This document shows, in pieces, positions 1 through 64,000 of a DNA stretch of 64,000 nucleotides (within the stretch, counting starts at the first letter, position 1; the number at the start of each line of letters is the position of its first letter). This DNA is from Patescibacteria group bacterium. Its GTDB lineage: Bacteria; Patescibacteriota; Patescibacteriia; XYB2-FULL-38-15. The notes beneath the pieces were generated by a model. That model did no database searches. It was not told the DNA's origin and saw only the letters and a list, made by a program, of their open reading frames with translations. Location of the stretch: positions 98-64,097 of the forward strand of contig JBAZEY010000001.1 of NCBI GenBank assembly GCA_041653675.1, in the 5' to 3' direction. The position numbers were made by a program, and so were the translations under genes.

Positions 1-3000
1 TTATTACGGCGCGGACGCGAAGAGATATGTTTTCCCATATCAGGCTTCTTATGCGTCATGGTATGGCTCCACCTTTGGTGCTGTCACCACTATGACCGAC
101 GCAGATTTAATTGCCATTCCTTTCGGCGGTAACGTGACTGTTCGCCCGGGCAAATTAGCCCAGGTCGTCAGCATGGACAGCCCTTGGATGGTAATGGATC
201 CTAAAGTTTACGCCGTAGAAAAAGACAATGTTCTCCGCTGGGTTAAAACCGCGGACGTCGCTGTCGCTATCTTTGGCGCGACTTGGGAATCACAGATTGT
301 CGCTATTCCAGAAGCGCTCCTCACCAATTACACGATTGGCGCGGAAATCAACGCTGCTGGAGACTACACTTTAGCCACTCAACAGGCCGTTGCCTCAATC
401 AATGAGTGCAAAGGTTTGACCGGCGTTTCCGGAACGGGCGGCTTATCAGTTGCTTTAGCTTCAGACACTCCGGCAGCCGCTTCAGTACCGAAAGGCGCGG
501 CTGACGTTTATTTTACCAAGGTTAACTTCACTGCTGGCGCGGCTGATGCAACAATCACCGGCCTTAAGGTGACACGATCTGGCCTTGGTATCGACGCGAA
601 CCTCGCTGCCATCAAACTTTTTGTTGACGGCGTACAGCGCGGCACTGCACAGAGTTTAGGTTCAATCCATCAGGCAACCTTTACTTTGTCTTCAAACCCG
701 ATCGTCGTCCCTGCCGGCACCACAAAAGCGGTTGTTTTAGCCGCTGATATTGCCGTCGCGACGGCGTTTGACCAACACGTCCTGGGCATTGCCCTCGCGT
801 CAGACATTACGACCACTGCGACCGTTTCCGGAACATTCCCGGTTAACGGCAGCACAATGTCTTTGGTCAACACTTCAATTGGCACTGCCGTGATTTCAGG
901 CGGTCCGTTAAACCCGGGCACCACGGGTGGCGATGTCGGAATTGATCCGGCTGCGGTCGGCTACAGATTCTCGCAGATTAGAATCGCCGCTGGTTCAGTT
1001 GAACCGCTCGTTGTTCAGCAGATCGTTGCCATCAGGAATGGCACGGCTGCTAGCACTGATGTCAAGAATATTGAACTCTTCAATGATACAGCTGGCACTT
1101 CTTTAGGTACTGTCACTGGTTTGGATTCAACCGGCCGAGCCGTGTTTTCAAACCTGAATTTGACAATAGCCAAAGGCGCCTATGTTGAATTATCAGTTAA
1201 AGCCGATATGGCTGGCGGTTCTGGCAGATCAATTAGCTTTGACGTTCATGACGGCACAGCGTTTGCCGGCATGATAAAGGGCGGAACCTTTAACTTTGGT
1301 ATTACTCCGACCTTTACCAATACGACTGCTTTCTGTAAAACCGCTGCTACCGACTACACTTGTCAAACACAGACCATCAATCAGGGCTACTTAACAGTTT
1401 CGAAGAGCGCTTCAGCTCCAGCCACTGGCAAAATCCCAACTGGCGGGACGAACGTTCCTTTGATGGCCTTTGATTTCACTGTGGCTGGTGAGCCGATCAA
1501 TGTCACTTCAACAGTGGTGACTTACACTACTGCTGATGGCACAGGCACTGCCGGTACTGGTATTAGAACAAATGTTACCAATTTCACATTGGTAACGGCT
1601 GCTGGTACCACTTTGGCTGGTCCAAAAGATGGCGATACCACTCACACAAGCGTGGGTGCGGAAACCTTGACCATCACTGATGGTTACACCTTGCCGGTTG
1701 GTACAACTGTGGTTTACGCGAAAGCGAACTTGTCTTCGTTGATGACTGCTGGCAACACCGTTGTTGTTACAATGGCAGCTGGCGCGATCACGGGCAAAGG
1801 CGCGAATTCCGCCAAAATTGTTCACACCACTTCAACTGGCGCAACCGTTCCTCCAGCATCTGCCATCACTGGCAACACGATGACTGTGCAGGGTCCGGTC
1901 TTAGCAATCACTACGGCTGCTTCCCCGGTTGTTGGCAGTATGGTGGTTAATGCTCAAGATCAGATTTTTGCTTATCTTGATCTTGATGCTTCAGGCGGCG
2001 GTGAAAACATTAGAGTCAGTTCCATTAAAGTGACTGACACTTGCGTTGCTGCGGCTGGTCCTGTGGCTTGTACTCTCTACACTGGTTTGAATAACCTTGA
2101 ACTCTGGGGCGATCCGGATAACACCGACGCCACAGTGGTCAACGAACGCTTAGCCACTTCCAACTCAACAGCGGTTCTCGGCGCTACTGTTACTTTCACC
2201 TTCCAAGTCCCGATCGTGGTTTCAAAAGCTGCGACATCGAGATTGACCTTGAAGGCTGATGTGACAACTGTTTATGATGAAGCATCAGAGGGAACTGCAG
2301 ACACTCATGCCTTTAAAGTTAATGCGGGTGGTGATGTCACAGCCATCGGCGCAGTCACCGGTAATACCGCCGCAAAGACGGTTTCTGGTGCTGGCCAGGC
2401 CCAAACACTCCGCGCGTCAGGAACTTTGAAGGTTGAAAAGGCGGCTGACATGCCGTCTGCCGTGCAGCTCGTTTCATCTTCCTTGGCCAATGAAGTGGCG
2501 AAGTACAAATTCACCACTCAATATGAGCCAGTTGATGTGACGACAATCAGTCTCTTCTGCGGTGACAACACCCAGGCTGGTACAAACTGCACCTTAGGCA
2601 ACATTGCGAAACTCTATGTCTACGCAAATGGCGTCTTGGTTGGTAACACTGCGGGTTACTCCTTGGATGCCACTGGCCTCGCTTCAGTTGTCTTGGATAG
2701 CGGAACTTTGGTCATTCCAAAGGACAGCTATTCAACGATCACCATTAAGGCTGATCTACCTGACAAGACTCAGGTGACGACTTCTTCAGGTGCTGATATC
2801 CAGATCGGTATTGAAGGAGCTGGCGCTGCTGGCACAACCCATAATGAAGATAACACCTGGGGCGATGGAGTTCATGTCAATAACGACTACTACATAATCG
2901 CGAATGGCCAATCTTCAGGCGCGATCATCGACATGAATACCATCAACAGTTTGGGCACTACGGCCGTTTCTCAGAACTTCGCTTCAAACCCCTTCAGTGC

Positions 3001-3625
3001 TCACAAAGGTATCTTGACGGTCAGCTTGAACGCTTCTTCTCCTTCCGGCACTCAAACCGCTGGTGAAAATAAGGAAGTCTTAAGACTGAACCTTACTGCC
3101 ACTGGCGATGATGTCACCATCAGAGAACTGGAATTGAAGAACGGCGGTACCGCGACTATCACCGGCACAGGAAGTTTAACTGTGAAGAGTGATGATCTCG
3201 GCACAACTTACGCCACAGTTACTGGCGCCAACTGTAATACTTACAGCGCGTCTGGTAACTTCTGCCTTGAGACTGCTACGACATTGTCAATCGGCTCAAC
3301 CGCCGGAACAGGCGCTTGTACTGCTGTAGCCGTGGCTGATGGCGTTGGCGATAAGTGCTCTGGATACTGGACTGCGGACGACAACCTCCAGGTTGCGGCT
3401 GGCACCACGAAAGTCATCAGAATCTTTGGTGACACGACTGGCGCTCTCTCGACCAAGACCTATCAGATGACTGTTGGTCCAGATGCCACGAGTATGACCA
3501 CCGTTTATGGTGTGACATATCGTGATAGCTCTGGTACTGATGTCGGCGATAGGATTGCTTCGACGTCAAGCTCGTATCCAGCGACCAAGAATCTGCCTCT
3601 CTCTGGCGGAAGCTTGAGCTTCTAA
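1..3625 (+). CDS. Giant secreted/surface repeat protein, 5'-truncated by window edge. The first ~140 aa in the window match the ~125-aa domain that is C-terminal in the four paralogs; a ~1050-aa Thr/Gly/Ala-rich beta-repeat region follows.
   Basis: Open frame 2 runs from base 2 with no stop until 3625. Residues YYGADAKRYVFP...VRPGKLAQVVSMDSPWMVMDPKVYAV align with the C-terminal domains at 6366-6833, 9521-10102, 12601-13181 and 14770-15234. A terminator follows at 3652. Confidence 0.7.
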   Translation, partial: YYGADAKRYVFPYQASYASWYGSTFGAVTTMTDADLIAIPFGGNVTVRPGKLAQVVSMDSPWMVMDPKVYAVEKDNVLRWVKTADVAVAIFGATWESQIVAIPEALLTNYTIGAEINAAGDYTLATQQAVASINECKGLTGVSGTGGLSVALASDTPAAASVPKGAADVYFTKVNFTAGAADATITGLKVTRSGLGIDANLAAIKLFVDGVQRGTAQSLGSIHQATFTLSSNPIVVPAGTTKAVVLAADIAVATAFDQHVLGIALASDITTTATVSGTFPVNGSTMSLVNTSIGTAVISGGPLNPGTTGGDVGIDPAAVGYRFSQIRIAAGSVEPLVVQQIVAIRNGTAASTDVKNIELFNDTAGTSLGTVTGLDSTGRAVFSNLNLTIAKGAYVELSVKADMAGGSGRSISFDVHDGTAFAGMIKGGTFNFGITPTFTNTTAFCKTAATDYTCQTQTINQGYLTVSKSASAPATGKIPTGGTNVPLMAFDFTVAGEPINVTSTVVTYTTADGTGTAGTGIRTNVTNFTLVTAAGTTLAGPKDGDTTHTSVGAETLTITDGYTLPVGTTVVYAKANLSSLMTAGNTVVVTMAAGAITGKGANSAKIVHTTSTGATVPPASAITGNTMTVQGPVLAITTAASPVVGSMVVNAQDQIFAYLDLDASGGGENIRVSSIKVTDTCVAAAGPVACTLYTGLNNLELWGDPDNTDATVVNERLATSNSTAVLGATVTFTFQVPIVVSKAATSRLTLKADVTTVYDEASEGTADTHAFKVNAGGDVTAIGAVTGNTAAKTVSGAGQAQTLRASGTLKVEKAADMPSAVQLVSSSLANEVAKYKFTTQYEPVDVTTISLFCGDNTQAGTNCTLGNIAKLYVYANGVLVGNTAGYSLDATGLASVVLDSGTLVIPKDSYSTITIKADLPDKTQVTTSSGADIQIGIEGAGAAGTTHNEDNTWGDGVHVNNDYYIIANGQSSGAIIDMNTINSLGTTAVSQNFASNPFSAHKGILTVSLNASSPSGTQTAGENKEVLRLNLTATGDDVTIRELELKNGGTATITGTGSLTVKSDDLGTTYATVTGANCNTYSASGNFCLETATTLSIGSTAGTGACTAVAVADGVGDKCSGYWTADDNLQVAAGTTKVIRIFGDTTGALSTKTYQMTVGPDATSMTTVYGVTYRDSSGTDVGDRIASTSSSYPATKNLPLSGGSLSF

Positions 3626-3651
3626 TCTCTGAATTCGTTGATATAGAAAAA

Positions 3652-3687
3652 AGCAGGGCGCCCTCTCGGCGCCCTGCTTTGATTTTG
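3652..3687 (+). terminator. Rho-independent terminator (stem agcagggcgcc/ggcgccctgct followed by TTTGATTTT)
   Basis: Perfect 11-bp GC-rich stem with a 5-nt loop and a T-run, immediately after the stop at 3625. Confidence 0.7.
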
Positions 3688-3704
3688 TGGTAAAATAAAA
3701 TTGT

Positions 3705-3763
3705 CCCCGACTAAAGTCGGGACTCCGGCGAACGATTTGGACTCCTCACTTTAGTGAGGGTTG
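3705..3763. repeat. REP-like hairpin pair upstream of the RAYT gene (cccgac-TAAA-gtcggg + gactcc; cctcac-TTTA-gtgagg + gttg)
   Basis: Two 6-bp-stem, 4-nt-loop palindromes with a conserved GACTCC tail; the same units recur at 4311-4450. Confidence 0.7.
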
Positions 3764-3776
3764 AACACAGTAATAT

Positions 3777-4310
3777 ATGCCATACAGAGAATACCATCCG
3801 CCGCATCTATATTTTGATCAAACAATTTATTTTATAACTTGTCGCACAGTAAATAAAGAAAATTTTTTTGCAACCGATGCGCATAAGAATGTTTTATATT
3901 CCTGTCTAAGGACAGGACTCCAAAATTTTAATATTCCGATTTACGCTTTTGTTATTTTGGATAACCATTATCACTTGTTAATAAAAATACAAAAAGCCGG
4001 AGATTTGCCCCTATTTATTAAATATCTTAATGGTAAAAGTTCTTTTGAATTAAATAAATCGGAGAACGAACAGGGCCGGAAAATTTGGTACCAATATTTT
4101 GATCACACAATCCGCGACGAAGCTGATTTTTGGAAACATTTTAATTACATTCATCAAAATCCGGTAAAACACGGGTTCTGTAAAAATTTGAGGGAAGTTT
4201 TTGGTTATCCCTTTTCAAGCGCGAAAAGTTGGAGTAAAATAAAAGGAGAGGAATGGTTTGATTCTTGTTTTGAGTTGTATCCGATTGTTGATTTTACCGC
4301 GGGAGAATAA
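3777..4310 (+). CDS. REP-associated tyrosine transposase (RAYT; IS200/IS605 TnpA-like Y1 HUH enzyme)
   Basis: HUH motif HYHLL; C-terminal catalytic-Tyr region KIWYQYFDHTIRDEADFWKHFNYIHQNPVKHGF...YPFSS matches the TnpA_REP/Y1 transposase signature (IWQ..F.D..I....YI..NPV..G.V....W.YSS); flanked by REPs. Confidence 0.75.
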   Translation: MPYREYHPPHLYFDQTIYFITCRTVNKENFFATDAHKNVLYSCLRTGLQNFNIPIYAFVILDNHYHLLIKIQKAGDLPLFIKYLNGKSSFELNKSENEQGRKIWYQYFDHTIRDEADFWKHFNYIHQNPVKHGFCKNLREVFGYPFSSAKSWSKIKGEEWFDSCFELYPIVDFTAGE

Positions 4311-4450
4311 CCCCGACTAAAGTCGGAACTCCGCAGTCTCTCGGACTCCTCACTTTAGTGAGGGTTGGATCTACCCCGACTAAAGTCGGAACTCCAAATT
4401 TAATAATTTATTTAAAATTAAATTAAGTACCTGTCTAAAGACAGGACTCC
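4311..4450. repeat. Cluster of four REP-like hairpins (two cccgac/gtcgga units, one cctcac/gtgagg unit, one cctgtc/gacagg unit), each with a GACTCC/GAACTCC tail
   Basis: Hairpins at 4311-4332, 4343-4368, 4374-4395 and 4430-4450. All have a 6-bp stem and TAAA/TTTA loop; the last ends 9 nt before the ATG at 4460. Confidence 0.7.
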
Positions 4451-4459
4451 AAAAAACCT

Positions 4460-5128
4460 ATGACCAAAAAATTGAAAATTATTTTGATCGTCGTCGTTTT
4501 TATTTTAATCGCCGGCGGACTTCTCGTCTGGAAAACTTGGAATTGGCAAGGAAAGATGGGGGATTTAAGAAGTTATGTTACTTCCTTATTTTCTGGAGAA
4601 AAAGTAGAAGAATTACCGGCCGATGTTAAAGCGGCCTATGAAGCCTTGAAAAATGATCCGTCAAATACCAGCGCTTATATAAAAATTGCCGCTTGGAAAC
4701 GGGACCAAGGCCAATTGGCGGACGCGATTAAACTTTATGAATCAGCCTTAGAAGTGAAACCAGACGACACTTTGCTTTTAATGAATAGCGCCGAACTTTA
4801 TACGAGAAACGAGCAATATGCCGAGGCCGCGGGAGCGTATGTGAAAGTCATGGAAAGCAACCCGAAGTGGCTTGCCGCCTATCGCAGTTTAGCCGATCTT
4901 TATCGCTACCAAATGCCGGAAAGAAAAATTGAAATTCCGAGCATTTTAAAAAGGGGACTGGAAGCAAATTCGGAAAATGAAATTTATTTTGTCGCGCCGC
5001 TTGCCATTTATTACAAAGATTTCGGACCGGAAGACGAAGCGATTCGCTGGTACGAGCGGCTGCTTGAACTTGAACCCGGAAATCTCACGGCACAGAAAGA
5101 GTTGGAAGAATTAAAAAATAAACAATAA
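4460..5128 (+). CDS. TPR-repeat protein with N-terminal transmembrane anchor
   Basis: N-terminal hydrophobic helix ILIVVVFILIAGGLLVW followed by repeated 34-aa Ala/Tyr/Leu-rich TPR-like units (AYIKIAAWKRDQGQLADAIKLYESALEVKPDD...). Confidence 0.6.
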   Translation: MTKKLKIILIVVVFILIAGGLLVWKTWNWQGKMGDLRSYVTSLFSGEKVEELPADVKAAYEALKNDPSNTSAYIKIAAWKRDQGQLADAIKLYESALEVKPDDTLLLMNSAELYTRNEQYAEAAGAYVKVMESNPKWLAAYRSLADLYRYQMPERKIEIPSILKRGLEANSENEIYFVAPLAIYYKDFGPEDEAIRWYERLLELEPGNLTAQKELEELKNKQ

Positions 5129-5144
5129 ATAACGGTTAAAAATT

Positions 5145-6833
5145 ATGAAAAAAATCGTCTTCGCTCTGATTTTTCTTTTAACTATTCCTTGGATTCCGGT
5201 AGGAGCCGCGGAAACTATTACCGTCACGAATACTGGCGCGCCGGCCGTGATTTTCTATCCTTCAGAGTTTGATAAATTAGTTATGGATTTTACAATCGCG
5301 CGAACCGACGGAACAGCTGATGTTTTAAACGCCCTGACTTTGCAAAACGACGGCACGGCCTGGGGTTGGGATATTTCTAAAGTTGTTGTTTGGGCTGATG
5401 CCGGAGAGGCTGGCTTTCAGGGAATGGCGGTTGACGAAAAATTGGGCGAAGCAGTGCGCTACGAAACTGGCGGTTACTGGTATTTATCAGGATTGCAAAA
5501 AGCTGTGCCTGCATCCGGCCTTCGGATTTTTGTGAGTATTGAAACCGGATCAAAAGCCGTGATTACAGCCAACAGATCGGTCCAAATGAAAGTGCCTCTT
5601 CTTATTGACGGCGGAACGATTGGCCGGTTTGACCTCGGCGATTCGGGTTTATTTTTAGCCGGAGCCACTGGCACCGCGAGTGGAGTTGTAAATCCTTCAG
5701 CCCAGACCATCTGGGTTTCAAATTATGACACGAGCGCGCCCAAAACCGTGGTTACATCTCCCTCGGCCGGAACGATTATCACCACTTCAACTTTCAAAAT
5801 TACCGGCGTGGCGCGCGATCAAGGCGGTTCAACTTTGGCAACGCTTCAAATTCAAATTAACTCTGGGAGTACGGCCGGTTCTTGGGCAGATGTGACAAAT
5901 ACTGGAACAAATTATTCAACCTGGGAATATAATTGGACAAATATTGCCGACGGAACTTACACAATTAAAACGCAAGGCGCCGACTGGCTCGGCAATTCTG
6001 AAACAATCGGGCAGGGGACTACCGTAACAGTTGACCAAACCGCGACAACTTCGGCCTCCGCTTCTGCTTCCACGGTTTCCGCGACGCCCGCCACTCTTCC
6101 GGCCGACGGTTCAACCAGAACGTTTGTCAGCGTACTAGTTAAAAATTTAGTGGGCAGCGCACTTTCCGGAAAAACAGTTTCTTTAGTTTCCGATCGCTCA
6201 ACCGATAACATTATAGCTACCAAAGAAATAACTGGCGTGGACGGCCTGGCCACTTTTGAAGTAACGGGAACTGCGACCGGAGTTTCAACTTTGACCGCGA
6301 CAGTCGGCATCGTGACTTTAGACCAAAAACCGACTTTAACTTTTACCGCCGTTGCTTTTCACGCGGGAGATTTAATTAAAGGAACTGCGAGCACGGCCGT
6401 TTATTATTACGCAGATAACGGCAGAAGATATATTTTTCCGACCGCGGCGATTTATTCATCTTGGTTTACTGGTTTTTCTTCCATTAAAACAATCCCCGAC
6501 GCGGACCTCGCCGCCGTACCGACCTCCGGCAATGTTACTGTGCGGCCCGGAAAGTTGGTCCAGGTTGTCAGTATGGATACGCCCTGGCGCGTGATGGATC
6601 CGAAAGTTTACGCCGTGAGCCGCGGGGGAGTCTTGCGCTGGGTCAAAACCGCCGACGCGGCAAGCGCGATTTTTGGCACGGAATGGGAGAAGAGTATTGT
6701 CGCCGTGCCAGAGGTGTTTGTTACAAATTATAATTACGGAGCTGATATCAACATTGCCACGGATTACAATTTAGCGGCTGAGCAGGCGGTGGCAACAATT
6801 GACGAAGATAAAAGTGCGAGGGTGACGGATTAA
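5145..6833 (+). CDS. Secreted surface protein: signal peptide, invasin-type Ig domain (Big_1-like), shared C-terminal ~125-aa domain
   Basis: Signal peptide MKKIVFALIFLLTIPWIPVGAAE. The segment SVSATPATLPADGST...SGKTVSLVSDR...TGVDGLATFEVTGTATGVSTLTATV resembles Big_1. C-terminal YYYADNGRRYIFP...VRPGKLVQVVSMDTPWRVMDPKVYAV is shared with the paralogs. Confidence 0.7.
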   Translation: MKKIVFALIFLLTIPWIPVGAAETITVTNTGAPAVIFYPSEFDKLVMDFTIARTDGTADVLNALTLQNDGTAWGWDISKVVVWADAGEAGFQGMAVDEKLGEAVRYETGGYWYLSGLQKAVPASGLRIFVSIETGSKAVITANRSVQMKVPLLIDGGTIGRFDLGDSGLFLAGATGTASGVVNPSAQTIWVSNYDTSAPKTVVTSPSAGTIITTSTFKITGVARDQGGSTLATLQIQINSGSTAGSWADVTNTGTNYSTWEYNWTNIADGTYTIKTQGADWLGNSETIGQGTTVTVDQTATTSASASASTVSATPATLPADGSTRTFVSVLVKNLVGSALSGKTVSLVSDRSTDNIIATKEITGVDGLATFEVTGTATGVSTLTATVGIVTLDQKPTLTFTAVAFHAGDLIKGTASTAVYYYADNGRRYIFPTAAIYSSWFTGFSSIKTIPDADLAAVPTSGNVTVRPGKLVQVVSMDTPWRVMDPKVYAVSRGGVLRWVKTADAASAIFGTEWEKSIVAVPEVFVTNYNYGADINIATDYNLAAEQAVATIDEDKSARVTD

Positions 6834-7243
6834 GAGATTGTGGATAAGTTTCCTCTTGACCAACTCAGTTTTTCGTGATAAAATAAAAGAAGATTAAATT
6901 AATATGAAGTTAACCGTGCTTGTCGTTTCGCAAACGAGCGAATTAGTTTTAAGTTTCTCTAGGGGGAGAGACTTGTTTAATGCTTAATTTTTAGGCATTT
7001 TTTTGTTGTTTAACTAAGAATTTAACTAATAAATTTAATTAAATATAAACCTTACCCTGCGAGAAATTTATTCTGCGGGGAATAAGCGCTACGGCGCTTG
7101 AAATTCCGTCGCTCGTCCCAAATGTTCCGCCGAGGTGGACCACTTGCGGACTCGCTAGGAATTATAAAAAAGGCGAATTTCGGAATTAATTGCGAATAAT
7201 TTTATTCGCAGTTCTCAATTCTTGGTTCGTCGTTTCAAAAAAT

Positions 7244-10102
7244 ATGGCAGAAAGAATCAAAAAAGGCTTTTTCAAAGTATTGCCATTGTCGGTGGTAGTA
7301 TTTTTAGTGTTAGGCTTGGTGGTGTCCTTCACCATGCCAACTCCTCAAAATCTCGGAGTAGAGCCTGTGAAAGCAGCGGTTAACGGCGGCACTACGTCGG
7401 CTCTCTGGCTATTGGACACAAACGCAACTCCAAACGGAAAAATTGATAGAATCACTTTTAGTGTCCTTAACACGAGCGGAGATGCTTGGGCTTTGAATGT
7501 TGCCTTACCTTACGGGTTAAGCGTAACCCAGGCTGGCAATGCGATAACTATTTCGGCAGTTACTATCACGTCGATCGCCACCGCCAATCCAATTACTGTA
7601 CAAGTTGATTTAGATGAAAGTGACGCAGACTTACTCGTGAATACTGACGGTGTTACCACGGGAGCCATAGAATTAATCTATACTCCAGTCCTCTTCGCAA
7701 ACTGCGGCACAACAGCCAGTATTTGTGATACCGATGAAGAAATGAATGTCATTGCGACCGGCGATACCGGAGCAACTGATACTGAAGTTGATAAAGCCGC
7801 GCCGTATATGACTTCCGCAACTTATGGGGATTCCGACGCGGGTGGCAACGTTGACCGAGTTACTTTTGTCTTTTCCGAATCAACAACCTGGACCGCTATG
7901 ACCGCCGCGGATTGGGCATTCGGAGCTGGCGACATCGCTATAACAGGAGATTTTCTTATTGGTGACTGTACTGCCTCTCCATCTATAACCTATGTCTGTA
8001 CTGATGCGGCTAACGCTCATATTACCTCAACCGCCGATAGAACCGGTAAGCAGACTTTAGCGGGTATTGAACCAACCTTTACTTATACCAATAGCACTAA
8101 CGACATCAATGATGGCGCTGCTGCTAATAACACTGCCACTTTTGGGCCAAACTCCTTGGCTGATGGCGCCGCGCCATATTTCCTCTCTGCTATCTATTCA
8201 GATTCTACCGCTGACGGAAAAGTTGACCGCGTGGCTTTTGCCTTTTCTGAAGTGACGACCTTTAACGCGATTACTGCCGCGGACTGGGCATTTGGCGGAG
8301 GTGACATTGTCCTTAGTGGCGACTTTGCTCTCGCTGAATGCGTGGGTTCAGCCACCCTCACCACCGTTACCTGCACTGACGCTGGCACGGGAACAGTTGA
8401 CGCCACTGCTTCAAGAACCGGCAAACAAACTTTAGCAGGCATTGAACCAACTATTACTTATACTAATGGCACTAATGACATTAGAGATGCCTCCTCCAAT
8501 AATACTGCCACTTTTGGTCCAACATCCTTGGTTGATGGCGCAGCTCCAGTCTTTGTGACCACCTCTCCGGCTGACGGCGCGACAGGCGTGGCCCTGGACG
8601 CGAGTATGGTTATTACTTTCTCCGAGACGATGACCGAGGCCTCTGTTACAGGCGCGATTACCAGAGCTCCAGCATTTACTCTCGGCACGGCATCATGGAA
8701 TGCGGCGAGCATAATTCTTACTTACTCCGCTCACGACGCTTTTGCCGGCATGCAGAACTACATCATCACCTTAGCCGGAACAATCGCCTCAGCGGCCGCA
8801 ACTGACGGAAATCTTGGGACTGGTCCGGTAGCAAATCCTTTTGACTTCACTACGGTCGCGGCTTCTAGCGGCGGAGGAGGCGCTGCAACATTACCCGCGT
8901 CTATCACTGTCACAACTCCGAACGGCGGCGAAATTTTGACCGGAGGAGGAACTTACAGCATCACCTGGTCGGCTGTTAGTAATACCGACCCGGTTAGCAT
9001 TTATTATTCAACTGACAGCGGCATAAATTTCCTGAACACCATAGCTACGGACGAAACGAACGATGGTTCTTACACCTGGACTGTTCCGAACGTTGCCACG
9101 AGCGCGGCCAAGGTTAAAGTAGTGAGCGGCAGTTTGAATGATATTTCTGATTCCAACTTTACTATCACTTACTCTACTTCCGCGGTTTCCACTTCCACCT
9201 CCACAGTTGTTGCTTCCCCGACTTCAGTGACGGCCAACGGAACTTCCAAATCAACTGTCACAGTCACCGTCAAAGACTCGAGTTCTAATCTGCTTTCTGG
9301 TAAAGTCGTGACCCTTGCTTCTTCTCGCGGCACTTCCGATACGGTTACGACCGTGACCGGCACAACCGGCACTAACGGCGTCGCCACTTTTGAAGTCAAA
9401 TCAAGCACGGCTGGCACTTCAACTTACACGGCTACTGCCGCGGGCGTAGTTCTAACTCAAACCGCTTCAGTCTCCTTTGCCGCTCCCGGCACGCCTGGTG
9501 AAACTCCAGTTTCTCTTAGTGTCGGAGACTTGATTAAGAGCAGTCTCAGCTCTTCGGTCTATTACTATGGTTCCGACGGCAAACGCCATGTCTTCCCGAA
9601 TGAAAAGACTTACAAGAGTTGGTATGTGGATTTCACCGGCATCAAAACTATTTCCGCCTCTCAACTCCAGGGCATCACTCTTGGCAAAAATGTCACGGTC
9701 CGTCCCGGCACGGTGCTCGTCAAAATCCAGACTGATCCCAAGGTCTACGCCGTTGAACCAGGCGGGCTCCTTCGCTGGGTTCCGACCGAAGCTCGTGCCA
9801 CCACTCTTTACGGCTCCTCTTGGGCCTCAAAGATCATTGATGTTCCAGTCATCTTCTGGGTTGACTACACCTTTGGCACTGACATTACGACCGACAAACA
9901 TCCGACCGGCGCCTTGGTCCAATATACTGGTTCAACTGAAAAATATTACATCCAGGGCACGGAAAAGCGTTTGATCTCCACTGCCGGCTTCACCGCCAAC
10001 AAATTCCAGTTGTCCAATGTCCTTACTGTCCCAACTACCATTACCTACACAACTGGCACGGCTCTCTCAGCCGAGGAGACAGCGCTATCTAGAATTTACT
10101 AG
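7244..10102 (+). CDS. Giant surface protein paralog. Modules: signal anchor, two tandem ~131-aa DGAAP modules, Big_5-like, compact beta-sandwich (GPI/Kre9-like pattern ITWS...YSTDSG...DGSYTWTVP), Big_1-like, shared C-terminal domain.
   Basis: The ORF track starts at 7190, but the conserved N-terminus MAERIKKGFFKVLPLSVVVFLVLGL, identical in pattern to the 10281 gene, begins at ATG 7244. Domain motifs are read directly from the translation. No SD. Confidence 0.7.
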   Translation: MAERIKKGFFKVLPLSVVVFLVLGLVVSFTMPTPQNLGVEPVKAAVNGGTTSALWLLDTNATPNGKIDRITFSVLNTSGDAWALNVALPYGLSVTQAGNAITISAVTITSIATANPITVQVDLDESDADLLVNTDGVTTGAIELIYTPVLFANCGTTASICDTDEEMNVIATGDTGATDTEVDKAAPYMTSATYGDSDAGGNVDRVTFVFSESTTWTAMTAADWAFGAGDIAITGDFLIGDCTASPSITYVCTDAANAHITSTADRTGKQTLAGIEPTFTYTNSTNDINDGAAANNTATFGPNSLADGAAPYFLSAIYSDSTADGKVDRVAFAFSEVTTFNAITAADWAFGGGDIVLSGDFALAECVGSATLTTVTCTDAGTGTVDATASRTGKQTLAGIEPTITYTNGTNDIRDASSNNTATFGPTSLVDGAAPVFVTTSPADGATGVALDASMVITFSETMTEASVTGAITRAPAFTLGTASWNAASIILTYSAHDAFAGMQNYIITLAGTIASAAATDGNLGTGPVANPFDFTTVAASSGGGGAATLPASITVTTPNGGEILTGGGTYSITWSAVSNTDPVSIYYSTDSGINFLNTIATDETNDGSYTWTVPNVATSAAKVKVVSGSLNDISDSNFTITYSTSAVSTSTSTVVASPTSVTANGTSKSTVTVTVKDSSSNLLSGKVVTLASSRGTSDTVTTVTGTTGTNGVATFEVKSSTAGTSTYTATAAGVVLTQTASVSFAAPGTPGETPVSLSVGDLIKSSLSSSVYYYGSDGKRHVFPNEKTYKSWYVDFTGIKTISASQLQGITLGKNVTVRPGTVLVKIQTDPKVYAVEPGGLLRWVPTEARATTLYGSSWASKIIDVPVIFWVDYTFGTDITTDKHPTGALVQYTGSTEKYYIQGTEKRLISTAGFTANKFQLSNVLTVPTTITYTTGTALSAEETALSRIY
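7778..8566 (+). repeat. Intragenic tandem duplication: two ~393-bp (131-aa) DGAAP modules
   Basis: DKAAPYMTSATYGDSDAGGNVDRVTFVFSE...RTGKQTLAGIEPTFTYTN and DGAAPYFLSAIYSDSTADGKVDRVAFAFSE...RTGKQTLAGIEPTITYTN are near-identical at the aa level. Confidence 0.7.
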
Positions 10103-10122
10103 AACTTAGATAGATTAGAAAA

Positions 10123-18761: not shown

Positions 18762-19427
18762 ATGAAAACAATCGCGGTAATTCCCGCTTACAACGAAGAA
18801 AGGACCATCGCCGACGTCGTAATAGAAGTACAAAAATATGTCACGGAAGTTGTGGTGGTTGACGACGGTTCGGCTGATCATACAATGGAGCACGCTAGAA
18901 GAGCGGGCGCGATTGTTTATTCTCATTTTTTAAACCGCGGCCAGGGCGCGGCTCTTGAAACCGGTAAAAGAATCGCACTTTTGCGCCAGGCAGATGTGAT
19001 TGTGACTTATGACGCGGACGGACAATTTGTCGCCGAGGAAATTATAAACGTTGTCCGGCCGGTTATGGAAGGACGAGCAGATGTTGTTTTGGGAGCTCGT
19101 TTTGGAAAATCAAATATTCCTCCAGTTAAAAAATTTTTTCTGAAAGGTGCCACAATTTTTACCCGGCTTACTTCGGGATTGAACTTATCCGATACCCACA
19201 ACGGCTTTAGGGCGTTTTCCCGCGAGGCGGCGGAAAAAATTACGATTGAACAAAATCGCATGGCTCACGCTTCGGAAATTTTGGAAAAAATCGGCCGGCA
19301 GAGTTTGCGTTATGAAGAGGTTCCCGTAACGGTAAAATATTTTTCGCCTCAAATGCGCCGCGGCCAACGTTTGCCTGATTATTTAAAAATTTTGTTTGAT
19401 TTATTTTTAGGAAAAAATATAAAGTAA
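18762..19427 (+). CDS. Family 2 glycosyltransferase (polyprenyl-phosphate sugar transferase-like, short form)
   Basis: AVIPAYNEERTIADVV...VVVDDGSADHT signature of GT2. Confidence 0.7.
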   Translation: MKTIAVIPAYNEERTIADVVIEVQKYVTEVVVVDDGSADHTMEHARRAGAIVYSHFLNRGQGAALETGKRIALLRQADVIVTYDADGQFVAEEIINVVRPVMEGRADVVLGARFGKSNIPPVKKFFLKGATIFTRLTSGLNLSDTHNGFRAFSREAAEKITIEQNRMAHASEILEKIGRQSLRYEEVPVTVKYFSPQMRRGQRLPDYLKILFDLFLGKNIK

Positions 19428-19434
19428 CTTTTGT

Positions 19435-19806
19435 ATGCTTATTCAGTATCTTTTAAGTTTCTTAATTTTACTCATCATCTACCGCGTGGTAATAAAGTGG
19501 CGGCAGGGGATTTTAACATCAAGAGATTCCGTTTTTTGGATTGGTTTTTGGTTTGTAGTGGGAATAATAATTTTGTTGCCGGATACGACGAGTTATTTGG
19601 CAGAGCTTGTCGGCGTGGGGCGCGGTGCTGATCTTATTGTTTACCTTTCTATTGTTTTGATTTTTTACATTATTTTTCAGATGACAATTAAAATAGAAAA
19701 AATTGAAAGAAATATTACAAAAGTCGTCAGAACAGTGGCTATGAAAGACGAGGCGGAAAACAATGGGCAGCAGACAAAAAATGAAAAAACACAGATCGTG
19801 AGTTAA
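19435..19806 (+). CDS. Small membrane protein, DUF2304-like, a typical partner of GT2 enzymes
   Basis: Three TM helices, conserved pattern YRVVIKWRQG...SVFWIGFW, adjacent to GT2. Confidence 0.5.
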   Translation: MLIQYLLSFLILLIIYRVVIKWRQGILTSRDSVFWIGFWFVVGIIILLPDTTSYLAELVGVGRGADLIVYLSIVLIFYIIFQMTIKIEKIERNITKVVRTVAMKDEAENNGQQTKNEKTQIVS

Positions 19807-19809
19807 TTT

Positions 19810-20868
19810 ATGCCAAAAGTTGCTGTAATTTTAATAAATTATAAAGACTACGCGAAAAGATATTTGCCGGAATGCATCGCGAGTCTCCGAATTCAAAGCT
19901 ATCCCAAGGATAGCTTTAAGATTTTTATAGTTGATAATGCGACATCGGCCGAGACGGCGGAGTATCTCCGGGCTACGGCGCCGGAAGCGGAAATTATTTT
20001 GGAAGAAAAAAATACAGGTTTTGCTTTGGGAAATAATTTGGCAATGGAACGGGCTCTCGCAGCGAACTATGATTACGTCGTGCTTTTTAATATGGATACG
20101 ATTGCCGAACCGCAGTGGCTTTCCGAGTTGGTGGTCGCGGCAGAGGCGGATAAAAATATTGGCGCGGTACAGTCTTTAATTCGGCTTCATCCGGAAACTG
20201 ATAAAATAAATTCGCTTGGCAACCAATTACATTTTATTGGTTTTGGTTTTTGCGAAGGATATGGAGAAAAAATTTCTGATTTAAAATCGCCGATTCAACG
20301 GCCATTTTTTTATGCTTCTGGCGCGGCCGTTCTTTATCCAGCGAAAGTTTTGCGCGAGGTTGGAATTTTTGATCCGGAATTTTTTATGTACCAAGAAGAC
20401 ACAGATTTATCTTGGCGCATCCTGCAGGCCGGCTATAAAATAGTTCTCGCGGAAAAGTCGGTAATGTTTCATAAATATCAATTTTCCCGGAGTGTTTTGC
20501 AGTTTTATTATATGGAGAGAAACCGGATGATTATGATGTTTGAAAATTATCGGTTGGGCACGTTGATTTTAATTTTTTTGCCGTTTATATTTATGGAATT
20601 GGGCATGCTTCCATACACAGCGCTTAGAGGACTTTTGAGTGCAAAATTAAAAGTTTACGGATATTTTTTTCATTTTAAAAATTGGCGGAGGATGATTAAA
20701 AATAAAAAGGCCAAGGCGAAATTGAGAAAAATATCGGACAGAAAATTGGCGAAATTAATCGTCGGAAAATTGGAATTTCAGGAGATTGCTAACCCGACTT
20801 TAAAATATATTGTTAATCCAGTTTTTAATCTCTATTGGCGCGTCGTCCGAAATTTAATTTTTTGGTAA
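19810..20868 (+). CDS. Family 2 glycosyltransferase
   Basis: VAVILINYKDY...FKIFIVDNATS (GT2 N-terminal fold), DxD-containing. Confidence 0.7.
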   Translation: MPKVAVILINYKDYAKRYLPECIASLRIQSYPKDSFKIFIVDNATSAETAEYLRATAPEAEIILEEKNTGFALGNNLAMERALAANYDYVVLFNMDTIAEPQWLSELVVAAEADKNIGAVQSLIRLHPETDKINSLGNQLHFIGFGFCEGYGEKISDLKSPIQRPFFYASGAAVLYPAKVLREVGIFDPEFFMYQEDTDLSWRILQAGYKIVLAEKSVMFHKYQFSRSVLQFYYMERNRMIMMFENYRLGTLILIFLPFIFMELGMLPYTALRGLLSAKLKVYGYFFHFKNWRRMIKNKKAKAKLRKISDRKLAKLIVGKLEFQEIANPTLKYIVNPVFNLYWRVVRNLIFW

Positions 20869-20871
20869 ATT

Positions 20872-21990
20872 ATGAAGATAGCAATTGTTTCTCCGGTTTT
20901 TCCGCCATATCGCGGAGGGATTGGAACGGCGGCGTATACCGAAGCGTTGGATTTGGCGCGTCGTGGCCACGAGGTTTCCGTTTTTGTGCCCCGCAGGAGA
21001 GGAGGCCAGGGCCATGAATTAAAAGAAAAATTTAAACTTTTTCGTCTCGGGCCATTTTTAAGATATGGCAACGCCGCTTTTTTGCCGCAGCTTCGATGGA
21101 AGTTAAAAAATTTTGATGTCGTTCATCTGCATTATCCATTTTTTGGCGGGGCAGAAGCGATATATAAAAAAATAAAATCAAAATTTATAATTACGTATCA
21201 TCACGATGTTATCGGGAGTGGGTGGCTTGGGAAAATATTTCGCTGGCACACGAAGAATTTAATGCCAAAAATTTTAGCCAAGGCGGATAAAATTATTGTT
21301 TCCTCACTGGATTACGCGAAAAATTCCAATGTCAAAGATATTTTAGAGAAGAGTCCAGAGAAATTTTTTGAAGTTCCTTTTGGTGTGGATGCGGAAAAAT
21401 TCGCGCCGGCCGAACCGAGTGTGGATCTTATAAAAAAATTTGGTCCTTTTCTCGGCAGGACGATTTTATTTGTCGGGGGATTGGACCGAGCGCATTATTT
21501 CAAAGGATTAGAAGTTTTGATTAAAGCAAGGGCGGAGGTAACGAACGCTAAAATTTTGGTGGTGGGCGACGGTGATCTTCGGCCACATTATGAAAAAATG
21601 GTGGAAGAATTAAATTTGAAAGATCAAATAATTTTTGTTGGATCAGTTGCGGCGGAGAATTTATCTGATTATTATAATTTGGCCGATGTTGTTGTTTTGC
21701 CTTCGCTCGACCAGTCTGAAGCGTTTGGCATAGTTTTAATTGAAGCAATGGCTTGCGGTAAGCCGATAATTGCTTCAAATCTTCCGGGTGTTCGAAGTGT
21801 AGTTCAGTACGGCGTGAATGGTTTTACTTTTCCGCCAGGGAATGCTAAAGAGTTGGCGACAAAATTAAATTATTTTTTAGATAATCCCGCTTCGGCAAAA
21901 GATTTTGGCAAGCATGGTAGAGAAATAGTTTTGGAAAAATATGATTTAAAAAAAGTGGGGGAGAAATTAGAAAAAATATTTTTAGAATAA
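20872..21990 (+). CDS. Family 4 glycosyltransferase (GT-B)
   Basis: C-terminal EAFGIVLIEAMACGKPIIASNLPGV motif. Confidence 0.75.
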   Translation: MKIAIVSPVFPPYRGGIGTAAYTEALDLARRGHEVSVFVPRRRGGQGHELKEKFKLFRLGPFLRYGNAAFLPQLRWKLKNFDVVHLHYPFFGGAEAIYKKIKSKFIITYHHDVIGSGWLGKIFRWHTKNLMPKILAKADKIIVSSLDYAKNSNVKDILEKSPEKFFEVPFGVDAEKFAPAEPSVDLIKKFGPFLGRTILFVGGLDRAHYFKGLEVLIKARAEVTNAKILVVGDGDLRPHYEKMVEELNLKDQIIFVGSVAAENLSDYYNLADVVVLPSLDQSEAFGIVLIEAMACGKPIIASNLPGVRSVVQYGVNGFTFPPGNAKELATKLNYFLDNPASAKDFGKHGREIVLEKYDLKKVGEKLEKIFLE

Positions 21991-21991
21991 A

Positions 21992-23215
21992 ATGAAAATT
22001 TGTCTCATCTCCAATTTGTATCCGCCGATTTCCCGCGGTGGAGCGGAAAGGGTGGCCGAACGCGTGGCGCGGGGTTTAGTCGCCTCTGGCCCCCACACCA
22101 AAAATTTTGGCGAGGGGGTAAACCACGAGGTTTTTGTTATTTCTACAAAACCGTGGGACGGGTGGAAAAGTTTTAAGGCCGCCGTGGCAGAAGAGAACGG
22201 AATAAAAGTTTATCGGTTTTATCCGGCGAATGTTTTTTATTATTTAAACGATTATAAGCAAGGGGTTTTTTCACGAATGATCTGGCACTTTTTTGATATG
22301 TTTAATTGTCAGAGTGCGAGGGCAGTGAAAAAGATTTTGCGCGCCGAAAAACCAGATTTAGTTTTGACGCATAATTTGATGGGAATCGGATTTTTAATTC
22401 CCCGCGCGATAAAAAAATTAAAAATAAAACATATTCACACTTTGCACGACGTGCAGCTTTCCGTGCCGAGCGGTTTGATTTTAAAAGGGCGAGAAAATAA
22501 TTGGGAGCAGCGGACATGGCTTCGTAAACTCTATGAAGCAGCGTGCAGACGCCTTTTTGCTTCGTCCGACGTCGTCGTTTCGCCGTCAAAATGGCTTTTG
22601 GATTTTTATGCGCAAAAAGGATTTTTTAAAAAATCAAAAAAAGAAGTTTTGCCAAATCCGGTGGAGCGGATTTATCCGGCCGGGATTCCGATGGACAATA
22701 GCATTTTAAAACTTCTTTACCTTGGGCAAATTGAAGAGCATAAAGGAATTTTGTTTTTAGTGAAAGTTTTAAAAAATTTAGACATCAATTTTAAACTCCA
22801 CATCGCTGGCGATGGATCAGAAATGGAAGAGCTAAAAAAAATGGTTGATGGAGATAATCGATTTGTGATCCATGGAAAATTGGTTGGTGAAGAGGCAGTC
22901 AAGATTTTTAATTTAGTTGATTTGACGGTTGTTCCTTCGCTCTGTTATGAAAATTCACCGAGCGTGATTTACGAAAGTTTAGCCGCCGGCGTGCCGGTTT
23001 TGGCCGCGAAAATTGGAGGAGTGGCAGAACTTGTCCATGATAACGAAAATGGTTTCACTTTTGAGGCGGGGAACGCCGAAGATTTGGCGCGCGCCCTGAA
23101 ACAAGCTGCCGCCAACCGTGAAAGTTTACAAAAAATGCGGCCAGCTGCCGCAAGGTCAGTGGAGGATTTTAAGATTGAAAAATACATCAGCCGTTTGTTA
23201 GAAATTATTAAGTAG
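21992..23215 (+). CDS. Family 4 glycosyltransferase (GT-B)
   Basis: ENSPSVIYESLAAGVPVLAAKIGGVAELV motif; start overlaps the upstream stop (TAAAATG). Confidence 0.7.
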   Translation: MKICLISNLYPPISRGGAERVAERVARGLVASGPHTKNFGEGVNHEVFVISTKPWDGWKSFKAAVAEENGIKVYRFYPANVFYYLNDYKQGVFSRMIWHFFDMFNCQSARAVKKILRAEKPDLVLTHNLMGIGFLIPRAIKKLKIKHIHTLHDVQLSVPSGLILKGRENNWEQRTWLRKLYEAACRRLFASSDVVVSPSKWLLDFYAQKGFFKKSKKEVLPNPVERIYPAGIPMDNSILKLLYLGQIEEHKGILFLVKVLKNLDINFKLHIAGDGSEMEELKKMVDGDNRFVIHGKLVGEEAVKIFNLVDLTVVPSLCYENSPSVIYESLAAGVPVLAAKIGGVAELVHDNENGFTFEAGNAEDLARALKQAAANRESLQKMRPAAARSVEDFKIEKYISRLLEIIK

Positions 23216-23219
23216 CATT

Positions 23220-23708
23220 ATGAGTTACTATATTATAATTCGCGGTCCTTTGGGGTGTGGAAAATCTACAATCGCTAGAAAAATATCAGAAAAATTAAAT
23301 GCAGAATATTTTGAGATTGATAAAATTCTTGATGAGAATAATTTAACAGAGGATAAAGAAGATGGATATATTTCGCAGAAAAGTTTTACTAAAGCTAACG
23401 AAATTATCGCCCCAAAAGCTAAAAATTTTTTAGAAAAAGATATTTCAGTAATTTTTGACGGAAACTTTTACTGGAAGTCTCAGATAGACGATTTAATAAA
23501 ACGATTAAAATTTTCGCATTACGTTTTTACGCTTAAAGCGCCGCTCAAGGTTTGTATAGAACGAGACCAGAGCAGAGAAAAAACACACGGCAAAGACGCA
23601 GTGAAAGCGGTTTATAAGAAATCGACAGAATTTGATTATGGGATTATTATTGATATAACTAAAACGGCGGATAAAGTTGTCGAAGAAATTGTTTCCCATT
23701 TATTTTAA
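23220..23708 (+). CDS. P-loop NTPase / predicted kinase (AAA_33-like)
   Basis: Walker A GPLGCGKST near the N-terminus; small 162-aa nucleotide-kinase-like fold. Confidence 0.55.
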   Translation: MSYYIIIRGPLGCGKSTIARKISEKLNAEYFEIDKILDENNLTEDKEDGYISQKSFTKANEIIAPKAKNFLEKDISVIFDGNFYWKSQIDDLIKRLKFSHYVFTLKAPLKVCIERDQSREKTHGKDAVKAVYKKSTEFDYGIIIDITKTADKVVEEIVSHLF

Positions 23709-23717
23709 ATAAAAAAA

Positions 23718-23768
23718 GCCACCATTGAGTTGGTGGCGGGCGGCCGTCGGAGTTTCCGGCGGTTTTTG
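23718..23768. terminator. Convergent terminator region: hairpin gccacc-attgagt-tggtggc, then hairpin ccgucgg-aguuu-ccggcgg + T-run
   Basis: The second hairpin, the 24-mer ccgtcggagtttccggcggttttt at 23744-23767, is repeated exactly at 24437-24460. Confidence 0.6.
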
Positions 23769-23778
23769 TTTTCGGGTG

Positions 23779-24060
23779 TTAGTCCTCCACGATGTCAGGC
23801 ATCAGAAGACATGGGTAATGGCCAGGATAGCGTCGGATTTTCCCCCAGCCGGCATTGAGATGAACCGTCACCTCAGAGAAATCATTCTTAACCACGGTAG
23901 CTTTTGCGGTCATGTTGATCAGGCCGCCAAACCAGCAGAAAAGCACAACAGTCACTTGTTGGCCGATAAGTGCCGTACTCAGGGTGGTGATGTGGTCGCA
24001 GCTTTCCTCCCTTCGGTCAGCCAGAATTTTCTCCATTTGGGCTCTCTTTTTGGGCGTCAT
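23779..24060 (-). CDS. Small protein of unknown function, paralog B (93 aa), GC-rich, C-terminus YPCLLMPDIVED
   Basis: ATG at 24060 is preceded by AAAAGGAGG-acag. The protein shares about 30% identity with the adjacent paralog, including M.KIL at the N-terminus, AKATV, and C.LMP..VED at the C-terminus. GC is about 55% versus about 38% in the flanks. Confidence 0.6.
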   Translation of the reverse strand: MTPKKRAQMEKILADRREESCDHITTLSTALIGQQVTVVLFCWFGGLINMTAKATVVKNDFSEVTVHLNAGWGKIRRYPGHYPCLLMPDIVED

Positions 24061-24080
24061 CTGTCCTCCTTTTCGAGCCG

Positions 24081-24371
24081 TCAATCCTCCACAGTCGGCA
24101 TCAGGAAGCATGGGCAATCCAGAGCAAAGCGGCGCGGGTTCGCGGGTTCCTTGAAGAGGCGAAGTAGGATGCCGTCCTCGGGCCGAGACAAGTCGCGCTC
24201 GATTACCGTGGCTTGGGCTGCCTTGAAACGGCGCGGATCCCACCAGGGCGTGGTAATGGCGATAGTCACAAGTCCACCAGGAGGAACAACTCCGAGATCG
24301 GTCAGCCAGTCGCCCTCTTCCATGTGTCTTGTGAGGAGGACGTTCATTTCGTCTTTCAGAATTTTGATCAT
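24081..24371 (-). CDS. Small protein of unknown function, paralog A (96 aa), C-terminus CPCFLMPTVED
   Basis: ATG at 24371 is preceded by AAGGAGG-ggttg. The 97-aa ORF-track start at 24374 is a TTG one codon upstream. Tandem with paralog B; GC-rich. Confidence 0.6.
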   Translation of the reverse strand: MIKILKDEMNVLLTRHMEEGDWLTDLGVVPPGGLVTIAITTPWWDPRRFKAAQATVIERDLSRPEDGILLRLFKEPANPRRFALDCPCFLMPTVED

Positions 24372-24398
24372 CAACCCCTCCTTGTTTGGTGACCTATT

Positions 24399-24427
24399 AT
24401 TTAATCATTGATTTCGTTTTTTGTCAA
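24399..24427 (-). promoter_or_regulatory. Candidate sigma70-type promoter for the two small paralogs (-35 TTGACA, 17-nt spacer, -10 TTAAAT)
   Basis: Minus-strand ttgacaaaaaacgaaatcaatgattaaat, about 25 nt upstream of the SD. Confidence 0.4.
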
Positions 24428-24436
24428 TAAGAAAAA

Positions 24437-24460
24437 CCGTCGGAGTTTCCGGCGGTTTTT
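24437..24460. terminator. Bidirectional terminator hairpin (ccgtcggagtttccggcggttttt); exact second copy of the 24-mer at 23744
   Basis: A-run before and T-run after. It terminates the minus-strand membrane-protein gene ending at 24471 and bounds the GC-rich islet. Confidence 0.6.
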
Positions 24461-24470
24461 TTAATTTTAT

Positions 24471-26603
24471 CTAAAATTGATATTTAAAAATCCAAATTTT
24501 TCCGTTGCCAATTTCCATAACTTCGTCGGCGGTTGGCTTGGCGGTTTCAAGAATTTTATCGGAGTCGGTCCAGTATTTATTTAAGACAAAATAGACAAGT
24601 TTTACGCCAGTTAAGTTTGCCGCTTCTTTGACCGTGGCCCGCGACGGCGTTTGATAAACCATTTTTAAATAATATTGATAAAGCGGATCGCCGGTTGGGA
24701 TTGGATAATAAAAATATGGCCCAAAATATTTGTTAAATCCGAATTCTTTTATTGCCGCGGCGGAAACGCTTTGATTTGCCAAGACAACATAATCCGCACC
24801 GGCGGCGTCGGCATCAATCGCATGGACAGTGTTTAAATCAAAAAGAGAAACAGAATAGCCGCGGTCAATTTGATAATCTTCGCCGTCGTCTTTAGGATAA
24901 GAATAATAAAGAGAAAAAGTCAGAAAAGCGGCAAAAATTAAAATGAAAAATAATTTTAGTCCGCGGCTCTTGCCCCCCATTAATTTTTCAAAGAATTTAA
25001 AAAGAGCGAAAAGAAAGAGGGGAATCAGAAAATAAAAACTGATTTCTAGAATGCGGCTAGGATAAACTCCTTGTTCATATTTGATGAGTGAAGGAAAATC
25101 AACAAAAAGTTTTAACAAAATATAATTGGTAATCAGGGCGAAGAAAGCGGTCGGGTACACTAAAATTGAGGGTAGATTTTTTTTCAATAAAAAATAACCG
25201 GAGAAGCCGACGATTAAAAGAAGAAAAGAAATATTTTGTCCGTAGACGTAGGCCAAGTCGTAGAGCGGCCTGAAATGATTTACCCAAAGGGGCAGAGACC
25301 AGCCGAGAGCTCCCCAAAAATTTCCCGCAGCTTCGATGGTTTTTAGAGAAAAAATTGAAGCTGGTCCTTCAAAAAACAAGAATGCTGCCAGAAAAACTAA
25401 AGGAATGGCCACGGCAGCAAGAACCACGCTCATAATAAAAACAACATGACGGACGAATTCAAAAATGCCCTGCTGTTTTTTGAAAAAAGTAAAAACGGTG
25501 AGAAGAAGGAGAAAAACGAGAGCGGGAATGCCGGCTAGAGGATGAATTAAAAGCGCGGTAAAGCCCAAAAACCAAAGAGCGGTCAGGGGAAGTTCGCGGC
25601 GTAGGGCGAGAATGCCAAAAAAAACAATAATAAGGAGGAAGAAGTTGGCGAGCCCTTGCGGCGTCGTGACGATGAAAGCCGTGAAGGGTAAAAGAAAAAC
25701 AAGAAGAGCAGCGAGGCTCGCGCCGGGAGTTTTGTTTCTGTCGGTATAAGAGTGAATAGAAAAATAAATTGTAGCTGGAAGAATTGTAGAAATCAAAGTC
25801 GGTAAAAGCAGGCGGTCTACCCAAATAACCGAAGTGTGGAAAATTTTTGCCAAAAAAACGACAAGTGAATATTGGCCGAGATAATAAAAAGGTTTTGGCA
25901 AAATAAAACCTTGGGCTAAAATAATTTTTTCCGTGGCTTGGTGGATAAAAGGATCAAAGCCATAACCGATGCGGTAAACAAAAAGCGCGAGGGCTACCGT
26001 TAAAAATGTGTGCACGGAAATTAAAATCAGGTTTAACCCCTCTTTTTGGCTTTTCAAAACAAAATAAAGCAGGGCCAAAGTTGCCGTAAAATAGTTTATG
26101 AAAAAATCAAAAGGCAGAATTTTCCAGGGAGTACGGATGGCTTCAACTGTCCCGGCAGCCAAGAGATGGCGGATGTTCAAGATCGTTAAAAAAATAAACG
26201 CCGCCAAAAGGAGCGTCGTGCGTAAAATATGAGGATTGATTTGGAGGGGGTTAAAATGTTTTTCCGATTCAGGATGATTGCCAAAACGTAAAAAGGGGAG
26301 CAGGGCGATTGGCGGCAGAAGTACGAGTGAGGCGAGCGCTAAAGTATTTAATTTATAAAAAAAGTAAATCAAGGCGCCAAAAAGAGAAATTCCAGCCAAA
26401 AGAAAAAGAAATCCGTAGAGAAATTTGAAAAGATCTGGCCGGCCACGGAAGAGAATGGAACCCAGTAAAAATCCGTAAAAAATCAAGTACGCCGGGCCGA
26501 AAGTTAGGCCTAAAAGCGGGCTTTCCCAAAGGAAAAAATTGCCGAGCAAGCCGACTATTAAAATCAAAGAAATGATGATACAATAAGGTAATCTGAGGGT
26601 CAT
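24471..26603 (-). CDS. Large polytopic membrane protein (about 14 TM helices plus a C-terminal soluble domain); putative GT-C-type glycosyltransferase (YfhO/ArnT/PMT-like)
   Basis: Hydrophobicity pattern across the first ~480 aa, location in the glycosylation gene cluster. Family assignment is tentative. Confidence 0.5.
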   Translation of the reverse strand: MTLRLPYCIIISLILIVGLLGNFFLWESPLLGLTFGPAYLIFYGFLLGSILFRGRPDLFKFLYGFLFLLAGISLFGALIYFFYKLNTLALASLVLLPPIALLPFLRFGNHPESEKHFNPLQINPHILRTTLLLAAFIFLTILNIRHLLAAGTVEAIRTPWKILPFDFFINYFTATLALLYFVLKSQKEGLNLILISVHTFLTVALALFVYRIGYGFDPFIHQATEKIILAQGFILPKPFYYLGQYSLVVFLAKIFHTSVIWVDRLLLPTLISTILPATIYFSIHSYTDRNKTPGASLAALLVFLLPFTAFIVTTPQGLANFFLLIIVFFGILALRRELPLTALWFLGFTALLIHPLAGIPALVFLLLLTVFTFFKKQQGIFEFVRHVVFIMSVVLAAVAIPLVFLAAFLFFEGPASIFSLKTIEAAGNFWGALGWSLPLWVNHFRPLYDLAYVYGQNISFLLLIVGFSGYFLLKKNLPSILVYPTAFFALITNYILLKLFVDFPSLIKYEQGVYPSRILEISFYFLIPLFLFALFKFFEKLMGGKSRGLKLFFILIFAAFLTFSLYYSYPKDDGEDYQIDRGYSVSLFDLNTVHAIDADAAGADYVVLANQSVSAAAIKEFGFNKYFGPYFYYPIPTGDPLYQYYLKMVYQTPSRATVKEAANLTGVKLVYFVLNKYWTDSDKILETAKPTADEVMEIGNGKIWIFKYQF

Positions 26604-26612
26604 AATTGATAT

Positions 26613-28241
26613 ATGTATTCTATCACAAAATGGATAAAGGAAAATAGGGCTTTGGCGGCGTTGATTTTTTTGGGCGCTATTTTTTTCTTTATTTATTCTT
26701 GGTTTTATTTGGGGACCGCGGCCAAGACGGAGAAATTTAATTCTCCGGACGAGGCGGCTAATTATTTTTTCATAAAAAATTACGTCGCGGAGGGAACGCT
26801 TAAAGTTTTTGAACCGTTGAATCTTTCAACTGGAGGAATAGTTCATCCGCGAAGTATTACGACAATGGGCGGATATCTCGTGCCCGGGAGTTTTTTAGGA
26901 TTGATTTTGATTTATGGATGGCTCGCGAAGATTTTTACACTGGGCGTAATTTGGTGGCTCACCCCGCTTTTCGCCCTTACGGCAGTTTTGTCTCTCTATG
27001 GAATTATAAAAAATATTTTTGACAGGAGAATCGCTCTTTGGTCCGCGTTTCTGCTTTTAATCCATCCGGCTTTTTGGTATTACGCGAGTCGCGGATTTTT
27101 CCCGAATATTTTATTTGTCTCGCTCTTGCTCGCGGGATTTTATTTTTTGGTTGGGCGCGGAAAGCCAAAAACAGCGACCTTGAGTTATCTTAATTTTGTT
27201 TTTGCTGGTTTATTTTTTGGTTTAGCCTTAACTGTTCGGCTGTCAGAAATAATTTGGGTCGGCGCGGCGCTCTTTTTATTATTTTTAATTTATAGAAAAA
27301 ATTTAAAATGGCCTGAAGTGATTGTCTTTTTACTTCCCGCGGGGCTGGCTTTCATTCCAATTATTTTTTACAATCAGACAATCTATGGCGAGCCGCTCAC
27401 AACAGCTTATAATTTAGGAGAGGGGAGCGCGGCGATTTCTGGAGTGGGGTGGCTTACGTCGGCCGCGAAATTTATTTTTCCTTTTGGCCTCCAGGTTAAA
27501 AATGTTTTGAAAAATTTCTCCACGTATTTTGCCGGAATGTTTTGGTGGTTTGCCCTTCCCGCAGCTTTTGGCGCGGTAGTTTTTATCAGAAGATTAATCG
27601 CCGGAAAGTTAGATAAAAAAATTATAACATACTTGTCTCTTGGCGGACTTATTTCTTTATTTTTATTTTTATATTATGGCAGCTGGTTTTTCTACGATAA
27701 CCCGGCTAAAGAAGCATCAATTGGCACTTCTTATGTACGCTATTGGCTACCGATTTATATTTTGTCATTGCCGCTAGTCGCGTTTACTCTCATAAAGTTA
27801 GTCGATTTTATCCGTCCCTTAAAACAAAAAATTTTTGCCGCCGTACTTTGTTTAATTTTCATTCTTTTCGGCGTGAGACTTACTTTTTTGGATAAAAACG
27901 ACGGCTTGGCATATGTTTATAAAAATGTGCACGACTATGCCGCAATCGCCGCAACAATAAATTCACTCATTCCGTCTGATGCAGTAATCATTGTTGATCG
28001 CGCCGACAAAATATTTTTTCCCGAACATCGGGTAATTGTGCCTCTTCGCGAAGTGAGCACTTACGCCGCGATCCCCGAACTTATGAAAAGTTTGCCGGTT
28101 TATTATTATGGCCTGCCCCTCACCGAGAAAGAAATGAATTATCTTTATGACGGCAGAATCAGTCGCGAAGAAATAGAAATAATTGAAATAAAAAATTTTG
28201 GTGCGGAAACACTTTATAAATTTACTGAAGCCCAAAAATAG
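26613..28241 (+). CDS. GT-C fold glycosyltransferase (GT39/ArnT/PMT-like polyprenyl-phosphate-sugar-dependent transferase)
   Basis: N-terminal TM helix then SPDEAANYFF (the DE motif in the first periplasmic loop typical of GT-C), followed by about 11 TM helices. Confidence 0.55.
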   Translation: MYSITKWIKENRALAALIFLGAIFFFIYSWFYLGTAAKTEKFNSPDEAANYFFIKNYVAEGTLKVFEPLNLSTGGIVHPRSITTMGGYLVPGSFLGLILIYGWLAKIFTLGVIWWLTPLFALTAVLSLYGIIKNIFDRRIALWSAFLLLIHPAFWYYASRGFFPNILFVSLLLAGFYFLVGRGKPKTATLSYLNFVFAGLFFGLALTVRLSEIIWVGAALFLLFLIYRKNLKWPEVIVFLLPAGLAFIPIIFYNQTIYGEPLTTAYNLGEGSAAISGVGWLTSAAKFIFPFGLQVKNVLKNFSTYFAGMFWWFALPAAFGAVVFIRRLIAGKLDKKIITYLSLGGLISLFLFLYYGSWFFYDNPAKEASIGTSYVRYWLPIYILSLPLVAFTLIKLVDFIRPLKQKIFAAVLCLIFILFGVRLTFLDKNDGLAYVYKNVHDYAAIAATINSLIPSDAVIIVDRADKIFFPEHRVIVPLREVSTYAAIPELMKSLPVYYYGLPLTEKEMNYLYDGRISREEIEIIEIKNFGAETLYKFTEAQK

Positions 28242-28243
28242 CA

Positions 28244-28846
28244 ATGCTTTCTTTTTTACATAAAACAATCCGTACTTTCGCAATCATCGCCGTCATTGTT
28301 GTTTTTGGATGGCTATCTGTGAAAGCAATTACGCCCAGCGGAAGATTGGCGGCAACTTATGATATGGCGCGCGAGACGCCGTTTATTTCCAAGCTTTATC
28401 CCAAAGACAGGGTTTCGGGAATTTTGCGCGACGCGGACAATACGCCTTATCGTACCTTGCTTCGCGAGCCGGTTTATTTCGACTTAAATCCAATCGATCA
28501 TTTTGAACAAGTGGCCGTGACAGTAAAATATAAAAATCTTAGCGGAGTGCCAGTAAAGTTCGGGGGACTTGGGAGTAAGGAATCATGGTCTTTTGATTTT
28601 CGCGAATTGCCGCCGACGGGAGCAGAACCGCGAATAATTACTGAAATTTTTGATTTTAGAAAACTCGCCCCCGAAGGACGGAAGTTTAGATTTGGTTTTT
28701 CTACGCCGGGCGCAGAAAATGGCGACGTGGAGATTTTTGCAATAGAAGCGCTTTTCACTCGAAAGCCGCTTACTGAAAAAGAGGTGGTTAATAAAATTCT
28801 TGACGCAGTAGTAAAGAGACTGAATATAATTTTCGGTTCAGAATAA
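28244..28846 (+). CDS. Hypothetical protein with N-terminal TM anchor
   Basis: ORF tightly packed after the upstream gene; AT-rich host-like composition; no recognisable motif. Confidence 0.4.
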   Translation: MLSFLHKTIRTFAIIAVIVVFGWLSVKAITPSGRLAATYDMARETPFISKLYPKDRVSGILRDADNTPYRTLLREPVYFDLNPIDHFEQVAVTVKYKNLSGVPVKFGGLGSKESWSFDFRELPPTGAEPRIITEIFDFRKLAPEGRKFRFGFSTPGAENGDVEIFAIEALFTRKPLTEKEVVNKILDAVVKRLNIIFGSE

Positions 28847-28849
28847 TTT

Positions 28850-29050
28850 ATGAAAGCCAAAGATTTTTTTTACAAAACATTTAGAGACTTGTTTGGCGTT
28901 TCTTTTGCCGCCCTTGTATTTTTTTCTCTTTTGGAATGGTTCCAACCCGGCTTTGTGAGTTTTTATATTAGTTTTAATTTACTCTTGATGATTCCGTTTA
29001 TATCTGGTATTCTGACAATACTATTGGATAAACAAAAAATTAAAGAATAA
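28850..29050 (+). CDS. Small hydrophobic membrane protein (66 aa)
   Basis: Two predicted TM helices; starts 4 bp after the upstream stop. Confidence 0.35.
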   Translation: MKAKDFFYKTFRDLFGVSFAALVFFSLLEWFQPGFVSFYISFNLLLMIPFISGILTILLDKQKIKE

Positions 29051-29054
29051 AAAT

Positions 29055-29462
29055 ATGGACTGCATTTTTTGTAAAATCATCAAGGGAGAATTGCCTTCAG
29101 TTAAAGTTTATGAAAATCATAAAGTGGTTGCGTTTTTGGATATTAATCCGGTGAATCCCGGCCACACGCTTGTTGTCCCAAAAGAGCATTTTGAAAATTT
29201 GCTTGATGGAGGCGATGAAATTCTAAAAGAAATTATGCTCACGATAAAAAAAGTTGCTTGGGGCGTAACGAAAGCATTTGATCTAAAGGGTTTTAATGTC
29301 GGCCAAAATAACGGCGCGATCGCCGGCCAGGTTGTGCCGCATTTGCATTGGCACATTATTCCGCGGTTTGAAAATGATGGGCTGGAGGCATGGTCCAGAA
29401 AAGAATATGGGGAAGGGGAGATGGCGGAAGTTGGAGAAAAAATTAGAAAAGAAATTGTATGA
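29055..29462 (+). CDS. HIT-family (histidine triad) nucleotide hydrolase
   Basis: HTLVVPKEH...HLHWHIIPR (HxHxHxx motif). Confidence 0.8.
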   Translation: MDCIFCKIIKGELPSVKVYENHKVVAFLDINPVNPGHTLVVPKEHFENLLDGGDEILKEIMLTIKKVAWGVTKAFDLKGFNVGQNNGAIAGQVVPHLHWHIIPRFENDGLEAWSRKEYGEGEMAEVGEKIRKEIV

Positions 29463-30007
29463 AAAAATGGGAAAAATTAAGTGAAGAAATTTTGCACAAA
29501 AATCCGTGGTGGACATACAGGCACGAAAAATATGTATTACCAAACGGCAAAGAAGGAAATTATTATTACATGCACACAAATGGTGGCGCATTAGTGATTC
29601 CGGTTTTAGATGATGGGCGGATTGTTATGGTTAGACAGCGGCATTATCTTTTCAAACGAGAAAGCATAGAGTTTCCCAGGGGTGGAGTGAAAGAAAACCA
29701 ATCTTATGAAGAGGCGGCGCGCGCCGAATTTGAGGAAGAAGCCGGTTACAAGGTCGGCGAACTACGTTTGATTGGGGAGATAGCTCCAAATATTGGGTTA
29801 GATGATGAGATAATGAAAATATTTTTGGCGAAAAAATTGGAGAAGACAAAGAGCCATCCTGACGAGACTGAGGAAATTGAAATTTTATTTAAGACGCCGG
29901 AAGAAATCGATAAAATGGTAGAAACAAATGAAATTTGGGACGGCCAAGTTTTGGCGGCATGGGCCTTGGCAAGAAAATATTTTATAAAGGGCAAAGCCCT
30001 GTGTTGA
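29459..30007 (+). CDS. NUDIX hydrolase (ADP-ribose pyrophosphatase-like)
   Basis: Nudix box GGVKENQSYEEAARAEFEEEAGY; ATGA overlap with the HIT gene. Confidence 0.75.
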   Translation: MKKWEKLSEEILHKNPWWTYRHEKYVLPNGKEGNYYYMHTNGGALVIPVLDDGRIVMVRQRHYLFKRESIEFPRGGVKENQSYEEAARAEFEEEAGYKVGELRLIGEIAPNIGLDDEIMKIFLAKKLEKTKSHPDETEEIEILFKTPEEIDKMVETNEIWDGQVLAAWALARKYFIKGKALC

Positions 30008-30068
30008 CTGCGCTCGTTCGGAAATGAAAATAAAATTTTCGTTTCTCTCACTCGCTTGTCAATAAAAA
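30002..30068. repeat. ~65-bp hairpin-forming intergenic repeat, copy R1
   Basis: tgttgactgcgctcgttcggaaatgaaaataaaattttcgtttctctcactcgcttgtcaataaa. Homologous copies lie at 49756-49819 and 58842-58908. The core stem is gaaatgaaaa/ttttcatttc. Confidence 0.65.
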
Positions 30069-30076
30069 ATAAAAAT

Positions 30077-31090
30077 ATGAATTTATTAGTTTGTGGCGGA
30101 GCGGGGTTTATCGGTTCAAACTTTGTCCGGCAAATGTTAAAAAAATATCCGGATTACAAAATCGTAAATTACGATAAGCTGACTTACGCCGGCAATTTGG
30201 ATAATCTGCTCGACGTGGAAAAAAATCCAAACTACACTTTTGTCCGGGGTGATATTTGTGATTTAGAAAAGTTAAACCAAGTTATTGCCGAGCATAAAAT
30301 TAGCCATGTAATTAATTTTGCGGCGGAAACGCACGTTGACCGCTCCATCCACGGCGGCTGTAAAGATTTTGTTATGACTAATACTTTGGGTGTGCAGATG
30401 ATTTTGGACGCCGTGCGGGCCAATAGTATAGAAAAGTTTGTGAATGTTTCAACTGACGAAGTTTACGGCGCTCTTGGGCTTGATGAGGATAGAAAATTTA
30501 CGGAAATCACGCCAATCTGGCCCAATATGCCTTATGCCGCGGCCAAAGCCGGAGGAGATTTAATGTGCAATGCTTATTTTGTCACTCATAAAGTTCCGGT
30601 CGTGGTTACACATTGTTCTAATAATTATGGCCCGTATCAATTCCCCGAAAAAATAATTCCGTATTTTATTTTCCGACTGTTCGGCGGACAAAAAGTTCCG
30701 GTTTACGGCGATGGCTTGTATGTCCGCGACTGGATCCACGTGACCGATCACGCGGCCGCTCTTGATTTACTGCTTCATAAAGGCGTCGTGGGTGAGGTTT
30801 ATAATATCGGCGTTGATAATGAACGCAGTAATATGGAGATTACCAAGATGATGTTAAAAATTATGGGCAAGGGGGAAGAAATGATTGAACACGTGACTGA
30901 CCGGCCGGGACACGATCGCCGTTATGCGATTGATGCGTCAAAAATTTTGGCGTTAGGATGGAACCCGGAATATGGCCGCGATAAATTTGAACAAGGTTTG
31001 CGCGAGACTGTGGAATGGTATTTGGCAAATAAAGAATGGGTGGAAAAATTACAAAAAAGAAAAGAAGAATTAAATCCACACATTAAATAA
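30077..31090 (+). CDS. rfbB: dTDP-glucose 4,6-dehydratase
   Basis: MNLLVCGGAGFIGSNF Rossmann, YAAAKAGGD (YxxxK), YTFVRGDICD. The ORF-track start at 30056 is a TTG inside repeat R1; ATG 30077 is preferred. Confidence 0.8.
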   Translation: MNLLVCGGAGFIGSNFVRQMLKKYPDYKIVNYDKLTYAGNLDNLLDVEKNPNYTFVRGDICDLEKLNQVIAEHKISHVINFAAETHVDRSIHGGCKDFVMTNTLGVQMILDAVRANSIEKFVNVSTDEVYGALGLDEDRKFTEITPIWPNMPYAAAKAGGDLMCNAYFVTHKVPVVVTHCSNNYGPYQFPEKIIPYFIFRLFGGQKVPVYGDGLYVRDWIHVTDHAAALDLLLHKGVVGEVYNIGVDNERSNMEITKMMLKIMGKGEEMIEHVTDRPGHDRRYAIDASKILALGWNPEYGRDKFEQGLRETVEWYLANKEWVEKLQKRKEELNPHIK

Positions 31091-31095
31091 AAATT

Positions 31096-31518
31096 ATGGC
31101 GAAAGAATTTAAAGTTTTTGAATTAAAAAAGGTTGATACGCCAAAATTTGTCATGAGTCCGGTAGAATTGAAAGATTATATTGATTTTGAAGTGAAGCGC
31201 GTTTATTTTATTACAAAGCCCGCGGCGCCGACCGGTGCGCATTGCCATAAAGTTGAAGAAGAATTTTTTGTTTTGATTGCCGGAAGTTGTACAGCTGTTG
31301 TTGACCGAGGCCAGGGACTTGAAGAAATTCCGCTCACTGGTCCGACCGGGGCGATGTATATTCCAAATTTTGTTTGGCATCATTTTAAAGATTTTTCTCC
31401 GGACGCCATTCTTTTGGCGCTTTCATCGACAAATTATAATCCTGATCGGAGCGACTATATTGAAGACTATGAAGAATTTAAAAAGGCGAGCCCGTATTAT
31501 CGGGGTAGTGAAAATTAA
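31096..31518 (+). CDS. Cupin-fold dTDP-4-keto-6-deoxy-sugar 3,4-ketoisomerase (FdtA/WxcM-like)
   Basis: 140-aa cupin with a HCHK...EEFFVLIAGS pattern characteristic of the FdtA/QdtA family; sits between rfbB and rfbD/rfbA. Confidence 0.55.
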   Translation: MAKEFKVFELKKVDTPKFVMSPVELKDYIDFEVKRVYFITKPAAPTGAHCHKVEEEFFVLIAGSCTAVVDRGQGLEEIPLTGPTGAMYIPNFVWHHFKDFSPDAILLALSSTNYNPDRSDYIEDYEEFKKASPYYRGSEN

Positions 31519-31529
31519 AGCATAAACAT

Positions 31530-31748
31530 ATGGAAAATAGTTTTTTTTCCGGAGAAAACATAAAGAGCCTGGGAAGCCTAGAGGAGGAAAGAAAAATGAG
31601 AGAACGCGTGCAGAGTTTGGAAGGGATGATTAGAAAAGGCGGAGAGCAAGGCGAGAAGGCTAAAAAGGCATTACTTAGAGAATTCGGTCCTAAGGCTCTG
31701 GGGTTAGTTGTAGAATTACAAAGAGAAATAAAAAAGAATAAAAAATAG
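31530..31748 (+). CDS. Small charged hypothetical protein (72 aa)
   Basis: ORF with host-like AT composition, Lys/Glu-rich; followed by the terminator at 31764. Confidence 0.3.
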   Translation: MENSFFSGENIKSLGSLEEERKMRERVQSLEGMIRKGGEQGEKAKKALLREFGPKALGLVVELQREIKKNKK

Positions 31749-31763
31749 AATAAATTTATAAAT

Positions 31764-31790
31764 AAAAAAGCGGCCAAACGGCCGTTTTTT
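31764..31790 (+). terminator. Rho-independent terminator (gcggcc aaac ggccgt + T6)
   Basis: Stem plus T-run; immediately followed by TTGACA (31795-31800) at the edge of the GC-rich islet. Confidence 0.6.
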
Positions 31791-31873
31791 AGTATTGACA
31801 TTTTGGTTTTTATATCTTAACCTTATCAATATCAAAGAGGAGCCAAAGGGGCTTCAAGAAAGGAAAGAAGAAG

Positions 31874-32446
31874 ATGGCAGTGATCACGTTGGAGGGGGCC
31901 GTGCGCAGGCTGGACGGCGCATTCGTTTACCTCGAACCAGAGGAGGTGGCGGCGAGAAAACTCTCCGAGGGCAAAGGGGTCGAGCTCTGGTACTTCGATC
32001 CGGCGACCGGACGAATCGCTCGTGGCGATGGCAAGTTCTTCGACATCCGCATGGTGGACCGCGGCGGGTGGGGGCAGATCGTGCTCTACGAGGAGCCGAA
32101 CGTGCCGCAGTCGGCGGATCCCACTATGCCGCGCATCGTGGGCCACGTCGTGATCGAGACGACCCGCAGGTACGGCGCACTGCTCGTACGCGTGCACAAG
32201 GCCACGGGCCTGAACGGCGGGATTCTGGAGCTCAAGCCGTCCAGCATCTCCAAGGGCGAACTGGCCGAGAGAGGTCTCGAGCCTGTCGGCTATTTCGAGG
32301 CCAGTCCCCAGCGCATCATGGGCATGATCGCCGTCTACCTCATGGAGACGGACTTCCCGGAAGAGGAAGGCAGGACTGTGCTCCAGTTCTTCAAGCACTC
32401 CACCGACGGGCGGTCGCTCGCGGCCCTGGCCAAGGCCGGCCTGTAG
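31874..32446 (+). CDS. Hypothetical protein (190 aa) in GC-rich islet 2
   Basis: About 62% GC coding sequence with high-GC third positions. The overlapping 296-aa frame-1 ORF and the 213-aa antisense ORF are Arg-rich artefacts. AGGAAAG precedes the ATG by 9 nt. Confidence 0.5.
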   Translation: MAVITLEGAVRRLDGAFVYLEPEEVAARKLSEGKGVELWYFDPATGRIARGDGKFFDIRMVDRGGWGQIVLYEEPNVPQSADPTMPRIVGHVVIETTRRYGALLVRVHKATGLNGGILELKPSSISKGELAERGLEPVGYFEASPQRIMGMIAVYLMETDFPEEEGRTVLQFFKHSTDGRSLAALAKAGL

Positions 32447-32466
32447 TCGGCTACGGGAGGAATATC

Positions 32467-32685
32467 GTGGCAAGGTTGCACAAGCCCAAGAAGAAGCGCA
32501 GCAAGCTGGAGAGGATCCGGCACGAGAAGTTCGAGATCGCCAAGATCATCTATCGTGCGGAGGCGGGCCGCACTTGTCCCGAGGAGAAGATGAACAAGTT
32601 TCTCGCCCGCTGGCACGCTCTCTGCAACGAGGAGTTGCGCGCCATGGTCGAGGCGTCGAAGGTGCGCAAGGCCGCCGCGGCCTGA
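32467..32685 (+). CDS. Small basic protein (72 aa), GTG start
   Basis: GGGAGG-aatatc-GTG (strong SD, 6-nt spacer). Product VARLHKPKKKRSKLERIRHEKFEIAKIIYRAEAGRTCPEEKMNKFLARWHALCNEELRAMVEASKVRKAAAA. GC-rich. Confidence 0.5.
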   Translation: MARLHKPKKKRSKLERIRHEKFEIAKIIYRAEAGRTCPEEKMNKFLARWHALCNEELRAMVEASKVRKAAAA

Positions 32686-32725
32686 TCTAGACAAGAACAA
32701 GGAGGACAGAAACACACACCGTTTT

Positions 32726-32782
32726 TTGCAGCATCTGCTGCCGAAAGCGGTGTTTTTTTATACACTTTGTGCTATTATAAAA
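32726..32782 (+). terminator. Compound terminator (acacaccgtttttt - inner hairpin gcagcatctgctgc - cggtgttttttt), followed by an extended -10-like TGcTATTAT
   Basis: Outer stem acaccg/cggtgt with T-run. The same acaccgtttt...cggtgtttttt arrangement recurs at 33218-33262. Confidence 0.5.
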
Positions 32783-32824
32783 ATTGGGGAAAAGCCAGCG
32801 CATTGGCTGGTGAAGGAGGAGAAG

Positions 32825-33211
32825 ATGGAAGAACAAGGAGTGACTAAGCATGTTCCCGATCGAGCAGTCGTGAGTCTCGTAAATCGGATCCTTCTGCGGG
32901 CGATTGAGCTCAAGGCGGATGAGATCTACGTCGGACCCGACGAAGAAGGAATCGCGGCCAGCGAATTTGCTATTAGCTATTTGGTCAACGGCAAACTGTA
33001 TTCGCGGGAGGCGATGATGAGGTCGACGTGTGTGAATATCATCGCCCACTTCAAAGAGCTGGGCAGGCTCAATCACGCGAAACGGGACACGCGGCAGGAG
33101 GGTGATTTCCTGACGAAGGGCGAGGGTCGGGAATGGATTTTCCGTATCACTGTCGAACCGGCACCGCCGTTCGGTGAGAAGGTGATCGCCAAGCTCGTTC
33201 GGCGTTCCTAG
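32825..33211 (+). CDS. N-terminal (N2) domain fragment of a PilB/GspE/PilT-class secretion ATPase, stand-alone or truncated; no Walker A/ATPase core
   Basis: VVSLVNRILLRAIELKADEIYVGPDEE...ISYLVNGKLYSRE...REWIFRITVEPAPPFGEKVIAKLV matches the start of the T2SSE ATPase family (vklvn.il..Ai...ASDIHiEp...vRyRiDG.L...dlRVstlPt.yGEkvVlRlL). SD AAGGAGGA lies 5 nt before ATG 32825. The ORF stops about 15 residues before where Walker A would be. Confidence 0.55.
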   Translation: MEEQGVTKHVPDRAVVSLVNRILLRAIELKADEIYVGPDEEGIAASEFAISYLVNGKLYSREAMMRSTCVNIIAHFKELGRLNHAKRDTRQEGDFLTKGEGREWIFRITVEPAPPFGEKVIAKLVRRS

Positions 33212-33217
33212 AGAAGT

Positions 33218-33262
33218 ACACCGTTTTGGCAACTGAACATTGCCGGGACGGTGTTTTTTATT
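33218..33262 (+). terminator. Rho-independent terminator (acaccgt ... acggtgt + T6)
   Basis: 7-bp stem with a 23-nt loop and T-run; marks the 3' boundary of GC-rich islet 2. Confidence 0.55.
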
Positions 33263-33340
33263 TTAGATTTAAGGATTGACGAAAAGCGGTGATTTTAGTA
33301 AAGTAGAAAGAGTGGTAAAAAGTTAAAATTTAGCTTAAAT

Positions 33341-34183
33341 ATGAAGGTTTTAATCATTGGAGCAAAGGGAATGTTGGGGCAGGAGTTGGTCCAAGAATTT
33401 GGCGGGAACGGTTATGATGTGGTGGGATTTGATAAAGAAGAAATTGATATTACAAAAAAAGAAGAAGTTAGTAAAAAAATATCCGACCTAAAACCGGAAA
33501 TTATTATTAACGCCGCGGCTTACAATGCGGTGGACAAAATTGAAGAAGGGGAGAAAGATTTGGCGGAAAGAGTTAATGGTTATGCTGTGGGAAATTTATC
33601 TCTGGCAGCCGGAGCAGTGGGCGCGACTTTAGTTCACTACAGTACTGATTATGTTTTTGACGGGAAAGAAATTGATGGCTATAAAGAAGACGCTCGGCCA
33701 AATCCACAGAGTATTTATGCGATGTCAAAACGGCTAGGCGAAGATCAGTTGAAAAATGAAAAATATTATTTAATAAGAACCTCAAGATTGTTTGGTAAGC
33801 CAGCCATAAGTGAAGGAGCAAAAAAAGGTTTTGTTGATGTGATGCTGAGGTGCGCGGAGGAAAAAGATTGTTTGGAGCTAGTTGACGAGGAAGTGAGTTC
33901 GCCAACTTATGTCTCGGATCTCGCTCGGCGGACAAGAGAAATTATCGAATGGAAAAAAATATTTGGAATTTATCATGTAACAAATGAAGGTTCGTGTACT
34001 TGGTATGGTTGGGCGAAGAAGATATTTGAAATATCCGGTAAAAATGTTAAATTGGTACCGGTGGGAACTGATAAATTTCCAAGGCCAGCCAAAAGGCCAA
34101 AGTATTCAATCCTTTTAAATACAAAATTGCCGCCGATGCGAAAATGGGAAGAGGCATTGACGGATTATTTAAAAATAAAATAA
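33341..34183 (+). CDS. rfbD: dTDP-4-dehydrorhamnose reductase
   Basis: MKVLIIGAKGMLGQEL Rossmann; NAAAYNAVDK; RmlD-like length and order. Confidence 0.75.
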   Translation: MKVLIIGAKGMLGQELVQEFGGNGYDVVGFDKEEIDITKKEEVSKKISDLKPEIIINAAAYNAVDKIEEGEKDLAERVNGYAVGNLSLAAGAVGATLVHYSTDYVFDGKEIDGYKEDARPNPQSIYAMSKRLGEDQLKNEKYYLIRTSRLFGKPAISEGAKKGFVDVMLRCAEEKDCLELVDEEVSSPTYVSDLARRTREIIEWKKIFGIYHVTNEGSCTWYGWAKKIFEISGKNVKLVPVGTDKFPRPAKRPKYSILLNTKLPPMRKWEEALTDYLKIK

Positions 34184-34186
34184 ATT

Positions 34187-35257
34187 ATGAAAGCCCTGAT
34201 TACGGCCGGAGGCAGAGCAACAAGGTTGAGGCCGATAACTTATACAACTAATAAACACTTGATTCCCATCGCCAATAAGCCGATGCTGTTTTATGCGTTG
34301 GAAAAAATCGCCGAGACGGGAGTGAAAGAGGTTGGGATAAATATTAATCCCGGAGAAAAAGAAATCCAACCGGCGGTTGGCGATGGCAGTAGGTGGGGTT
34401 TAAAAATAACATACATTGAACAGTCTGGCGGACCGAAAGGTTTAGCGCATATTGTCAAAAACGCAAAAGATTTTTTAGGCGACGAGCCTTTTATTTTTTA
34501 TCTTGGCGATAATATTATTTTGGGAAGCATCAAGAGATTTGTTGATAAATTTGTTAACGAAAAACTTAATGTCCTTTTGGCTTTTGCCCGTGTATCCGAT
34601 CCGGAACGTTTTGGCGTGCCAGTCATCCAGAATGGGAAAGTACTCCGCGTTGAAGAAAAACCAGCGAACCCCAAAAGTAATTTTGCTCAAACAGGAATTT
34701 ATATTTATGACCACCGTATTTTTGACGCGGTGGAAAATATTCCTCCTTCTCCGCGCGGTGAATATGAAATTTCGGACGCTAATACGTATTTGATTGATAA
34801 GGGCTTTAATGTTGGCTACGAAGAAATTACTGGATGGTGGAAAGACACAGGAAAACCGGAGGATTTACTCGAAGGAAACCAATTGATCTTACACGATTTA
34901 TCAGATATAAAAAATGAGGCCAATGTGGCCCCAGGGGTTGTTATCCAAGGAAAAGTAAAAATTGAAAAAGGAACGTTTATCGGCGGTAAATCTTTAATCC
35001 GCGGTCCGGTCGTGATCGGAACGAATTGTATAATCAATGATAGTTATATCGGACCATACACTTCAATTGGCAATAACACAAAAATCACCAATACAGAGAT
35101 CGAACATTCAATTATTTTTGATAACGCAAATATAAAATGTGGAAAGAGAATTGTTGATAGTTTGATTGGACACAACGCAATCATCGCTTCTTCTTGTGAT
35201 AGTCTACCTCTCGGCCATAAAATGATTATCGGTGATAATTCGGTAGTGGAACTATAA
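34187..35257 (+). CDS. Sugar-1-phosphate nucleotidyltransferase, long form with C-terminal left-handed beta-helix (RfbA/glucose-1-phosphate thymidylyltransferase-like)
   Basis: N-terminus MKALITAGGRATRLRPITYTTNKHLIPIANKPM (G-x-G-T-R-L NTP-transferase motif); C-terminal hexapeptide repeats. Confidence 0.7.
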   Translation: MKALITAGGRATRLRPITYTTNKHLIPIANKPMLFYALEKIAETGVKEVGININPGEKEIQPAVGDGSRWGLKITYIEQSGGPKGLAHIVKNAKDFLGDEPFIFYLGDNIILGSIKRFVDKFVNEKLNVLLAFARVSDPERFGVPVIQNGKVLRVEEKPANPKSNFAQTGIYIYDHRIFDAVENIPPSPRGEYEISDANTYLIDKGFNVGYEEITGWWKDTGKPEDLLEGNQLILHDLSDIKNEANVAPGVVIQGKVKIEKGTFIGGKSLIRGPVVIGTNCIINDSYIGPYTSIGNNTKITNTEIEHSIIFDNANIKCGKRIVDSLIGHNAIIASSCDSLPLGHKMIIGDNSVVEL

Positions 35258-35271
35258 AATTAAGAATAAAT

Positions 35272-36426
35272 TTAATAAGGGAGTTCAAAAACTCCTTTTT
35301 TGTTTCCAAGAATCCCAGAGAAATAGATGCTCTGTTTTATGGGGTTAACAAAGAAATCATTAATTTCCGTCGGGGTTATAATATCAACAACGTTTCTTTG
35401 GTCCCGTTCGTCGAGTTCGATAATTTTTATGGTTCCGTCCAAGAGTACGGCAATGTAATTTTCATTAACCCAATTAATTTTTTTTATCTCCTGGCTATAG
35501 CGGCTAACAAATTTATTTTCTTCAGTGGATAAATTATAAGTCCAAATTTCAAAATCAATCGTGTAAAGAAGTTTTTTCCCGTCAGCCGACCAAACCATTT
35601 TGTCGGCATTGGTTTCAAAAAGAATATCCATTGAAGGAGGCTTAACTATTGAAAGATGTTTTCCTTTTTGGTCAAGCGCGGCGACTACGCCAGAATATCC
35701 GGCCGAGACATCTAAGGTTGGGAGAAGGCGGGCATCGGCGGAATTTATGGGAACGCCCCGGAAGGTTAAATAAAAATCAGATAATTTTTGGTAAACAGAT
35801 ATTCCTTCGGTTTGGGTATTTATTAAAATATATTTATAGGAATCGGTCGGCTCAGAAAAGAGAGTGGTGATTAATATTTTTTCATTATCGTTGCTCCATT
35901 CAAGGTTGACAATCTCACTATTTTCTTCGGAAATTCTATAGACTAAACTATTTTTGCTATTTCTAAAATTTAAAAGCCAGACTTCACTTCCCGTTTCTCT
36001 CTTGTCTAGATAAATAATTTTTTCTTTGTTGGGCGCGAGGCTGAATAATTCGGAATTGGTTTCTACAATCTCGGCGGGGAGAGTCTTTCCAAAAAGAGTA
36101 ATATTTTCCGCGAAAGTTGTGAGGCGGCTTTGGACGGGAAGAGTTTTTTGCCAAGGATAAAAATTTTCTTTTTCAATTTTAATAGTGTAATCATCAGGAA
36201 AGAGATTTGCGATTCTGGCTGGGGTTGTTTCCTTTCTTAATTTACCGTTTAAATAAATTGCCGCTCCCGACGGGTTTGATTTTAAAATTAGAATGCCAGT
36301 TTTTTGGAGTTTGTTTGTTTGAAAATTATAACGATATCCGGACGTATAAAGAATAACTATCGGAGTTATAATTAAAAAAATAAAAATGAAGGAGAGATAA
36401 ACGATGCGGCGGTTGCGAATATTCAT
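35272..36426 (-). CDS. PEGA-domain protein with beta-propeller-like C-terminal region and N-terminal TM anchor
   Basis: ILILKSNPSGAAIYLNGKLRKETTPARIANLFPDDYTIKIEKENFYPWQ is a PEGA domain. The preferred start is M26 (MNIRNRRIVYLSFIFIFLII) at 36426; the ORF-track start 36501 would overlap murA. Confidence 0.5.
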   Translation of the reverse strand: MNIRNRRIVYLSFIFIFLIITPIVILYTSGYRYNFQTNKLQKTGILILKSNPSGAAIYLNGKLRKETTPARIANLFPDDYTIKIEKENFYPWQKTLPVQSRLTTFAENITLFGKTLPAEIVETNSELFSLAPNKEKIIYLDKRETGSEVWLLNFRNSKNSLVYRISEENSEIVNLEWSNDNEKILITTLFSEPTDSYKYILINTQTEGISVYQKLSDFYLTFRGVPINSADARLLPTLDVSAGYSGVVAALDQKGKHLSIVKPPSMDILFETNADKMVWSADGKKLLYTIDFEIWTYNLSTEENKFVSRYSQEIKKINWVNENYIAVLLDGTIKIIELDERDQRNVVDIITPTEINDFFVNPIKQSIYFSGILGNKKGVFELPY

Positions 36427-36493
36427 TTTGTGGAAATTATGAATTATGGGTTTGTCTTGATTTTTCGAGAGAAAAAAGTTATAGTTATGGAAT

Positions 36494-37747
36494 ATGTCCA
36501 AATTTATTATTGAAGGAGGAAAACCAATAAGCGGAAAAATTAAGGCTTCGGGAATGAAGAACGCGGCAACCCCAATTATTGCGGCGACTCTTTTAACTTC
36601 CGAAGAATGCGTAATAGGAAATGTCCCAAAAATTTCCGATGTTTTGCGGATGCTTGAGATTTTAAGAAGCTTGGGTGCGAGCGTGGAATGGACCGGAGAT
36701 CACGAGGTAACAATTTGCGCCAAAGATGCAGATATAAAATTACTTGATGAGAAGTCCGTTAAGAGCATGCGTTCGTCAATTTTGTTTTTGGGGCCGCTTC
36801 TGGCTCGGTTTAAGAAAGTAACAATTCCCGAACCAGGCGGTTGTATTATCGGTAATCGTCCGCCAGATACGCATTTTTACGCTCTGGAAAAATTAGGCGC
36901 CAAATTTACGCACGCGGATGGTCATTTTCATTTAGAAACCAACGGCCTTCGCGGTTCACTTATCATTTTACCAGAATTTTCCGTTACGGCAACAGAGAAT
37001 ATCCTAATGGCCGCGAGTTTGGCAGAGGGGGAAACCGAGGTGCACTTGGCTGCCGCCGAACCGCATGTCCAGGATTTAATAAAATTTTTAAGTGAAATGG
37101 GCGCAAAAATTTCTGGCGGGGGCACGCACACGCTTAAAATTTCCGGTGTAAAGAAATTACATGGCGCGCGCCACATTTTAATTCCTGACCAAATTGAAAT
37201 CGGAACCTTGGCCGTGGCCGCGGCAGTCTCTGGTGGCGAAGTTACGATAGAGAATATCGTCCCCGAGCACCTTGAAATTATTTTACTTAAATTACAAGAG
37301 GCAGGCGTAAATTTGGAAGTCGGCAAGGATTATTTGAAAATTAAATCTTCGAAAAATTTACGATCTTTTCGTTTGCAAACATTGCCATACCCGGGTTTTC
37401 CAACCGATCTTCAGGCGCCGTTTGGCGTGCTTGCGACTCAATGCCAAGGAACAACCTTGATCCAAGATCCACTTTTTGAAGGAAGAATGGGCTATATTGG
37501 AGAACTTGTGAAAATGGGAGCCAATGCCATTGTGGCCGATCCCCATCGGGTGGTTATTACTGGCCCCACACCGCTTGTTGGACAAGAAATAAAAAGTTTT
37601 GATTTGCGCGCTGGCGCGACTTTGATTATTGCCGGCCTTATTGCTTCTGGCAAAACGATTATCAACGAGGCGGAAATTGTAGATCGCGGTTATGAAAAAA
37701 TAGAAGAGCGGCTTCGGGAGCTAGGAGCGGATATTAAAAGAATTTAA
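36494..37747 (+). CDS. murA: UDP-N-acetylglucosamine 1-carboxyvinyltransferase
   Basis: MSKFIIEGGKPISGKIKASGMKNAATPIIAATLLT; full-length EPSP-synthase-fold MurA. Confidence 0.85.
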   Translation: MSKFIIEGGKPISGKIKASGMKNAATPIIAATLLTSEECVIGNVPKISDVLRMLEILRSLGASVEWTGDHEVTICAKDADIKLLDEKSVKSMRSSILFLGPLLARFKKVTIPEPGGCIIGNRPPDTHFYALEKLGAKFTHADGHFHLETNGLRGSLIILPEFSVTATENILMAASLAEGETEVHLAAAEPHVQDLIKFLSEMGAKISGGGTHTLKISGVKKLHGARHILIPDQIEIGTLAVAAAVSGGEVTIENIVPEHLEIILLKLQEAGVNLEVGKDYLKIKSSKNLRSFRLQTLPYPGFPTDLQAPFGVLATQCQGTTLIQDPLFEGRMGYIGELVKMGANAIVADPHRVVITGPTPLVGQEIKSFDLRAGATLIIAGLIASGKTIINEAEIVDRGYEKIEERLRELGADIKRI

Positions 37748-37760
37748 TTAAATTTATTAT

Positions 37761-39008
37761 ATGAATATAAAGTTAGAAAAATATAGATTTGTATTTAAAT
37801 ACACCGCAGTTTATGTTTTGGTAGTTTTGGTGCTGGGCGGATTTTTAGGTGGAATGGCTTTGGGGGCAAGGCAGGGCCGCACTGCGGCAGAAAAAGAATT
37901 TTATGGCGGGGAGATTCAAAACAGGGAGGAAGTTCCAGAATATTTGTCCAAAGATATTGATTTTAATCTTTTTTGGGAAGTTTGGAATTTAGCAAAAAAT
38001 AATTATGTTCATCAGCCGGTTCAAGACACAGAACTTTTTTATGGGGCCCTTTCGGGAATTATTTCTTCTCTCGGTGATCCATATTCAGTATTTTTTGATC
38101 CAAAAACCGCGGAAGAATTTAAACAAGAGCTGGAAGGAACTTTTTCTGGAATTGGTGCCGAGCTCGGCATAAAAAATAATCAGCTGACAATTATTGCTCC
38201 ATTACCCGACACGCCGGCCGAAAGAGCTGGGTTAAAAGCGGGCGATAGAATTTTGGCGATTGACAGCCGCGAGACGACCGACATGGCCCTAGATTACGCC
38301 GTAAGTATTATTCGTGGTGAAAAGGGGACAGATGTTACTTTAACAATTTGGCGCGAAGGATGGGACAAAGCGCAAGATTTAAAAATAACGCGAGATACCA
38401 TTGAAGTCGCGAGCGTTAAATGGGAAATGAAAGACGACATTGCCTATATTGAAATCAACCATTTCAACGAAGACACGGAGAGAAGATTTGACCAGGCCGT
38501 GGCGGAATTGATTACAAAAAATCCCAAAGGTTTAATTTTGGATTTAAGAAATAATCCCGGCGGATTTTTGGATACGGCCGTAGAAGTTGCGGGAGAATGG
38601 ATTGAAAACGACGTTATTGTCGTGGAGCAAATTGATGATGGCCAAAGAAATGAAGAACGTTCGAGCAGACTTGCGCGGCTTCAGAATTTAAAAACTGTGG
38701 TTTTAGTTAATCAAGGTTCAGCTTCAGCTTCAGAAATTGTTGCTGGCGCCCTTCAAGATTATGGGAAGGCAACGCTTGTGGGAGAGAAAACTTTTGGCAA
38801 GGGGTCGGTGCAAAACTTAGAACCGCTGCCAGACGGTTCAGCTGTGAAAATTACGGTGGCCGAATGGTTAACGCCGAAAGGAAGATTAATTGATAAGGAA
38901 GGGATAGTGCCAGATGTGGAAATAAAATTGACCGAAGAGGATTATAACGCTGAGCGTGATCCGCAAATGGATAAAGCGATAGAAATCATAAACGACCAAA
39001 CACAATAA
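37761..39008 (+). CDS. Carboxyl-terminal processing protease (S41, CtpA-like) with PDZ domain
   Basis: PDZ GLKAGDRILAIDS; S41 catalytic region VNQGSASASEIVAGALQD...FGKGSVQ; N-terminal TM. Confidence 0.8.
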   Translation: MNIKLEKYRFVFKYTAVYVLVVLVLGGFLGGMALGARQGRTAAEKEFYGGEIQNREEVPEYLSKDIDFNLFWEVWNLAKNNYVHQPVQDTELFYGALSGIISSLGDPYSVFFDPKTAEEFKQELEGTFSGIGAELGIKNNQLTIIAPLPDTPAERAGLKAGDRILAIDSRETTDMALDYAVSIIRGEKGTDVTLTIWREGWDKAQDLKITRDTIEVASVKWEMKDDIAYIEINHFNEDTERRFDQAVAELITKNPKGLILDLRNNPGGFLDTAVEVAGEWIENDVIVVEQIDDGQRNEERSSRLARLQNLKTVVLVNQGSASASEIVAGALQDYGKATLVGEKTFGKGSVQNLEPLPDGSAVKITVAEWLTPKGRLIDKEGIVPDVEIKLTEEDYNAERDPQMDKAIEIINDQTQ

Positions 39009-39011
39009 ATT

Positions 39012-39038
39012 AAAAAAGAGGCACACCGCCTCTTTTTT
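39012..39038. terminator. Bidirectional terminator (aagaggc acacc gcctctt flanked by A-run and T-run)
   Basis: Serves the convergent ctpA (+) gene and the Cys-rich ORF (-). Confidence 0.6.
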
Positions 39039-39053
39039 GACTTTAAGATTTAA

Positions 39054-39323
39054 TTAAGCAAAAGTGTTTTGGTAGTGAGCGGCGGTTTTAGCGCTCGCCT
39101 GAATTGTGCGAGTACAATCTGGTTCATGCGCCCCGCATTTGGCGCAAAGATACCAATCACAAGACCGGCAGGTAGAGGAAAACCTCCCATCGATTGGTTC
39201 GCCGCAATTCCAACAATGGGTGATTTCCCATTCGCTGCCGCAAGCGGAACAGGACATGGTGTTCCGAAGCAGCCCCTCGCCGCGAAGGGCTCTCTCGCCG
39301 CAATAGCACAGATCTTGATCCAT
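39054..39323 (-). CDS. Small Cys-rich protein (89 aa; CxC + 4 CxxC pairs), putative multi-zinc-ribbon protein
   Basis: MDQDLCYCGERALRGEGLLRNTMSCSACGSEWEITHCWNCGEPIDGRFSSTCRSCDWYLCAKCGAHEPDC. GC about 52% versus about 38% background. ORF-track start 39347 is a GTG; ATG 39323 is preferred. Confidence 0.4.
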   Translation of the reverse strand: MDQDLCYCGERALRGEGLLRNTMSCSACGSEWEITHCWNCGEPIDGRFSSTCRSCDWYLCAKCGAHEPDCTRTIQASAKTAAHYQNTFA

Positions 39324-39432
39324 ATGTTTAATCTTTAAATTTCCCACCTTCTATTATATGTTTTTTTTATTACGAAAAGATGAAGATGGCTATTTTTTTC
39401 TTTTTAAGTTTTTTGTTATAATATACTGATAT

Positions 39433-39879
39433 ATGAAAGTCATTCTTCTTAAAAATGTGGATAAAGTCGGGCGTGCGGGGGAGACAAAAGAGTTAACTGA
39501 GGGCTATGCCAGGAATTTTTTGATTCCGAGAGGTTTGGCGCGGCTCGCAACTTCTGGAGCGATAGCAAAAGTGGAGGCAGAAAAACAAGCGGCAGCGGAA
39601 AGGGTGGTACATGAAGAAAAAAGATTAAAGAGAATGGCCAAAGAACTTTCCGGCGTGGAAATTAAAATTCAGGCTAAAGTTGGCGAAGGCGGAAAACTCT
39701 ATGGCTCGGTCGGGGTTTCGGAAATAGAGATTGAATTAAAGAAAAAAGGTTTTGAAATAGATAAGGATCGAATAAAACTAGAAAAACCGATTAAGGATGT
39801 TGGCGGACACGAAATTATGGTAAAATTGCGGGAAGGACTAGAGGCGAAAGTTTTAGTAAGGGTAATTGGAGAAAAATAA
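39433..39879 (+). CDS. rplI: 50S ribosomal protein L9
   Basis: MKVILLKNVDKVGRAGETKELTEGYARNFLIPRGLA; a TATAAT lies about 10 nt upstream of the ATG, giving a near-leaderless arrangement. Confidence 0.85.
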   Translation: MKVILLKNVDKVGRAGETKELTEGYARNFLIPRGLARLATSGAIAKVEAEKQAAAERVVHEEKRLKRMAKELSGVEIKIQAKVGEGGKLYGSVGVSEIEIELKKKGFEIDKDRIKLEKPIKDVGGHEIMVKLREGLEAKVLVRVIGEK

Positions 39880-39954
39880 TATTTTATGGCTTGAAAATTA
39901 TAACCCATAAAGGGTTAATGGGTTATGGATTTTAAGTTATAAGTTTTCAGTTAT

Positions 39955-41580
39955 ATGACCAAGTTTATTTTTGTCGTGGGTGGCGTAATGTCCGGAGTTG
40001 GCAAGGGGATAGCGTCGGCCTCTATCGGAAAAATTTTACAAGGCAAGGGTTTTAGGGTGACGGCTGTGAAAATTGATCCTTATATTAATGTTGACGCTGG
40101 GACCATGAACCCGGTTGAACATGGAGAAGTTTTTGTGACCGAGGACAAAGACGAATGCGATCAGGATGTCGGAAATTATGAAAGATTTTTGGACACGAAC
40201 ATTTATTCCGACAATTACATGACGACCGGGCGGGTTTATCAGACCGTTATTCAAAAAGAAAGAAATTTGGAATACGGCGGGCGATGTGTGGAAGTTGTTC
40301 CTCACGTTCCGGAAGAAGTGATTAGGAGAATTAGACGCGCGGGAAAAATCGCCAAGGCGGATTTTGTGATTGTGGAAGTCGGCGGGACGGTTGGAGAGTA
40401 TCAAAATGTTTTATTTTTAGAAGCAGGAAGAATGCTCCATCAGCGGCGCCCGGATGATGTCCTTTTTGTACTGGTAAGTTATTTACCGATTCCGTCAAAA
40501 ATCGGTGAGATGAAAACCAAGCCAACCCAGCAAGCCACTCAACTTTTAAACGCCGCGGGGATTCAGCCAGATTTTATTTTATGTCGAGCGGAACAGCCGC
40601 TTGATGAGCCGAGAAAAAGAAAAATCTCAATTTTCTGCAACGTGGATAAACGCGATATTATTTCTGCGCCGGATGTTGATTCAATTTATGAAGTGCCGCT
40701 TAATTTTGAAAAAGAACAATTGGGGCAGAGAATTCTTTCCAAATTCAATATGCGCGCGCGGCAGAAAGATTTAATTGAATGGCGGAAACTTGTTAAAACC
40801 ATTAAAACAGTGAAAGAAGAAGTCCATATTGGTATTGTGGGAAAATATTTTACCACGGGAAATTTTGTTTTGTCTGACGCCTATATTTCTGTGATTGAAG
40901 CGATTAAGCACGCCGCTTGGGCACATAATAGGAAGCCAGTTTTGACTTGGTTAAATTCGGAGGAGTATGAAAAAGATCCATCAAAAATTAAAGAATTAAA
41001 AAATCTTGACGGAGTAATTGTCCCTGGCGGTTTTGGGTCGCGCGGAGTAGAGGGGAAAATTAAGGCAATTCAATATTGCCGCGAAAATAAAATTCCTTAT
41101 TTTGGTTTATGCTACGGCATGCAAATGGCAGTGGTGGAATTTGCAAGAAATATTTGCGGGCTCGCAGATGCTAATACGGCGGAAATTAATCCAAAAACAA
41201 CAAACCCGATCATTCACATTATGGAGGAGCAGGGTGATTTAGTGAAAAATAAAAAATACGGAGGAACCATGCGGCTCGGGGCCTATCCTTGCGTTTTAAA
41301 TAAAAAATCTTTGAGTTATAAAGCTTACGGTCAAAAAAATATTTCTGAACGCCATCGCCACCGCTATGAATTTAATAATTCTTATCGCGAACAGTTTGAA
41401 AAAGCGGGTCTTGTGATCGCCGGTGCGTCGCCAGATAATAGTTTGGTAGAAATTATTGAAATAAAAAATCACCCGTTTTTTGTGGGCGTACAATTTCATC
41501 CCGAGTTTAAGAGCAGACCTCTCCACCCGCATCCATTGTTTAAGGAATTTATTTCCGCTTGTTTAAAGTCGCGCGGGTAG
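39955..41580 (+). CDS. pyrG: CTP synthase
   Basis: GGVMSGVGKGIASASIGKIL N-terminal synthetase motif; C-terminal glutamine amidotransferase LCYGMQ...HPEF. Confidence 0.9.
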   Translation: MTKFIFVVGGVMSGVGKGIASASIGKILQGKGFRVTAVKIDPYINVDAGTMNPVEHGEVFVTEDKDECDQDVGNYERFLDTNIYSDNYMTTGRVYQTVIQKERNLEYGGRCVEVVPHVPEEVIRRIRRAGKIAKADFVIVEVGGTVGEYQNVLFLEAGRMLHQRRPDDVLFVLVSYLPIPSKIGEMKTKPTQQATQLLNAAGIQPDFILCRAEQPLDEPRKRKISIFCNVDKRDIISAPDVDSIYEVPLNFEKEQLGQRILSKFNMRARQKDLIEWRKLVKTIKTVKEEVHIGIVGKYFTTGNFVLSDAYISVIEAIKHAAWAHNRKPVLTWLNSEEYEKDPSKIKELKNLDGVIVPGGFGSRGVEGKIKAIQYCRENKIPYFGLCYGMQMAVVEFARNICGLADANTAEINPKTTNPIIHIMEEQGDLVKNKKYGGTMRLGAYPCVLNKKSLSYKAYGQKNISERHRHRYEFNNSYREQFEKAGLVIAGASPDNSLVEIIEIKNHPFFVGVQFHPEFKSRPLHPHPLFKEFISACLKSRG

Positions 41581-41626
41581 ATCTGCTTGGGCAGCCGAAT
41601 AATAAAATATTAAAATATTAAATTTT

Positions 41627-42460
41627 ATGAAGCGTCTATTTTTTATTCTCACAATTATATTTCTTGCCGGCGCCGGTTGCGGAGCGCAGTCGTTGATTAT
41701 AAATGATCAGAGTAATCAAAATAGCCAGCCGCCGGTTAACGCCGACACAAATACGCCACCCGTCGAGCCGGAAGAGGCGACAAATGTCAACGAAGTTTCC
41801 GAAAAATCGGAGCAACCAACTAATGTAAATATCAACACGAATAGTGCTGAAACGACGCCGGTTGTTTTGCCGAATAAATTTGATATTCAAGTTCCCTTTG
41901 CTTCCCAGGCGCCGCTAGGTGATTGGAGTATGCCGTATCAGGAAGCCTGTGAAGAGGCTTCAATGATTATGGCGGCGAGATATTTTAAAAATGAAGATTT
42001 GAATAATAACATAATGGCAGAGGAAATTTTAAAATTGGTAAAATGGGAAGAAGATAATGGTTATCCGATTGATTTGACCGCGGCTCAAGTGGTGGAAGTT
42101 TTGGAAAAATATTTTGGCCTCAAGGCGATGCTTGATAAAATGGTTTCGGAAACTGAGATAAAAAAACAATTAGTCGCGGGAAATTTAATTATTGTGCCTT
42201 TGGCCGGACGCGATATTGGTAATCCATATTTTAGCCAGCCAGGGCCGCTTTATCATATGCTCGTGATACGTGGTTATAATCAAACTGAGTTTATTACTAA
42301 TGATCCCGGGACAAAACGCGGCGAGGCGTATCGCTATTTGTACGGTACTTTGCTTTGGGCAGTGCACGATTGGGTGGGCGGGGTGCGCGTTTACCAGGAT
42401 CCTCGGCCAGAACCGGATATACGAACCGGCGCGCGGGTAATGGTCGTGGTGGAAAAATAA
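41627..42460 (+). CDS. Lipoprotein, putative C39-like cysteine peptidase domain
   Basis: Lipobox LAGAGC; FDIQVPFASQAPLGDWSMPYQEACEEASMIMAARYF resembles the Peptidase_C39-like family. Confidence 0.45.
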   Translation: MKRLFFILTIIFLAGAGCGAQSLIINDQSNQNSQPPVNADTNTPPVEPEEATNVNEVSEKSEQPTNVNINTNSAETTPVVLPNKFDIQVPFASQAPLGDWSMPYQEACEEASMIMAARYFKNEDLNNNIMAEEILKLVKWEEDNGYPIDLTAAQVVEVLEKYFGLKAMLDKMVSETEIKKQLVAGNLIIVPLAGRDIGNPYFSQPGPLYHMLVIRGYNQTEFITNDPGTKRGEAYRYLYGTLLWAVHDWVGGVRVYQDPRPEPDIRTGARVMVVVEK

Positions 42461-42483
42461 TAAAATATAAAAATTAGAATACA

Positions 42484-42512
42484 AAAAGAAGGCCTTGAGC
42501 GGCCTTCTTTTA
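42484..42512. terminator. Bidirectional terminator (gaaggcc ttgagc ggccttc, flanked by A/T runs)
   Basis: Between convergent genes ending at 42460 (+) and 42533 (-). Confidence 0.6.
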
Positions 42513-42532
42513 ATTCTGATAGCTAATTTAGT

Positions 42533-42817
42533 TTATGCGTTTTTGGGCATAACATTCACGATTTTAGTCATACGTAAATGTCCATCAAATTTTGTCTTTT
42601 TTCTCGTAGTAAATTTTACCATTCCCTCGGCGACGGCGTATAAAGTATCATCACTTCCTCGGCGGACATTTTTGCCGGGGTGGATTTTTGTTCCGCGTTG
42701 GCGAACCAAAATTCGACCAGGAAAAGCCATTTGGCCTTCGGTCATTTTTACACCTAAACGTTGAGCTTGGGAATCGCGGCCTAAACTAGTAGAACCGCCT
42801 GCTTTTTTATGAGCCAT
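42533..42817 (-). CDS. rpmA: 50S ribosomal protein L27
   Basis: [24 protein letters not shown]...[16 protein letters not shown]. Confidence 0.9.
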
Positions 42818-42854
42818 ATTTAGTTATAAAATTTAAAGTTTTCGGATGTTCTAT

Positions 42855-42883
42855 ATATTATCAAAGCGTTTTAGGGTTGTCAA
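42855..42883 (-). promoter_or_regulatory. Sigma70-type promoter for rpmA (-35 TTGACA, 17-nt spacer, -10 TAATAT)
   Basis: Minus-strand ttgacaaccctaaaacgctttgataatat, about 40 nt upstream of the rpmA ATG. Confidence 0.5.
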
Positions 42884-42965
42884 CCCCGTTTTTGCCAACC
42901 CTTGAATTTAGAAGGGAAATGAAGTATAATTGGAAAATAGAATTATTTAATCGGGGGAAAAATAT

Positions 42966-43226
42966 ATGAGTTACTCAAAATATGGCGAGGGACCAGTATC
43001 GTCTGAAGCAAGGGCAGAGATTGAAATAATGGCAAAAATAGATTATTTATTAAAAGAATTAGAGGGCGGGAGCGTGTCCGAGGAGCGACAAAAACAAATA
43101 GTAGGTGAAACTAAAAGGGCCATCAGCAGGTACGATAGGCTTTTTGGTGGATCTGGCGAAGATGCGAAACAAATGGTTGAAAACTATAGTGAAAGATTAA
43201 AAAAGATAGAACACAGAGCGGATTAG
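42966..43226 (+). CDS. Small hypothetical protein (86 aa)
   Basis: ORF with host-like composition, preceded by a TATAAT-like gtataat. Confidence 0.35.
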   Translation: MSYSKYGEGPVSSEARAEIEIMAKIDYLLKELEGGSVSEERQKQIVGETKRAISRYDRLFGGSGEDAKQMVENYSERLKKIEHRAD

Positions 43227-43259
43227 ATTTATAGGATTAAATTTTATTTTTTATATCTT

Positions 43260-43655
43260 ATGTCTCAAATTATATATTCAAAAGAAGTTATCAAACATTT
43301 TAAAAATCCGCATAATCAAGGCGTGATAAAAAATCCGACGGCGGTGGGCGAGGCGGGAAATCCTTTGTGTGGTGACATGATGAAATTATATTTAAAAATT
43401 GATAAGAAAAAAGTTGGTGGGAAATTGGTTGATTATATTAAAGATATTAAATTTGAAACTTTGGGTTGCGCCGCGGCGATTGCGACATCTTCGATGATTA
43501 CGGATTTAGTAAAAGGCCAGCCGCTCGATGAAGCCGCGAAAATCACAAAAGCAAATATCGCCGATTCCTTAGGCGGCCTGCCGCCGATTAAATTACATTG
43601 CTCGGTTCTGGCGATTGAGGCCCTGCACGACGCGATTAAAAAATTAAAAAAGTAA
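43260..43655 (+). CDS. Fe-S cluster assembly scaffold (IscU/SufU-type NifU N-terminal domain)
   Basis: NPLCGDMMKL...ETLGCAAAIATSSM...LHCSVLAIEAL (three conserved Cys). Confidence 0.8.
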   Translation: MSQIIYSKEVIKHFKNPHNQGVIKNPTAVGEAGNPLCGDMMKLYLKIDKKKVGGKLVDYIKDIKFETLGCAAAIATSSMITDLVKGQPLDEAAKITKANIADSLGGLPPIKLHCSVLAIEALHDAIKKLKK

Positions 43656-43667
43656 ATTAATAATTTT

Positions 43668-43892
43668 ATGAAGGATAAAGTTAAAAAAATATTAGATGAA
43701 ATACGGCCGGCTCTTCAGGCCGACGGCGGAGATGTGGAGTTGGTTGATGTTGATGAAAAAACCGGCGTGGTAAAAGTGAAACTTGTCGGGGCTTGCCATC
43801 ATTGTCCCATGGCGGCGATGACTTTGGAACAGGGAATCGCACGCGCCTTGAAGGCAAAAATTAAAGAAGTAAAAGAAGTGCAGGCTGTATAA
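43668..43892 (+). CDS. NifU C-terminal domain-like (Nfu) Fe-S carrier protein
   Basis: [40 protein letters not shown] (CxxC Nfu motif). Confidence 0.75.
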
Positions 43893-43898
43893 ATATTT

Positions 43899-45098
43899 AT
43901 GAAGCGAATATATTTTGATCACTCGGCTACTACCCCAGTTGATCCGCAGGTTTTGCGGGCAATGTTGCCGTATTTAAAAAACGATTTCGGTAATGCTTCT
44001 TCGCTTCATTTCCTTGGCCAAAGGGCGAGGGCGGGAGTTGAAAAAGCGCGAGAACAAGTGGCAAAATTTTTGGTCTGTGAGCCAAAAGAAATTATTTTTA
44101 CTTCCGGTGCGACGGAGAGCAATAATCTGGCGCTCATTGGTTTTGTTCGCCGGGCGAGAGCGCTTGATCCAAAAAGAAAAGTTCACGTTATCACTTCCGC
44201 GATTGAACATCCGGCAATTCTTGAAGTTTGCCGTGAATTAAAAAAAGAAGAAGTTGATGTCACGTTTTTACCGGTGAGCCACGCAGGACTTGTCAGAGTG
44301 GAGGATGTAAAAAAGGCAATTCGGCCCGAGACGATTTTGATTTCCATAATGTATGTTAACAATGAGGTCGGTACGGTTCAGCCAATCCAGAAAATTGGTA
44401 AGTTTATCCGGGAGACGAATCTTAGTCGGGAAAAACAAAACAAAATTTATTTTCATACCGACGCGGTTCAGGCGGCAAATTTTTGTGATTGTCGGGTTGA
44501 TTTTTTGGGAGTTGATATGTTATCTCTTTCGGCGCATAAAATTTACGGGCCGAAAGGAACAGGCATACTTTTTGTGCGAGAAGGCACGCCGCTTTTCCCG
44601 ATTATTTTTGGCGGTCATCAGGAATGGGGGGTCCGCTCCGGAACGGAAAATGTTGCGGGAATTGTTGGGCTTGGCAAGGCAGTGGAATTATTAAATCAAA
44701 AATCAAAATTAAAAAGTCAGAATTTAAAAATTAAAAAATTGCGCGATAAGTTAGTGCGAGAAATATCAAAAAAAATTCCCGATGCCATTTTGAATGGGGA
44801 CTTAGAGCATCGCGTTCCGGGGAATCTTAATTTTTGTTTTAAAAATGTAGAAGGTGAAAGTATTTTATTGATGCTTGATATGGAGGGCATTGCTCTTTCC
44901 ACCGGATCGGCTTGTTCTTCCGGATCGCTTGAGCCGTCGCATGTTTTAACTGCGATGGGTGTATCCCCAATAATTTCTCATGGAAGTGTGCGCATCACTT
45001 TAGGAAAAAACAATACCGAAGAAGAAGTACGCCGTTTGGTTAAAATATTGCCGGGCATCGTGGCGAGACTGCGCAAGATGTCTCCGATTAAAAAATAG
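43899..45098 (+). CDS. Cysteine desulfurase (IscS/NifS class V aminotransferase)
   Basis: PLP-lysine motif SLSAHKIYGPKGTGILFV; active-site Cys region STGSACSSGS. Confidence 0.85.
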   Translation: MKRIYFDHSATTPVDPQVLRAMLPYLKNDFGNASSLHFLGQRARAGVEKAREQVAKFLVCEPKEIIFTSGATESNNLALIGFVRRARALDPKRKVHVITSAIEHPAILEVCRELKKEEVDVTFLPVSHAGLVRVEDVKKAIRPETILISIMYVNNEVGTVQPIQKIGKFIRETNLSREKQNKIYFHTDAVQAANFCDCRVDFLGVDMLSLSAHKIYGPKGTGILFVREGTPLFPIIFGGHQEWGVRSGTENVAGIVGLGKAVELLNQKSKLKSQNLKIKKLRDKLVREISKKIPDAILNGDLEHRVPGNLNFCFKNVEGESILLMLDMEGIALSTGSACSSGSLEPSHVLTAMGVSPIISHGSVRITLGKNNTEEEVRRLVKILPGIVARLRKMSPIKK

Positions 45099-45110
45099 TT
45101 AGAATTTAAG

Positions 45111-45503
45111 ATGATTTTTTTTACCGCCATTAAAAATTTTTTCAAACTTTTTACTGCCCTGATTTTTAAAGATGGGTTTTTTAGATTTTTATTTATTTTT
45201 TCTTTAATTGTAAATTTGCTTATCTGGTTTTTTATTTATTGGAAATTTTATCCTCTGCACGCGACAGCAGAAGTTTTTCCCCTGCATTACAATATTTATT
45301 TTGGAGTTGATTTTATTGGGAAGTGGTACGAAATTTTTATTATGCCACTTGTCGGATTTTTCTTCGTCATTATTAATTTTATTTTAGCGGATATAATTTA
45401 TTTAAGAGACAAAATTACCAGCTATTTTTTAACGGGGGCGGGCGCTTTTATTCAAGTCCTGCTTTTTTTAGCCGCGTACTCGATTATTATGATTAATCAG
45501 TAA
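45111..45503 (+). CDS. Hypothetical integral membrane protein (130 aa, 4 TM)
   Basis: Hydrophobic ORF directly upstream of mraY. Confidence 0.4.
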   Translation: MIFFTAIKNFFKLFTALIFKDGFFRFLFIFSLIVNLLIWFFIYWKFYPLHATAEVFPLHYNIYFGVDFIGKWYEIFIMPLVGFFFVIINFILADIIYLRDKITSYFLTGAGAFIQVLLFLAAYSIIMINQ

Positions 45504-45507
45504 AATT

Positions 45508-46557
45508 ATGGATAATTTTTCAATAATTAAAATTTTTATTTTAACAACTATCTCGTTTGTCATTGCTATGGCCTGGACGCCGGCCCTGACTCATTTTCTA
45601 TTTAAATATAAATTAGGAAAACAAATTAGGGACGAAAAGTCTGCACCCATAATGTCTTCGCTCCACAAAGCAAAATCTGGCACACCAACGATGGGTGGAG
45701 TTTTAATTTGGGTCACAGTTTTATTTATAGCATTGATGGTTTTTTATCTTGGGGAGTGGACTGGCTTGGAATTTTTGAAGAAATTTAATTTTTTGACGAG
45801 ATCGCAAACTCTTTTGCCGCTAGGCGCGCTCGTTGCTTCGGCAATAGTTGGTTTAGTTGACGATTATTTAAACGCGCGGAGAATCGGGCCGAACGGCGGG
45901 GGATTTAGAATGCGCCACAGACTTCTGATGTATACCCTAATCGCGGCAGTGGGTGCGTGGTGGTTTTATTTTAAACTTGATTGGCACACTATTCACGTGC
46001 CATTTTTAGGAATTTTTGATATAGGATGGTGGTATCTGCCAATTTTTATTTTTATAATTGTTGCGACGTCTTTTTCGGTAAACGAAAGCGACGGTCTGGA
46101 CGGTTTGGCTGGAGGATTGCTCTTGGCCGCTTTCGCCGCATATGGCGCGATTGCTTTTTCTCAGGGGAAAATGGAGTTAGCGGCTTTTTGCGGGGTAATA
46201 GATGGCGCATTATTAGCCTTTCTTTGGTTTAACATCAACCCCGCTAGATTTTTTATGGGTGACACGGGCGCGATGTCGCTTGGCGTGACGCTCGGGATTG
46301 TGGCAATGCTTACAAATTCTGTTTTACTTTTGCCGATTATTGGATTTTTGTTTGCGGTGGAATCGGTTTCCGTGATTATCCAAATTATTTCAAAAAAAAT
46401 AAGAGGGAAAAAGGTTTTTCTTTCGACCCCCATTCACCATCATCTTGAGGCCATTGGTTGGTCAGAACCAAAAATTGTAATGCGTTTTTGGGTGATTGCT
46501 GGAGTAGCCGCGGTTGTGGGTTTTATTATTTCACTCATGGATGTTAGCTTGAGATAA
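45508..46557 (+). CDS. mraY: Phospho-N-acetylmuramoyl-pentapeptide transferase
   Basis: KSGTPTMGGVLI, NESDGLDGLAGG and FMGDTGAMSLG motifs. Confidence 0.9.
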   Translation: MDNFSIIKIFILTTISFVIAMAWTPALTHFLFKYKLGKQIRDEKSAPIMSSLHKAKSGTPTMGGVLIWVTVLFIALMVFYLGEWTGLEFLKKFNFLTRSQTLLPLGALVASAIVGLVDDYLNARRIGPNGGGFRMRHRLLMYTLIAAVGAWWFYFKLDWHTIHVPFLGIFDIGWWYLPIFIFIIVATSFSVNESDGLDGLAGGLLLAAFAAYGAIAFSQGKMELAAFCGVIDGALLAFLWFNINPARFFMGDTGAMSLGVTLGIVAMLTNSVLLLPIIGFLFAVESVSVIIQIISKKIRGKKVFLSTPIHHHLEAIGWSEPKIVMRFWVIAGVAAVVGFIISLMDVSLR

Positions 46558-46581
46558 AATAAATTTGCGTTTTCGTAAATT

Positions 46582-47679
46582 ATGAAAAAACCGGATTATG
46601 TTTTTATTGGAATCATCGGCGCGCTTTTAGTTTTTGGCTTGATGATCCTTTCTTCAGCAACTTCGCCGGTAGCTTATGAAAAATTCGGTGATAATTATTG
46701 GTATTTAAAACACCAAATTTTTTTTGGTTTATTGCCAGGGCTTCTCGCGTTTTTTTTAATGTCGCGTTTGGATTATAGAAAATGGAAAAAATACGCGTTG
46801 CCGTTTTTGGTTATTTCCATCGTGCTCCTGCTTTTGGTTTTTATTCCAGGACTCGGGGCTGGTTATGGAAAAGCTAGAAGCTGGATAAATGTTTTTGGAA
46901 TGTCGCTCCAGCCGTCAGAAATAGTTAAAATAACTTTTTTAATTTATCTTGCCGCCTGGCTTGGTCCGAAACGGGGCGGGCGAGATATGCAAGAGGTGGG
47001 TGCGAGCTTTATTCCCTTTGCGATAGTTTTTGGAATTATTGCTCTCTTGATGGTTTTACAACCAGATATTGGGACGCTTTCTATTATCGCGATAATTTCA
47101 GTAATTGTTTATTTTTCTGCGGGAGCGCCGCTTTCACATCTCGGATGGATTTCCGGAGCCGGAGTGTTTTTGTTTTTTCTTTTGGTAAAATTTGCTCCTT
47201 ATCGAACGGCGCGGTTGATGACTTTTTTGCATCCAGAACTTGACCCGCAGGGAGTTGGCTACCATATCAACCAGGCGCTTTTGGCGATCGGCTCGGGCGG
47301 ATTTTTTGGATTGGGTCTCGGTCTTTCACGGCAAAAATTTCAATATTTGCCCGAAGTCGCTGGCGATTCAATTTTTGCTGTCATGGCGGAAGAGCTGGGT
47401 TTTATTTTTATGATTTTATTTATCGCGGCGTTGGTGGGCTTAGCAATCCGCGGATTTAAAATCGCCAAAAATGCTCCGGACGGTTTTGGCCGCTTGCTCG
47501 CCGTTGGCATCACGAGCTGGTTTGTTCTGCAGTCATTTATAAATATTGGAGCCATGATTGGGATTTTGCCTTTGACTGGAATTCCTTTGCCTTTTGTAAG
47601 TTACGGTGGCACGGCTCTTACGGTTTGTCTTGCCGCGGCGGGAATAATGGCAAACATTTCAAAATATTCTAGAGAATAA
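46582..47679 (+). CDS. ftsW: SEDS-family peptidoglycan glycosyltransferase (FtsW/RodA)
   Basis: 10-TM protein with SEDS motifs (IQPSEIVKITFLIYLA; PLPFVSYGGTALT); between mraY and murG. Confidence 0.8.
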   Translation: MKKPDYVFIGIIGALLVFGLMILSSATSPVAYEKFGDNYWYLKHQIFFGLLPGLLAFFLMSRLDYRKWKKYALPFLVISIVLLLLVFIPGLGAGYGKARSWINVFGMSLQPSEIVKITFLIYLAAWLGPKRGGRDMQEVGASFIPFAIVFGIIALLMVLQPDIGTLSIIAIISVIVYFSAGAPLSHLGWISGAGVFLFFLLVKFAPYRTARLMTFLHPELDPQGVGYHINQALLAIGSGGFFGLGLGLSRQKFQYLPEVAGDSIFAVMAEELGFIFMILFIAALVGLAIRGFKIAKNAPDGFGRLLAVGITSWFVLQSFINIGAMIGILPLTGIPLPFVSYGGTALTVCLAAAGIMANISKYSRE

Positions 47680-47683
47680 TTTT

Positions 47684-48754
47684 ATGAAAATAATCTTGAC
47701 GGGCGGAGGGACAATGGGATCGGTGACGCCGCTACTGGCCGTGGCCGAGGAATTAAAAAAACGCGAATCTGGCGCGGAGTTTTTGTGGATTGGGACAAAA
47801 AATGGTCCGGAGAAAAAAATGGTCGAATTATCTAGCATTAAATTTATGAGCGTGCCGGCAGGGAAGCTACGCCGATATTTTTCCGGTTGGAATTTTTTAA
47901 TGCCATTTGTACTCGCGGCAGGATTTTTTAAATCGCTCTGGCTGATTTTTAGATTCAAACCGCAGATGATTTTGTCGGCCGGGGGATTTGTCGCCGTGCC
48001 CGTGATTTGGGCGGGATGGATTTTACGCGTGCCAAGTTTGGTTCATCAGGAAGATTTGCGGCCGGGTTTGGCGAATAAACTTACGGCGCGATTTGCAAAA
48101 ATTATTACAGTAACATTTCTAGAATCTTTAAAATATTTCCCCCGCGCCATTGTGACGGGAAATCCGGTGCGTGCGGAAATTTTTTCCGGGAACAAAGATC
48201 GCGCCGCAGAAATTTTTAATTTAGAAAAAAATCTTCCGGTAATTTTAATCTTAGGAGGAGGGACGGGTGCGCTTGGATTAAATAAAATTGTTGTGGCTGC
48301 CGCGCTTCGTCTCACTGAATTTTGTCAAGTTATTCATATGACCGGAGGAAGAGTTGATGCGTCGCTGAAATCGGAGATCGAAACAATAAAAAGAGAAACG
48401 CCGTATTACCATTCAGTAGAATTTTTAATGGAAGATTATTCCAATACCCTTGCCGCGGCGGATCTTGTTATTTCCCGCGCCGGCATGGGGACGCTTACGG
48501 AGCTCGCGTTGCTCGGCAAATCGACGGTTTTAATTCCGATTTCTGGCAGTCACCAAGAAGACAATGCTTATTATTTTAAAAAACAAAACGCTGTTGTTTT
48601 TTGGGATGAAAAAAATTTGACGCCAGAAAACTTTTCTTCGGCGATTGGTGAGTTATTGAATAATAAAGTGGAATTAGAGAATTTAGGCAGAAATATTAAA
48701 GAGATAATGTCTGCCGATGCGGCACAAAGGATCGCTGACGAAATTTTGAGATAA
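47684..48754 (+). CDS. murG: UDP-N-acetylglucosamine--N-acetylmuramyl-(pentapeptide) pyrophosphoryl-undecaprenol GlcNAc transferase
   Basis: MKIILTGGGTMGSVTPLLAVAEEL; GT28 N- and C-domains. Confidence 0.85.
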   Translation: MKIILTGGGTMGSVTPLLAVAEELKKRESGAEFLWIGTKNGPEKKMVELSSIKFMSVPAGKLRRYFSGWNFLMPFVLAAGFFKSLWLIFRFKPQMILSAGGFVAVPVIWAGWILRVPSLVHQEDLRPGLANKLTARFAKIITVTFLESLKYFPRAIVTGNPVRAEIFSGNKDRAAEIFNLEKNLPVILILGGGTGALGLNKIVVAAALRLTEFCQVIHMTGGRVDASLKSEIETIKRETPYYHSVEFLMEDYSNTLAAADLVISRAGMGTLTELALLGKSTVLIPISGSHQEDNAYYFKKQNAVVFWDEKNLTPENFSSAIGELLNNKVELENLGRNIKEIMSADAAQRIADEILR

Positions 48755-48760
48755 AAAAAA

Positions 48761-48810
48761 CAAGGACAGAATTTTTTAAACCCTTCCTCCTCGGGAGGGT
48801 TTTCTGTCCT
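48761..48810. terminator. Bidirectional nested-hairpin terminator (aaggacagaa ... cctcc tcg ggagg ... ttctgtcctt)
   Basis: 10-bp outer stem enclosing a GC inner hairpin, between convergent murG and the GGDEF gene. Confidence 0.6.
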
Positions 48811-48819
48811 TGATGCGTA

Positions 48820-49467
48820 CTATCGCTTGTCGGCGACCACACAGTTGCGTCCCGCGCATTTGGCCTCGTAAAGCGCCCTGTCGGCCTCTTCGAGTCCTTC
48901 TTTGGTTTTTGCCTCAGTCACGCCGAGACTGATCGTCACCGAGAAAGTCGATTTGCCGAAGGAAAAGGGCACTGCCGCCACAGCCTTGCGGAGCCGTTCG
49001 GCGACCAAAGCCGCGTTCTCTGGAGTTGCTCCCCGGAGAATGATGACGAATTCGTCCCCACCCATTCGTCCGATCACGTCATACGGGCGAAGAGCTGTGC
49101 GGAAACGTCTGATGATCTCCTTTAGGATCTCATCTCCGGCCGGGTGTCCGTATGTGTCGTTGATTCCCTTGAAGATGTCGACGTCAATTGCGATCACGCT
49201 AAGTGGTGAAGTGAAGCGTTTGGAGAAAGCGAGCTCATTTACAACTGCTAACTCGACTCCGGCGCGATTCAGCGCACCGGTCAAGGGATCGACCCTAGCC
49301 AATTCTTGCAGTTCGTCATTCTTGGCGGTGAGCCTCACAATTTCTGCCCCGAGAGCCCTGATCCGCGTTTCGCTGTCTGCCCGCTCCTCGTAGGCCGCCG
49401 CGAGCGCGATCCGTAGTTGTCGCACGGGAAGATCTCGCACCTTCTTGGAAACCCGCCTTTTTGCCAT
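48820..49467 (-). CDS. Stand-alone GGDEF-domain diguanylate cyclase with N-terminal coiled-coil segment
   Basis: RMGGDEFVIIL active-site motif with conserved upstream DxD (AIDVDIFKGINDTYGHPAGDEIL). GC about 57%. Strong SD GAAGGAGG-tttc-ATG. Confidence 0.75.
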   Translation of the reverse strand: MAKRRVSKKVRDLPVRQLRIALAAAYEERADSETRIRALGAEIVRLTAKNDELQELARVDPLTGALNRAGVELAVVNELAFSKRFTSPLSVIAIDVDIFKGINDTYGHPAGDEILKEIIRRFRTALRPYDVIGRMGGDEFVIILRGATPENAALVAERLRKAVAAVPFSFGKSTFSVTISLGVTEAKTKEGLEEADRALYEAKCAGRNCVVADKR

Positions 49468-49562
49468 GGAAACCTCCTTCTGTGATCCGGAGAGTTGTTA
49501 TCTATCGCGACCTTAGATTTTATGTTAAAACGTCAATTTTGTCAAGACTGAAAAATATAACA

Positions 49563-49588
49563 AAAAACCTTCGTTTGAAGGTTTTTAT
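49563..49588. terminator. Bidirectional terminator (aaccttc gtttg aaggtt with flanking A/T runs)
   Basis: Perfect 7-bp stem; A6 before, T5 after. Confidence 0.55.
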
Positions 49589-49602
49589 AAAACTATAGAA
49601 AT

Positions 49603-49625
49603 AAAAAATGACCCGGCTGGGGCTC
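49603..49625. repeat. Direct repeat of the tRNA-Lys 3' end plus flank (aaaaaatgacccggctggggctc)
   Basis: Identical 23-mer at 49813-49835, which overlaps the 3' acceptor/T-arm of tRNA-Lys; the two copies are 210 bp apart. Confidence 0.65.
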
Positions 49626-49755
49626 TCACTGCTCGTTCGCTTTTGCTCTCTGCGCTTTAAAACCCATCGGTTTTAATATTTCCGCAAATCAGGAAACTCC
49701 CGTTTCCCGACCCCTTCCCTATTCGAGCCCAGCCAAAAATTAGCAAATACTGCGT

Positions 49756-49819
49756 GTTATCATCGCTCGTTCGGAAATGAAATAAATTTCATTTCTCTCG
49801 CTCGCTTGATAATAAAAAA
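49756..49819. repeat. ~65-bp hairpin repeat, copy R2
   Basis: tgttatcatcgctcgttcggaaatgaaataaatttcatttctctcgctcgcttgataataaaaaat. It abuts the 3' end of tRNA-Lys and lies inside the 210-bp segment bounded by the tRNA-derived direct repeats. Confidence 0.6.
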
Positions 49820-49892
49820 TGACCCGGCTGGGGCTCGAACCCAGGACCCTCTGCTTAAAAGGCAGATGCTCTACCAGCTGAGCTACCGGGTC
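49820..49892 (-). tRNA. tRNA-Lys (anticodon UUU)
   Basis: Minus-strand GACCCGGUAGCUCAGCUGGUAGAGCAUCUGCCUUUUAAGCAGAGGGUCCUGGGUUCGAGCCCCAGCCGGGUCA. 7-bp acceptor, D/anticodon/T arms and T-loop UUCGAGC all form; 73 nt. Confidence 0.9.
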
Positions 49893-49993
49893 ATAATCAA
49901 ATTTTAAAAAAAGAACGAGGAAGTCGTTAATAGCCGTTTTAGTCTTAATTTGATATAATAATACCAAGGCATTTTATTTTTGGCAAGGGTTTT

Positions 49994-51136
49994 ATGAAAA
50001 TTGCCATGATCGGCCAAAAGGGCATCCCATTTATTCGGGACGGGGGAGTAGAGCGCCACGTGGAAGAACTATCAATTCGGCTTGTCGCGGGGGGCCACGA
50101 GGTTTACGCTTATGTTCGACCCCGGTTTATTATAAATGGTCAAAAAAATTATAAGGGCGTCCAGCTGATTTCCCTTCCCTCAATTCCCACGAAGAACCTG
50201 GATACCATTACCCATACTTTTTTGGCGACAATAAATGTTCTTTTCAAAAAAGTTGATGTTATTCATTATCACGGCGTCGGTCCATCAACCTTGGCCTGGA
50301 TCCCCAGAATTTTTAAACCGCGCGCGAAAATTGTCGTGACATTTCATAGTATTGATCGATTTCATAAAAAATGGGGACAGTTCGCCAGATTTTATCTTAG
50401 CTGGGGTGAGTGGACAGCGGTTCACTTCGCGCATAAAACTATCGCCGTCTCAGAATCCATAAAAAAATATTGTAAAGATAAATTTAAAAAAGACGTAGTT
50501 TATATACCGAATGGTGTTATGGCAGAAAAAATTAGCGGGACGGAAGAAATAAAAAAATTAGGTTTAGAAAAAAATTCTTATATTTTAACGGTGGCGCGGC
50601 TTATCAAACACAAGGGGATTCATTATTTAATTCAGGCTTATCGTAAAATAGAGAAAACTTTTGGCGATGATCCAAAAAATTGGCCCGGTGGAAAAATAAA
50701 AAAATTGGTGATTGTTGGGGCGCCGAGTTTTACGGACGATTACTCCGCTTATTTGAATAAACTTGCCGAGCAAAGTCCAAATATTATTTTTACCGGATTT
50801 CAAACGGGCGAACCCTTAAAACAACTTTTTGCAAACACCTATCTTTATGTTCACCCTTCTGAAGCCGAGGGACTTTCCATTACAATTTTGGAGGCAATGT
50901 CTTACGGAACATGCGTTTTAATCAGCAACATCCCGGAAAATTTAGAAACAATTGACCATTCGGGATTTTCTTTTGAGACAAAAAATATTGATGATCTTTA
51001 TGAAAAATTAATTTATCTTCTTAACGTTCCGGAAATTGTAACGGTGCGGGGTGAGCGAGGAAAAGAATTTATTAAGAAAAATTTTAATTGGGAGAAAATT
51101 GTCGAGGAAACGGAAAGGGTTTATAAAATTAAATAA
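49994..51136 (+). CDS. Family 4 glycosyltransferase (GT-B)
   Basis: EAEGLSITILEAMSYGTCVLISNIPEN motif; preceded by a TATAAT-like gatataat. Confidence 0.7.
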   Translation: MKIAMIGQKGIPFIRDGGVERHVEELSIRLVAGGHEVYAYVRPRFIINGQKNYKGVQLISLPSIPTKNLDTITHTFLATINVLFKKVDVIHYHGVGPSTLAWIPRIFKPRAKIVVTFHSIDRFHKKWGQFARFYLSWGEWTAVHFAHKTIAVSESIKKYCKDKFKKDVVYIPNGVMAEKISGTEEIKKLGLEKNSYILTVARLIKHKGIHYLIQAYRKIEKTFGDDPKNWPGGKIKKLVIVGAPSFTDDYSAYLNKLAEQSPNIIFTGFQTGEPLKQLFANTYLYVHPSEAEGLSITILEAMSYGTCVLISNIPENLETIDHSGFSFETKNIDDLYEKLIYLLNVPEIVTVRGERGKEFIKKNFNWEKIVEETERVYKIK

Positions 51137-51154
51137 AGATTTTAAAAAATATTT

Positions 51155-52264
51155 ATGCACAATTCGTTTTCGCTCGGAAGAATAAAAAACATAGAAATAA
51201 AAATACACTTTTCCTGGTTTTTAATTTTATTCTTGATTGTTTGGTCGCTGGCTGATTTTTATTTCCCCGCAAACTATCCTGGCTGGACAGATACCGCCTA
51301 TTGGCTCTCCGGCGGAGTGGCAGCATTTTTACTTTTTGTATCGGTATTGCTACACGAACTTTCCCATTCGCTAGTGGGCAAAAGAAAAAATATTATTGTT
51401 AAGAGCATAACTTTGTTTGTTTTTGGCGGCGTGGCAGAAATGGTGAGCGAACCTAAAAAACCAGCCGACGAATTTGATATGGCGATCGCCGGACCGGTTG
51501 CGAGCGTTGTTTTAGCCGGTATTTTTTGGGGCATCGCGAGTTTTGAAATCGGCATCGCTGGCGCAGCCATTGCTAATTACCTTTTTTTGATCAATGGTAT
51601 TTTAGCAGTTTTTAATTTAGTACCCGCGTTCCCCTTGGATGGAGGGAGAGTTTTTCGTTCAGCGCTTTGGGCAAAATATAAAGACATCGAACGAGCCACT
51701 CGTCGGGCGGTAGGCGTAAGCCGTTTCATCGCTTTTCTCTTTACTCTTTGGGGGATAAAAATGCTTCTTGAAAATAATTTTTTGAGCGGGATTTGGATAA
51801 TTTTGATTAGTTGGTTTTTACTCCAGGCGGCCGGATCAAGTTTAAGGCAGCAGAGGATGGAAGAGGTGCTTTCGCGTTTCAATATTGGGCATATCATGGA
51901 AAAAGATTTTAAGAGTGTTACGTCCGATACATTGCTTAAAGATTTAGCTAAAGCATTTCTGGATTATAAACAAGGAGGTTTTCCCGTTGAGGAAAACGAT
52001 CACTTAATTGGTATTGTTACGATTGAAGATTTGAGGCGAACGCCTCGGACAAAGTGGTCGAAAATTAAAGTGGGGGAAATAATGACTGGAGCGGAAAAAC
52101 TTTTAACGCTTCGGCCGGACGACACGGCCTACGATGCCTTCTTGAAAATGGCTAGTAACGAGTTTGGCCGTTTGCCGGTTGTGGAAAACAATAAAGTGGT
52201 TGGGCTCGTGACCAGAAATTCTATTATTTTACTTTTGGCCGTGAAGTGTGATAAATGCGTTTAA
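51155..52264 (+). CDS. M50-family site-2-protease-like zinc metalloprotease with C-terminal CBS domain pair
   Basis: HELSHSLV (HExxH) in a TM helix, a second ligand motif in PLDGGRV, then two CBS repeats (HLIGIVTIEDL; VVGLVTRNSI). Confidence 0.75.
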   Translation: MHNSFSLGRIKNIEIKIHFSWFLILFLIVWSLADFYFPANYPGWTDTAYWLSGGVAAFLLFVSVLLHELSHSLVGKRKNIIVKSITLFVFGGVAEMVSEPKKPADEFDMAIAGPVASVVLAGIFWGIASFEIGIAGAAIANYLFLINGILAVFNLVPAFPLDGGRVFRSALWAKYKDIERATRRAVGVSRFIAFLFTLWGIKMLLENNFLSGIWIILISWFLLQAAGSSLRQQRMEEVLSRFNIGHIMEKDFKSVTSDTLLKDLAKAFLDYKQGGFPVEENDHLIGIVTIEDLRRTPRTKWSKIKVGEIMTGAEKLLTLRPDDTAYDAFLKMASNEFGRLPVVENNKVVGLVTRNSIILLLAVKCDKCV

Positions 52265-52278
52265 AATTTAAAATAAAT

Positions 52279-52851
52279 ATGACTAATCAAAAATTATTTC
52301 AACAGTTAAAAAAAGATTTTGAATTTTACGGAGAAGAAAGAAGAAAGTTAATCGGTGTTTCTAATGAAGCACTGATGAGGGCGAAGCAGGCGATTTTTGC
52401 TTTTCACAGAGATGACTTAAAAGGTGGCAACGCGCTGCTCGCCGAAGTGGAAAAGATTTTTCAAGATTTGGAAAAGAAATTTAAACAAGAGCCGGAGTTG
52501 CGCTACGAAGGAGCGTATCATGCGGCGCTTGAAGAATACGTGGAAGCAAAATTTTTTGGAAGATTTTTGGAAGATGGGAAAATAGATTTTATAAAAGGGA
52601 TGGAAATTGACGCCGATAGTTACCTGGGTGGTCTCTGCGATTTTACCGGGGAACTTGTTCGAAAGGCAGTTCTCGCGGCTACGGATAAAAAATTTAAAAA
52701 AGTTGAAGAGTTTGTGGCCGGCGTCCGCGATGTTATCGGAGAATTAATTAAAATGAATTTGACCGGGTATTTGCGGACAAAGTATGATCAGGCCAAACAG
52801 AATTTACGGCGGGCGGAGGAAGTTTTGTATGATGTAAAAATGAGGGAGTAA
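52279..52851 (+). CDS. Hypothetical all-alpha protein (about 190 aa)
   Basis: ORF overlaps the end of the M50 gene. The internal ATG at 52279 (MTNQKL) is preferred over the track start 52255. No confident family assignment. Confidence 0.35.
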   Translation: MTNQKLFQQLKKDFEFYGEERRKLIGVSNEALMRAKQAIFAFHRDDLKGGNALLAEVEKIFQDLEKKFKQEPELRYEGAYHAALEEYVEAKFFGRFLEDGKIDFIKGMEIDADSYLGGLCDFTGELVRKAVLAATDKKFKKVEEFVAGVRDVIGELIKMNLTGYLRTKYDQAKQNLRRAEEVLYDVKMRE

Positions 52852-52874
52852 AAGTATAAAGAGATTCTAAACAT

Positions 52875-53288
52875 ATGCCGAAAGAAGTTTCCGCCGGCGC
52901 CGTAATTTTTAGGCGAGACGGCGAAATAAAATATTTGCTTTTGCGTTATGAATCCGGACATTGGGATTTTCCCCGAGGAGCGATTGAGCTCGGGGAAAAA
53001 GAAGAAGAAACGGTCGTGCGCGAAGCAAAAGAAGAAACAGGAATTGCTGATCTGATTTTTCTCCCCAATTTTAGGGAGAAAATTTTTTGGTTTTATAAAA
53101 AGGAGGGGAGAACAATTTATAAAGAAGCGATTTTTTATTTAGCTGAGACAAAAACTCGTGAAGTAAAACTTTCCGATGAGCATATTGATTTTAGGTGGTT
53201 GCCTTACGCGGAGGCGATGGAACAAATTACTTTTCTAAATGGAAAAAAGGTTTTAGAGAAAGCAAATGAGTTTTTGTTAAAATTATAA
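52875..53288 (+). CDS. NUDIX hydrolase
   Basis: Nudix box GAIELGEKEEETVVREAKEETGI. Confidence 0.75.
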   Translation: MPKEVSAGAVIFRRDGEIKYLLLRYESGHWDFPRGAIELGEKEEETVVREAKEETGIADLIFLPNFREKIFWFYKKEGRTIYKEAIFYLAETKTREVKLSDEHIDFRWLPYAEAMEQITFLNGKKVLEKANEFLLKL

Positions 53289-53291
53289 ATT

Positions 53292-53429
53292 ATGCCCCGT
53301 AGTGAAATTTCGACGGCGCCTTTCGGCGCAGCGTTAAAAGACGACAGAGGACGTTGGAGTTTGCTATGTGGTATAAACCGAGCAACTGACTCGGATATTT
53401 AATAAGTCGAAATTCTACTACGGGGTATG
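53292..53429 (+). promoter_or_regulatory. Structured 5' leader element, copy B (~138 nt), starting ATGCCCCGTAGTGAAA and ending CTACGGGGTATG, the ATG being the start of the downstream membrane-protein gene
   Basis: Ends pair as CCCCGUAGU + AAUUUCGAC / GUCGAAAUU + ACUACGGGG. Relative to copy A the stem carries compensatory changes (AACUUC/GAAGUU versus AAUUUCGAC/GUCGAAAUU). An internal extended -10-like TGgTATAAA lies at 53369. Confidence 0.55.
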
Positions 53430-53930
53430 TTTGGAATAAATTACGCCGAAATATTTAAAAGTTTTCCTCCCGAGGCGGCAACAGCCTTAATTGCCATGAT
53501 CCCGATCGCTGAACTGCGCGTGGCAATGCCGGTTGCGCTTTTAGTTTATAAAATGTCTTTTTGGTCGGCGATGCTTTGGTCGGTACTCGGAAATATGCTG
53601 CCGATTTTTTTGATTGTTTTTCTTCTGCGCCCGGCCGCGGATTTTTTAATGAAGCATTGGGGGCTGGCGAAAAGATTTTTTGATTGGTGGTTTACTCGCG
53701 TGCGCAAAAAATTTGAGGGAGGAATTTTAAAATATGGAATAAATTTGGCGCTTGTAGTTTTTGTTGCGATTCCTCTGCCTTTGACCGGCGCCTGGTCCGG
53801 AGCCGTGGCTGCATATCTATTTGGCATTCCGCCGCGGCGCGCCTTGATTTTAATCACGATTGGCGTTATAATAGCGGGAATTATTGTTGGGTTAATAACT
53901 GGCGGTGGCATTTATTTATTTAAAACATGA
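53427..53930 (+). CDS. Small polytopic membrane protein, COG2426 / putative small multidrug-export-like family
   Basis: IPIAELRVAMPVALLVYKMSFWSAMLWSVLGNMLPIFLIVFLL pattern of the Sm_multidrug_ex-like family; 4 TM. Confidence 0.45.
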   Translation: MFGINYAEIFKSFPPEAATALIAMIPIAELRVAMPVALLVYKMSFWSAMLWSVLGNMLPIFLIVFLLRPAADFLMKHWGLAKRFFDWWFTRVRKKFEGGILKYGINLALVVFVAIPLPLTGAWSGAVAAYLFGIPPRRALILITIGVIIAGIIVGLITGGGIYLFKT

Positions 53931-55267
53931 TTAATTTTCGCGATAAAAAAATAACCGTAATGGGGCTTGGCCTTTTGGGTCGGGGAGTTGGTGTTGTAAA
54001 ATTTTTAGTTGGAAAAGGCGCGAAGGTGACCGTGACGGATTTAAAGAGCGCAAAAGATTTAGCGCCGTCAGTTCATGAAATAAAAAAGTTTTTAAAGAAT
54101 AGAAAAGGTGCGTATCCGGTAAAATTTATTTTAGGCAAACATCGGTTAGAAGATTTTCGTGGTGTTGACATGGTTTTTAAAGCCGCGGGCGTGCCGCTGG
54201 ATTCAGTGTATATAGCAGAGGCGAAAAAAAATGGCGTGCCGGTTTTTATGGATGATGCGTTATTCGGCCGCGAGGCAGAGTGCAAAATAATTGGCATTAC
54301 CGGAACACGCGGGAAAACAACGACTTCAAGTTTAATTTATGAAATTGCTAGGGCAACTGATAAAAAAACATATTTTGGCGGAAACGTCCGGGGAATGGCC
54401 ACACTTCCGTTTTTGGAAAAAGTTAAAAAAAATGACCTTGTGGTTTTGGAACTTTCAAGCTGGCAACTTCAGGGCTGGCGAGATTTAAAAATCAGTCCGC
54501 AAATTTCCGTTGTGACAAATATCTATCCCGACCATCAGAATTATTATAAAAACAGCATGGCAAAATATATTCACGACAAAGAAGCGATTTTTGCCAATCA
54601 GAAAAAAAATGATTTTTTGGTTTTGAATAAAAATTGCGCGTGGTGTCAAAAAATGGTAAGGCGAGCTCCGGGAAAAATAATTTGGTTTTCCGCAAACGAT
54701 GTTCCTCGTGGATGGAATTTAAAAATTTTAGGTGAGCATAATTTAGAAAATATTTCTGCGGCCATGGCTGTCGGAAAAATTTTAGGATTACCCATGGCGC
54801 GGATTAAAAAAGCCGTGGAAAATTTTCGCGGTGTGCCTGGCCGATTGGAATTTGTGCGCGAAGTTCATGGTGTGAAATATTATAATGATACGACATCAAC
54901 TATGCCCGAAGCGACGATTGCGGCGCTTCGCGCTCTCCGTGGAAAAAATATTATTTTGATCGCCGGTGGCGCGGACAAGAATTTGAATTTTAAAAATTTG
55001 GCGCCAGCGATTAAAAAATATACAAAAGCCGTTGTGCTTTTGTCCGGCACCGCGACACAAAAAATGCAGCAACAATTACGCGTTGTAAATTACAAGTTAC
55101 CGGTCACTCTTACGAAGAGTATGTCCGAAGCCGTTAAGACGGCGCGGAAATTCGCCACGCGCGGCGATGTAATTTTACTTTCTCCGGCCGCCGCGAGTTT
55201 CGGAATGTTTAAAAATGAGTTTGACAGGGGGGATCAATTTTTGAAGGAAGTGGAAAAATTAGCTTAA
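53927..55267 (+). CDS. murD: UDP-N-acetylmuramoylalanine--D-glutamate ligase
   Basis: N-terminal Rossmann VMGLGLLGRGVGVVKFL, Mur ligase P-loop IGITGTRGKTTTSS, and MurD-like C-domain. Confidence 0.75.
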   Translation: MINFRDKKITVMGLGLLGRGVGVVKFLVGKGAKVTVTDLKSAKDLAPSVHEIKKFLKNRKGAYPVKFILGKHRLEDFRGVDMVFKAAGVPLDSVYIAEAKKNGVPVFMDDALFGREAECKIIGITGTRGKTTTSSLIYEIARATDKKTYFGGNVRGMATLPFLEKVKKNDLVVLELSSWQLQGWRDLKISPQISVVTNIYPDHQNYYKNSMAKYIHDKEAIFANQKKNDFLVLNKNCAWCQKMVRRAPGKIIWFSANDVPRGWNLKILGEHNLENISAAMAVGKILGLPMARIKKAVENFRGVPGRLEFVREVHGVKYYNDTTSTMPEATIAALRALRGKNIILIAGGADKNLNFKNLAPAIKKYTKAVVLLSGTATQKMQQQLRVVNYKLPVTLTKSMSEAVKTARKFATRGDVILLSPAAASFGMFKNEFDRGDQFLKEVEKLA

Positions 55268-55293
55268 GCACTATCAATTATTTTTTTAATAAT

Positions 55294-57258
55294 ATGCCAG
55301 AACGAATGCCACAATTTGAGTGCCCAAAATGTGGAGGGGGTCATGAACCCGGGATCTGTCCGCAAGAAATTACCGAGTCAAAAGAAGAAGGAGCTTTGGG
55401 GCCGAAAGAACAGGCGAAGCAAAGAAGAGTTCAAAAGAAACTAGAAGCCAGCTTGTCAGCGGATAAGATTTTCGAAGTACGAGACATCATTAGTTTGGCG
55501 GAAAGGAAAAACATTCCTTTGGATTTTTCTAAACCAGAAATTGCCGCTGCTCTCCAGAAAGGACTAGAAGTTTGTTTATTAGAGCACAATGGTGCCTTTT
55601 TCGATCAGATTGTTAGTATGGCAGAAAGAAAAAACATTCCTTTGGATTTTTCTAAACCAGAAATTGTCGCTGCTCTCCAGAAAGTAGTAGAAGGCGAATT
55701 GGTTAGGGGCGCAGTTTATATTGCCGTACTGAATATCGGCTTGGCGGAAAGAAAAAACATTCCTTTGGATTTTTCTAAACCAGCAATAGTTTCTGCCCTC
55801 CAAAAATTTTTGGATTCAAGCAACGATATCGGCAGACTTAAAGAAGTAGTAGACTTGGCGGAAAATAAAAACATTCCTTTGAAAGTTACGAAAGCGATAA
55901 AAAGACTGCTGCAAATAGGTCGCGCGGATGATACTGAAACAAAAAAATCTTTTGGTTTGCCGGAAATAGAGAAGAGAGACACCTTGGAGGTCCAAATTGA
56001 TTCAGGGATTGATAGAGAATTTTTAGAGGCTTATTTTGGCGGGGCAGATAAAGAAAAGATTGCGCAGCATGTTGAGGGGTTGATTCCTAAAGAAATTAAC
56101 AACTTGGTCAGACAAGTCTTTATTAAGAAAAAGAAGGCAGATGAAAGGGTTTGGTCGGACGGCAGAAGGATTAGCGCGTCAGGAAGTTATGATATACACC
56201 AGGGGACAATCTCGCTTTATGTGGAAAACGGTGGTCATCTTGAAACAGTGTTATGGCACGAGTTTGGCCATGCCGTAATGTTTGGGGAAGGAATTGAAAA
56301 AGAGGCGGGGGAATTACACAGAAAATTTTTTGATGCAGTAAGGCAACAATCAACAAATTTTTTATCAACTTATGCGATGGACACTTACCGGGAAGAGGGA
56401 GCTGCAATAGGCTTGCATGAGGATTTTGCTGAGACGTTTAATTTCTTTTTTACAGATCCGGAATTATTAAAAGAAAAAAATCCTGAGCGTTTTCAGGCGA
56501 TGAGCCAAATAATTAACGAATTGTTCCCCAGCCTTGACGTCGAGGGTGCCCGTATGGCAACAAAACAAAGGGAGCGGGAGCGTCAGGCGAGAGAAAAACA
56601 ATCACCAAAAATTTGTCGTACTTTTTTTGAAGAAGTTAGCAATAACGCAGCCCTCGCCGAAGGCGTTAAATTATTTCCAACTTTTGATTTTAGATTTTTA
56701 GATTTTTTGCAATCGCGAGGCAGTCCGAAATCAATTGTGCAGAGGCGGACAGAAGCGGGGATAGGGATAACTATAAGCGCTCATTACGGAGAGGATGGTG
56801 AATTGAGAGAAGAAATAATAGAAGAAGGAGGGCGTCGGACAGAAGTATTTTTTGAGCCAAAATATGACAAAAGAAGAAACACGCTTCGCTCTTATAAAAC
56901 AACAGATTCATGGACGGGCGAAGTGTTATTAGTGCAGTTATCATATAGGGATAATGAGTCTCTTCCATCCGAGATAGAGATAATTAAGCCGGAAACCGGC
57001 AAACGCGTTGGAGTTGTCACTTACCAACAATCAAAAGGGAAATTAATAGAGAGGTTTGTATTAGAGGGTGGCGGTGAGAGCAAAAGCGTTTACAAATTTG
57101 ATAAAAGTAAAAAAATCAGTTCTGTGCGCGGTATGATCAAGAATCAAGTTATTTTGGAACGCACTTACGAGTACGACCGAAAAGGTAGGCTTTCGTCTAA
57201 AAATTTATTAAATCATTTGGGGCGCTCTTTGAAGAAAATTAATTATAAATATGACTGA
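55294..57258 (+). CDS. Multidomain hypothetical protein: N-terminal zinc ribbon (CPKCGGGHEPGIC), four 41-aa tandem repeats, HExxH zinc-metallopeptidase-like motif (WHEFGHAV), C-terminal YD-repeat-like segment (YEYDRKGRL)
   Basis: Motifs read directly from the translation; there are no TM helices or signal peptide. Confidence 0.5.
   Translation: MPERMPQFECPKCGGGHEPGICPQEITESKEEGALGPKEQAKQRRVQKKLEASLSADKIFEVRDIISLAERKNIPLDFSKPEIAAALQKGLEVCLLEHNGAFFDQIVSMAERKNIPLDFSKPEIVAALQKVVEGELVRGAVYIAVLNIGLAERKNIPLDFSKPAIVSALQKFLDSSNDIGRLKEVVDLAENKNIPLKVTKAIKRLLQIGRADDTETKKSFGLPEIEKRDTLEVQIDSGIDREFLEAYFGGADKEKIAQHVEGLIPKEINNLVRQVFIKKKKADERVWSDGRRISASGSYDIHQGTISLYVENGGHLETVLWHEFGHAVMFGEGIEKEAGELHRKFFDAVRQQSTNFLSTYAMDTYREEGAAIGLHEDFAETFNFFFTDPELLKEKNPERFQAMSQIINELFPSLDVEGARMATKQRERERQAREKQSPKICRTFFEEVSNNAALAEGVKLFPTFDFRFLDFLQSRGSPKSIVQRRTEAGIGITISAHYGEDGELREEIIEEGGRRTEVFFEPKYDKRRNTLRSYKTTDSWTGEVLLVQLSYRDNESLPSEIEIIKPETGKRVGVVTYQQSKGKLIERFVLEGGGESKSVYKFDKSKKISSVRGMIKNQVILERTYEYDRKGRLSSKNLLNHLGRSLKKINYKYD
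55498..55930 (+). repeat. Four tandem 123-bp repeats (41 aa: AERKNIPLDFSKPEIAAALQK...)
   Basis: A core of about 60 nt, ggcggaaag(g)aaaaacattcctttggatttttctaaaccagaaattg.cgctgctctccagaaag, recurs at 55498, 55621 and 55744 with a degenerate fourth copy at 55858. Confidence 0.7.
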
Positions 57259-57517
57259 AAAATATCGTATCATTTATCAAAATCAGGATGTTGGATTTTT
57301 AACTATTGAAAATGCCGAGAAGATAGTAGCCGATGCCCCTGAAAGCGTGCGTGACATGGTTCTTGCCGTTTGGGATAAAATAATCAATATTGGCATTAGA
57401 CAAAGCGGGGATATAATTTATGAGTCGCCCAAGCCCGTGCCTGCGGTACATCGGTCTTCAATATTGTGGCTTGAGCTAAAGAAATATGGGATTAGGTTAA
57501 AGTCGGTAGAAAAATAA
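57251..57517 (+). CDS. Small hypothetical protein (88 aa)
   Basis: ORF overlapping the upstream stop by 8 nt; host-like composition. Confidence 0.3.
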   Translation: MTEKYRIIYQNQDVGFLTIENAEKIVADAPESVRDMVLAVWDKIINIGIRQSGDIIYESPKPVPAVHRSSILWLELKKYGIRLKSVEK

Positions 57518-57518
57518 A

Positions 57519-58835
57519 ATGAATCCAAAAGAAATAATCAAAAAATTTATTCCGGGATTTTTACTCCGGTGGTATCATAAAACTCTCGCGTTGGCGGCAA
57601 ATATTTTTTATGGTTTTCCGTCAAATAAATTAATAGTGATTGGCGTGACGGGAACAAATGGAAAATCAACGACCGTGCATCTGATTTCCAAAATGTTTGA
57701 AGGCGCGGGATACAAAGTCGGCGCGACTTCCACGGTTGGTTTTAAAATTGCGACTGAGGAATGTTTGAATAAGAAAAAGATGACTATGCTCGGCCGGTTT
57801 GCTTTGCAAAAATTATTGCGGAAAATGGTCGCGGCCGGTTGCCGGTACGCCGTGATTGAAACTTCGTCGCAGGGGGTGGAACAGTTTCGCCACTTGGGCG
57901 TAAATTATGACGTGGCGGTTTTTACCAATTTAACGCCGGAACACATTGAAGCGCACGGCGGCTTTGAAAATTACAAAAAAGCCAAAGGAAAGTTTTTCGC
58001 GCATCTTACGGCCAAGCCGCGTAAAGTGATCGACGGGAAAGCAGTGCCGAAAGTTAGCGTAGTAAATCTTGACGACGAGCACGCAAAATATTTCGCGGAA
58101 TTTCCGGCGGATGAAAAAATTGGTTACAGCATAAAAAATCAGGTGGATGTCCGGGCGGAAAATGTGGTGTTAAAAAATAGTGGCGCGGATTTTACGGTTC
58201 GCGGTATACCGTTTCATTTAAATTTGTTGGGGGAATTCAATGTTTATAATGCGCTAGCGGCCGTGGCGGTCGGGTTGTCGCAAGGATTGCCACTGGAAAA
58301 TATTTCAAAATCGTTGGAAAAAATTGGCGGAGTTCCGGGCAGAATGGAATTTATTAATGAAGGACAAAATTTTAAAGTTTTAGTTGATTATGCGCCAGAG
58401 CCGGCATCAATGAAAAAACTTTATGAAACAGTTCGCGGCTCAGGGTTTATAACTTCCGGCGGAAAAATTATTCATGTGTTAGGTTCAGCCGGTGGCGGGC
58501 GCGATAAATCTCGTCGGCCGATTTTGGGAAGAATCGCCGGTGAGAATGCCGATTATGTTATAATTACGAACGAAGATCCTTATGATGAAAATCCGGAAGA
58601 AATTATAAATCAGGTGGCAGCTGGGGCGGCGGGAAAAGAAGAAAATGTAAATTTATTCAAAATTTTAGATCGTGGCGAGGCAATCGCCAAAGCCTTGAAT
58701 CTCGCTCGCGAAAATGATTTAGTGATCATCACCGGCAAGGGATCAGAGCAGGCGATTTGCGTAGCCAACAATAAAAAAATTCCCTGGGATGACCGGGAAA
58801 AGATTAGGGAAATTTTGAAAAATAGGGGGCATTAA
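57519..58835 (+). CDS. Mur ligase family enzyme, most consistent with UDP-MurNAc-tripeptide synthetase (MurE-like)
   Basis: P-loop VIGVTGTNGKSTT, central domain TNLTPEHIEAHGGFENYKKAKGKFF, C-terminal Mur ligase domain. The MurE versus MurC/MurF assignment is tentative. Confidence 0.6.
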   Translation: MNPKEIIKKFIPGFLLRWYHKTLALAANIFYGFPSNKLIVIGVTGTNGKSTTVHLISKMFEGAGYKVGATSTVGFKIATEECLNKKKMTMLGRFALQKLLRKMVAAGCRYAVIETSSQGVEQFRHLGVNYDVAVFTNLTPEHIEAHGGFENYKKAKGKFFAHLTAKPRKVIDGKAVPKVSVVNLDDEHAKYFAEFPADEKIGYSIKNQVDVRAENVVLKNSGADFTVRGIPFHLNLLGEFNVYNALAAVAVGLSQGLPLENISKSLEKIGGVPGRMEFINEGQNFKVLVDYAPEPASMKKLYETVRGSGFITSGGKIIHVLGSAGGGRDKSRRPILGRIAGENADYVIITNEDPYDENPEEIINQVAAGAAGKEENVNLFKILDRGEAIAKALNLARENDLVIITGKGSEQAICVANNKKIPWDDREKIREILKNRGH

Positions 58836-58841
58836 GCCCCA

Positions 58842-58908
58842 TGTTGACTGCGCTCGCTCGGAAGTGAAAATAAAATTTTCATTTCTCTCGCTCGCTTGTC
58901 AATAAATT
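58842..58908. repeat. ~65-bp hairpin repeat, copy R3
   Basis: tgttgactgcgctcgctcggaagtgaaaataaaattttcatttctctcgctcgcttgtcaataaatttt; follows a small GC hairpin (ggggcattaagcccc) at the murE stop. Confidence 0.65.
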
Positions 58909-58916
58909 TTAATTTT

Positions 58917-59273
58917 ATGGCAGAAAATATACGAAGAGAAGGAGAAAGAAAAAGAACGCCGGAAGAGATAGCCGAGGGAACTTTAATGGCTGGATTTGCC
59001 AGCGATCCTTTAACGCCCGAAGAAATAGAGCGGGTCTTCCGCAACCTTAAAAATGAAGGAGTTAATCCAGATGTTGGTCAAGTTGTCCGTAAGGTGTTGA
59101 AACGTATGGTCGCCGTCCATTCTGCCGATCGAGAAGCTGTAAGTTTAATCGCTTTCTGCAAATTGCATAATATCCCATATGAGGACGATTATAGTGCGGA
59201 AGAACTCGAGAGAATGGGAAGATTTTATAATTATGGAGTAGAAGCATGGATGGATCTATTATCGGGAAAATAA
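58917..59273 (+). CDS. Hypothetical protein (118 aa)
   Basis: ATG 58917 is preferred; the track start 58896 is a TTG inside repeat R3. Confidence 0.35.
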   Translation: MAENIRREGERKRTPEEIAEGTLMAGFASDPLTPEEIERVFRNLKNEGVNPDVGQVVRKVLKRMVAVHSADREAVSLIAFCKLHNIPYEDDYSAEELERMGRFYNYGVEAWMDLLSGK

Positions 59274-59974
59274 ATCTCAAAGCCGGTGAAGAAGTGATCG
59301 CGGTTATTCGCCACTTCGGCTTGACGCTTTGGCCGAAAATTTTGGCCGTGCTTTTGCTTTTAGTTTTGCCCTTCTTTTTTATTTTTCCTCTTTTCAAATG
59401 GGGATATTGGGGGGTGGTACTTTTTCTTTTTCCAATTTTACTCGGCGTAATTTTTGCCCTCAAAACTTTTGTTGTTTGGTATTACAACGCTTTTATTATT
59501 ACAAACCGGCGGGTTATTGATCTTGACCAAAGAGGATTTTTTGAACGGATTGTTTCCGAAGCGGCCATTGAAACAGTTCAGGATGTTTCCCATCGTCGTA
59601 AGGGAATTTGGCAGACGATCTTCCGTTACGGTGACGTTAGAATTCAAATTGCTGATACGGATACGGGTCTTGAAATAAAAAATGTCCGCGCGCCGGAAGA
59701 GACGCAGCAACTTATTTCCGATCTGCTCCATCCCGCGCGGCGAAAACCAGATGGGACGCCGGATTTGTCGATTGCTCCGCCAAACGATGAGGAATTTAAA
59801 ATCATTAAAGAAAATGTCGCCGATTTAAACGAAAGGCAGTTAGAAGAGCTTGACAGCTTGGTTAGAGATAAAATTCGGCAGATTAAATTGAAAAGACTTG
59901 AAGAAATAAAGAATATTGGCCAGGATAGAGAACATTCGACCCAATCCCCGAAATCTGGTATAATTAGGGAGTAA
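59246..59974 (+). CDS. Membrane protein with bacterial PH-like (bPH_2/DUF304-type) domain
   Basis: Two N-terminal TM helices followed by the TNRRVIDLDQRGFFERIVSEAAIETVQDV...GDVRIQ pattern. Confidence 0.45.
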   Translation: MDGSIIGKINLKAGEEVIAVIRHFGLTLWPKILAVLLLLVLPFFFIFPLFKWGYWGVVLFLFPILLGVIFALKTFVVWYYNAFIITNRRVIDLDQRGFFERIVSEAAIETVQDVSHRRKGIWQTIFRYGDVRIQIADTDTGLEIKNVRAPEETQQLISDLLHPARRKPDGTPDLSIAPPNDEEFKIIKENVADLNERQLEELDSLVRDKIRQIKLKRLEEIKNIGQDREHSTQSPKSGIIRE

Positions 59975-59987
59975 ATTCTTTTGAAGT

Positions 59988-60383
59988 ATGAAAAAAGAAT
60001 TAAACGCCAGGCGAGTTCTTTCTTCAAAACTTTTTTTATTTTTGGGTATTATTGTTTTAGGATTTTTGATTTTTTCTTTTGGAAAGAAATTTTTAGAGAG
60101 TGGGGAAATTGATGAGGAAATTAAAACAACGGGGGAGGAAATAGCGAGATTAGAGGAAAAAGATGAAGAGCTTCAGGATTTTTTGGATTTTCTAAATACG
60201 GATGCTTTTTTGGAACAAGAGGCTCGGCTGAAATTTAATTTACAAAAACCCGGCGAGTCGGTTGTTATTATTCCGGGAGCAGGCGGAGAGCGAGAGCTTG
60301 GTGAGAACGCGGCGGGGATGGAAGGAGAAAATAAGATTCTAAGTAATCCGAAAAAGTGGTGGAATTATTTTTTTAAAATTTAA
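59988..60383 (+). CDS. FtsB/DivIC-like septum formation initiator (N-terminal TM + coiled coil)
   Basis: TM helix LFLFLGIIVLGFLIFSF then EEIARLEEKDEELQDFLDFLNTDAFLEQEARLKFNLQKPGE, typical of the Septum_form family. Confidence 0.55.
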   Translation: MKKELNARRVLSSKLFLFLGIIVLGFLIFSFGKKFLESGEIDEEIKTTGEEIARLEEKDEELQDFLDFLNTDAFLEQEARLKFNLQKPGESVVIIPGAGGERELGENAAGMEGENKILSNPKKWWNYFFKI

Positions 60384-60410
60384 ATATTAATTCTTCTAGG
60401 TAAAATTTAT

Positions 60411-61418
60411 ATGGAATCATCTTTCAATGAGAAACAGGAAAAAGAAACAGACATTTTAGAAACCAATCCCAGCGCGTCTGGCGCGGGAGAGAAGGCCTCC
60501 GTAAGAGGCGGAGCGCTCCGAAGATTTTTTTTAGGACTTGGTTTGGGCGTGTTGATTGTTTTAGTTTTAGCCGCGGTAATTTTTGGCGTTGGAATTTATC
60601 GTTTCGGATGGAGCGGGGAAATTGTCTCAAAAATTACAAAAGTAGCGCCATATCCGGCGGCGATTGTAAATTGGAACATGGTCAGGTATTCCGACTACGT
60701 TGACGATGTGGAAACATTGAAAACTTTTTTCGCGAGCCAAGGAGAGGAGCTCGGCGCGGCCGCTCCGGACGAGAAGGAAATGAAGACACAAGTTTTAGAT
60801 AGGCTTATTAATAATGAACTTTCGTACCAACTGGCGAAAAAATACGGTATAAAAATTTCAGATGAAGATTTAGACGGGGAAGTTAAAAAAATCGTGGATC
60901 AAAGTGAATCGCAAGAAAGTGTTGAGCAAGCCCTGAAGGAGCAGTATGGGTGGGGGATTGAAGAATTTAAAGAAAAAGTTTTAAAGCCATTTCTTGTGCA
61001 ACAAAAATTGCAGGAAGCTATTTCCAAGGACGAAGCGCTAAACCAGGAAGCAAAGAAAAAGGCAGAGGATGTTTTGGCTCAAATTCAAAAAGGAGAAAAG
61101 AGTTTTGAAGATTTAGCTAAAGAATACAGCGAAGATACGTCGGCGGAAGACGGCGGAGATTTGAGTTATTTTGGAAAGGGGACCATGGTCCCGGAATTTG
61201 AAACAGCAGCATTCTCTTTGGGGGTTGGCGAAACAAGCGGCCTGGTTTTAACAGAGTATGGGTACCACATTATCAAAGTTACAGAACAGATAAAAGACGA
61301 TAATGGGGAAGTGACCGAAGTGCGCGCTAGTCATATTTTAATTAAGACGAAGAGTTTAGATGATTTTTTGAAAGAAGAGACGGCAAAGGCAAAGATTTGG
61401 CGATGCGTTAAATTTTAG
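60411..61418 (+). CDS. Parvulin-type peptidyl-prolyl cis-trans isomerase (PrsA/SurA-like) with N-terminal TM anchor
   Basis: Rotamase domain DGGDLSYFGKGTMVPEFETAAFSLGVGETSGLVLTEYGYHIIKV. Confidence 0.75.
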   Translation: MESSFNEKQEKETDILETNPSASGAGEKASVRGGALRRFFLGLGLGVLIVLVLAAVIFGVGIYRFGWSGEIVSKITKVAPYPAAIVNWNMVRYSDYVDDVETLKTFFASQGEELGAAAPDEKEMKTQVLDRLINNELSYQLAKKYGIKISDEDLDGEVKKIVDQSESQESVEQALKEQYGWGIEEFKEKVLKPFLVQQKLQEAISKDEALNQEAKKKAEDVLAQIQKGEKSFEDLAKEYSEDTSAEDGGDLSYFGKGTMVPEFETAAFSLGVGETSGLVLTEYGYHIIKVTEQIKDDNGEVTEVRASHILIKTKSLDDFLKEETAKAKIWRCVKF

Positions 61419-61459
61419 AAAAAGAAAAACGGCCTTTCTGAAAAAGTCCGTTTTTCCTA

Positions 61460-61532
61460 AGCCGACGGTGGGATTTGCACCCACGACCTCTGCTTTACGA
61501 AAGCATTGCTCTGCTGGCTGAGCTACGTCGGC
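61460..61532 (-). tRNA. tRNA-Thr (anticodon CGU)
   Basis: Minus-strand GCCGACGUAGCUCAGCCAGCAGAGCAAUGCUUUCGUAAAGCAGAGGUCGUGGGUGCAAAUCCCACCGUCGGCU forms a cloverleaf; anticodon loop UUCGUAA. Confidence 0.85.
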
Positions 61533-61573
61533 AAAGCGGGATATTTTGCCTCAACTTGCCCCCACACCAAATC

Positions 61574-61644
61574 AGCGAGAAAGGGGAATCGAACCCCCGT
61601 CTCGTGCTTGGGAAGCACGCATTCTACCATTGAACTACTCTCGC
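61574..61644 (-). tRNA. tRNA-Gly (anticodon CCC)
   Basis: Minus-strand GCGAGAGUAGUUCAAUGGUAGAACGCGUGCUUCCCAAGCACGAGACGGGGGUUCGAUUCCCCUUUCUCGCU; anticodon loop UUCCCAA; flanked by a perfect 15-bp inverted repeat. Confidence 0.85.
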
Positions 61645-61803
61645 GAATTTGGTGTGGGGGCCCAGGAAGGTCGCATACTGCCACTATACTAATCCCGCGC
61701 TTTTTTGTAAATATTAATCTAATTCTAGGATATTTTGGAAGAAAAATCAAGTCTGGGGTTTTAAGGTTGGCATTTTAAAAAGAATCACGTATAATGATTT
61801 AAT

Positions 61804-62484
61804 ATGATTGAGTTTCGAGGCATAGAAAAAATTTATCCTCCAAACATCACTGCTCTTCAGGGTGTTAATTTAAAAATTAACGCTGGAGAGTTTGTTTCTA
61901 TTGTTGGCCAGTCGGGAACAGGCAAGACAACGCTTATAAAACTTTTGACCGCGGAAGAACGACCGACGCGCGGGAAAATAACTATTTCCGATTGGGATAT
62001 TACAAAAATTAGGCGCTCAGAAATTCCAACGCTCCGTCGGCAGATTGGAGTTATTTTTCAGGATTTCAAACTTTTACCCAAGAAAACTATTTTTGAAAAT
62101 GTTGCTTTTGCCCTTGAAGTTTGCGGCACTTCGTCGGGGAAAATAAAGACAATTGTGCCGCAGGTTTTGAGGATCGTCGGTTTAGGAGAGAAAGCCGAGC
62201 GCTATCCGCGCCAAGTCTCAGGCGGCGAGCAGCAGAGAGTAGCTATTGCCCGCGCCCTGATTCATCGGCCAAAAATTTTGGTGGCTGACGAGCCGACGGG
62301 AAATCTTGATTCCATTAATACCAGGGAGATCGCCGACCTGCTTTTAAAAATTAATGAGTTTGGCACAACAGTTATTTTGGTTTCACATAATCGGGAATTA
62401 ATTAATTCTCTGCGCCGGCGAGTCGTGACGCTCGAGCAGGGGACGGTGATTAGTGATCAAGAAGTAGGAAAATACGTATTATAA
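61804..62484 (+). CDS. ftsE: Cell-division ABC transporter ATP-binding protein
   Basis: Walker A GQSGTGKTTL, signature LSGGEQQRVAIARAL, Walker B ILVADEPTGNLD. Confidence 0.85.
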   Translation: MIEFRGIEKIYPPNITALQGVNLKINAGEFVSIVGQSGTGKTTLIKLLTAEERPTRGKITISDWDITKIRRSEIPTLRRQIGVIFQDFKLLPKKTIFENVAFALEVCGTSSGKIKTIVPQVLRIVGLGEKAERYPRQVSGGEQQRVAIARALIHRPKILVADEPTGNLDSINTREIADLLLKINEFGTTVILVSHNRELINSLRRRVVTLEQGTVISDQEVGKYVL

Positions 62485-62488
62485 ATTT

Positions 62489-63403
62489 ATGTTTTCTGCT
62501 CTACTTAGAATTTTAAAATTTTCTTCACAAGATTTCTGGAGAAATTTCTGGCTTTCCACGGCCACGATAGTGGTTTTAGTTTTGACCCTAGTTTCAATAA
62601 ATTTTTTGATTACTTTAAATTTTCTAACCAAAACGGCGGTTGCCGAAGTGGAAAATAAAATTGACGTTAGTGTTTATTTTAAAAAAGGAGTCGCGGAAAG
62701 TGAGATTGGAAACATAAAATCATACCTTTTGAGTCTGTCTACGGTGAAGGCCGTGGCATATGTTTCGCCGGAAGAAGCGCTCCGAGAATTTGAGAAAAAA
62801 CACGCGACAGACGCAGTAATTAAAGAATCGCTTGAAGAAGTTGGAGAAAATCCCCTGGGGGCGACTTTAGTCATTAAAGCGCATGACGCGGCGGATTACC
62901 CGGAAATTTTAAAAGTTTTTGACGACGCGCAATACGCCAATATTATTCAGGAGAAGAATTTTGAGGATCATGAGGTGGTTATTAAAAAAATTGATTCAAT
63001 TTCGGAAAAAGCGACAACAACGGGTTTTGGCATTGCCGGACTTTTTGCTGTCGTCGCGGTTTTGATTGGGTTTAACACGGTCAGAATGACGATTTACACC
63101 CATCGCGAAGAAATTGGAGTTATGAAATTAGTCGGCGCGGCAAATTGGTTTGTCCGGGCGCCTTACGTCGCGAGTGGAATTCTTTACGGAATTTTTGCTA
63201 TTCTTTTCACGGTTTTAATTACTTTCCCCGCGATCGGTTTTGCCGAGCCGTATCTTGCCGGATTTTTCGGTGGTTCGGAATTTAACTTGCTTGGGTATTT
63301 TTCAAATAATTTTTTACAAATTTTTGGATGGCAGTTTGTCGGGGTGGTTCTTCTAAACATGGTAACCAGCACCTTGGCCGTCGGCCGGTACTTGAAAGTT
63401 TAA
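62489..63403 (+). CDS. ftsX: Cell-division ABC transporter permease-like protein
   Basis: N-terminal TM, periplasmic domain, three C-terminal TM helices; immediately downstream of ftsE. Confidence 0.8.
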   Translation: MFSALLRILKFSSQDFWRNFWLSTATIVVLVLTLVSINFLITLNFLTKTAVAEVENKIDVSVYFKKGVAESEIGNIKSYLLSLSTVKAVAYVSPEEALREFEKKHATDAVIKESLEEVGENPLGATLVIKAHDAADYPEILKVFDDAQYANIIQEKNFEDHEVVIKKIDSISEKATTTGFGIAGLFAVVAVLIGFNTVRMTIYTHREEIGVMKLVGAANWFVRAPYVASGILYGIFAILFTVLITFPAIGFAEPYLAGFFGGSEFNLLGYFSNNFLQIFGWQFVGVVLLNMVTSTLAVGRYLKV

Positions 63404-63456
63404 AAGAAAAAAGATAAAATACAGACAAGTCAAAAAGTCTGTATTTTTTATTTCAT

Positions 63457-63530
63457 TCCGGGATCGTCTAATGGCAGGACAGCAGCCTTTGAAGCTGTTT
63501 ATCTTGGTTCGAATCCAAGTCCCGGAGCCA
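63457..63530 (+). tRNA. tRNA-Gln (anticodon UUG) with encoded CCA
   Basis: UCCGGGAUCGUCUAAUGGCAGGACAGCAGCCUUUGAAGCUGUUUAUCUUGGUUCGAAUCCAAGUCCCGGAGCCA; all four stems pair; anticodon loop CUUUGAA. Confidence 0.85.
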
Positions 63531-63566
63531 GAGAAAAGTACAGAATTAATTCTGTACTTTTCTCTG
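63531..63566. terminator. Perfect 16-bp palindromic hairpin (agagaaaagtacagaatt/aattctgtacttttctct) immediately 3' of tRNA-Gln
   Basis: Perfect self-complementarity; T-rich 3' arm. Confidence 0.5.
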
Positions 63567-63630
63567 TTCGTGGGCGAAGATTTGGCCGAACCCCATTCCG
63601 TCCGTTGCGGCCGCTCCGGCACCGAGGCGC

Positions 63631-63653
63631 CTTCGAATCCAAGTCCCGGAGCC
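63631..63653 (+). repeat. Direct repeat of the tRNA-Gln 3' end (cttcgaatccaagtcccggagcc)
   Basis: Copy of the 23 nt of T-arm/acceptor 3' strand, 100 bp downstream of the tRNA; preceded by gctccgg, which pairs with ccggagc to form a tRNA-top-half-like minihelix. Confidence 0.6.
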
Positions 63654-63676
63654 TAATATAAAAATAATAAGAAGAA

Positions 63677-64000
63677 AATGAAAAAAGTTTTAATTATTTT
63701 AGTAATTGTGATTATTTTTGCCGGAGCCGGTTATTTCGTTTGGCAAAAAATAAAAATTGAATTTAACCAATCTCCCTCACCGTCTGAAATCGTAAAAGAA
63801 GAATCAACCAGCAAGCACCAGTGGCCGCAGTTCCACGGAAGTTATTTTCATACCGGATATGCCAACGTTAAAGGTCCGGAAAAAGCTATTTTGAAGTGGA
63901 AGTTTCAGTTGGGAAAAATGGAAGGCGGCGATCCGAACAGTGTCGCGATTTCTTCCGACGGAACAATTTATGTCGCCGGAGCCTCGGAAATTTTCGCTTT
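63677..64000 (+). CDS. PQQ-like beta-propeller repeat protein (BamB-like), 3'-truncated by window edge
   Basis: N-terminal TM/signal anchor then WPQFHGSYFHTGYA...AISSDGTIYVAG (PQQ-repeat pattern); the ORF runs to the window end. Confidence 0.5.

Follow-up and report, generated by a model that had tools for sequence, protein, structure and literature searches.

A probable REPtron in a Patescibacterium: a single-copy RAYT gene accompanied by GGAG-tagged hairpins

Almost all work on REP-RAYT systems has been done in large-genome Proteobacteria. Among them is the REPtron of E. coli K-12 (Ton-Hoang 2012, as cited in PMC3479197; Messing 2012, PMC3479197, structure 4ER8). The roles of the active-site residues of its enzyme, TnpA_REP, have been described (PMC3479197), and W94, Q95, E100, H101 and R104 are the residues that contact the GTAG tag (PMC6006769). 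In Pseudomonas, REPINs are present in tens to hundreds of copies per genome, as counted in complete genomes (Bertels & Rainey 2011, PMC3116915; Bertels 2017, PMC5581495). According to Quentin et al. (2018, PMC6006769), these genes are mainly found in large genomes; no CPR were included in their survey. Their TnpA_Y1 subclass 2.5 is characterized by short REPs, with 10-13 nt for tag, spacer and stem together, a tag 1-2 nt off the stem and an Asp in place of E100.

Here, the same architecture is described in an ultra-small Patescibacterium, based on a 64-kb window, meaning the whole stretch of DNA that was analysed. In our view the locus is likely a REPtron, consisting of a single-copy, vertically inherited RAYT gene and its cognate REP family, the REPs of which would be mobilised by the enzyme. 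The system is of a known kind; what is new is the lineage and the hairpin tag (GGAG-type, not GTAG), neither of which had been described for such systems. Nothing in it overturns the current understanding of REP-RAYT systems.

The RAYT gene and its surroundings

The open reading frame at 3777..4310 on the plus strand encodes a protein of 177 aa that belongs to the RAYT family (TnpA_REP-type Y1 HUH transposases). Both motifs named in the original prediction, which had called this ORF a RAYT, are present. The HUH motif lies in DNHYHLL (H64-Y65-H66, bases 3966-3974) and the catalytic tyrosine, Y124, in NYIHQNPVKHG (bases 4146-4148), accompanied by N128 and H132. The comparison with a TnpA_REP profile, proposed along with that call, gives 106.5 bits against NCBIfam REP_Tyr_transpos NF047646 (cutoff 80), whereas the IS200 equivalog NF033573 (transpos_IS200) is not passed, with 25.9 bits under a cutoff of 55. 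The Y1 transposase profile, on which the call had been made to depend, is matched over residues 16-127 (Pfam PF01797 Y1_Tnp, E 2.7e-11, 44.1 bits, cutoff 23). The protein record, MFA5412919.1, reads 'MAG: transposase [Patescibacteria group bacterium]', in agreement with the guess of a CPR-like host.

The closest solved structure, and the sole PDB match, is E. coli TnpA_REP 4ER8 (E 3.7e-8). Its H59/H61, Y115, N119 and H123 align with H64/H66, Y124, N128 and H132 of the RAYT ORF, residues that are 98-100% conserved among 121 aligned homologues. At the positions corresponding to the E. coli GTAG contacts, W104, H110 and R113 are kept, while E100 is replaced by D109 and Q95 by Y105. Using tblastn, one copy of the RAYT was found within the 64-kb window.

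Next to the gene, the upstream 1177-aa surface-protein gene ends in an intrinsic terminator at 3650..3680 on the plus strand (a 13-bp stem, then a T-run), which is outside the REP family. An Rfam search at the locus returned nothing over threshold, its weak matches covering this upstream terminator. Just 5' of the first REP, an extended -10 promoter-like box, TGGTAAAAT, is located at 3688..3696 on the plus strand; its counterpart in the orthologues is gattttgtggtaaaata in contigs L004 and L006 and gattttgtgataaaata in L009. The sigma-70 scan did not flag the box because there is no -35 match. Judging from the sequence, the box may be a putative promoter, which would place the upstream REPs within the 5' UTR of the RAYT gene.

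The orthologue set comprises 12 lineages (56-100% identity), 10 of which are on contigs long enough to show the neighbours. In all ten, the order surface protein, RAYT, TPR is kept, down to 59% identity, with a Big_1 protein next after the TPR gene where annotated. The RAYT gene, single-copy in the 64-kb window, is vertically inherited at a conserved position. Hairpins of the kind described below adjoin it in all 12 lineages, and the number, order and stems of these flanking REPs vary from lineage to lineage; the REPs turn over at orthologous loci where the synteny of the RAYT gene is conserved. CPR RAYTs at 48-52% identity have different, longer flanking repeats, yet these also start with GGAGT and end with ACTCC.

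Tagged hairpins around and inside the gene

Seven members of one hairpin family are found at the locus, all inside 3702-4455, with two upstream of the RAYT gene, one inside it and four downstream. Each unit has a stem of 5-7 bp with variable sequence, a TAAA/TTTA tetraloop and a single-stranded ACTCC tag, which on the opposite strand reads 5'-GGAG(T), one base off the stem foot. The central base of the tag varies across the family (ACTCC, AGTCC, ATTCC), and every cctcac copy in the window has GGACT, not GGAGT. A covariance model trained solely on copies from outside the window, whose scores are given below for each copy, gives these seven sites scores of 28.7-39.3 bits (E 2e-5 to 4e-8); nothing else was found in the 64 kb, the next match having 12.2 bits (E 0.56).

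Upstream of the gene, REP A1 (3705..3726, plus strand, cccgacTAAAgtcgggACTCC; 39.3 bits, E 3.8e-8) consists of the arms CCCCGAC and GTCGGG around TAAA, followed by ACTCC. Its tag is 3' of the hairpin on the plus strand, which corresponds to 5'-GGAGT-hairpin on the minus strand. REP B1 (3739..3760, minus strand, with GGACTCCTCACTTTAGTGAGG at 3739-3759; 33.5 bits) is an inverted version of the A1-type element with the tag 5' on the plus strand, where GGACTCC is followed by TCAC, TTTA and GTGAGGG. Together, A1 and B1 form an inverted doublet with 12 nt in between and 77% complementarity. Downstream, REP A2 (4311..4332, plus strand, ccgacTAAAgtcggAACTCC; 32.1 bits), with CCCCGAC, TAAA, GTCGG and AACTCC, begins directly 3' of the RAYT stop codon. 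It is followed by REP B2 (4343..4364, minus strand), which again has GGACTCCTCACTTTAGTGAGG, at 4343-4363, and is the same as B1 over 25 nt (32.1 bits), and by REP A3 (4374..4395, plus strand; 34.1 bits), the same ccgacTAAAgtcggAACTCC as A2. The three alternate in orientation, and as single-stranded DNA this triplet folds well (z = -4.3). REP C-ext (4429..4450, plus strand, with cctgtcTAAAgacaggACTCC at 4430-4450; 37.4 bits), with CCTGTC, TAAA, GACAGG and ACTCC, stops 9 nt upstream of the TPR start codon (ATG at 4460), exactly the distance that had been predicted. On the minus strand, the cctcac hairpins read cctcacTAAAgtgaggAGTCC.

All six of these hairpins had been listed in the original prediction and are present above chance. 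The 21-mer GGACTCCTCACTTTAGTGAGG occurs twice in the window versus 0.00 expected, and TAAAGNNNNNACTCC, with at most one mismatch, has 12 matches versus 4.0 +/- 1.8 expected, 7 of the 12 being inside 750 bp. The predicted count of two upstream and four downstream is correct for those six but had missed the seventh, inside the ORF at 3899-3921. Likewise, the rule that GACTCC or GAACTCC follows each hairpin applies to the cccgac and cctgtc copies but not to the cctcac copies, where GGACTCC precedes the hairpin and overlaps its 5' arm. The hairpins were also considered as terminators, a candidate that was rejected: only the minus-strand readings of two are flagged by the scan and none has a coding-strand T-run. 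The order of GAGTTCC and then a hairpin has what we take to be a resemblance to a type I-E CRISPR repeat; there are no arrays and no spacers.

The seventh copy, REP C-int (3899..3921, plus strand, tcctgtcTAAGgacaggACTCC; 28.7 bits, E 2.4e-5), with TCCTGTC, TAAG, GACAGGA and CTCC, spans RAYT codons 42-49 (SCLRTGLQ) in frame, upstream of the HUH motif. Its stem is the same as that of C-ext, the two sharing 32 nt at 88% identity. An insertion into the RAYT ORF was ruled out, as the 121-protein alignment has no gap there. Among the 12 orthologous lineages, the stem is intact in 7 and the tag in 6. The stem shows one compensatory change (TGT/ACA to TGC/GCA), which amounts to a synonymous Cys codon change plus a Thr/Ala replacement. 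Per lineage, the external forward REP shares its stem type with the internal REP, and in the window both have the derived CTGTC/GACAG stem. It is conceivable, albeit rather doubtful, that C-int is functional and not incidental, either as an autoregulatory binding or cleavage site of the enzyme (in its own gene or transcript) or as a protected 'master copy' renewing the external REPs. If this were true, then with the strict synteny the locus would be a self-contained, vertically inherited REP-RAYT replicator in a genome of ~1 Mb, which runs counter to the reported link of these genes with large genomes. C-int also adds a further instance of a REP within its own transposase gene.

Hairpins away from the gene

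The same REP architecture is dispersed in Patescibacterial and other contigs without the gene. Of 42 JGI metagenome contigs bearing the motif, 40 have no RAYT, and these carry 47 clusters (16 single, 17 double, 12 triple and 2 quadruple). Neighbouring hairpin pairs are inverted in 43 of 47 cases, and spacings of 17-18 nt and 24 or 46-47 nt are favoured. The hairpins are mostly extragenic, with 31% falling in open frames that span 120 aa or more, compared to 78% of random positions. A reversed-sequence control yielded 1 match in 516 kb. When 125 sites were picked only by loop and tag, leaving out the scan seeds, 62% had a stem of at least 5 bp, against a chance rate that we estimate ourselves at ~0.7%. 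A covariation count (97% paired, 6/6 pairs covarying) was discarded as circular because the sequences had been selected for having a stem.

Regarding their origin, the RAYT-free contigs are not assignable to genomes also holding this RAYT clade. With a GC content of at least 0.53, eight of the 40 are probably not CPR; seven of these eight have a cccac stem like the Lentisphaerae matches. Contig L050, with three intergenic clusters in 14.6 kb and no RAYT, is Patescibacterial, as seen from its malic enzyme, which shares 72-74% identity with proteins of Portnoybacteria and Parcubacteria. A scan of GTDB representative genomes gave one solitary Patescibacterial match (L018) and matches in other phyla; no RAYT gene was found near these loci when they were searched with the RAYT by tblastn.

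Copies away from the RAYT are also seen on the ortholog contigs, at 16921-16965 in L004, at 5154-5169 in L061 and at 1411-1528 and 2833-2941 in L067, i.e. 2.5-7 kb from the gene. The REP density on these contigs looks low, with 2 strict-scan sites in 82 kb plus the two L067 clusters, which have variant tags. In the 63 kb of the window outside the RAYT locus, no REP was found (rough 95% upper bound of ~48 per Mb). Therefore, judging from this 64-kb window, the family is at most low-copy in this organism. Confinement of the hairpins to this locus, which the original prediction had named as counting against it, holds within the window; elsewhere they are dispersed, in the 47 clusters on 40 contigs. 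When all REP-only contigs were compared with the window by blastn, the matches were confined to the REP locus itself. No orthologous empty site was thus found and, therefore, no direct evidence for insertion.

Alternative readings, mechanism and comparison with known systems

The strongest competitor of the REPtron reading, which we consider unlikely, is that the hairpins primarily serve host regulation at the RNA or DNA level, for instance by stabilising mRNA, acting as weak terminators, occluding translation or binding proteins. Slippage, recombination or gene conversion would account for their spread, and the RAYT would be an inactive or otherwise-employed relic in their midst. Regulatory roles of this kind are known for REPs in E. 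coli (reviewed in PMC3733652). At this locus, the seven window copies lie in one transcription-unit-sized stretch from the terminator to the next gene, and the changes in array size resemble local expansion and contraction. Between the end of the last REP and the TPR start codon there are 6-10 nt in the window (9 nt), L004 (6 nt), L061 (10 nt) and L067 (8 nt), but 31 nt in L006 and about 60 nt in L009. The GTGAGG arm of the B copies holds a GAGG resembling a Shine-Dalgarno sequence, 9-17 nt upstream of the RAYT start. However, both orientations are seen, which is unexpected for purely RNA-level elements, and no plus-strand T-run follows the hairpins. In addition, across lineages this RAYT clade is accompanied by one and the same loop and tag on stems that vary freely, and even repeats that otherwise differ retain the GGAGT/ACTCC ends. 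The intact and highly conserved catalytic residues argue for an active enzyme. Moreover, regulation and RAYT-driven spread are compatible with each other.

It is highly improbable that the locus is an autonomous IS200/IS605-type insertion sequence, in which the ORF would be an ordinary TnpA, the same-strand hairpins A1 and A2/A3 would be the left- and right-end subterminal hairpins and the whole unit would transpose: the Y1_Tnp fold and the same-orientation hairpins flanking the gene (A1 at 3705, A2/A3 at 4311 and 4374), which is the geometry of IS608 ends (PMC3479197), agree with it, but the IS200 equivalog stays under its cutoff where the RAYT model passes, there is one gene copy in 64 kb, ten lineages, down to 59% identity, share the neighbours of the gene, which an active IS would not be expected to show, and the hairpins occur in both orientations, in variable numbers and at many sites without the gene.

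For the REPtron reading, a mechanism was modelled by homology with E. coli TnpA_REP and IS608. The enzyme would bind the folded hairpin and its tag on transiently single-stranded DNA and cut nearby by means of Tyr124, with the metal held by H64/H66, N128 and H132. The strands would then be rejoined, by which REP units might be copied or rearranged into intergenic DNA, mostly as inverted doublets and triplets, with the RAYT gene itself presumably remaining immobile. From this analogy, we infer binding, cleavage and mobilisation of the REPs by this RAYT; which strand is active and any role for the copy inside the ORF are similarly inferred. The compact REP, with its TAAA tetraloop and GGAG-type tag, makes it simple to search CPR genomes for intergenic repeats, and the natural GGAG tag variant, combined with the Gln-to-Tyr exchange at a tag-contact position, could be used to probe how these enzymes read their tag or guide.

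The RAYT/REP architecture that had been predicted for a CPR-like genome is supported by the RAYT profile and the flanking alternating hairpins. Like canonical REPs, the elements are short, palindromic, mostly extragenic and often in inverted dimers or clusters; the canonical GT[AG]G tag (PMC3733652; PMC6006769) is replaced by GGAG(T). REP hairpins are present on both sides of the gene, as in a REPtron, and neither a multi-copy gene-containing unit nor an IS200 equivalog match, as in IS200/IS605 elements, is found in the 64-kb window. The flanking hairpins alternate in orientation as in REP doublets or BIME-like clusters. The term 'BIME' in the original prediction fits as far as the alternating arrangement and the preferred spacings are concerned, and the E. 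coli-specific motifs are absent; as the term belongs to E. coli, the likeness is one of arrangement only.

Compared to the E. coli K-12 REPtron, the locus likewise has a single-copy Y1 HUH protein with the same HUH, Tyr, Asn and His active-site residues, and short tagged hairpins of alternating orientation on both gene sides. About a quarter of the residues in the aligned region are identical between TnpA_REP and this RAYT. The E. coli tag, GTAG, is at the stem foot, whereas GGAG(T)/ACTCC is one base away here, and the longer, imperfect E. coli stem contrasts with a perfect stem of 5-7 bp and a fixed TAAA tetraloop. Q95, a GTAG contact in E. coli (PMC6006769), corresponds to a Tyr in this RAYT. 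The host is a Patescibacterium of roughly the 1-Mb class, with zero REPs in the rest of the window.

With the Pseudomonas REPIN-RAYT systems, the locus shares inverted REP doublets with a preferred spacing as the dispersed unit (PMC3116915, PMC5581495), a single-copy, syntenic and vertically inherited RAYT, and gene-adjacent REPs that are the same as those found elsewhere. The tag and loop are different, and the density, as far as contig-level counts indicate, looks low here. The REP also resembles that of subclass 2.5, with 11 nt for tag, spacer and stem and with D109 replacing E100; this subclass is mostly found in Xanthomonads and Pseudomonads and has GT[AG]G tags (PMC6006769). A REP within the transposase ORF that leaves the frame unbroken is known from subclass 2.4 (PMC6006769), where such REPs have been inserted in the stretch from the HUH to the Tyr motif, whereas here the REP is upstream of the HUH motif and adds no residues. 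Finally, IS200/IS605 elements such as IS608 and ISDra2 share the catalytic fold and, by analogy, probably the recognition of a subterminal hairpin and an adjacent single-stranded guide or tag. These elements move as gene-containing units, in multiple copies and horizontally, whereas here the gene is fixed and only the hairpins are dispersed.

The RAYT protein and its chromosomal site

The RAYT gene (3777-4310, + strand) encodes a 177-aa protein in which the predicted HUH motif and C-terminal Tyr motif are borne out, as DNHYHLL (H64-Y65-H66) and NYIHQNPVKHG (Y124). The assignment also holds against profiles, with a match to Pfam Y1_Tnp (E 2.7e-11) and 106.5 bits for the NCBIfam REP_Tyr_transpos equivalog (cutoff 80), while transpos_IS200 gives 25.9 bits, under its cutoff of 55. 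Among solved structures, 4ER8 (E. coli TnpA_REP) alone matches, with E 3.7e-8. In this alignment H64/H66, Y124, N128 and H132 correspond to E. coli H59/H61, Y115, N119 and H123, the metal-binding and catalytic residues (PMC3479197), and their conservation across 121 homologues is 98-100%. E. coli TnpA_REP contacts its GTAG tag through W94, Q95, E100, H101 and R104 (PMC6006769); the window RAYT shares W, H and R, but has Tyr at Q95 and Asp at E100, the latter in common with subclasses 2.5 and 2.7 (PMC6006769). The gene is single-copy in the 64-kb window. Its homologues are abundant in metagenomes, the named ones being mostly from Patescibacteria, and database labels already call such proteins transposase or RayT. 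The CPR-like host guessed earlier is confirmed by record MFA5412919.1 ('MAG: transposase [Patescibacteria group bacterium]'), whose contig is 136 kb long.

Orthologues were compared on contigs of twelve lineages (56-100% identity), including scan matches L033 and L039 (L-numbers denote fetched loci or contigs). All 10 lineages with long enough contigs, down to 59% identity, have RAYT between a large surface protein and a TPR protein, in that order, with a Big_1 protein next wherever annotated. As for the other two, L065 has different neighbours and the L066 contig is too short to judge. Such inheritance, vertical and at a single site, is typical of RAYTs (PMC5581495) and is not the insertion-sequence pattern.

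The surrounding surface-protein cluster shares a module of ~100 aa (…GNVTVRPGKL.QVVSMD.PW.VMDPKVYAV…LRWVKTADAA.AIFG…; window 92-400, 6500-6830 and 14795-15019). In the 1177-aa ORF it is N-terminal and in the 562-aa Big_1 protein C-terminal; further copies occur in other surface proteins of this cluster, as well as in L004 and L061. In the close relative L004, small genes encoding 23S_rRNA_IVP or bAvd domains lie amid the surface-protein genes (5506-5856 and 13176-13523); these may belong to a diversity-generating retroelement as accessory genes, and the window has no counterpart at the matching place.

REP hairpins around and inside the gene

All six hairpins of the original prediction, two upstream and four downstream of RAYT, were found in place; counting its tag, the last one runs to 4450, indeed 9 nt before the TPR gene start (ATG 4460). 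A seventh, absent from that list, lies within the RAYT ORF (3899-3921, + strand; tcctgtcTAAGgacaggACTCC, codons 42-49). That every hairpin is followed by GACTCC or GAACTCC holds except for the cctcac copies, where GGACTCC comes first and overlaps the 5' arm; these read cctcacTAAAgtgaggAGTCC on the minus strand and are therefore the same element, inverted. The REP unit consists of a G+C-rich stem of 5-7 bp and variable sequence, a TAAA loop (TTTA on the opposite strand) and an ACTCC tag directly 3' of the stem, the opposite strand reading 5'-GGAG, one T, then the stem. Orientation was defined by the strand on which the tag comes after the hairpin. With stems cccgac, cctcac and cctgtc as A, B and C, the window order is A(+) B(-), RAYT with C(+) inside, then A(+) B(-) A(+) C(+), so that A and B form inverted doublets. 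As single-stranded DNA the A-B-A triplet folds well (z = -4.3).

The window hairpins are far too frequent for chance: two copies of the 21-mer GGACTCCTCACTTTAGTGAGG are present where 0.00 are expected, and the loose pattern TAAAGNNNNNACTCC matches 12 times against 4.0 expected, with 7 of the 12 inside 750 bp. A covariance model of 61 distinct REP copies, all from loci outside the window, was run over the window with filters off and returned exactly the seven sites (28.7-39.3 bits). Since the next best match reached only 12.2 bits (E 0.56), the seven REPs exhaust the window copies, with no further one, even diverged, in the remaining 63 kb.

REPs adjoin RAYT at every locus in the twelve lineages, in varying number, order and stems. 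Compared with A B upstream and A B A C downstream in the window, the arrangement is A B A and A in L033, B A A A B and A B A in L039, and B A B and B A B A C in L004. In the 56-75% identity clade the stems are ctgcc, ctggc, cgccc and caccc, with loop and tag unchanged. The RAYTs of L068 and L069 (48-52% identity) are flanked by longer, different repeats; as these retain GGAGT at the start and ACTCC at the end, the tag is apparently what changes least in the RAYT clade. In L004 (10538-10555), L061 (2616-2629) and L070 (4324-4345) an inverted REP overlaps the final codons and stop of the RAYT ORF, and in the window clade a forward REP begins 1-3 nt past the stop.

A pair count on the REP alignment was set aside as circular, the sequences having been picked for stem formation. 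Instead, all sites in fetched loci matching the loop and correctly spaced tag alone were taken, leaving out those that had seeded the collection scans. Stems of 5 bp or longer were present at 78 of these 125 sites (62%), many others being one mismatch short, against an estimated chance rate of about 0.7%. Loop and tag are common to at least 17 different stem sequences, and the reversed-sequence control gave 1 match in 516 kb.

The internal REP scores 28.7 bits (E 2.4e-5) and is in frame. An insertion is ruled out, the 121-protein alignment being gapless there; in distant homologues the segment is equally long but unrelated in sequence, and the motif CLK(T/A)GL is limited to a subclade down to about 56% identity. 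Seven of 12 orthologous lineages preserve the stem, with an intact tag in the window, L006/7, L004, L009, L061 and L066 and a tag one base off in L070; the copy is decayed in L033, L039, L063 and L065 and absent from L067. Subclades differ by one compensated pair (TGT/ACA to TGC/GCA), the synonymous Cys codon TGT/TGC tracking the first base of Thr ACA or Ala GCA with only two exceptions, both in otherwise decayed hairpins. As this change is probably one event phylogenetically, it is suggestive evidence and not strong. In each lineage the external forward REPs share the stem of the internal copy. The derived CTGTC/GACAG stem occurs in both internal and external window copies and the older CTGCC is retained in the external copy of L004, which points to probable copying or gene conversion between these sites.

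Dispersal of the REP family and alternative readings

Hairpins occurring at this locus only would, according to the original prediction, have told against a REP family. Within the window they are indeed confined to it; elsewhere the family is dispersed, with 47 clusters on 40 RAYT-free contigs. The pattern CCCYSACTAAAGTSRGRASTCC, run over GTDB representative genomes (the source genome was not reached), matched nine loci, none with a RAYT within the fetched flanks. One is a solitary intergenic REP-like copy in a Patescibacterium (L018); matches outside Patescibacteria fall in Lentisphaerae, Sumerlaeia, Blastocatellia and Balneolaceae, the Lentisphaerae copies being inverted doublets on four contigs of one MAG. 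The occurrence of like hairpins in other phyla suggests a RAYT clade with GGAG-type tags that extends far beyond CPR. The architecture cccacTAAAgtgggAACTCC or cccgacTAAAgtcgggACTCC was seen in L010, L011 and L013-L015 (Lentisphaerae MAGs), L017 (Sumerlaeia), L016 (Blastocatellia) and L012 (Balneolaceae); Lentisphaerae and Sumerlaeia form inverted doublets, e.g. GGAGTTCCgccTTCAggcgg...CCCCCACTAAAGTGGGAACTCC.

A JGI metagenome scan gave 42 contigs with the motif, only 2 of them with a RAYT. On the 40 RAYT-free contigs (209 kb), the clusters comprise 16 single, 17 double, 12 triple and 2 quadruple ones, and in 43 of 47 neighbouring pairs the two hairpins point in opposite directions, with preferred gaps of 17-18 nt (tag-outward) and 24 or 46-47 nt (tag-inward). 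Hairpins lie in long open frames in 31% of cases, versus 78% of random positions, and 32 of the 40 contigs have a window-like GC below 0.53. One contig, L050, holds three intergenic clusters in 14.6 kb and a malic enzyme 72-74% identical to Portnoybacteria and Parcubacteria proteins. REPs also lie away from RAYT on the same contig in L004 (B/A doublet 6.4 kb downstream), L061 (one copy 2.5 kb downstream) and L067 (two clusters 6-7 kb upstream). Based on the 2 sites (3 hairpins) that a strict scan of ortholog contigs (82 kb) found away from RAYT, and on the L067 clusters, both missed by that scan for their variant tags, the family looks low- to moderate-copy in the RAYT ortholog clade. The short contig L022 (1699 nt, sample Ga0172379) carries the window stems cccgac and cctcac alongside caccc and ctggc of the 66-73% clade, so one genome can hold several stem types. 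The same sample also has three different RAYT orthologues (L033, L063, L071).

Secondary regulatory effects of the REPs are quite possible. A conserved TGGTAAAAT box precedes the upstream REPs. Between the end of the last REP and the TPR start there are 6-10 nt in the window, L004, L061 and L067, but 31 nt in L006 and about 60 nt in L009. The 3' arm of the inverted REP upstream of RAYT (GTGAGGG/GTGAGGA; window 3754-3776, L004 9986-10000, and L039 on the reverse strand) includes a Shine-Dalgarno-like GAGG located 9-17 nt upstream of the ATG, and hairpin folding could therefore mask the RAYT ribosome-binding site. The box itself, gattttgtggtaaaata with its extended -10-like TGGTAAAAT (window 3680-3697), follows the terminator of the surface-protein gene, and a related ~90-nt segment follows other surface-protein genes (window 6836-6929; L004 13623-13716, 16693-16783 and 20402-20465); this is probably the local promoter type. 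Purely regulatory hairpins next to a relic RAYT gene are hard to square with intact catalytic residues, hairpins in both orientations and their co-variation with the RAYT clade. An autonomous IS200/IS605 element is contradicted by the profile scores, the single gene copy in the window, synteny across lineages and hairpin sites without the gene.

Proposed mechanism and relation to known systems

Beyond the protein being a RAYT and the hairpins its flanking, dispersed family, we infer the steps by homology with E. coli TnpA_REP and IS608 (PMC3479197). RAYT would bind transiently single-stranded DNA at the folded hairpin and the single-stranded tag beside it, cleave via Tyr124 with formation of a 5'-phosphotyrosine link, and carry out strand transfer. 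Repeated cycles would seed and rearrange REP units in intergenic DNA, chiefly as inverted doublets, while the gene stays fixed. From about 16 kb on, the window + strand has positive GC skew and carries nearly all genes, and it is therefore probably the lagging-strand template. In base composition, the surface-protein cluster (1-16000) has a GC of 0.43-0.52 and no skew; the rest (16000-64000) has a GC of about 0.40, strongly positive skew and nearly all genes on +.

Full-text literature searches returned no paper tying RAYT or REP elements to CPR/Patescibacteria genomes, the sole co-mention being a KEGG annotation of an archaeal gene. The window locus shares with the RAYT/REPtron family its domain and profile matches, active-site residues, flanking hairpins and, as a single copy in the window, a conserved position, and would work like its members. 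In contrast to canonical REPs, the window REPs lack the defining GT[AG]G tag; other subclasses have already been found to include non-GTAG REP-like repeats (PMC6006769; PMC3733652). REPs inside tnpA_REP genes are likewise known for subclass 2.4, where they are inserted in frame between HUH and Tyr motifs (PMC6006769); the phenomenon itself is thus not new, but position and origin differ here.

Follow-up and report, generated by a model that had tools for sequence, protein, structure and literature searches.

An orphan gene of foreign-looking composition, probably old and fixed, with a strain-specific extra copy between predicted terminator hairpins in a Patescibacteria genome

RESULTS

Two paralogous genes form a GC-rich transcription unit

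The window (the whole stretch of 64,000 nt that was analysed) belongs to a Falkowbacteria-like genus of the CPR (Patescibacteria). At about 23.7 kb it carries a GC-rich islet, located in the convergent gap between a GT4 glycosyltransferase operon and the gene of a 710-aa membrane protein. The surrounding region is a cell-envelope glycan cluster having RmlD, NTP transferase, FdtA, GT2, GT4 and PMT_2 genes. The features at the locus are the following.

21992-23215, plus strand: gene of a GT4 glycosyltransferase, next to the islet in convergent orientation in all relatives; 80-94% identical between genomes
23220-23708, plus strand: gene of an AAA_33/KTI12-like P-loop kinase (Pfam and NCBIfam matches), AT-rich (GC 31%)
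23718-23737, minus strand: hairpin H1, predicted intrinsic terminator of the A-B transcript (terminator scan and RNA fold)
23742-23767, plus strand: hairpin H2, containing the left 24-mer (23744-23767), predicted intrinsic terminator of the GT4-kinase operon
24060-23779, minus strand: gene B, 93 aa; branches deeply within the orphan family and was found in no other strain
24065-24071, minus strand: Shine-Dalgarno (SD) sequence of B, AAGGAGG, read from the sequence within the A-B spacer
24371-24081, minus strand: gene A, 96 aa (NCBI MFA5412934.1); the resident copy, kept in synteny, of an orphan family restricted to the genus
24377-24383, minus strand: SD sequence of A, AAGGAGG, read from the sequence and conserved in relatives
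24399-24427, minus strand: predicted promoter of the A(-B) unit; TTGACA at 24427-24422, a 17-nt spacer ending in TGA (extended -10), TTAAAT at 24404-24399
24430-24462, no strand assigned: hairpin H2', containing the right 24-mer (24437-24460); A-tract, stem-loop and T-tract (terminator scan and folds)
24471-26603, minus strand: gene of the 710-aa polytopic membrane protein (ORF), 84.6-94% identical between genomes

The GC content is 52.6% over 23744-24460 and 54.5% across the two coding sequences, against 39.8% and 40.2% in the 5-kb flanks. The compositional jump described in an earlier note on this DNA is therefore real, although the background is about 40% rather than the 38% quoted there. 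Between 15 and 64 kb, only 2.8% of the 717-nt windows are as GC-rich as the islet, and all of these are confined to three islets (23.7 kb, 31.6-32.6 kb and 48.7-48.9 kb). An assembly chimera, a concern of the same note, is ruled out because two independent assemblies from other samples (ENA contig L140 and Logan contig L141) are 100% identical to the window over A, B and both 24-mers.

The kinase gene is strain-specific. It stands at the end of the glycosyltransferase operon, directly before H1 and H2, and is absent from L001, L003, L006, L007, L009 and L144. The 710-aa membrane protein, on the other side, matched no family of Pfam or NCBIfam.

A and B encode paralogous products (pairwise E = 5e-8, with 31% identity across 88 residues), which have the C-terminal motif P-C-x-x-x-P-x-V-E-D in common. 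The two genes are 20 nt apart. Their dS is saturated, and the DNA of their 3' ends together with ∼10 nt downstream is 75% alike. B retains the invariant residues of the family and is 31-40% identical to all its other classes; its database matches are identical copies only. The closest relative, L144, is devoid of B, and its A differs at 6 residues only.

Both genes are preceded by AAGGAGG at a distance of 5 to 7 nt from the start codon. None of about 55 other genes of the window, that of bL9 included, has an SD sequence in the 20 nt upstream of its start, while every family gene whose upstream sequence could be read in the relatives has one. The predicted promoter of the unit consists of TTGACA, the 17-nt spacer and TGATTAAAT, and is kept in relatives. 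In a five-sequence alignment neither the -35 hexamer nor the TGATTAA core varies, and both are present also in L005, L006, L007, L009 and L144. A simple promoter scan missed this promoter because position 2 of the -10 element is T rather than A. B has no separate promoter. H1 folds on the minus strand as GCCACCA-loop-UGGUGGC followed by a U-run, and its stem is kept in all relatives; thus the A(-B) unit carries a predicted promoter and a predicted terminator of its own. We concluded that the islet is a real, self-contained and strongly signalled transcription unit.

The coding status of the unit is clear. Only the sense frame is open in nine of nine sequences checked, and the antisense frames that correspond to a 228-aa plus-strand ORF are interrupted by stop codons in most relatives. 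Substitutions fall mostly on third codon positions (5/1/15 by position), and dN/dS within classes is 0.14-0.34. Searches of Rfam with the window, the islet and the related loci yielded tRNAs and sub-threshold, terminator-like matches only. A structured non-coding RNA was rejected on the grounds of these third-position substitutions, a dN/dS below 0.35 and the lack of an Rfam family. Up to this point the description in the earlier note holds: two paralogous minus-strand products, a canonical SD sequence at each that the neighbours lack, a perfect -35 TTGACA upstream, a segment bracketed by two exact 24-mers (see below), and a plus-strand ORF that is an artefact.

The repeated 24-mers are predicted terminators

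The 24-mer occurs exactly at 23744 and 24437. Further copies were not found at up to 3 mismatches, and none appeared in 100 shuffles. The earlier note had taken the two copies as direct-repeat boundaries of a horizontally acquired two-gene cassette. On the plus strand, H2 has 10 pairs followed by a T-run, as expected of a terminator in the terminator scan, whereas on the minus strand the RNA fold has an A·C mismatch in the stem and no U-run. Relatives have one copy of H2, or a close variant, 13 nt past the stop codon of the family gene. The right copy, H2', is private to this strain; in the relatives a hairpin of the CGCCGG…CTGGCG type, with compensatory changes and identical flanks, occupies its place. 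H2' is predicted to terminate in both directions, by which it would end the 710-aa membrane gene and insulate the promoter of A. The hairpin motif itself is generic and is found in at least 120 unrelated genomes. A role of the repeats as boundaries is not supported: the left one is a conserved, predicted plus-strand terminator, and the right one replaces another terminator hairpin in this strain. We interpret the 24-mers as predicted terminators and not as recombination scars of a cassette.

In one relative, L144, a tyrosine-recombinase gene lies at the same junction. It is Xer-like and scores below every NCBIfam cut-off, that of integron integrase included. On account of this gene, site-specific recombination may occur at the two identical 24-nt hairpins; beside the islet in the window there is no cognate recombinase, the sub-threshold Xer-like match of L144 being the only one. 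A template copy of the kind used by diversity-generating retroelements was not found in a low-stringency blastn comparison of the islet with the window.

The family is restricted to one genus and one locus

Homologs of A are present in single copy at the same locus in every related contig found. The family gene adjoins the convergent GT4 gene in all of them and follows the 710-aa membrane gene wherever that side is readable (L001-L004, L006-L018 and L144), with the exception of L005. One genomic context of the family was seen across about 20 contigs. The relatives include two NCBI assemblies, Candidatus Falkowbacteria GCA_016214745.1 and the 886-kb chromosome GCA_965231095.1. All of them have a single family gene; A and B together were seen in this strain alone. 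No empty site was found among the related genomes that the databases offered, of which only about a dozen from this genus were seen.

The family is an orphan. It makes up about ten 90% clusters among 5.8 billion; a profile search retrieved 5 matches among 1.84 billion representatives, one of them dubious, and a second search retrieved 9 clusters among the 5.8 billion. In neither collection was a member outside this CPR genus found, nor did these searches reveal a donor lineage or an outside homolog. A and B had no meaningful match in Pfam, NCBIfam, PHROGs or PADLOC, in agreement with the earlier statement that no family could be recognised, and all 10 members remained without a Pfam match at E ≤ 10. 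Relatives in phages, plasmids and IMG/VR were likewise not found (IMG/VR was scanned with A, P0008 and B).

A few matches were examined and discarded. P0006 (235 aa, E = 3e-4 in the profile search) is a repetitive hydrophobic protein for which no locus is recorded, and was treated as a false positive. L019, the sole match of B in the metagenome scan, lies antisense inside a real 369-aa gene. The tblastn matches in jumbo phages of Burkholderia and Ralstonia are weak and antisense to annotated genes, and were regarded as spurious. The plasmid match had E = 0.5.

The junction is also a hotspot of strain-specific insertions. Besides the kinase gene here and the recombinase gene in L144, inserts of 310 nt are present in L009-L016 and extra GC-rich genes in L005. 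A hammerhead reading of CUGAUGAG in the L009 insert was dropped, as Rfam gave no match.

These observations bear on the idea of a recent mobile cassette, the ends of which would be marked by the 24-bp direct repeats as in integration at a core site. The exact 24-mers around a GC-rich segment, the foreign-looking composition with SD sequences and the insertions at the junction are what such an event would leave. However, A and its promoter are at the site in every relative, and of the two hairpins there the right one is not of the 24-mer type; L144 has A with neither B nor the second 24-mer; all family members seen share one context; the motif of the hairpin is that of terminators in general; and there is no integrase beside the islet in the window. 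The earlier note had named homologs of both proteins, widespread in the same context, as one finding that would speak against its cassette. Such homologs were found for A; for B they were not. A recent arrival of the two genes together is, in our judgement, highly improbable.

The same note had proposed a toxin/antitoxin or immunity pair. Two small, co-transcribed genes 20 nt apart, with strong SD sequences and products that are hypervariable between strains, would suit such a module. On the other hand, A and B are homologs of one another (the E-value of 5e-8 is given above), and the toxin-antitoxin pairs known to us are each made of two unrelated proteins. Conservation of the pairing is lacking, every other genome seen having a single copy; no toxin, antitoxin or defence model of PADLOC, Pfam or NCBIfam was matched; and the structural model (see below) has no toxin-type domain. 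We consider this function extremely improbable for the pair.

All members share a GC-rich, SD-led character

The third-position GC content (GC3) is 0.61-0.75 in all nine family members (0.61-0.65 in A and B), compared to 0.39-0.43 in the flanking genes and 0.36 in bL9. The foreign look of composition and translation signals, on which the earlier note had relied, is thus genuine, but it is common to all family members. These two features are what suggests a foreign origin of the family. The high GC3 persists in all members even though dS between genomes is about 1.

Third-position changes from GC to AT outnumber the reverse by 18:7 in the A class and 34:11 in the P4 class, about 2.6-3:1, where the parsimony counts are small (p = 0.04 for the A class alone) and the majority-rule polarisation is biased toward common-to-rare changes at high divergence. 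The same counts in the flanking genes are 76:81 and 122:156. From our own calculation, about 2.7:1 is expected for a GC3 of 0.65 that decays toward 0.41. For islet 2, the ratio was 37:16 as against about 8:1 expected from its GC3 of 0.85. This shortfall indicates that pure neutral decay may be incomplete as an account of the islets.

Could the gene instead be native, its high GC being upheld by mRNA-level selection or, at a recombination hotspot, by GC-biased gene conversion? The retention of high GC3 at a dS of about 1, the recombinogenic look of the locus and the slower-than-neutral loss of GC in islet 2 are consistent with that. Yet the GC-to-AT excess of the family fits neutral decay, its SD sequences are alien to the usual translation initiation of this genome, and bL9, which is highly expressed, has a low GC3. 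The variant in which the locus encodes a functional RNA is opposed by the one conserved frame, the low dN/dS and the confident fold, along with the missing Rfam match. A native origin in either form appears very unlikely.

Divergent allele classes lie between conserved flanks

Four allele classes, very unlike one another, make up the family; the fourth consists of B alone. Proteins of different classes are 36-45% identical, compared to 80-94% for the membrane and GT4 proteins. The interior of the coding sequence is 33-56% identical, whereas flanks, promoter and terminators are 70-100% identical. Within the A class there is no excess divergence: the gene is 92.8% and the flank 90.8% identical to L144 at the nucleotide level. 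Between A and P5, dN/dS is 0.6-0.7 and dS is close to that of the flanks.

This pattern could come from a single-gene conflict factor: a binder directed at phages or at defence systems, or else a protein conferring immunity to a polymorphic toxin encoded at an unlinked locus. Diversifying or balancing selection would then keep the classes, and B would be a second specificity. Sharply different classes within near-identical surroundings, the A-P5 values, the stacking of two classes in one strain, and a small barrel that is non-enzymatic in the model and driven by strong autonomous expression signals all agree with such a role. Set against it are the failure to find a partner toxin, a phage target or a defence-model match, within-class evolution no faster than that of the flanks, and a set of sequences too few for a site-wise selection test. 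We regard the conflict factor as possible, though somewhat unlikely.

The protein is modelled as a small β-barrel

The AF2 model of the protein (pLDDT 85, pTM 0.75) confidently shows an N-terminal helix followed by a small β-barrel of the SH3/Tudor/KOW-like type. The modelled barrel is antiparallel and strongly bent, and superposes on known SH3-like and Tudor-KOW members. The family ends in an invariant Pro-Cys…Pro tail (P-C-x-x-x-P, with Cys88). No sequence or profile match points to homology with one specific SH3-like family: the best hit of a PDB profile search had E = 0.75, and Foldseek searches of PDB and BFVD had no hit at E ≤ 0.001, with E-values of 0.01 or above. Two of the classes share a conserved loop, RDLSRP.DG.

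The fixed position inside a glycan cluster and this conserved loop would both suit an accessory or regulator of the glycan pathway. Such a protein could be a cytosolic partner of GT4 or of the 710-aa protein, or a glycosylation acceptor as EF-P domain I is with EarP. However, the loop is lost in P5 and B, and the match to EF-P is no better than that to dozens of unrelated SH3-like barrels. The gene is a separate transcription unit of foreign composition with predicted terminators on both sides, and a component of the pathway should show the same degree of conservation as its partners (80-94%). A role in the glycan pathway is distinctly unlikely on these data.

DISCUSSION

Taken as a whole, the locus is probably best explained by an old, fixed foreign orphan gene, A, to which this strain alone has added an extra copy, B, the two being insulated by predicted terminators. 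We infer a single old acquisition from a GC-rich, SD-using donor before the genus diversified. A would then have become fixed at its position between the GT4 and membrane-protein genes, where it would still be decaying toward the composition of the host. Its product, a cytosolic protein of ∼95 aa, would bind a protein or nucleic acid without acting as an enzyme. The promoter of A would drive A and, in this strain, also B, with transcription ending at H1; H2 would stop the oncoming glycosyltransferase-kinase transcript, and H2' that of the upstream membrane-protein gene. The discrete classes amid near-invariant regulatory flanks suggest episodic fast change or replacement of alleles or paralogs, and hence a variable partner. 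B was added behind A as a unit of SD sequence, coding sequence and short tail; an import from an unsampled relative is more likely than a duplication at the site.

A bolder proposal takes in other genes of this genome as well. A CPR genus with SD-less initiation might keep its old foreign genes (this family, islet 2 and a GGDEF gene) as a GC-rich expression class with perfect SD sequences; the A family would be a conflict binder, for immunity or against phages, whose discrete allele classes are swapped by recombination in the highly conserved promoter and terminator flanks, and B a newly captured second specificity. We consider this proposal unlikely as it stands.

The locus provides a clear example of an old and fixed gene of apparently foreign origin in a reduced episymbiont genome, and adds an unannotated protein family with a confidently modelled fold. 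About 55 genes devoid of SD sequences and, in sharp contrast, a few that are GC-rich and SD-led occur in the same genome. Should this difference be due to a separate translation regime or to a conflict function, it would open a way into CPR biology. The main use of the analysis is to correct an over-interpretation, in which terminator hairpins were read as the ends of a cassette and a pair of paralogs as a toxin-antitoxin system.

Several known systems resemble the locus in part. Phage morons are defined as autonomous promoter-gene-terminator units of atypical GC content (PMC3594210). The A unit is likewise autonomous, with its own predicted promoter and terminator and a GC content of 54.5% versus 40%, and in both cases a small accessory ORF lies between co-linear genes. 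Unlike a moron, A does not reside in a prophage: its neighbours are those of a glycan cluster, phage genes are not found nearby, a phage homolog was not detected, and its presence is genus-fixed and not sporadic.

Integron gene cassettes (an ORF with a hairpin-forming attC) are similar in that A, too, is a small ORF of odd composition beside conserved hairpins, with a tyrosine recombinase in one relative. They differ in that the A unit has its own promoter, its hairpins are ordinary T-run terminators, and it keeps one fixed context, with no array and with the recombinase absent from the window. Type II toxin-antitoxin modules share with A-B the arrangement of two small, adjacent and co-transcribed genes; A and B, however, are paralogs, paired in one strain only, and match no toxin-antitoxin family.

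At the level of the protein, the model of A is of the same fold type as the C-terminal Tudor domain of UvrD/PcrA, the RNAP-interacting domain of CarD, EF-P domain I, the barrel of uL2 and the KOW domain of Spt5/NusG. It has no detectable sequence similarity to these SH3-like barrels, and differs from them as a stand-alone protein with an extra N-terminal helix and the invariant P-C-x-x-x-P tail. As for polymorphic immunity and allelic-cassette loci, the A locus has neither a linked toxin nor a known immunity family, and the only sign of exchange between strains is the pattern of variation itself. It nevertheless resembles those loci in holding discrete, variable classes between conserved flanks, with two of them present in one strain.

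Two paralogous genes in a GC-rich islet

The segment at 23744-24460 has a GC content of 52.6%, and the coding sequences of its two small genes, A and B, reach 54.5% compared to ~40% in the 5-kb flanks, confirming the compositional jump described in the earlier note. Within 15-64 kb of the window, this level of GC was observed at only three places: the A/B islet, 31.6-32.6 kb and 48.7-48.9 kb. The features at and next to the islet are as follows.

23220-23708, plus strand: AAA_33/KTI12-like P-loop kinase gene, GC 31%, GC3 0.26
23718-23737, U-run on the minus strand: hairpin H1, terminator of the A-B transcript
23742-23767, plus strand: hairpin H2 with the left 24-mer, terminator of the GT-kinase transcript
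24060..23779, minus strand: gene B, 93 aa, MFA5412933.1
24371..24081, minus strand: gene A, 96 aa, MFA5412934.1
24430-24462: hairpin with the right 24-mer, A-tract on one side and T-tract on the other

The products of A and B are 31% identical across 88 residues (pairwise E = 5e-8), in agreement with their proposed paralogy. Two contigs assembled from other samples, one in ENA and one in Logan, were 100% identical to the window over A, B and both 24-mers; as these contigs are independent, misassembly was excluded. The 228-aa plus-strand ORF, already taken for an artefact, was rejected as a gene: it is not conserved, and the antisense frames are interrupted by stops in most relatives. The sense frame was the sole frame open in all nine sequences examined.

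The strong Shine-Dalgarno (SD) sequences, claimed to be foreign to the neighbouring genes, were indeed so: AAGGAGG precedes both A and B, and the 20 nt preceding the start codon contained no SD in ~55 other window genes, including that of ribosomal protein bL9 (starts, for example, at 39433, 61804 and 59246). The remaining properly placed AAGGAGG sites (32813, 49473) precede other GC-rich islet genes. The -35 TTGACA was also confirmed, and the SD and promoter are conserved across the family (TTGACA, a 17-nt spacer with a terminal TGA, then TTAAAT). Several host genes have a TATAAT-like box at most ~10 nt from the ATG, such as ttgttataatatactgatatATG before bL9, and the sequence suggests leaderless or SD-independent initiation in host genes lacking an SD.

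A small family at a conserved locus

The protein family is new but tiny. A family profile found four true clusters and one doubtful match among 1.84 billion representatives, and nine clusters among 5.8 billion. Member length is 92-99 aa throughout, and ten positions are invariant (M1, M9, L13, E18, E19, G32, V35, P87, C88 and P92). Candidatus Falkowbacteria GCA_016214745.1 and GCA_965231095.1, an 886-kb chromosome, are among the related contigs. A convergent GT4 glycosyltransferase gene adjoins the family gene in every related contig, and a gene for a 710-aa membrane protein lies upstream wherever that side is readable, except in contig L005. The neighbourhood is a glycan-biosynthesis cluster (GT2, DUF2304, PMT_2, HIT, NUDIX, FdtA, RmlD and NTP-transferase genes).

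The family gene is single-copy in all relatives, where H2 or a close variant occurs once, 13 nt past the stop codon. The hairpin upstream of their promoter differs from the 24-mer; it is of the type CGCCGG…CTGGCG and shows compensatory changes between identical flanks. Only the window strain has gene B, the kinase gene and the second 24-mer. All three are missing from the closest relative, L144, although just 6 residues separate its A from that of the window. Homologs sharing lineage and context, which the earlier note regarded as evidence against its proposal, were therefore found for A and not for B.

The 24-mers as predicted terminators

The 24-mer, CCGTCGGAGTTTCCGGCGGTTTTT, has exactly two copies, with no further copy at up to three mismatches. 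The stem of H2 pairs perfectly on the plus strand, where one of its pairs is G·U and a T-run comes next; the minus-strand version contains an A·C mismatch and lacks a U-run. The U-run of H1 lies on the minus strand, and H1 is therefore the end of the A-B transcript. The right-hand hairpin can potentially terminate in both directions, judging from its two tracts, ending the membrane-protein gene and insulating the A promoter.

When one genome per species was scanned, the stem-loop pattern was matched in at least 120 unrelated genomes; it is a generic terminator motif. Thus, the two exact 24-mers are present and form terminator hairpins, but they fail as cassette boundaries, since relatives have only one copy. 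A repeat-bounded mobile cassette, suggested by these flanking repeats, is unlikely, as the 24-mers read as terminators and A occupies the same locus in relatives, in single copy and without the second 24-mer. The identity of the 24-mers implies that one terminator was copied over another, 693 nt apart. Site-specific recombination may occur at or near the conserved hairpins.

Cargo at the junction and other islets

The junction is a hotspot. Strain-specific cargo comprises the kinase gene in the window, a tyrosine-recombinase gene in L144, a 310-nt insert in L009-L016, hairpins in L006 and genes in L005. The kinase gene, much more AT-rich than the host, is the last of the GT operon and directly precedes the shared terminators; none of the relatives seen has it, and the adjoining GT4 C-terminus is altered. 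At its position, L144 carries an AT-rich (GC 30%) Xer-like tyrosine-recombinase gene (1709-2701) that scores below all NCBIfam cut-offs and whose catalytic motif apparently lacks its usual second His.

The L009 insert (700-1075; also in L010, L012-L014 and L016) is a ~310-nt GC-rich, ORF-less stretch between the GT4 stop and H1. At its start are AAAGGAGG and a mini-ORF of 8 codons; a 14-bp hairpin with a U-run closes it. It is almost 100% identical between loci, while the neighbouring family genes differ at dS 0.25. The fold z-score is ~-3 and Rfam gave no match; the insert may represent a structured RNA of an unknown kind, or else a small mobile element. L006 (10330-10470, Falkowbacteria MAG) has a ~130-nt run of GC-rich hairpins, gggagggg… and ctctccccgaaggggagagg, between the GT4 stop and H1. 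In L005 (1-460), GC-rich, SD-led ORFs (107 aa and a partial one) without similarity to the window replace the membrane-protein gene upstream of the promoter.

Genes of the other islets are listed below.

31874-32446, plus strand: 190-aa ORF of islet 2, 65% GC, GC3 0.85, purine-rich leader
32825-33211, plus strand: 128-aa ORF, ~53% GC, AAGGAGG at 32813
48820-49467, minus strand: GGDEF diguanylate cyclase gene of the third islet, 57% GC, GC3 0.64, AAGGAGG at 49473

The islet 2 ORF has no Pfam or NCBIfam match; it is syntenic in L006 and L007, where it lies between FdtA and RmlD, and 60-73% identical compared to 83-93% in the flanks. The similarity of the 128-aa ORF to the T2SSE secretion ATPase model (E = 2.7e-6) is confined to the N-terminal third of that model, and the ORF looks like a foreign gene fragment by its sequence. 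A tRNA-Lys gene (49819-49893) lies ~350 nt from the GGDEF gene. The first 15300 nt of the window form a ~48-51% GC block whose genes, set apart by AT-rich spacers, encode very large proteins of 1177, 970, 966 and 626 aa. Several of these have hydrophobic segments at the N-terminus and domains of the Big_1, Big_5 or invasin-D3 type, and relatives share the 626/630-aa and S8-peptidase genes. The intergenic stretch at 39010-39350 (53% GC) has only implausible ORFs on both strands and one sub-threshold Rfam match, isrK (E = 0.01); an RNA gene that has gone unrecognised may lie here.

Allele classes and origin of B

The family falls into four classes: A (window, L001-L004 and L144), P4/7/8/9/10, P5 and B. 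Proteins of different classes are 36-45% identical, compared to 80-94% for the membrane and GT4 proteins encoded on either side in these genomes. Across the locus, identity is 70-100% in the flanks, promoter and terminators and 33-56% in the interior of the coding sequence. Among A-class members, divergence of the gene does not exceed that of its flank (92.8% versus 90.8% nucleotide identity). Between A and P5, dS is 0.7-0.86 (flank 0.95) and dN ~six times higher; A versus the P4 class is saturated. The divergence, occurring in discrete jumps, could reflect amino-acid bursts, replacement by divergent alleles or paralogs, or both.

The invariant core is retained in B, but the His-Met of the HMEE motif and the DLSRP loop are gone, and the gene lacks its own promoter. 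Over 52 nt, the 3' end of B together with ~10 nt downstream is 75% identical to the corresponding stretch after A; therefore, B was added as a unit of SD, coding sequence and tail. A recent duplication of A was rejected, because B is only 31% identical to A and yet missing in a strain with a 94%-identical A. We infer that B is a divergent member of the family, imported from a relative not yet sampled; import is more parsimonious than repeated loss.

A probable old acquisition

All nine family genes have a GC3 of 0.61-0.75, compared to 0.39-0.43 in the neighbours and 0.36 in bL9. Third-position changes, polarised by majority within trios, gave GC→AT to AT→GC ratios of 18:7 (A class) and 34:11 (P4 class), versus 76:81 and 122:156 in the GT4 and membrane genes, from small counts and with parsimony biased at high divergence. 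The calculated expectation for GC3 0.65 decaying to an equilibrium of 0.41 is ~2.7:1. The islet 2 flux, 37:16, is weaker than predicted for neutral decay.

Horizontal acquisition, as proposed, is consistent with the foreign GC3 and SD; a recent one is not supported, as these signals are common to all family genes and A is syntenic in relatives. The simplest reading of the foreign origin would be a single old acquisition from a GC-rich, SD-using donor, predating the diversification of the genus, with slow amelioration of the gene thereafter. A search for the donor lineage found none.

Protein and possible function

Within allele classes dN/dS is 0.14-0.34, and differences between the window and L144 are distributed 5/1/15 over the codon positions. 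AlphaFold2 with a ten-sequence alignment (pLDDT 85.4, pTM 0.75) predicted a helix (residues 3-16) and, after it, six strands. In Foldseek searches of PDB and of viral models, no match fell below E = 0.004, and no family member gave a match in sequence family searches. The fold class is established on the predicted model, and homology to any single family is not.

A toxin/antitoxin pair, raised as a possibility in the earlier note, is unlikely: A and B are paralogs, their pairing is not conserved among relatives, and the family searches were without a match. Most probably, the gene encodes a cytosolic binding module that is expressed abundantly and has a variable or external partner. The most attractive specific version of this binder, a conflict-type role (immunity, anti-phage), is itself rather improbable. 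The gene could also act in the surrounding glycan pathway, but its insulation, foreign signals and low conservation agree poorly with this.

Phage morons are defined by their own promoter, own terminator and odd GC (PMC3594210). Unlike these, the islet unit lies outside any prophage, and searches of phage, plasmid and IMG/VR sequences gave no relatives of it. It shares with morons all three defining properties, and, from its sequence and predicted model, the islet gene is probably an old, horizontally acquired, moron-like orphan encoding an SH3-like barrel.

Follow-up and report, generated by a model that had tools for sequence, protein, structure and literature searches.

GC-rich accessory cassettes with Shine-Dalgarno start signals among SD-less core genes of a Falkowbacteria-like Patescibacterium

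Three GC-rich islets and their gene content

The window, the whole 64,000-nucleotide stretch of contig JBAZEY010000001.1 that was analysed, belongs to a Falkowbacteria-like Patescibacterium (CPR). Over a GC background of about 0.40, peaks of 0.47 (23501-24500), 0.59 (32001-33000) and 0.51 (48501-49500) coincide with three islets, whose genes are named I1a and I1b (islet 1), I2a, I2b and I2c (islet 2) and I3 (islet 3). The starts originally given for these genes, 24371, 24060, 31874, 32467, 32825 and 49467, are all genuine ORF starts. The layout, with SD for Shine-Dalgarno sequence, is as follows.

23718-23767, left border of islet 1: I1b minus-strand terminator hairpin (23737 to 23718) and plus-strand terminator hairpin (23742-23764)
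23744-23767, left copy of a 24-nt direct repeat (family D10, copies 100% identical), within the hairpin at 23742-23764
23779-24060, minus strand: I1b, 93 aa, GC 0.51, a paralogue of I1a (31% identity)
24065-24071, minus strand: SD of I1b, AAGGAGG, 4 nt ahead of the ATG, -11.6 kcal/mol
24081-24371, minus strand: I1a, 96 aa, GC 0.57, GC3 0.65, with a conserved C-terminal CPCFLMPxVED
24375-24383, minus strand: SD of I1a, AAGGAGGGG, GGAGG 5 nt ahead of the ATG, identical in three genomes
24384-24427, minus strand: islet 1 promoter and 5' leader, -35 TTGACA at 24427-24422
24437-24460, right copy of the perfect 24-nt repeat, a terminator hairpin that also ends a 710-aa host gene
31795-31873, plus strand: islet 2 promoter and 5' leader, -35 TTGACA at 31795-31800
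31860-31867, plus strand: weak purine-rich SD of I2a, AAGGAAAG, in the islet 2 leader
31874-32446, plus strand: I2a, 190 aa, GC 0.65, GC3 0.85
32456-32460, plus strand: SD of I2b, GGAGG, 6 nt ahead of the GTG (AGGAGG and ATG in orthologues)
32467-32685, plus strand: I2b, 72 aa, basic, GC 0.62, GTG start
32699-32757, plus strand: AAGGAGG with no ORF, at the same place in six genomes, then the first terminator hairpin
32813-32819, plus strand: SD of I2c, AAGGAGG, 5 nt ahead of the ATG
32825-33211, plus strand: I2c, 128 aa, GC 0.55
33218-33254, plus strand: second terminator of islet 2, stem ACACCG/CGGTGT as in the first
48761-48812, bidirectional terminator common to murG (plus) and I3 (minus)
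48820-49467, minus strand: I3, 215 aa, GC 0.57, GC3 0.64
49473-49479, minus strand: SD of I3, AAGGAGG, 5 nt ahead of the ATG, AGGAGG invariant in four loci
49480-49545, minus strand: islet 3 promoter and leader, TTGACA-17-TAAAAT (49545 to 49517, 11 of 12 matches), conserved in orthologous loci

I3 is a stand-alone diguanylate cyclase in which the GGDEF motif is intact and an RxxD site is present. The predicted fold of I2a is Nudix-like, nearest to the dTDP-sugar 2,3-dehydratase EvaA, and would suit the surroundings of the gene, which is located within a dTDP-sugar cluster. The I2a family is small, and all its named members are labelled Patescibacteria. I2c corresponds to part of the N-terminal region ahead of the ATPase core in a GspE/PilB-type secretion ATPase, here encoded on its own.

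The islets are real and not artefacts of assembly, a possibility that the original prediction had raised. ENA contigs and a Logan contig span all islet junctions with 99.9-100% identity, each junction is crossed by three independent contigs from two assemblers, and the arrangement is found in at least five other genomes, including one closed 886-kb chromosome. Megahit contigs from the source sample break off within islet 2 and next to the tRNA-Lys gene adjoining islet 3.

Start signals of islet and host genes

Genes were scored for SD by the duplex energy of the region from -20 to -4 against ACCUCCUUA, in a sample that comprises the 64 kb and about 150 kb of related loci. A canonical SD with a spacing of 4-6 nt had been claimed for every islet gene. 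This holds for five of the six, where GGAGG lies 4 (I1b), 5 (I1a, I2c, I3) or 6 nt (I2b) ahead of the start; at 31874, I2a has just its weak purine tract, whose AGGA is separated from the ATG by 9 nt. Duplex energies of the islet genes are -11.6, -11.9, -5.6, -10.3, -11.7 and -12.4 kcal/mol, versus a mean of -1.34 for 56 host genes (Mann-Whitney p = 8e-5). Random 17-mers of the window average -1.79, and the host genes, said to lack SDs, indeed score no better than random sequence. Strong SDs precede 5/6 islet genes and 1/55 host genes in the window (Fisher p = 6e-6); with relatives pooled, the counts are 11/12 for islet-type and 8/140 for host genes (p = 5e-11). The single host gene at or below -7.5 kcal/mol starts at 42966 (GGGGGA). 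An apparent SD-led ORF of 50 aa at 31596 was rejected as an artefact: the true start is at 31530, in a host-type context, and the AGGAGG codes for Glu-Glu.

The two gene sets differ in other respects as well. T occupies position -1 in 80% of host starts and in no islet gene, codon preferences are reversed between host and islet genes (TTC 16% versus 83%, ATC 20% versus 80%), and the structure of the start region is stronger in islet genes (-9.6 versus -5.5 kcal/mol, p = 0.004). The proposed two populations of translation signals are confirmed, and they match GC content and codon usage. GC alone is no predictor of SD: over the opening 17.7 kb of the window, genes are mostly 47-51% GC and none has an SD. 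The Cys-rich ORF at 39323, earlier noted as GC-rich with no obvious SD, is of host type and conserved, with 85-89% identity in relatives. For a handful of genes (rplI, 39347, 61804) the near-leaderless mRNAs also suggested before are plausible. The apparent excess of -10-like hexamers at 4-12 nt ahead of host starts is small. Host coding sequence contains 48 GGAGG, versus 69 in synonymous shuffles (z = -3.1, one of 13 motifs tested), a depletion that fits a functional anti-SD.

Conservation and vertical inheritance of the cassettes

The related genomes comprise OZ246416.1, a Falkowbacteria MAG, JBGSRW01 and several metagenome contigs. The labels of relatives, which are Falkowbacteria, Uhrbacteria or Patescibacteria, support the taxonomic placement of the window, as do the NCBI names for its exact proteins. 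I1a, I2a, I2b and I3 have same-position orthologues in up to five of them, with host proteins 75-94% identical. I2a has a further syntenic orthologue in Uhrbacteria, in a genome whose host proteins are just 24-55% identical. I1a is in the same place in L004, L013, L023 and L024, and I3 lies between murG and tRNA-Lys in three related loci. High GC (GC3 0.64-0.86) recurs in the orthologues of all relatives checked, and these genes are led by GGAGG or by a GGAAGGA(A/G) purine tract, next to neighbours that have no SD. The SD cores are held while their surroundings drift: bases flanking the islet 3 AGGAGG vary between loci, and in islet 1 alignments AAGGAGGG is invariant and its flanks vary. In the I2a tract only the GGA core is invariant across loci, and the islet 2 leader has an invariant stem-loop, AGCC/GGCT, at about 31838-31856. 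The islet 1 promoter and leader have a mean column identity of 83% in three genomes, in which the proteins are just about 40% identical.

The dS of I3 is 0.92 versus 0.91 for the adjacent murG, and that of I1a is 0.30 versus 0.36 for the neighbouring 710-aa host gene. This agreement indicates that both genes were inherited vertically. The dN/dS of the islet genes, 0.16-0.40 (0.16 for I1a), indicates real coding genes under relaxed constraint.

Cassette content varies. I2b is present in L011 and L013 and deleted in L004, L014 and L015, where its last bases remain, and the number of I1 genes is one or two. I1b was not found in L004, L013 or L023, nor I2c in any of the related loci; by this distribution, both appear to be lineage-specific additions. 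They are bounded by duplicated terminator hairpins: the second terminator of islet 2 is the counterpart of the single one in relatives, and at the position of the right repeat of islet 1 relatives carry a different hairpin.

Across seven genomes, I2a has a GC3 of 0.81-0.86. Its GC content is partly eroding and may not be at equilibrium, with polarised synonymous changes from GC to AT 2-4 times those from AT to GC. To have reached its present value by simple neutral decay, I2a would have needed a GC3 above 1 in the common ancestor; for I3 and I1a, the arithmetic allows slow neutral decay from an ancestral GC3 of about 0.75-0.9. A distant I2a homologue in L016 (44% identity) is AT-rich and apparently leaderless, so the protein can do without high GC. 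Host genes and the I2a tree disagree: the window allele is nearest to that of L011, the most distant host, which points to some lateral exchange.

The GC-rich, SD-led pattern is therefore mostly an old, maintained feature and not the mark of recent import. Recent horizontal acquisition, the original explanation, is unsupported in general, given the four syntenic genes and the dS of I3 and I1a; it can apply only to I1b and I2c.

Two proposed routes of initiation and comparison with known systems

We propose, with a probability of roughly 0.6, that old accessory cassettes rely on SD pairing and core genes start SD-independently. Core genes lack SDs and have leaders that are A/U-rich or very short, mostly with U at -1. 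The six small accessory genes occupy three intergenic hot spots, and each gene forms a self-contained expression cassette: a sigma-70-type promoter with perfect TTGACA, a leader of about 35-50 nt, an SD (strong AAGGAGG 4-6 nt ahead of the start, weak in I2a), coding sequence that is GC-rich and reverses the codon preferences, and a hairpin terminator. I1a, I2a, I2b and I3 date back to an ancestor shared by several related genomes and descended vertically, evolving fast as proteins yet retaining high GC and SD; I1b and I2c joined the same hot spots later. GC-rich, more structured start regions may be barred from the host's SD-independent route, and SD/anti-SD pairing would recruit cassette mRNAs to the 30S subunit, placing the SD under purifying selection; selection may also act on cassette GC content. 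The proposal requires that host 16S rRNA retains CCUCC, and the conserved SDs argue for a usable anti-SD in this lineage. A lateral origin at some point is plausible: the cassettes probably arrived by ancient transfer, or they may be a pool of exchangeable Patescibacterial cassettes.

A rival reading, possible but unlikely, is that a circulating, mobile GC-rich, SD-using Patescibacteria gene pool brings in or swaps cassettes time and again at the same terminator-hairpin hot spots, so that turnover and not in-place selection upholds GC. The variable content, duplicated border hairpins, discordant I2a tree and greater conservation of the islet 1 promoter than of its proteins would all suit it, as would the Y1 (IS200/RAYT-type) transposase, of a class acting on hairpins, encoded at 3777-4310. 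However, the dS of I3 and I1a is that expected of vertical descent and not of replacement from a deep pool, a search for viral, phage and plasmid relatives found none, and no recombinase adjoins an islet; an apparent XerD link of a neighbouring ORF proved spurious.

Improbable is the reading of all three islets as recent, un-ameliorated imports from a GC-rich, SD-using donor, with the SDs as leftovers of its system. The atypical GC, codon usage and SD, the absence of I1b and I2c from relatives, the perfect repeat on both sides of islet 1, the tRNA-Lys gene at islet 3 and the Megahit contig breaks favour it, but the syntenic orthologues refute it for I1a, I2a, I2b and I3, which are GC-rich with an SD or purine tract in genomes at host dS of about 0.9-1.3, I2a even in another order-level lineage. 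Moreover, cassette dS equals that of neighbouring host genes for I3 and I1a, Patescibacteria is the label both of the named I2a homologues and of the nearest I3 homologues, named organisms outside Patescibacteria yielded no homologue above 48% identity, and neither an integrase nearby nor phage or plasmid relatives were found.

It is highly doubtful that AGGAGG is not ribosome-binding here, the 16S rRNA having no anti-SD, and is kept for protein or RNA binding or precedes barely translated genes. Tsurumaki et al. 2022 (PMC9297842) report the CCTCCT anti-SD motif in only 48% of Parcubacteria, and the ORF-less AAGGAGG of islet 2 shows that conservation is possible with no adjacent start codon; but in the same source anti-SD-less lineages overlap mostly with the uL1-lacking Parcubacteria group. 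A 4-6 nt spacing, fixed in five genes and likewise in their orthologues, is the signature of SD function, dN/dS below 0.4 indicates proteins that are made and matter, and host coding sequence avoids GGAGG. Joining of GC-rich fragments of another organism by assembly or binning, to which the Megahit contig ends might point, is refuted by the junction-spanning contigs and orthologous loci.

In the Lawrence-Ochman model, compositionally atypical islands ameliorate after horizontal transfer. The cassettes resemble such islands in GC and codon usage, intergenic insertion, variable content, one tRNA-adjacent islet and repeats at one islet, but in deeply diverged relatives four of the six have syntenic, un-ameliorated counterparts, and no integrase or other mobility gene adjoins any islet. 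Phage morons are independent promoter-gene-terminator units of atypical composition. Likewise, each cassette brings a promoter, leader, SD and terminator of its own and is placed between host transcription units; unlike morons, the cassettes have no prophage context, a search for viral relatives gave none, and their position is conserved across a family-level clade.

Unconventional initiation in parts of CPR, with SD helices thought absent in some lineages, is shared with the Parcubacteria subgroup that lost the anti-SD motif, for which rRNA and ribosomal-protein features are reported (PMC9297842); the accessible part of that paper holds no gene-level split of SD-less core genes and conserved SD-led cassettes, as found here.

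The closest analogue appears to be the SD-poor Bacteroidia. Flavobacterium johnsoniae has an anti-SD, which bS21, bS18 and bS6 sequester, and Bacteroidia rpsU retains a strong SD for autoregulation (PMC7797042, PMC9976891, PMC13000453). Here the phylum is Patescibacteria, the SD-led genes, unlike rpsU, are GC-rich accessory cassettes (diguanylate cyclase, Nudix-like and small proteins), and host genes typically start after U at -1 in an A/U-rich leader, in contrast to the upstream adenines of Bacteroidia. In both, nearly all genes lack an SD and a tiny set has a strong, conserved one, which suggests a second, SD-dependent route of initiation.

The six islet genes and their start signals

Three short GC peaks rise from a window background of about 0.40, at 23.7–24.4 kb, 31.8–33.2 kb and 48.8–49.5 kb. 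After ORF curation, the set of small genes in these peaks has six members, as follows.

Genes of the three GC-rich islets (window coordinates)
23779–24060, minus strand: I1b (islet 1), 93 aa
24081–24371, minus strand: I1a (islet 1), 96 aa
31874–32446, plus strand: I2a (islet 2), 190 aa
32467–32685, plus strand: I2b (islet 2), 72 aa, GTG start
32825–33211, plus strand: I2c (islet 2), 128 aa
48820–49467, minus strand: I3 (islet 3), 215 aa

Islet gene GC is 0.51–0.65 versus about 0.40 elsewhere. The composition and codon usage are unlike those of the host, as in a genomic island, and codon preferences are inverted: host and islet shares are 16% and 83% for TTC, 20% and 80% for ATC, 20% and 66% for AAG, and 29% and 1% for TTA. 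In NCBI, the exact islet proteins are labelled "Patescibacteria group bacterium", with locus tags WC348_; the nearest relative bearing a name is a Candidatus Falkowbacteria MAG. The host neighbours, which take their names from the Pfam families of the called genes, have everyday housekeeping roles and include glycosyltransferases, rmlB/fdtA/rmlD/rmlA-type dTDP-sugar genes, murA, rplI, pyrG, rpmA, nifU/iscS, mraY, ftsW, murG and murD. An exact look-up of RmlD returned no record.

Judged by its sequence, I3 is a diguanylate cyclase that stands alone and carries both a GGDEF and an RxxD motif. It matches Pfam PF00990 at 133.7 bits (cut-off 23.8) and TIGR00254 at 148 bits (cut-off 37.4), and has the active-site motif RPYD...GGDEF. 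The I2a sequence has no match in Pfam, NCBIfam or the PDB, and the canonical Nudix box was not seen. Its AlphaFold model (pLDDT 92.8) has a Nudix-like fold, with the dTDP-sugar 2,3-dehydratase EvaA (4j7h) as top PDB match (E = 2.7e-4, TM 0.53) and Nudix domains next. An EvaA-like fold, if the model is right, would suit the location of I2a within the dTDP-sugar cluster; in an Uhrbacteria locus, the neighbour of I2a is a Hexose_dehydrat gene that is likewise GC-rich and led by a Shine–Dalgarno (SD) sequence. I2c appears to be a GspE/PilB-type ATPase fragment, the N-terminal region ahead of the ATPase core; its match is confined to residues 76–190 of a 465-residue GspE model and is far under the curated cut-offs. 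A full-length secretion ATPase with Walker motifs was rejected, as only the pre-core region matches. Family searches with I1a, I1b and I2b found no recognisable family, the AlphaFold model of I1a (pLDDT 60.6) is too poor for a structure search, and PADLOC gave no defence-system match.

According to the original prediction, every islet gene has a canonical SD at a spacing of 4–6 nt, and host genes have none. GGAGG does lie 4–6 nt ahead of the start codon in five of the six islet genes; the exception is I2a, which has just AAGGAAAG as its SD. When positions −20 to −4 are scored by their pairing energy with ACCUCCUUA, the six islet genes give −5.6 to −12.4 kcal/mol (Mann–Whitney p = 8e-5). The mean of 56 host genes is −1.34 kcal/mol, no better than that of random 17-mers from the window (−1.79 kcal/mol), and the related loci are alike, so that the near-absence of SDs from host genes is borne out. 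Nor are SD motifs equally common in the native genes of the window, as strong SDs are found in 5/6 islet versus 1/55 host genes (Fisher p = 6e-6). Host starts have a signature of their own: the leader is rich in A/U, and 80% of the genes carry a T at −1, which is found in none of the six islet genes. In the 60 nt around the start, the islet fold is the more stable (−9.6 versus −5.5 kcal/mol in host genes, p = 0.004). Leaderless host starts, also suggested earlier, found little support: there is only a slight excess of −10-like hexamers 4–12 nt upstream.

An SD-led 50-aa ORF at 31596, a candidate host exception, was rejected on the basis of orthologues and translation; the AGGAGG at 31582 is coding, and the true start is at 31530, that of a 72-aa host-type ORF. 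XerD recombinases fall into the same 90% cluster as this ORF, but direct comparison found no real similarity, and the ORF is not taken as an integrase remnant. The sequence ttctRctacggggt occurs at 15434–15454 and 53406–53426, directly before the ATG of two unrelated genes (starts 15455 and 53427).

A raised GC content by itself is not accompanied by an SD in this window. The first 17.7 kb consists mostly of large surface-protein genes of 47–51% GC, none with an SD; six of them (92–17674; 562–1177 aa) include five with a hydrophobic, signal-peptide-like N-terminus and three with Big_1/invasin-type domain matches. The Cys-rich ORF at 39054–39347 also lacks an SD, as predicted.

The islets are not assembly artefacts: contigs run through every islet junction at 99.9–100% identity, two of them from megahit and one from Logan. 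Source-sample megahit contigs (ERZ27247358; SRR18595300) stop at 32653, inside islet 2, and at 49897, just past tRNA-Lys; these ends may reflect strain variation at the two spots.

Orthologous cassettes in related genomes

From the start signals and GC content, the islet genes were predicted to be recent horizontal acquisitions. A word-based search found 52 I2a homologues, and all of those with a taxon name are Patescibacteria, Falkowbacteria or Uhrbacteria; a profile search of 1.84 billion representatives found only 87 clusters. Related loci were sought with a 17-sequence alignment, which gave three loci each from genome and metagenome collections. The closed 886-kb chromosome OZ246416.1 has an I2a orthologue (62% identity) between fdtA and rmlD, as in the window, a 99-aa I1 orthologue between a glycosyltransferase and a 710-aa membrane protein, and an orthologue of the GGDEF gene I3 (57% identity) between murG and tRNA-Lys. 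The OZ246416.1 record is titled "uncultured Gammaproteobacteria bacterium", a title that looks wrong, since its gene order and proteins match the Patescibacterial window at 75–94% identity. I3 is likewise syntenic in loci L009 and L010, I1a in L023 and L024, I1 and I2a+I2b in the Falkowbacteria MAG (L013), and I2a, with or without I2b, in L011, L014 and L015. In an Uhrbacteria genome (51% GC; host proteins 24–55% identical), I2a again lies among dTDP-sugar genes.

In all these relatives, the orthologues are GC-rich (GC3 0.64–0.86) and have AAGGAGG, GGAGG or a purine tract, GGAAGGA(A/G), in front of them, whereas their neighbours have neither property. With the relatives pooled, strong SDs are found in 11/12 islet-type versus 8/140 host genes (p = 5e-11). 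Protein identity between the window and these relatives is 75–94% for host genes, 57–62% for I2a and I3 and about 40% for I1. Synonymous divergence agrees with that of the neighbours (0.92 for I3 versus 0.91 for murG; 0.30 for I1a versus 0.36 for the 710-aa gene), and dN/dS is 0.16–0.40 in islet genes versus 0.03–0.12 in host genes. It follows that the cassettes co-diverged with the genome and encode real proteins under relaxed constraint. Recent acquisition is thus contradicted for I1a, I2a, I2b and I3, which are present and syntenic in relatives; it holds for I1b and I2c, for which no related locus has a counterpart.

The cassettes are laid out as expression units. In aligned upstream regions, an invariant TTGACA is followed by a leader of roughly 35–50 nt, and each unit is closed by terminator hairpins. 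The islet 3 promoter reads TTGACA-17-TAAAAT (11/12 matches). In islets 1 and 3, the SD is invariant while adjacent bases vary, and the promoter and leader of islet 1 have a mean column identity of 83% across three genomes, with proteins only about 40% identical. The I2a leader (about 31838–31856) contains a stem-loop, (A)AGCC-loop-GGCTT(C). Six genomes share an unchanged AGCC/GGCT core but differ in the loop. Since the stem never changes, it offers no covariation; it may serve mRNA stabilisation or factor binding. An Rfam search of the long 5′ UTRs found no known leader RNA or riboswitch, just sub-threshold chance matches. An orphan AAGGAGG at 32699–32705 immediately precedes the terminator of islet 2; no start codon follows it at the spacing of an SD. 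The motif recurs in six genomes (the window, OZ246416.1 as L004, L011, L013, L014 and L015).

Gain, loss and exchange at the islet spots

A phage or plasmid origin of the cassettes is not supported. IMG/VR scans gave no match to I2a, I2c or I3, and a tblastn search of GenBank phages with I2a found nothing. Against plasmids, I2c has only matches of about 30%, to full-length GspE, and PHROG gave nothing beyond generic GGDEF families without an assigned function for I3 and a single weak match for I2c.

The spots themselves keep gaining, losing and exchanging cassettes, as indicated by the additions of I1b and I2c, by deletions of I2b and by a discordant I2a tree. I2b is present in L011 and L013 and deleted in L004, L014 and L015, where just its last bases are left. 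The I2a tree disagrees with the host genes, in that the window allele is nearest to that of L011 (78%), yet L011 is the most distant host. L023 and L024, which align to the window at 86–90% DNA identity, have one I1 gene only, an I1a allele 92% identical in protein. Beside islet 1, at 23220–23708, lies an AAA_33-type kinase gene of 31% GC that is absent from L004, L013, L023 and L024; this lineage-specific insertion is compositionally the reverse of the islets. In the Falkowbacteria MAG, at about 10440–10640 of L013, a frameshift close to the 3′ end of I2a carries its reading frame on into I2b, through either a sequencing error or decay of the copy.

No integrase was found at the islets in a survey of att sites and mobility genes; a direct repeat and duplicated terminator stems were observed. 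A terminator hairpin, directly repeated as two perfect 24-nt copies, borders islet 1; on one side, relatives carry another hairpin instead. The I2c unit is bounded by two terminators with an identical stem. Elsewhere in the window, at 3777–4310, there is a Y1 transposase gene (IS200/IS605 or RAYT-type, PF01797) of 33% GC with a host-type start. Y1-class enzymes act on DNA hairpins and may be of relevance to the duplicated hairpins at cassette borders.

Beside islet 3, the 3′ end of tRNA-Lys (49819–49893, minus strand) is duplicated as a perfect 26-nt direct repeat, at 49600–49625 and 49811–49836, 211 bp apart. This duplication encloses only about 190 bp, not the I3 gene; the piece is absent from L009 and resembles a short inserted segment that brought an att-like duplication. 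It holds a partial copy (49754–49816) of an element of about 86 nt found also at 29994–30079 and 58834–58919, the copies being 86% identical. The element has an internal palindrome and ends in TTGTCAATAAA. Copies of it stand immediately ahead of the rmlB-like gene and gene 58917, and it might be either a MITE or a mobile unit that carries a promoter. A repeat of another sort, three to four tandem copies of 123 nt (41 codons; 78–93% identical), occupies 55490–55893 inside gene 55294–57258, whose 654-aa protein has a zinc-ribbon-like motif at its start.

Persistence of GC and SD, and comparison with known systems

At four-fold sites, host genes of the window and of OZ246416.1 agree in about 50% of cases, and a simple two-state model of GC3 decay was built on this divergence. 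Neutral decay is possible for I3 and I1a from a starting GC3 of 0.75–0.9; it cannot leave I2a at 0.85 from any possible starting value. The GC3 of I2a is uniform across seven genomes (0.81–0.86), and its polarised synonymous changes have a 2–4-fold GC-to-AT excess, below the roughly 7-fold of free decay and above the equilibrium expectation. High GC is not demanded by the I2a protein itself, since a distant homologue, from another genome that lacks SDs, is AT-rich and seems to have no leader. Translational selection for C-ending codons was rejected, as the ribosomal protein genes rplI and rpmA of the window have a GC3 of only 0.34–0.36. We conclude that some force probably keeps the GC content up, either mRNA selection or turnover from a GC-rich pool.

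The SD is most readily explained as a means of recruiting the more structured cassette mRNAs, which presupposes a working anti-SD. Neither the window nor six related loci contain an rRNA gene, and there is none among the ORFs called in about 5 kb of further sequence beyond the 3′ end of the window. GGAGG occurs 48 times in host coding sequence where 69 would be expected (z = −3.1, the largest deviation among the 13 motifs examined), an avoidance that slightly favours a working anti-SD. It is tempting to propose, although we would give it only about a 15% chance, that the SD is a dedicated regulatory channel in this clade, in which translation of core genes does without the SD, whereas that of a small conserved set of GC-rich cassettes depends on an accessible 16S anti-SD. 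Such accessibility might be tied, for example, to a particular ribosome state; high GC and structured leaders would then be selected because they keep cassette mRNAs off the default route, and the cassette set would include a c-di-GMP synthase and a sugar-nucleotide-related protein.

SD-poor lineages are already known, as are CPR bacteria that have lost the anti-SD; about half of the Parcubacteria are reported to be without the motif (PMC9297842). None of the papers found by full-text searches on SDs in CPR or Patescibacteria was seen to describe a conserved split, inside a single CPR genome, between an SD-less core and a few SD-led GC-rich cassettes. If the split is true genome-wide, the conserved SDs would be natural reporters of a still functional anti-SD in these ribosomes, and atypical GC with foreign-looking translation signals could not be taken for recent transfer unless relatives are checked. 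It would also pose the puzzle of what holds GC3 at about 0.85 for so long within a 40% GC genome. Gene calling in CPR is affected, since SD-trained start models fit only the minority gene class.

The feature is not a classical recent genomic island, phage moron or integron. It resembles integrons in its hairpin-bounded layout only; there is no integrase here and each cassette has its own promoter, whereas integrons have an IntI integrase with attI, and their cassettes are promoterless and end in attC hairpins. The nearest parallel is the Bacteroidia, whose ribosomes hide the anti-SD on the 30S platform and in which most genes have no SD while rpsU keeps a strong one for autoregulation (PMC7797042, PMC9976891, PMC13000453). 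The likeness lies in a few conserved SDs within an SD-poor genome, and the near-absence of SDs from most genes is seen here too. The two differ in lineage, in the kind of gene, in the link to GC-rich composition and in host start context: the SD-led genes here are accessory genes, and rpsU is not among the genes of the window. A dedicated SD channel, if it exists in this clade, would be comparable to the bS21-controlled translation of rpsU in Flavobacteria.

What the first reader, a model, noticed from the sequence alone, without database searches (positions are those of the whole stretch)
30002..30068. ~65-bp hairpin repeat family (R1/R2/R3) positioned at gene 3' ends, abutting downstream start codons
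Three copies occur at 30002, 49756 and 58842, with consensus tgttgactgcgctcgttcggaaatgaaaataaaattttcatttctctcgctcgcttgtcaataaa. The central 10-bp stem is gaaatgaaaa/ttttcatttc plus imperfect extensions.

- R1 overlaps the stop of the NUDIX gene and ends 9 nt before the rfbB ATG.
- R3 follows murE and ends 9 nt before the next ATG.
- R2 abuts the 3' end of tRNA-Lys.

In both R1 and R3 the ORF finder extended the downstream gene into the repeat via a TTG codon, which is an artefact. No T-run follows the stem, so the element is not a classic intrinsic terminator. It may be an RNA processing site, a stability element, a protein-binding site or a small MITE.
Basis: seen in the sequence. Interest (0 to 1): 0.55.

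Follow-up and report, generated by a model that had tools for sequence, protein, structure and literature searches.

The report
Mobile hairpin repeat of Patescibacteria
The three repeats are real and are copies of a small mobile DNA hairpin that recently inserted at gene ends in this candidate-phyla-radiation (CPR) genome; near-identical copies occur across most CPR lineages, and the enzyme that moves them is unknown.

Summary
Three copies lie on the + strand: R1 29987-30064, R2 49750-49814, R3 58825-58904. A fourth, divergent copy lies at 7085-7166.

**Architecture.** They consist of:
- a small 5' hairpin (P0);
- a 7-bp outer stem (P1);
- an asymmetric internal loop, GCTCGYTC / CTCRCTCGC. It is invariant in the copies collected, but the search pattern required it, so its conservation is only partly an independent observation;
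- a variable apical stem (P2).

Both stems covary strongly: 92.5% of cells pair, against about 50% for shifted controls.

**Mobility.** All three copies are absent from the orthologous sites of close relatives (82-90% protein identity). One relative carries a copy at a site that is empty in the window. Each insertion follows 5'-ATA, ends in ATA and is followed by A.

**Distribution.** About 170 copies were collected, nearly all from Patescibacteria and at non-orthologous sites. They sit beside housekeeping genes, never beside a transposase.

**Strand and orientation.**
- Orientation to the neighbouring genes is only weakly biased.
- G.U and A.C mismatches are equally common, whatever the orientation.

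There is therefore no sign of selection on an RNA fold.

**Verdict.** This is a non-autonomous MITE/REPIN-like mobile element, probably recognised as a folded single strand. The RNA processing or stability reading is at best a side effect. It matches no Rfam family and I found no description in the literature searched.

The parts
29987..30064 (+). Copy R1, whole inserted element (78 nt). P0 29987-30001; P1 30002-30008 with 30058-30064; conserved loop strands GCTCGTTC 30012-30019 and CTCACTCGC 30047-30055; P2 30020-30031 with 30035-30046.
   Evidence: Sequence. CM hit at 85 bits. The site is empty in L071, where the NUDIX stop is 11 nt from the rfbB ATG. Orthologous NUDIX proteins are 175-177 aa and end ..YFIK or similar; the window protein is 182 aa and ends ..YFIKGKALC.
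49750..49814 (+). Copy R2, whole inserted element (65 nt). It has a short 5' stub CTGCG instead of a P0 hairpin. P1 49755-49761 with 49808-49814; P2 49773-49782 with 49787-49796.
   Evidence: Sequence. CM hit at 83 bits. Empty site in L067: GCAAATA|AAAAATGACCC. Filled site in the window: GCAAATA|CTGCGTGTTATC...GATAATA|AAAAATGACCC.
58825..58904 (+). Copy R3, whole inserted element (80 nt). P0 GGGGGCATTAAGCCCC 58825-58840; P1 58842-58848 with 58898-58904; P2 58860-58871 with 58875-58886.
   Evidence: Sequence. CM hit at 86 bits. Empty sites are AAAAAATA|AATTTTAATTTTATG in L067 and the equivalent in L068. The window has GAAAAATA|GGGGGC...GTCAATA|AATTTTAATTTTATG.
7085..7166 (+). Fourth, divergent family member. 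P0 AGCGCTACGGCGCT; P1 GAAATTCC/GGAATT; GTC-GCTCG ... CTCGC-TAG; a different apical stem; preceded by ATA and ending in ATA.
   Evidence: CM hit at 22 bits, E = 0.002. Read by eye. Found by a regex scan for stem plus motif. The same subfamily occurs at a non-orthologous place in L068:506-597.
58822..58824 (+). ATA immediately 5' of R3. It is the target or junction trinucleotide. The equivalents are 29984-29986 (R1), 49747-49749 (R2) and 7082-7084 (fourth copy).
   Evidence: Filled/empty alignments. The last three nt of P1 are ATA in 107 of 148 distinct copies, and the next two nt are AA in 81 of 148. A flank triple, ATA in 71 cases, closes a hairpin over P0 in 104 of 142 copies, against 37-48% of controls.
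30005..30007 (+). Stop codon (TGA) of the NUDIX gene (29459-30007). It is supplied by P1 of R1, and the last 5 codons (GKALC) are encoded by the element.
   Evidence: ORF list. Orthologue C-termini.
58833..58835 (+). Stop codon (TAA) of murE (57519-58835). It is supplied by the P0 loop of R3. The C-terminus changed from ..KNKF* in relatives to ..KNRGH*.
30077..30079 (+). True ATG of rfbB, 12 nt after R1. The TTG at 30056 is an ORF-finder artefact inside the element.
58917..58919 (+). True ATG of the small gene after murE, 12 nt after R3. The TTG at 58896 is an artefact.
49819..49893 (-). tRNA-Lys(UUU). Its 3' end faces the 3' end of R2, 5 nt away.
   Evidence: ARAGORN. Rfam, 73 bits.

Best explanation
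The repeats are copies of a small (65-90 bp), non-coding, non-autonomous mobile DNA element of the MITE / REPIN kind. The family is common in Patescibacteria (CPR).

Shown:
- Each window copy is a discrete insertion that close relatives lack.
- Insertion is into A/T-rich spacers at or inside the last codons of genes, or just beyond a tRNA. It occurs right after 5'-ATA and before A, and the element itself ends in ATA.
- Two helices (P1, P2) are kept by Watson-Crick covariation.
- The asymmetric internal loop GCTCGYTC / CTCRCTCGC is kept at the sequence level in the copies collected, partly by construction of the search pattern.
- No copy has a transposase next to it.

Inferred:
- The element is moved in trans by an enzyme that reads a folded single strand or an extruded hairpin. 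The invariant loop would be the protein contact and the stems the scaffold.
- The trinucleotide T(G/A)T at the foot of P1 can pair either with the left-flank ATA (closing over P0) or with the element's own 3' ATA. This would mark the two joining points. It resembles guide / cleavage-site pairing in IS200/IS605 'peel-and-paste' transposition by an HUH Y1 transposase.
- My probability that it is a mobile non-autonomous element is about 0.8. My probability that the mover is an HUH-type single-strand enzyme is only about 0.25-0.3.

Consequences for the host (partly shown):
- The element supplies new stop codons (murE, NUDIX).
- It places a stable hairpin a few nt before the next start codon.
- P0 plus the A-rich target reads as an intrinsic terminator on the opposite strand.
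For: Four independent filled/empty pairs:
- R3 and R2 against L067/L068.
- R1 against L071.
- The reciprocal case: L069:2279-2369 is filled where the window, L067 and L070 are empty.
Every junction reads ...ATA|element...ATA|A.

Structure:
- 92.5% of cells pair, against 49-55% for slid controls.
- 160 cells have changes on both sides, against 40 +/- 5 in shuffles (0 of 500 shuffles reach the observed value).

Distribution:
- 65 loci in species-representative genomes, nearly all Patescibacteria: Saccharibacteria, Paceibacterota, Adler-, Falkow-, Gracili-, Kaiser- and Sungbacteria.
- The element is the only stretch, apart from one gene at about 68% identity, that is alignable at DNA level between the window and these loci.
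- The flanking genes are not orthologous.
- Identical core variants occur in different genomes at different loci.
- A tandem dimer joined ...GATAATA|AAGGG... occurs at L011:809-965.

Neighbours: housekeeping genes such as enolase, SecY, aaRS, ribosomal proteins and Hsp70. No transposase or integrase family is enriched.

Orientation:
- left neighbour co-oriented 85:57; right neighbour 73:68;
- convergent 26 against divergent 13;
- GC skew 65:46, not significant.

No RNA-type wobble tolerance:
- In the freely varying pairs, G.U = 43 and A.C = 51.
- The G.U/A.C ratio is the same in sense and antisense copies, odds ratio 1.0.

Left-end hairpin: the flank triple plus P0 plus T(G/A)T closes a hairpin in 104 of 142 copies, against 37-48% of controls.
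Against: - No mobilising enzyme was found. None of about 170 copies is next to a transposase, and no longer autonomous relative was seen.
- The one Y1/HUH gene in the window is a RAYT at 3777-4307 (NF047646, 106 bits). It is flanked by a different repeat family.
- The 5' end of the element is not an inverted repeat of the 3' end, so it is not a classical TIR-type MITE.
- Whether ATA (or TA) is a true target-site duplication or a required target 5' of the element cannot be decided from the four junctions.
- Conservation of the loop sequence across very distant lineages, including a 71% GC Marmoricola contig (L022), is unusual for a purely selfish repeat. It could mean a host function.
- A mild excess of sense orientation, 72 of 112 against the local coding strand (p = 0.003), leaves room for some selection at the RNA level.
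- The functional strand is unresolved. The fixed G.T pairs favour the + strand. Two tandem G.A pairs make the - strand the more stable RNA in 122 of 148 copies.
- The loop invariance is partly circular, because copies were collected with a pattern that requires it. Model-only hits show that GGAA/TTCT can be replaced.
Confidence: 0.72

Rival explanations
1. It is a cis-acting RNA element, selected at gene boundaries for its effect on the transcript. The candidate roles are an RNase III-type processing site, a 3'-end stabiliser, a terminator or an insulator. Mobility would be only the means by which it spreads.
For: - The hairpin is stable: -17 to -22 kcal/mol, z = -3 to -5.4.
- When the upstream gene is co-oriented, its stop lies a median of 28 nt before P1 and the next start a median of 7.5 nt after it.
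- In Saccharibacteria-type copies the downstream ATG is part of P1.
- There is a mild excess of sense orientation.
- P0 plus the A-rich flank is terminator-like on the - strand.
- Neighbours are often highly expressed genes.
- REP and Correia elements are known to have such side effects (established knowledge).
Against: - About 40% of copies are antisense to their neighbours.
- G.U is not preferred over A.C, and the ratio does not follow the transcribed strand.
- Close relatives function without the element at the same junctions, with spacers of 4-11 nt.
- It matches no Rfam family.
- No T-run follows the main stem.
Confidence: 0.13
2. It is a DNA site for a conserved host protein and spreads secondarily. 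Candidates are a nucleoid or segregation protein, a gyrase/IHF-like binder as at E. coli BIMEs, or a folded recombination site used by a universal tyrosine recombinase, as with integron attC or the CTX phage attP(+).
For: - The loop sequence is invariant across very distant lineages while the stems vary.
- The overall plan resembles attC: basal stem, unpaired central region, second stem, variable tip.
- The joining point is at the base of the stem.
- Gracilibacteria copies, and a related 146-nt unit in the window, are bounded by direct repeats of a tRNA 3' end, which is an integrase-like signature.
Against: - The integron R-box consensus (GTTRRRY / RYYYAAC), a nearby integrase and cassette arrays were not apparent in the sequences I read.
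- Insertion sites are dispersed (ATA|A), not at a single att or dif site.
- The binding protein is unknown.
- tRNA proximity for the family as a whole is only about twice background.
Confidence: 0.1
3. It is a self-contained small RNA gene read on the - strand: a long hairpin with two tandem G.A motifs, then the reverse complement of P0 and a U-run as its own terminator. It would spread by an RNA intermediate, like a SINE, primed at A-rich targets.
For: - The - strand is the more stable RNA in 122 of 148 copies.
- P0 on the - strand plus the T-run is terminator-like.
- One end (P1-ATA) is precise and the other (P0) is variable or truncated, with lengths of 4-7 or 13-20 nt.
- Targets are A-rich.
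- 14 of the 19 tRNA-adjacent copies lie on the strand opposite to their nearest tRNA.
Against: - No promoter is conserved. The candidate -10 would lie inside P1, which covaries and therefore must be present in the folded molecule.
- No reverse transcriptase is linked to any copy.
- There is no clear G.U excess on either strand.
- No bacterial precedent is known.
Confidence: 0.05

Closest known systems
REP / REPIN elements mobilised by RAYT (REP-associated tyrosine transposase), e.g. in E. coli and Pseudomonas
   Same: - Short, non-coding, multi-copy hairpin-forming repeats in extragenic spacers, often at gene 3' ends and between convergent genes.
- Found in either orientation and sometimes in tandem.
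- Structure is kept by compensatory change.
- Moved in trans.
- Can affect mRNA ends.
   Different: - It has no GTAG-type 5' tetranucleotide.
- It is 65-90 nt long, with a long conserved asymmetric internal loop.
- The RAYT present in this window (3777-4307) is flanked by its own, different REPs, of the form stem-CTAAAG-stem-RACTCC.
- REP families are species- or genus-specific, whereas this core is shared across phylum-level CPR lineages.
IS200/IS605-derived non-autonomous elements (PATEs and similar) that transpose as single-stranded DNA
   Same: - The ends are asymmetric and lack terminal inverted repeats.
- There is a hairpin at each end (P0 and P1/P2).
- Insertion is immediately 3' of a short specific sequence (ATA).
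- A foot-of-hairpin trinucleotide could pair with both joining sites, like the guide / cleavage-site pairing of IS608.
   Different: - No cognate TnpA and no full-length IS with these ends was found.
- A strand bias relative to replication was not demonstrated: 65:46, not significant.
- The hairpin reaches the very end of the element instead of lying subterminally.
Correia elements (CREE/NEMIS) of Neisseria
   Same: - About 100-bp intergenic mobile repeats with a TA at both junctions.
- They are close to or overlap gene ends and are co-transcribed as hairpins.
- No transposase is known.
   Different: - Correia elements have 26-bp terminal inverted repeats and an IHF site.
- They are confined to one genus.
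- Here the ends are not inverted repeats, and the conserved part is an internal loop.
Integron attC sites
   Same: Both are folded single-strand sites with a basal stem, an unpaired central part, a second stem and a variable tip. In both, the crossover is at the base of the stem and the site lies at gene 3' ends.
   Different: The R-box consensus, an integrase and cassette arrays were not apparent here. In this family the loop is conserved in sequence, whereas attC sites are conserved in structure only.

Membership tests
MITE (DDE-transposon-derived) | Small, non-coding and multi-copy, with insertion polymorphism | tested here: met
   - 65-90 bp.
- 4 copies in 64 kb.
- About 170 copies collected.
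- Four filled/empty pairs.
MITE (DDE-transposon-derived) | Terminal inverted repeats at both ends | tested here: not met
   The 3' end is the P1 strand, but the 5' end is P0 (or a 5-nt stub), which has no inverted partner. The P1 sequence itself covaries freely rather than being conserved.
MITE (DDE-transposon-derived) | Target-site duplication | tested here: inconclusive
   ATA (at least TA) is present at both junctions in all four events. However, the 3' ATA also pairs within P1, so it may belong to the element.
MITE (DDE-transposon-derived) | A related autonomous IS with the same ends | tested here: not met
   No transposase family appears among the neighbours of about 170 copies. There are no matches in plasmids, phages or viral contigs.
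REP/REPIN-RAYT | A cognate RAYT gene flanked by the same repeat | tested here: not met
   The RAYT at 3777-4307 is flanked only by CTAAAG-type REPs. No covariance-model hit lies near it.
REP/REPIN-RAYT | A 20-40-nt imperfect palindrome with a conserved 5' tetranucleotide (GTAG-like) | tested here: not met
   The hairpin is 65 nt or longer. The conserved part is the internal loop GCTCGYTC/CTCRCTCGC.
IS200/IS605-type single-strand element | No TIR, a hairpin at each end, and insertion 3' of a fixed short target without duplication | tested here: inconclusive
   The architecture and the ATA target are compatible. Duplication cannot be told apart from target reuse.
IS200/IS605-type single-strand element | Orientation tied to the replication direction (lagging-strand template) | tested here: inconclusive
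   Local GC skew gives 65:46, p = 0.11, and is confounded with gene strand. Complete genomes are needed.
IS200/IS605-type single-strand element | A Y1 HUH transposase that cleaves the ends | not testable with these tools
   This needs biochemistry or a genome-wide co-occurrence analysis.
Intrinsic (Rho-independent) terminator | A GC-rich stem directly followed by a U-run on the transcribed strand | tested here: not met
   On the + strand the main hairpin is followed by A-rich sequence. Only P0 read on the - strand qualifies.
Any Rfam 15 RNA family | Score at or above the family gathering threshold | tested here: not met
   Only tRNAs reach threshold in the window. The best sub-threshold hit over R1 is 15 bits against a threshold of 61.
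Structured cis-regulatory RNA (general) | A fixed orientation to the regulated gene, and G.U tolerated over A.C on the transcribed strand | tested here: not met
   About 40% of copies are antisense. G.U = 43 against A.C = 51. The odds ratio for sense against antisense copies is 1.0.
Integron attC | R''/R' boxes RYYYAAC...GTTRRRY, cassette arrays and an intI gene nearby | not tested
   No consensus scan was run. By eye the P1 strands are TGTTGAC/GTCAATA or TGTTATC/GATAATA and covary. Copies are dispersed among housekeeping genes, and no integrase family is among the common neighbours.

The most novel reading that the evidence does not exclude
This would be one structured mobile module, with the invariant loop GCTCGYTC / CTCRCTCGC held between two free-to-vary stems. 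It would be read by a still unidentified enzyme or host factor shared by most Patescibacteria, and by at least one actinobacterium. The same module would drive two insertion modes. One is the short form, which enters ATA|A sites. The other is a 150-190-nt form, which enters tRNA 3' ends with a 17-25-nt duplication (Gracilibacteria tRNA-Ser; window tRNA-Lys). That would be a new transposition or recombination system, single-strand DNA or RNA-mediated, and not a derivative of any known IS family.
Probability: 0.2. Interest if true: 0.8.

Novelty: new variant of a known kind. Interest (0 to 1): 0.55.

Why it matters
CPR/Patescibacteria genomes are small and streamlined and are usually thought poor in repeats. 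Here a recently active mobile repeat shares one core from Saccharibacteria to Gracilibacteria. That has four practical consequences.

1. It is a ready marker for recent insertion and excision in population metagenomes.
2. It is a source of annotation errors. It creates false TTG starts and alters gene C-termini, as seen for rfbB, murE and NUDIX in this window.
3. It may cause contig breaks in MAGs. L047 has inverted copies near both contig ends.
4. It gives a handle for finding the enzyme that reads it. The invariant loop is a defined ligand for pull-downs, and cultivated Saccharibacteria make the test possible.

If the mover proves to be new, it would add a mobility mechanism. If it is an HUH enzyme, the family extends REP/IS200 biology to the CPR.

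Tried and rejected
- **Rfam.** Gathering and E-value modes over the window, R1 and the tRNA-Lys region returned only tRNAs.
- **Other collections.** The exact core pattern has 0 hits in viral contigs. BLAST against plasmids and phages gave no match.
- **Literature.** I searched the core sequence, CPR with RNA motif, MITE, REP and RAYT. Nothing relevant turned up.
- **Linked transposase or integrase.**
  - All-against-all clustering of neighbouring ORFs and a Pfam scan of 120 immediate neighbours found housekeeping genes only.
  - The recurrent neighbour groups are shared or hot-spot sites, not mobility genes.
- **The window's own RAYT as mobiliser.** Rejected, because it carries its own distinct REPs.
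- **'G.U pairs prove a + strand RNA'.** This was my first reading from R1 and R3 and from column 26/97. I withdrew it after counting 148 copies:
  - wobbles are confined to fixed positions;
  - G.U is about equal to A.C elsewhere, independent of gene orientation;
  - the - strand is usually the more stable fold.
- **Sigma-70 promoter inside the element.** TTGAC(T/A)-16-GAAAAT appears only in the TTGAC subfamily, and it lies in covarying positions.
- **Special link to tRNA genes.** Proximity is only about twice background.
- **Replication-strand bias.** Local GC skew is not significant.
- **L004 (Nitrospiraceae).** This is a chance pattern match inside an ORF, with no covariance-model hit.
Full report
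**1. The observation**

The three copies exist where stated, all on the + strand.
- A 44-nt core pattern with up to 3 mismatches finds R1 and R3, with none in 100 shuffles.
- The repeat finder aligns R1 and R3 over 86 nt at 86% identity, and links all three over the 3' half.
- A covariance model built later scores them at 83-86 bits, E about 1e-21. It finds no other strong copy in the window.
- It also gives a weak hit at 7077-7169 (22 bits). On inspection this is a divergent member with the same plan: P0 hairpin, 6-7-bp outer stem, GTC-GCTCG ... CTCGC-TAG, preceded by ATA and ending in ATA.
- The same subfamily occurs in a relative at a different locus (L068:506-597).

**2. Anatomy**

A scan of one genome per species for GCTCG-N-TCGGAA-N14-30-TTCTCTC-N-CTCGC gave 65 loci. 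Seventy sequences were aligned. The unit consists of:
- **P0**: a small hairpin, often GC-rich, with loop types TATTAA or CTTCG. It is absent in a short subfamily that includes R2.
- **P1**: 7 bp.
- **An asymmetric internal region**: 5' NNC-GCTCGYTC and 3' CTCRCTCGC-TN.
- **P2**: GGAA/TTCT plus a variable stem, and a loop.

For P1 and P2, 92.5% of cells pair, against 49-55% when the 3' partner is slid. There are 160 cells with changes on both sides, against 40 +/- 5 in shuffles; 0 of 500 shuffles reach the observed value (RNAalifold agrees).

The internal region can be drawn as a helix with two tandem U.C/C.U mismatches on the + strand, which are two tandem G.A pairs on the - strand. Its invariance is partly imposed by the search pattern. 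Model-only hits show that GGAA/TTCT can be replaced, while GCTCG...CTCGC and P1 remain.

**3. It is an insertion**

murE orthologues place the window in a Falkowbacteria-like lineage.

| Site | Relative (protein identity) | Empty site | Filled site |
|---|---|---|---|
| R3, murE 3' end | L067 (murE 87%), L068 (murE 90%); syntenic, 4 nt between murE and the next gene | AAAAAATA\|AATTTTAATTTTATG | window: GAAAAATA\|GGGGGCATTAAGCCCCATGTTGAC...GTCAATA\|AATTTTAATTTTATG |
| R2, tRNA-Lys 3' end | L067 | GCAAATA\|AAAAATGACCC | window: GCAAATA\|CTGCGTGTTATC...GATAATA\|AAAAATGACCC |
| R1, NUDIX 3' end | L071 (NUDIX 82%); 11 nt between NUDIX and rfbB | see note below | window: R1 |
| murG 3' end | L069 (murE 81%) carries an 86-bit copy | window, L067, L070: GAGATA\|AAAAAAACAAGG | L069: AAGATA\|AAAAGTATTAC...GATAATA\|AAAAAACAAGG |

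- No model hit exists in L067.
- For R1, orthologous NUDIX proteins are 175-177 aa and end ..YFIK or similar. The window protein is 182 aa and ends ..YFIKGKALC, with the extra residues encoded by P0 and P1.
- The R1 empty site in L071 has 5 nt (AAATG) more than the window's flank, so that junction is only approximate.
- The fourth row is the reciprocal case: the relative is filled where the window is empty.

In every case the element follows ATA, ends in ATA and is followed by A. Over 148 distinct copies the last three nt of P1 are ATA in 107, and the next two are AA in 81. A head-to-tail dimer joined ...GATAATA|AAGGG... occurs at L011:809-965.

**4. Distribution and context**

- The genome loci come almost entirely from Patescibacteria: Saccharibacteria, Paceibacterota, Adler-, Falkow-, Gracili-, Kaiser- and Sungbacteria, and 'Patescibacteria group'.
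- A few carry other labels: Elusimicrobia, Bacteroidetes and Gammaproteobacteria MAGs. One, L022, is a 71% GC Marmoricola contig. It is a convincing copy (56 bits, P1 ACGTCT/AGACGT) between convergent genes.
- L004 (Nitrospiraceae) is a chance match.
Viral contigs, plasmids and phages have none.
- Apart from one gene at about 68% identity, the element is the only DNA alignable between the window and the genome loci, at up to 98% over the core. The flanking genes are not orthologous.
- Neighbours are ordinary housekeeping genes, and no mobility gene is enriched.
- Some intergenic sites recur in different genomes, but with different variants or orientations. This points to hot spots and turnover, not inheritance.

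**5. Orientation and strand**

Over 168 copies:
- the left neighbour is co-oriented in 85 and opposed in 57 (p = 0.02);
- the right neighbour is co-oriented in 73 and opposed in 68;
- contexts are convergent 26, divergent 13, tandem-sense 50 and tandem-antisense 27;
- the element matches the local coding strand in 72 of 112 (p = 0.003);
- local GC skew is 65:46, not significant.

My first reading was that G.U pairs mark a + strand RNA. It did not survive a larger count.
- Wobbles are concentrated at two fixed positions.
- In the freely varying pairs G.U = 43 and A.C = 51.
- The ratio is identical in sense and antisense copies, odds ratio 1.0.
- The - strand is the more stable RNA in 122 of 148 copies.

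So the stems behave as DNA palindromes kept complementary in the lineages that transpose, and they decay neutrally afterwards. There is no signature of an RNA under selection.

**6. How it probably works**

Shown:
- discrete insertion;
- the ATA|A junctions;
- conservation of structure;
- conservation of the loop sequence, partly imposed by the search pattern;
- action in trans.

Inferred:
- An enzyme recognises a folded single strand or an extruded hairpin. The invariant loop would be its contact surface.
- The T(G/A)T at the foot of P1 can pair with the element's 3' ATA, forming the outer P1 pairs. Alternatively it can pair across P0 with the left-flank ATA.
- Such a left-end hairpin closes in 104 of 142 copies, against 37-48% of control anchors. 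The criterion is loose.
- One trinucleotide could thus define both joining points, as guide sequences do in IS608.

This favours an HUH/Y1 'peel-and-paste' type of mechanism, but the enzyme is not identified. The window's RAYT (3777-4307; NF047646 at 106 bits, PF01797) has its own REPs.

Side effects:
- new stop codons for murE and NUDIX;
- a hairpin of -17 to -22 kcal/mol 12 nt before the next ATG;
- P0 plus the A-rich target forms a terminator-like site on the - strand.

**7. Comparison with known kinds**

The closest relatives in kind are REP/REPIN-RAYT elements, IS200/IS605-derived non-autonomous elements, Correia elements and, structurally, integron attC sites.
- It fails the defining tests for a TIR-type MITE: the ends are not inverted repeats and no parent IS was found.
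- It fails the tests for a REP: no GTAG-type box, and the RAYT present is not flanked by this repeat.
- It does not look like attC by eye, though no consensus scan was run.
- It matches no Rfam family.
- I found no description in the literature searched.

I therefore class it as a new variant of a known kind: a structured, non-autonomous mobile repeat. It is unusual for its phylogenetic breadth and for its conserved asymmetric loop.

**8. Verdict**

Interest is moderate (0.55). The finding is a real, apparently undescribed, recently active mobile element family in CPR bacteria, with an unknown mover.

Noticed in passing
window 3700-4450 (gene 3777-4310, + strand): A REP-associated tyrosine transposase (RAYT) gene: NF047646 at 106 bits, PF01797 Y1_Tnp. 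It is flanked by its own REP cluster, with units of the form stem-CTAAAG-stem-(A/G)ACTCC at about 3706-3727, 4311-4333, 4373-4395 and 4430-4450. Inverse-type units GGACTCCTCACTTTAGTGAGGGTTG lie at about 3740-3765 and 4343-4368, and a similar, imperfect unit lies inside the gene. No other copy of this REP occurs in the 64 kb.
   Followed up: partly
L067:1918-2451: In a relative, a homologous RAYT (55% identity) sits between ftsW and murG inside the dcw cell-division cluster. It is flanked by the same REP type (CAGGCTAAAGCCTGAACTCC). L069 has nothing at that junction, and L070 has a NUDIX gene there.
   Followed up: partly
window 49609-49819: - A 146-nt segment (211 nt with R2) is bounded by a 23-25-nt direct repeat of the tRNA-Lys 3' end (AAATAAAAAATGACCCGGCTGGGGC).
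- It is present in the window and L067 but absent in L069 and L070. It looks like an older small insertion at a tRNA 3' end with an att-like duplication.
- It contains a GCTCG-hairpin-CTGCGC module (about 49631-49657) that resembles the element's core.
- It has no Rfam match.
   Followed up: partly
L005:3750-4127 and L059:2796-2960 (Gracilibacteria): - The exact conserved core lies in a unit of about 170-190 nt just 3' of tRNA-Ser genes, antisense to the tRNA.
- In L005 the 189-nt unit is tandemly duplicated. The boundary between the two units carries a 17-nt copy of the tRNA-Ser 3' end, and the outer end carries a shorter (about 10-nt) remnant.
- P1 is not formed, and the fold is better on the tRNA-sense strand.
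   Followed up: partly
L022:1489-1578: A convincing copy (56 bits) lies in a 71% GC contig labelled Marmoricola (Actinobacteria), between convergent genes. Its stems are adapted to high GC. Either the family reaches beyond Patescibacteria or the contig is mis-assigned.
   Followed up: partly
L047 (8.7-kb contig), copies at 587-685 (-) and 7829-7927 (+): Two identical copies in inverted orientation sit near both ends of a short contig, each inside a long open frame. One frame of the element is fully open (IKGIKPFDISARSE...SLARLIIK). This suggests gene fusions, in-frame insertions, or assembly breaks at the repeat.
   Followed up: no
window 55490-55893: A 123-nt-period tandem repeat of 3-4 units at 78-95% identity lies inside the 654-aa ORF 55294-57258. 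That ORF sits two genes upstream of murE and has no Pfam hit in the relative L066.
   Followed up: no
window 1-17700: Several long, diverged direct repeats occur here, for example 9524-9823 against 12603-12902 at 81% and 7243-7368 against 10280-10405 at 83%. A 63-nt motif is repeated at 2, 6405, 12642 and 14809. They probably indicate a cluster of paralogous large genes.
   Followed up: no
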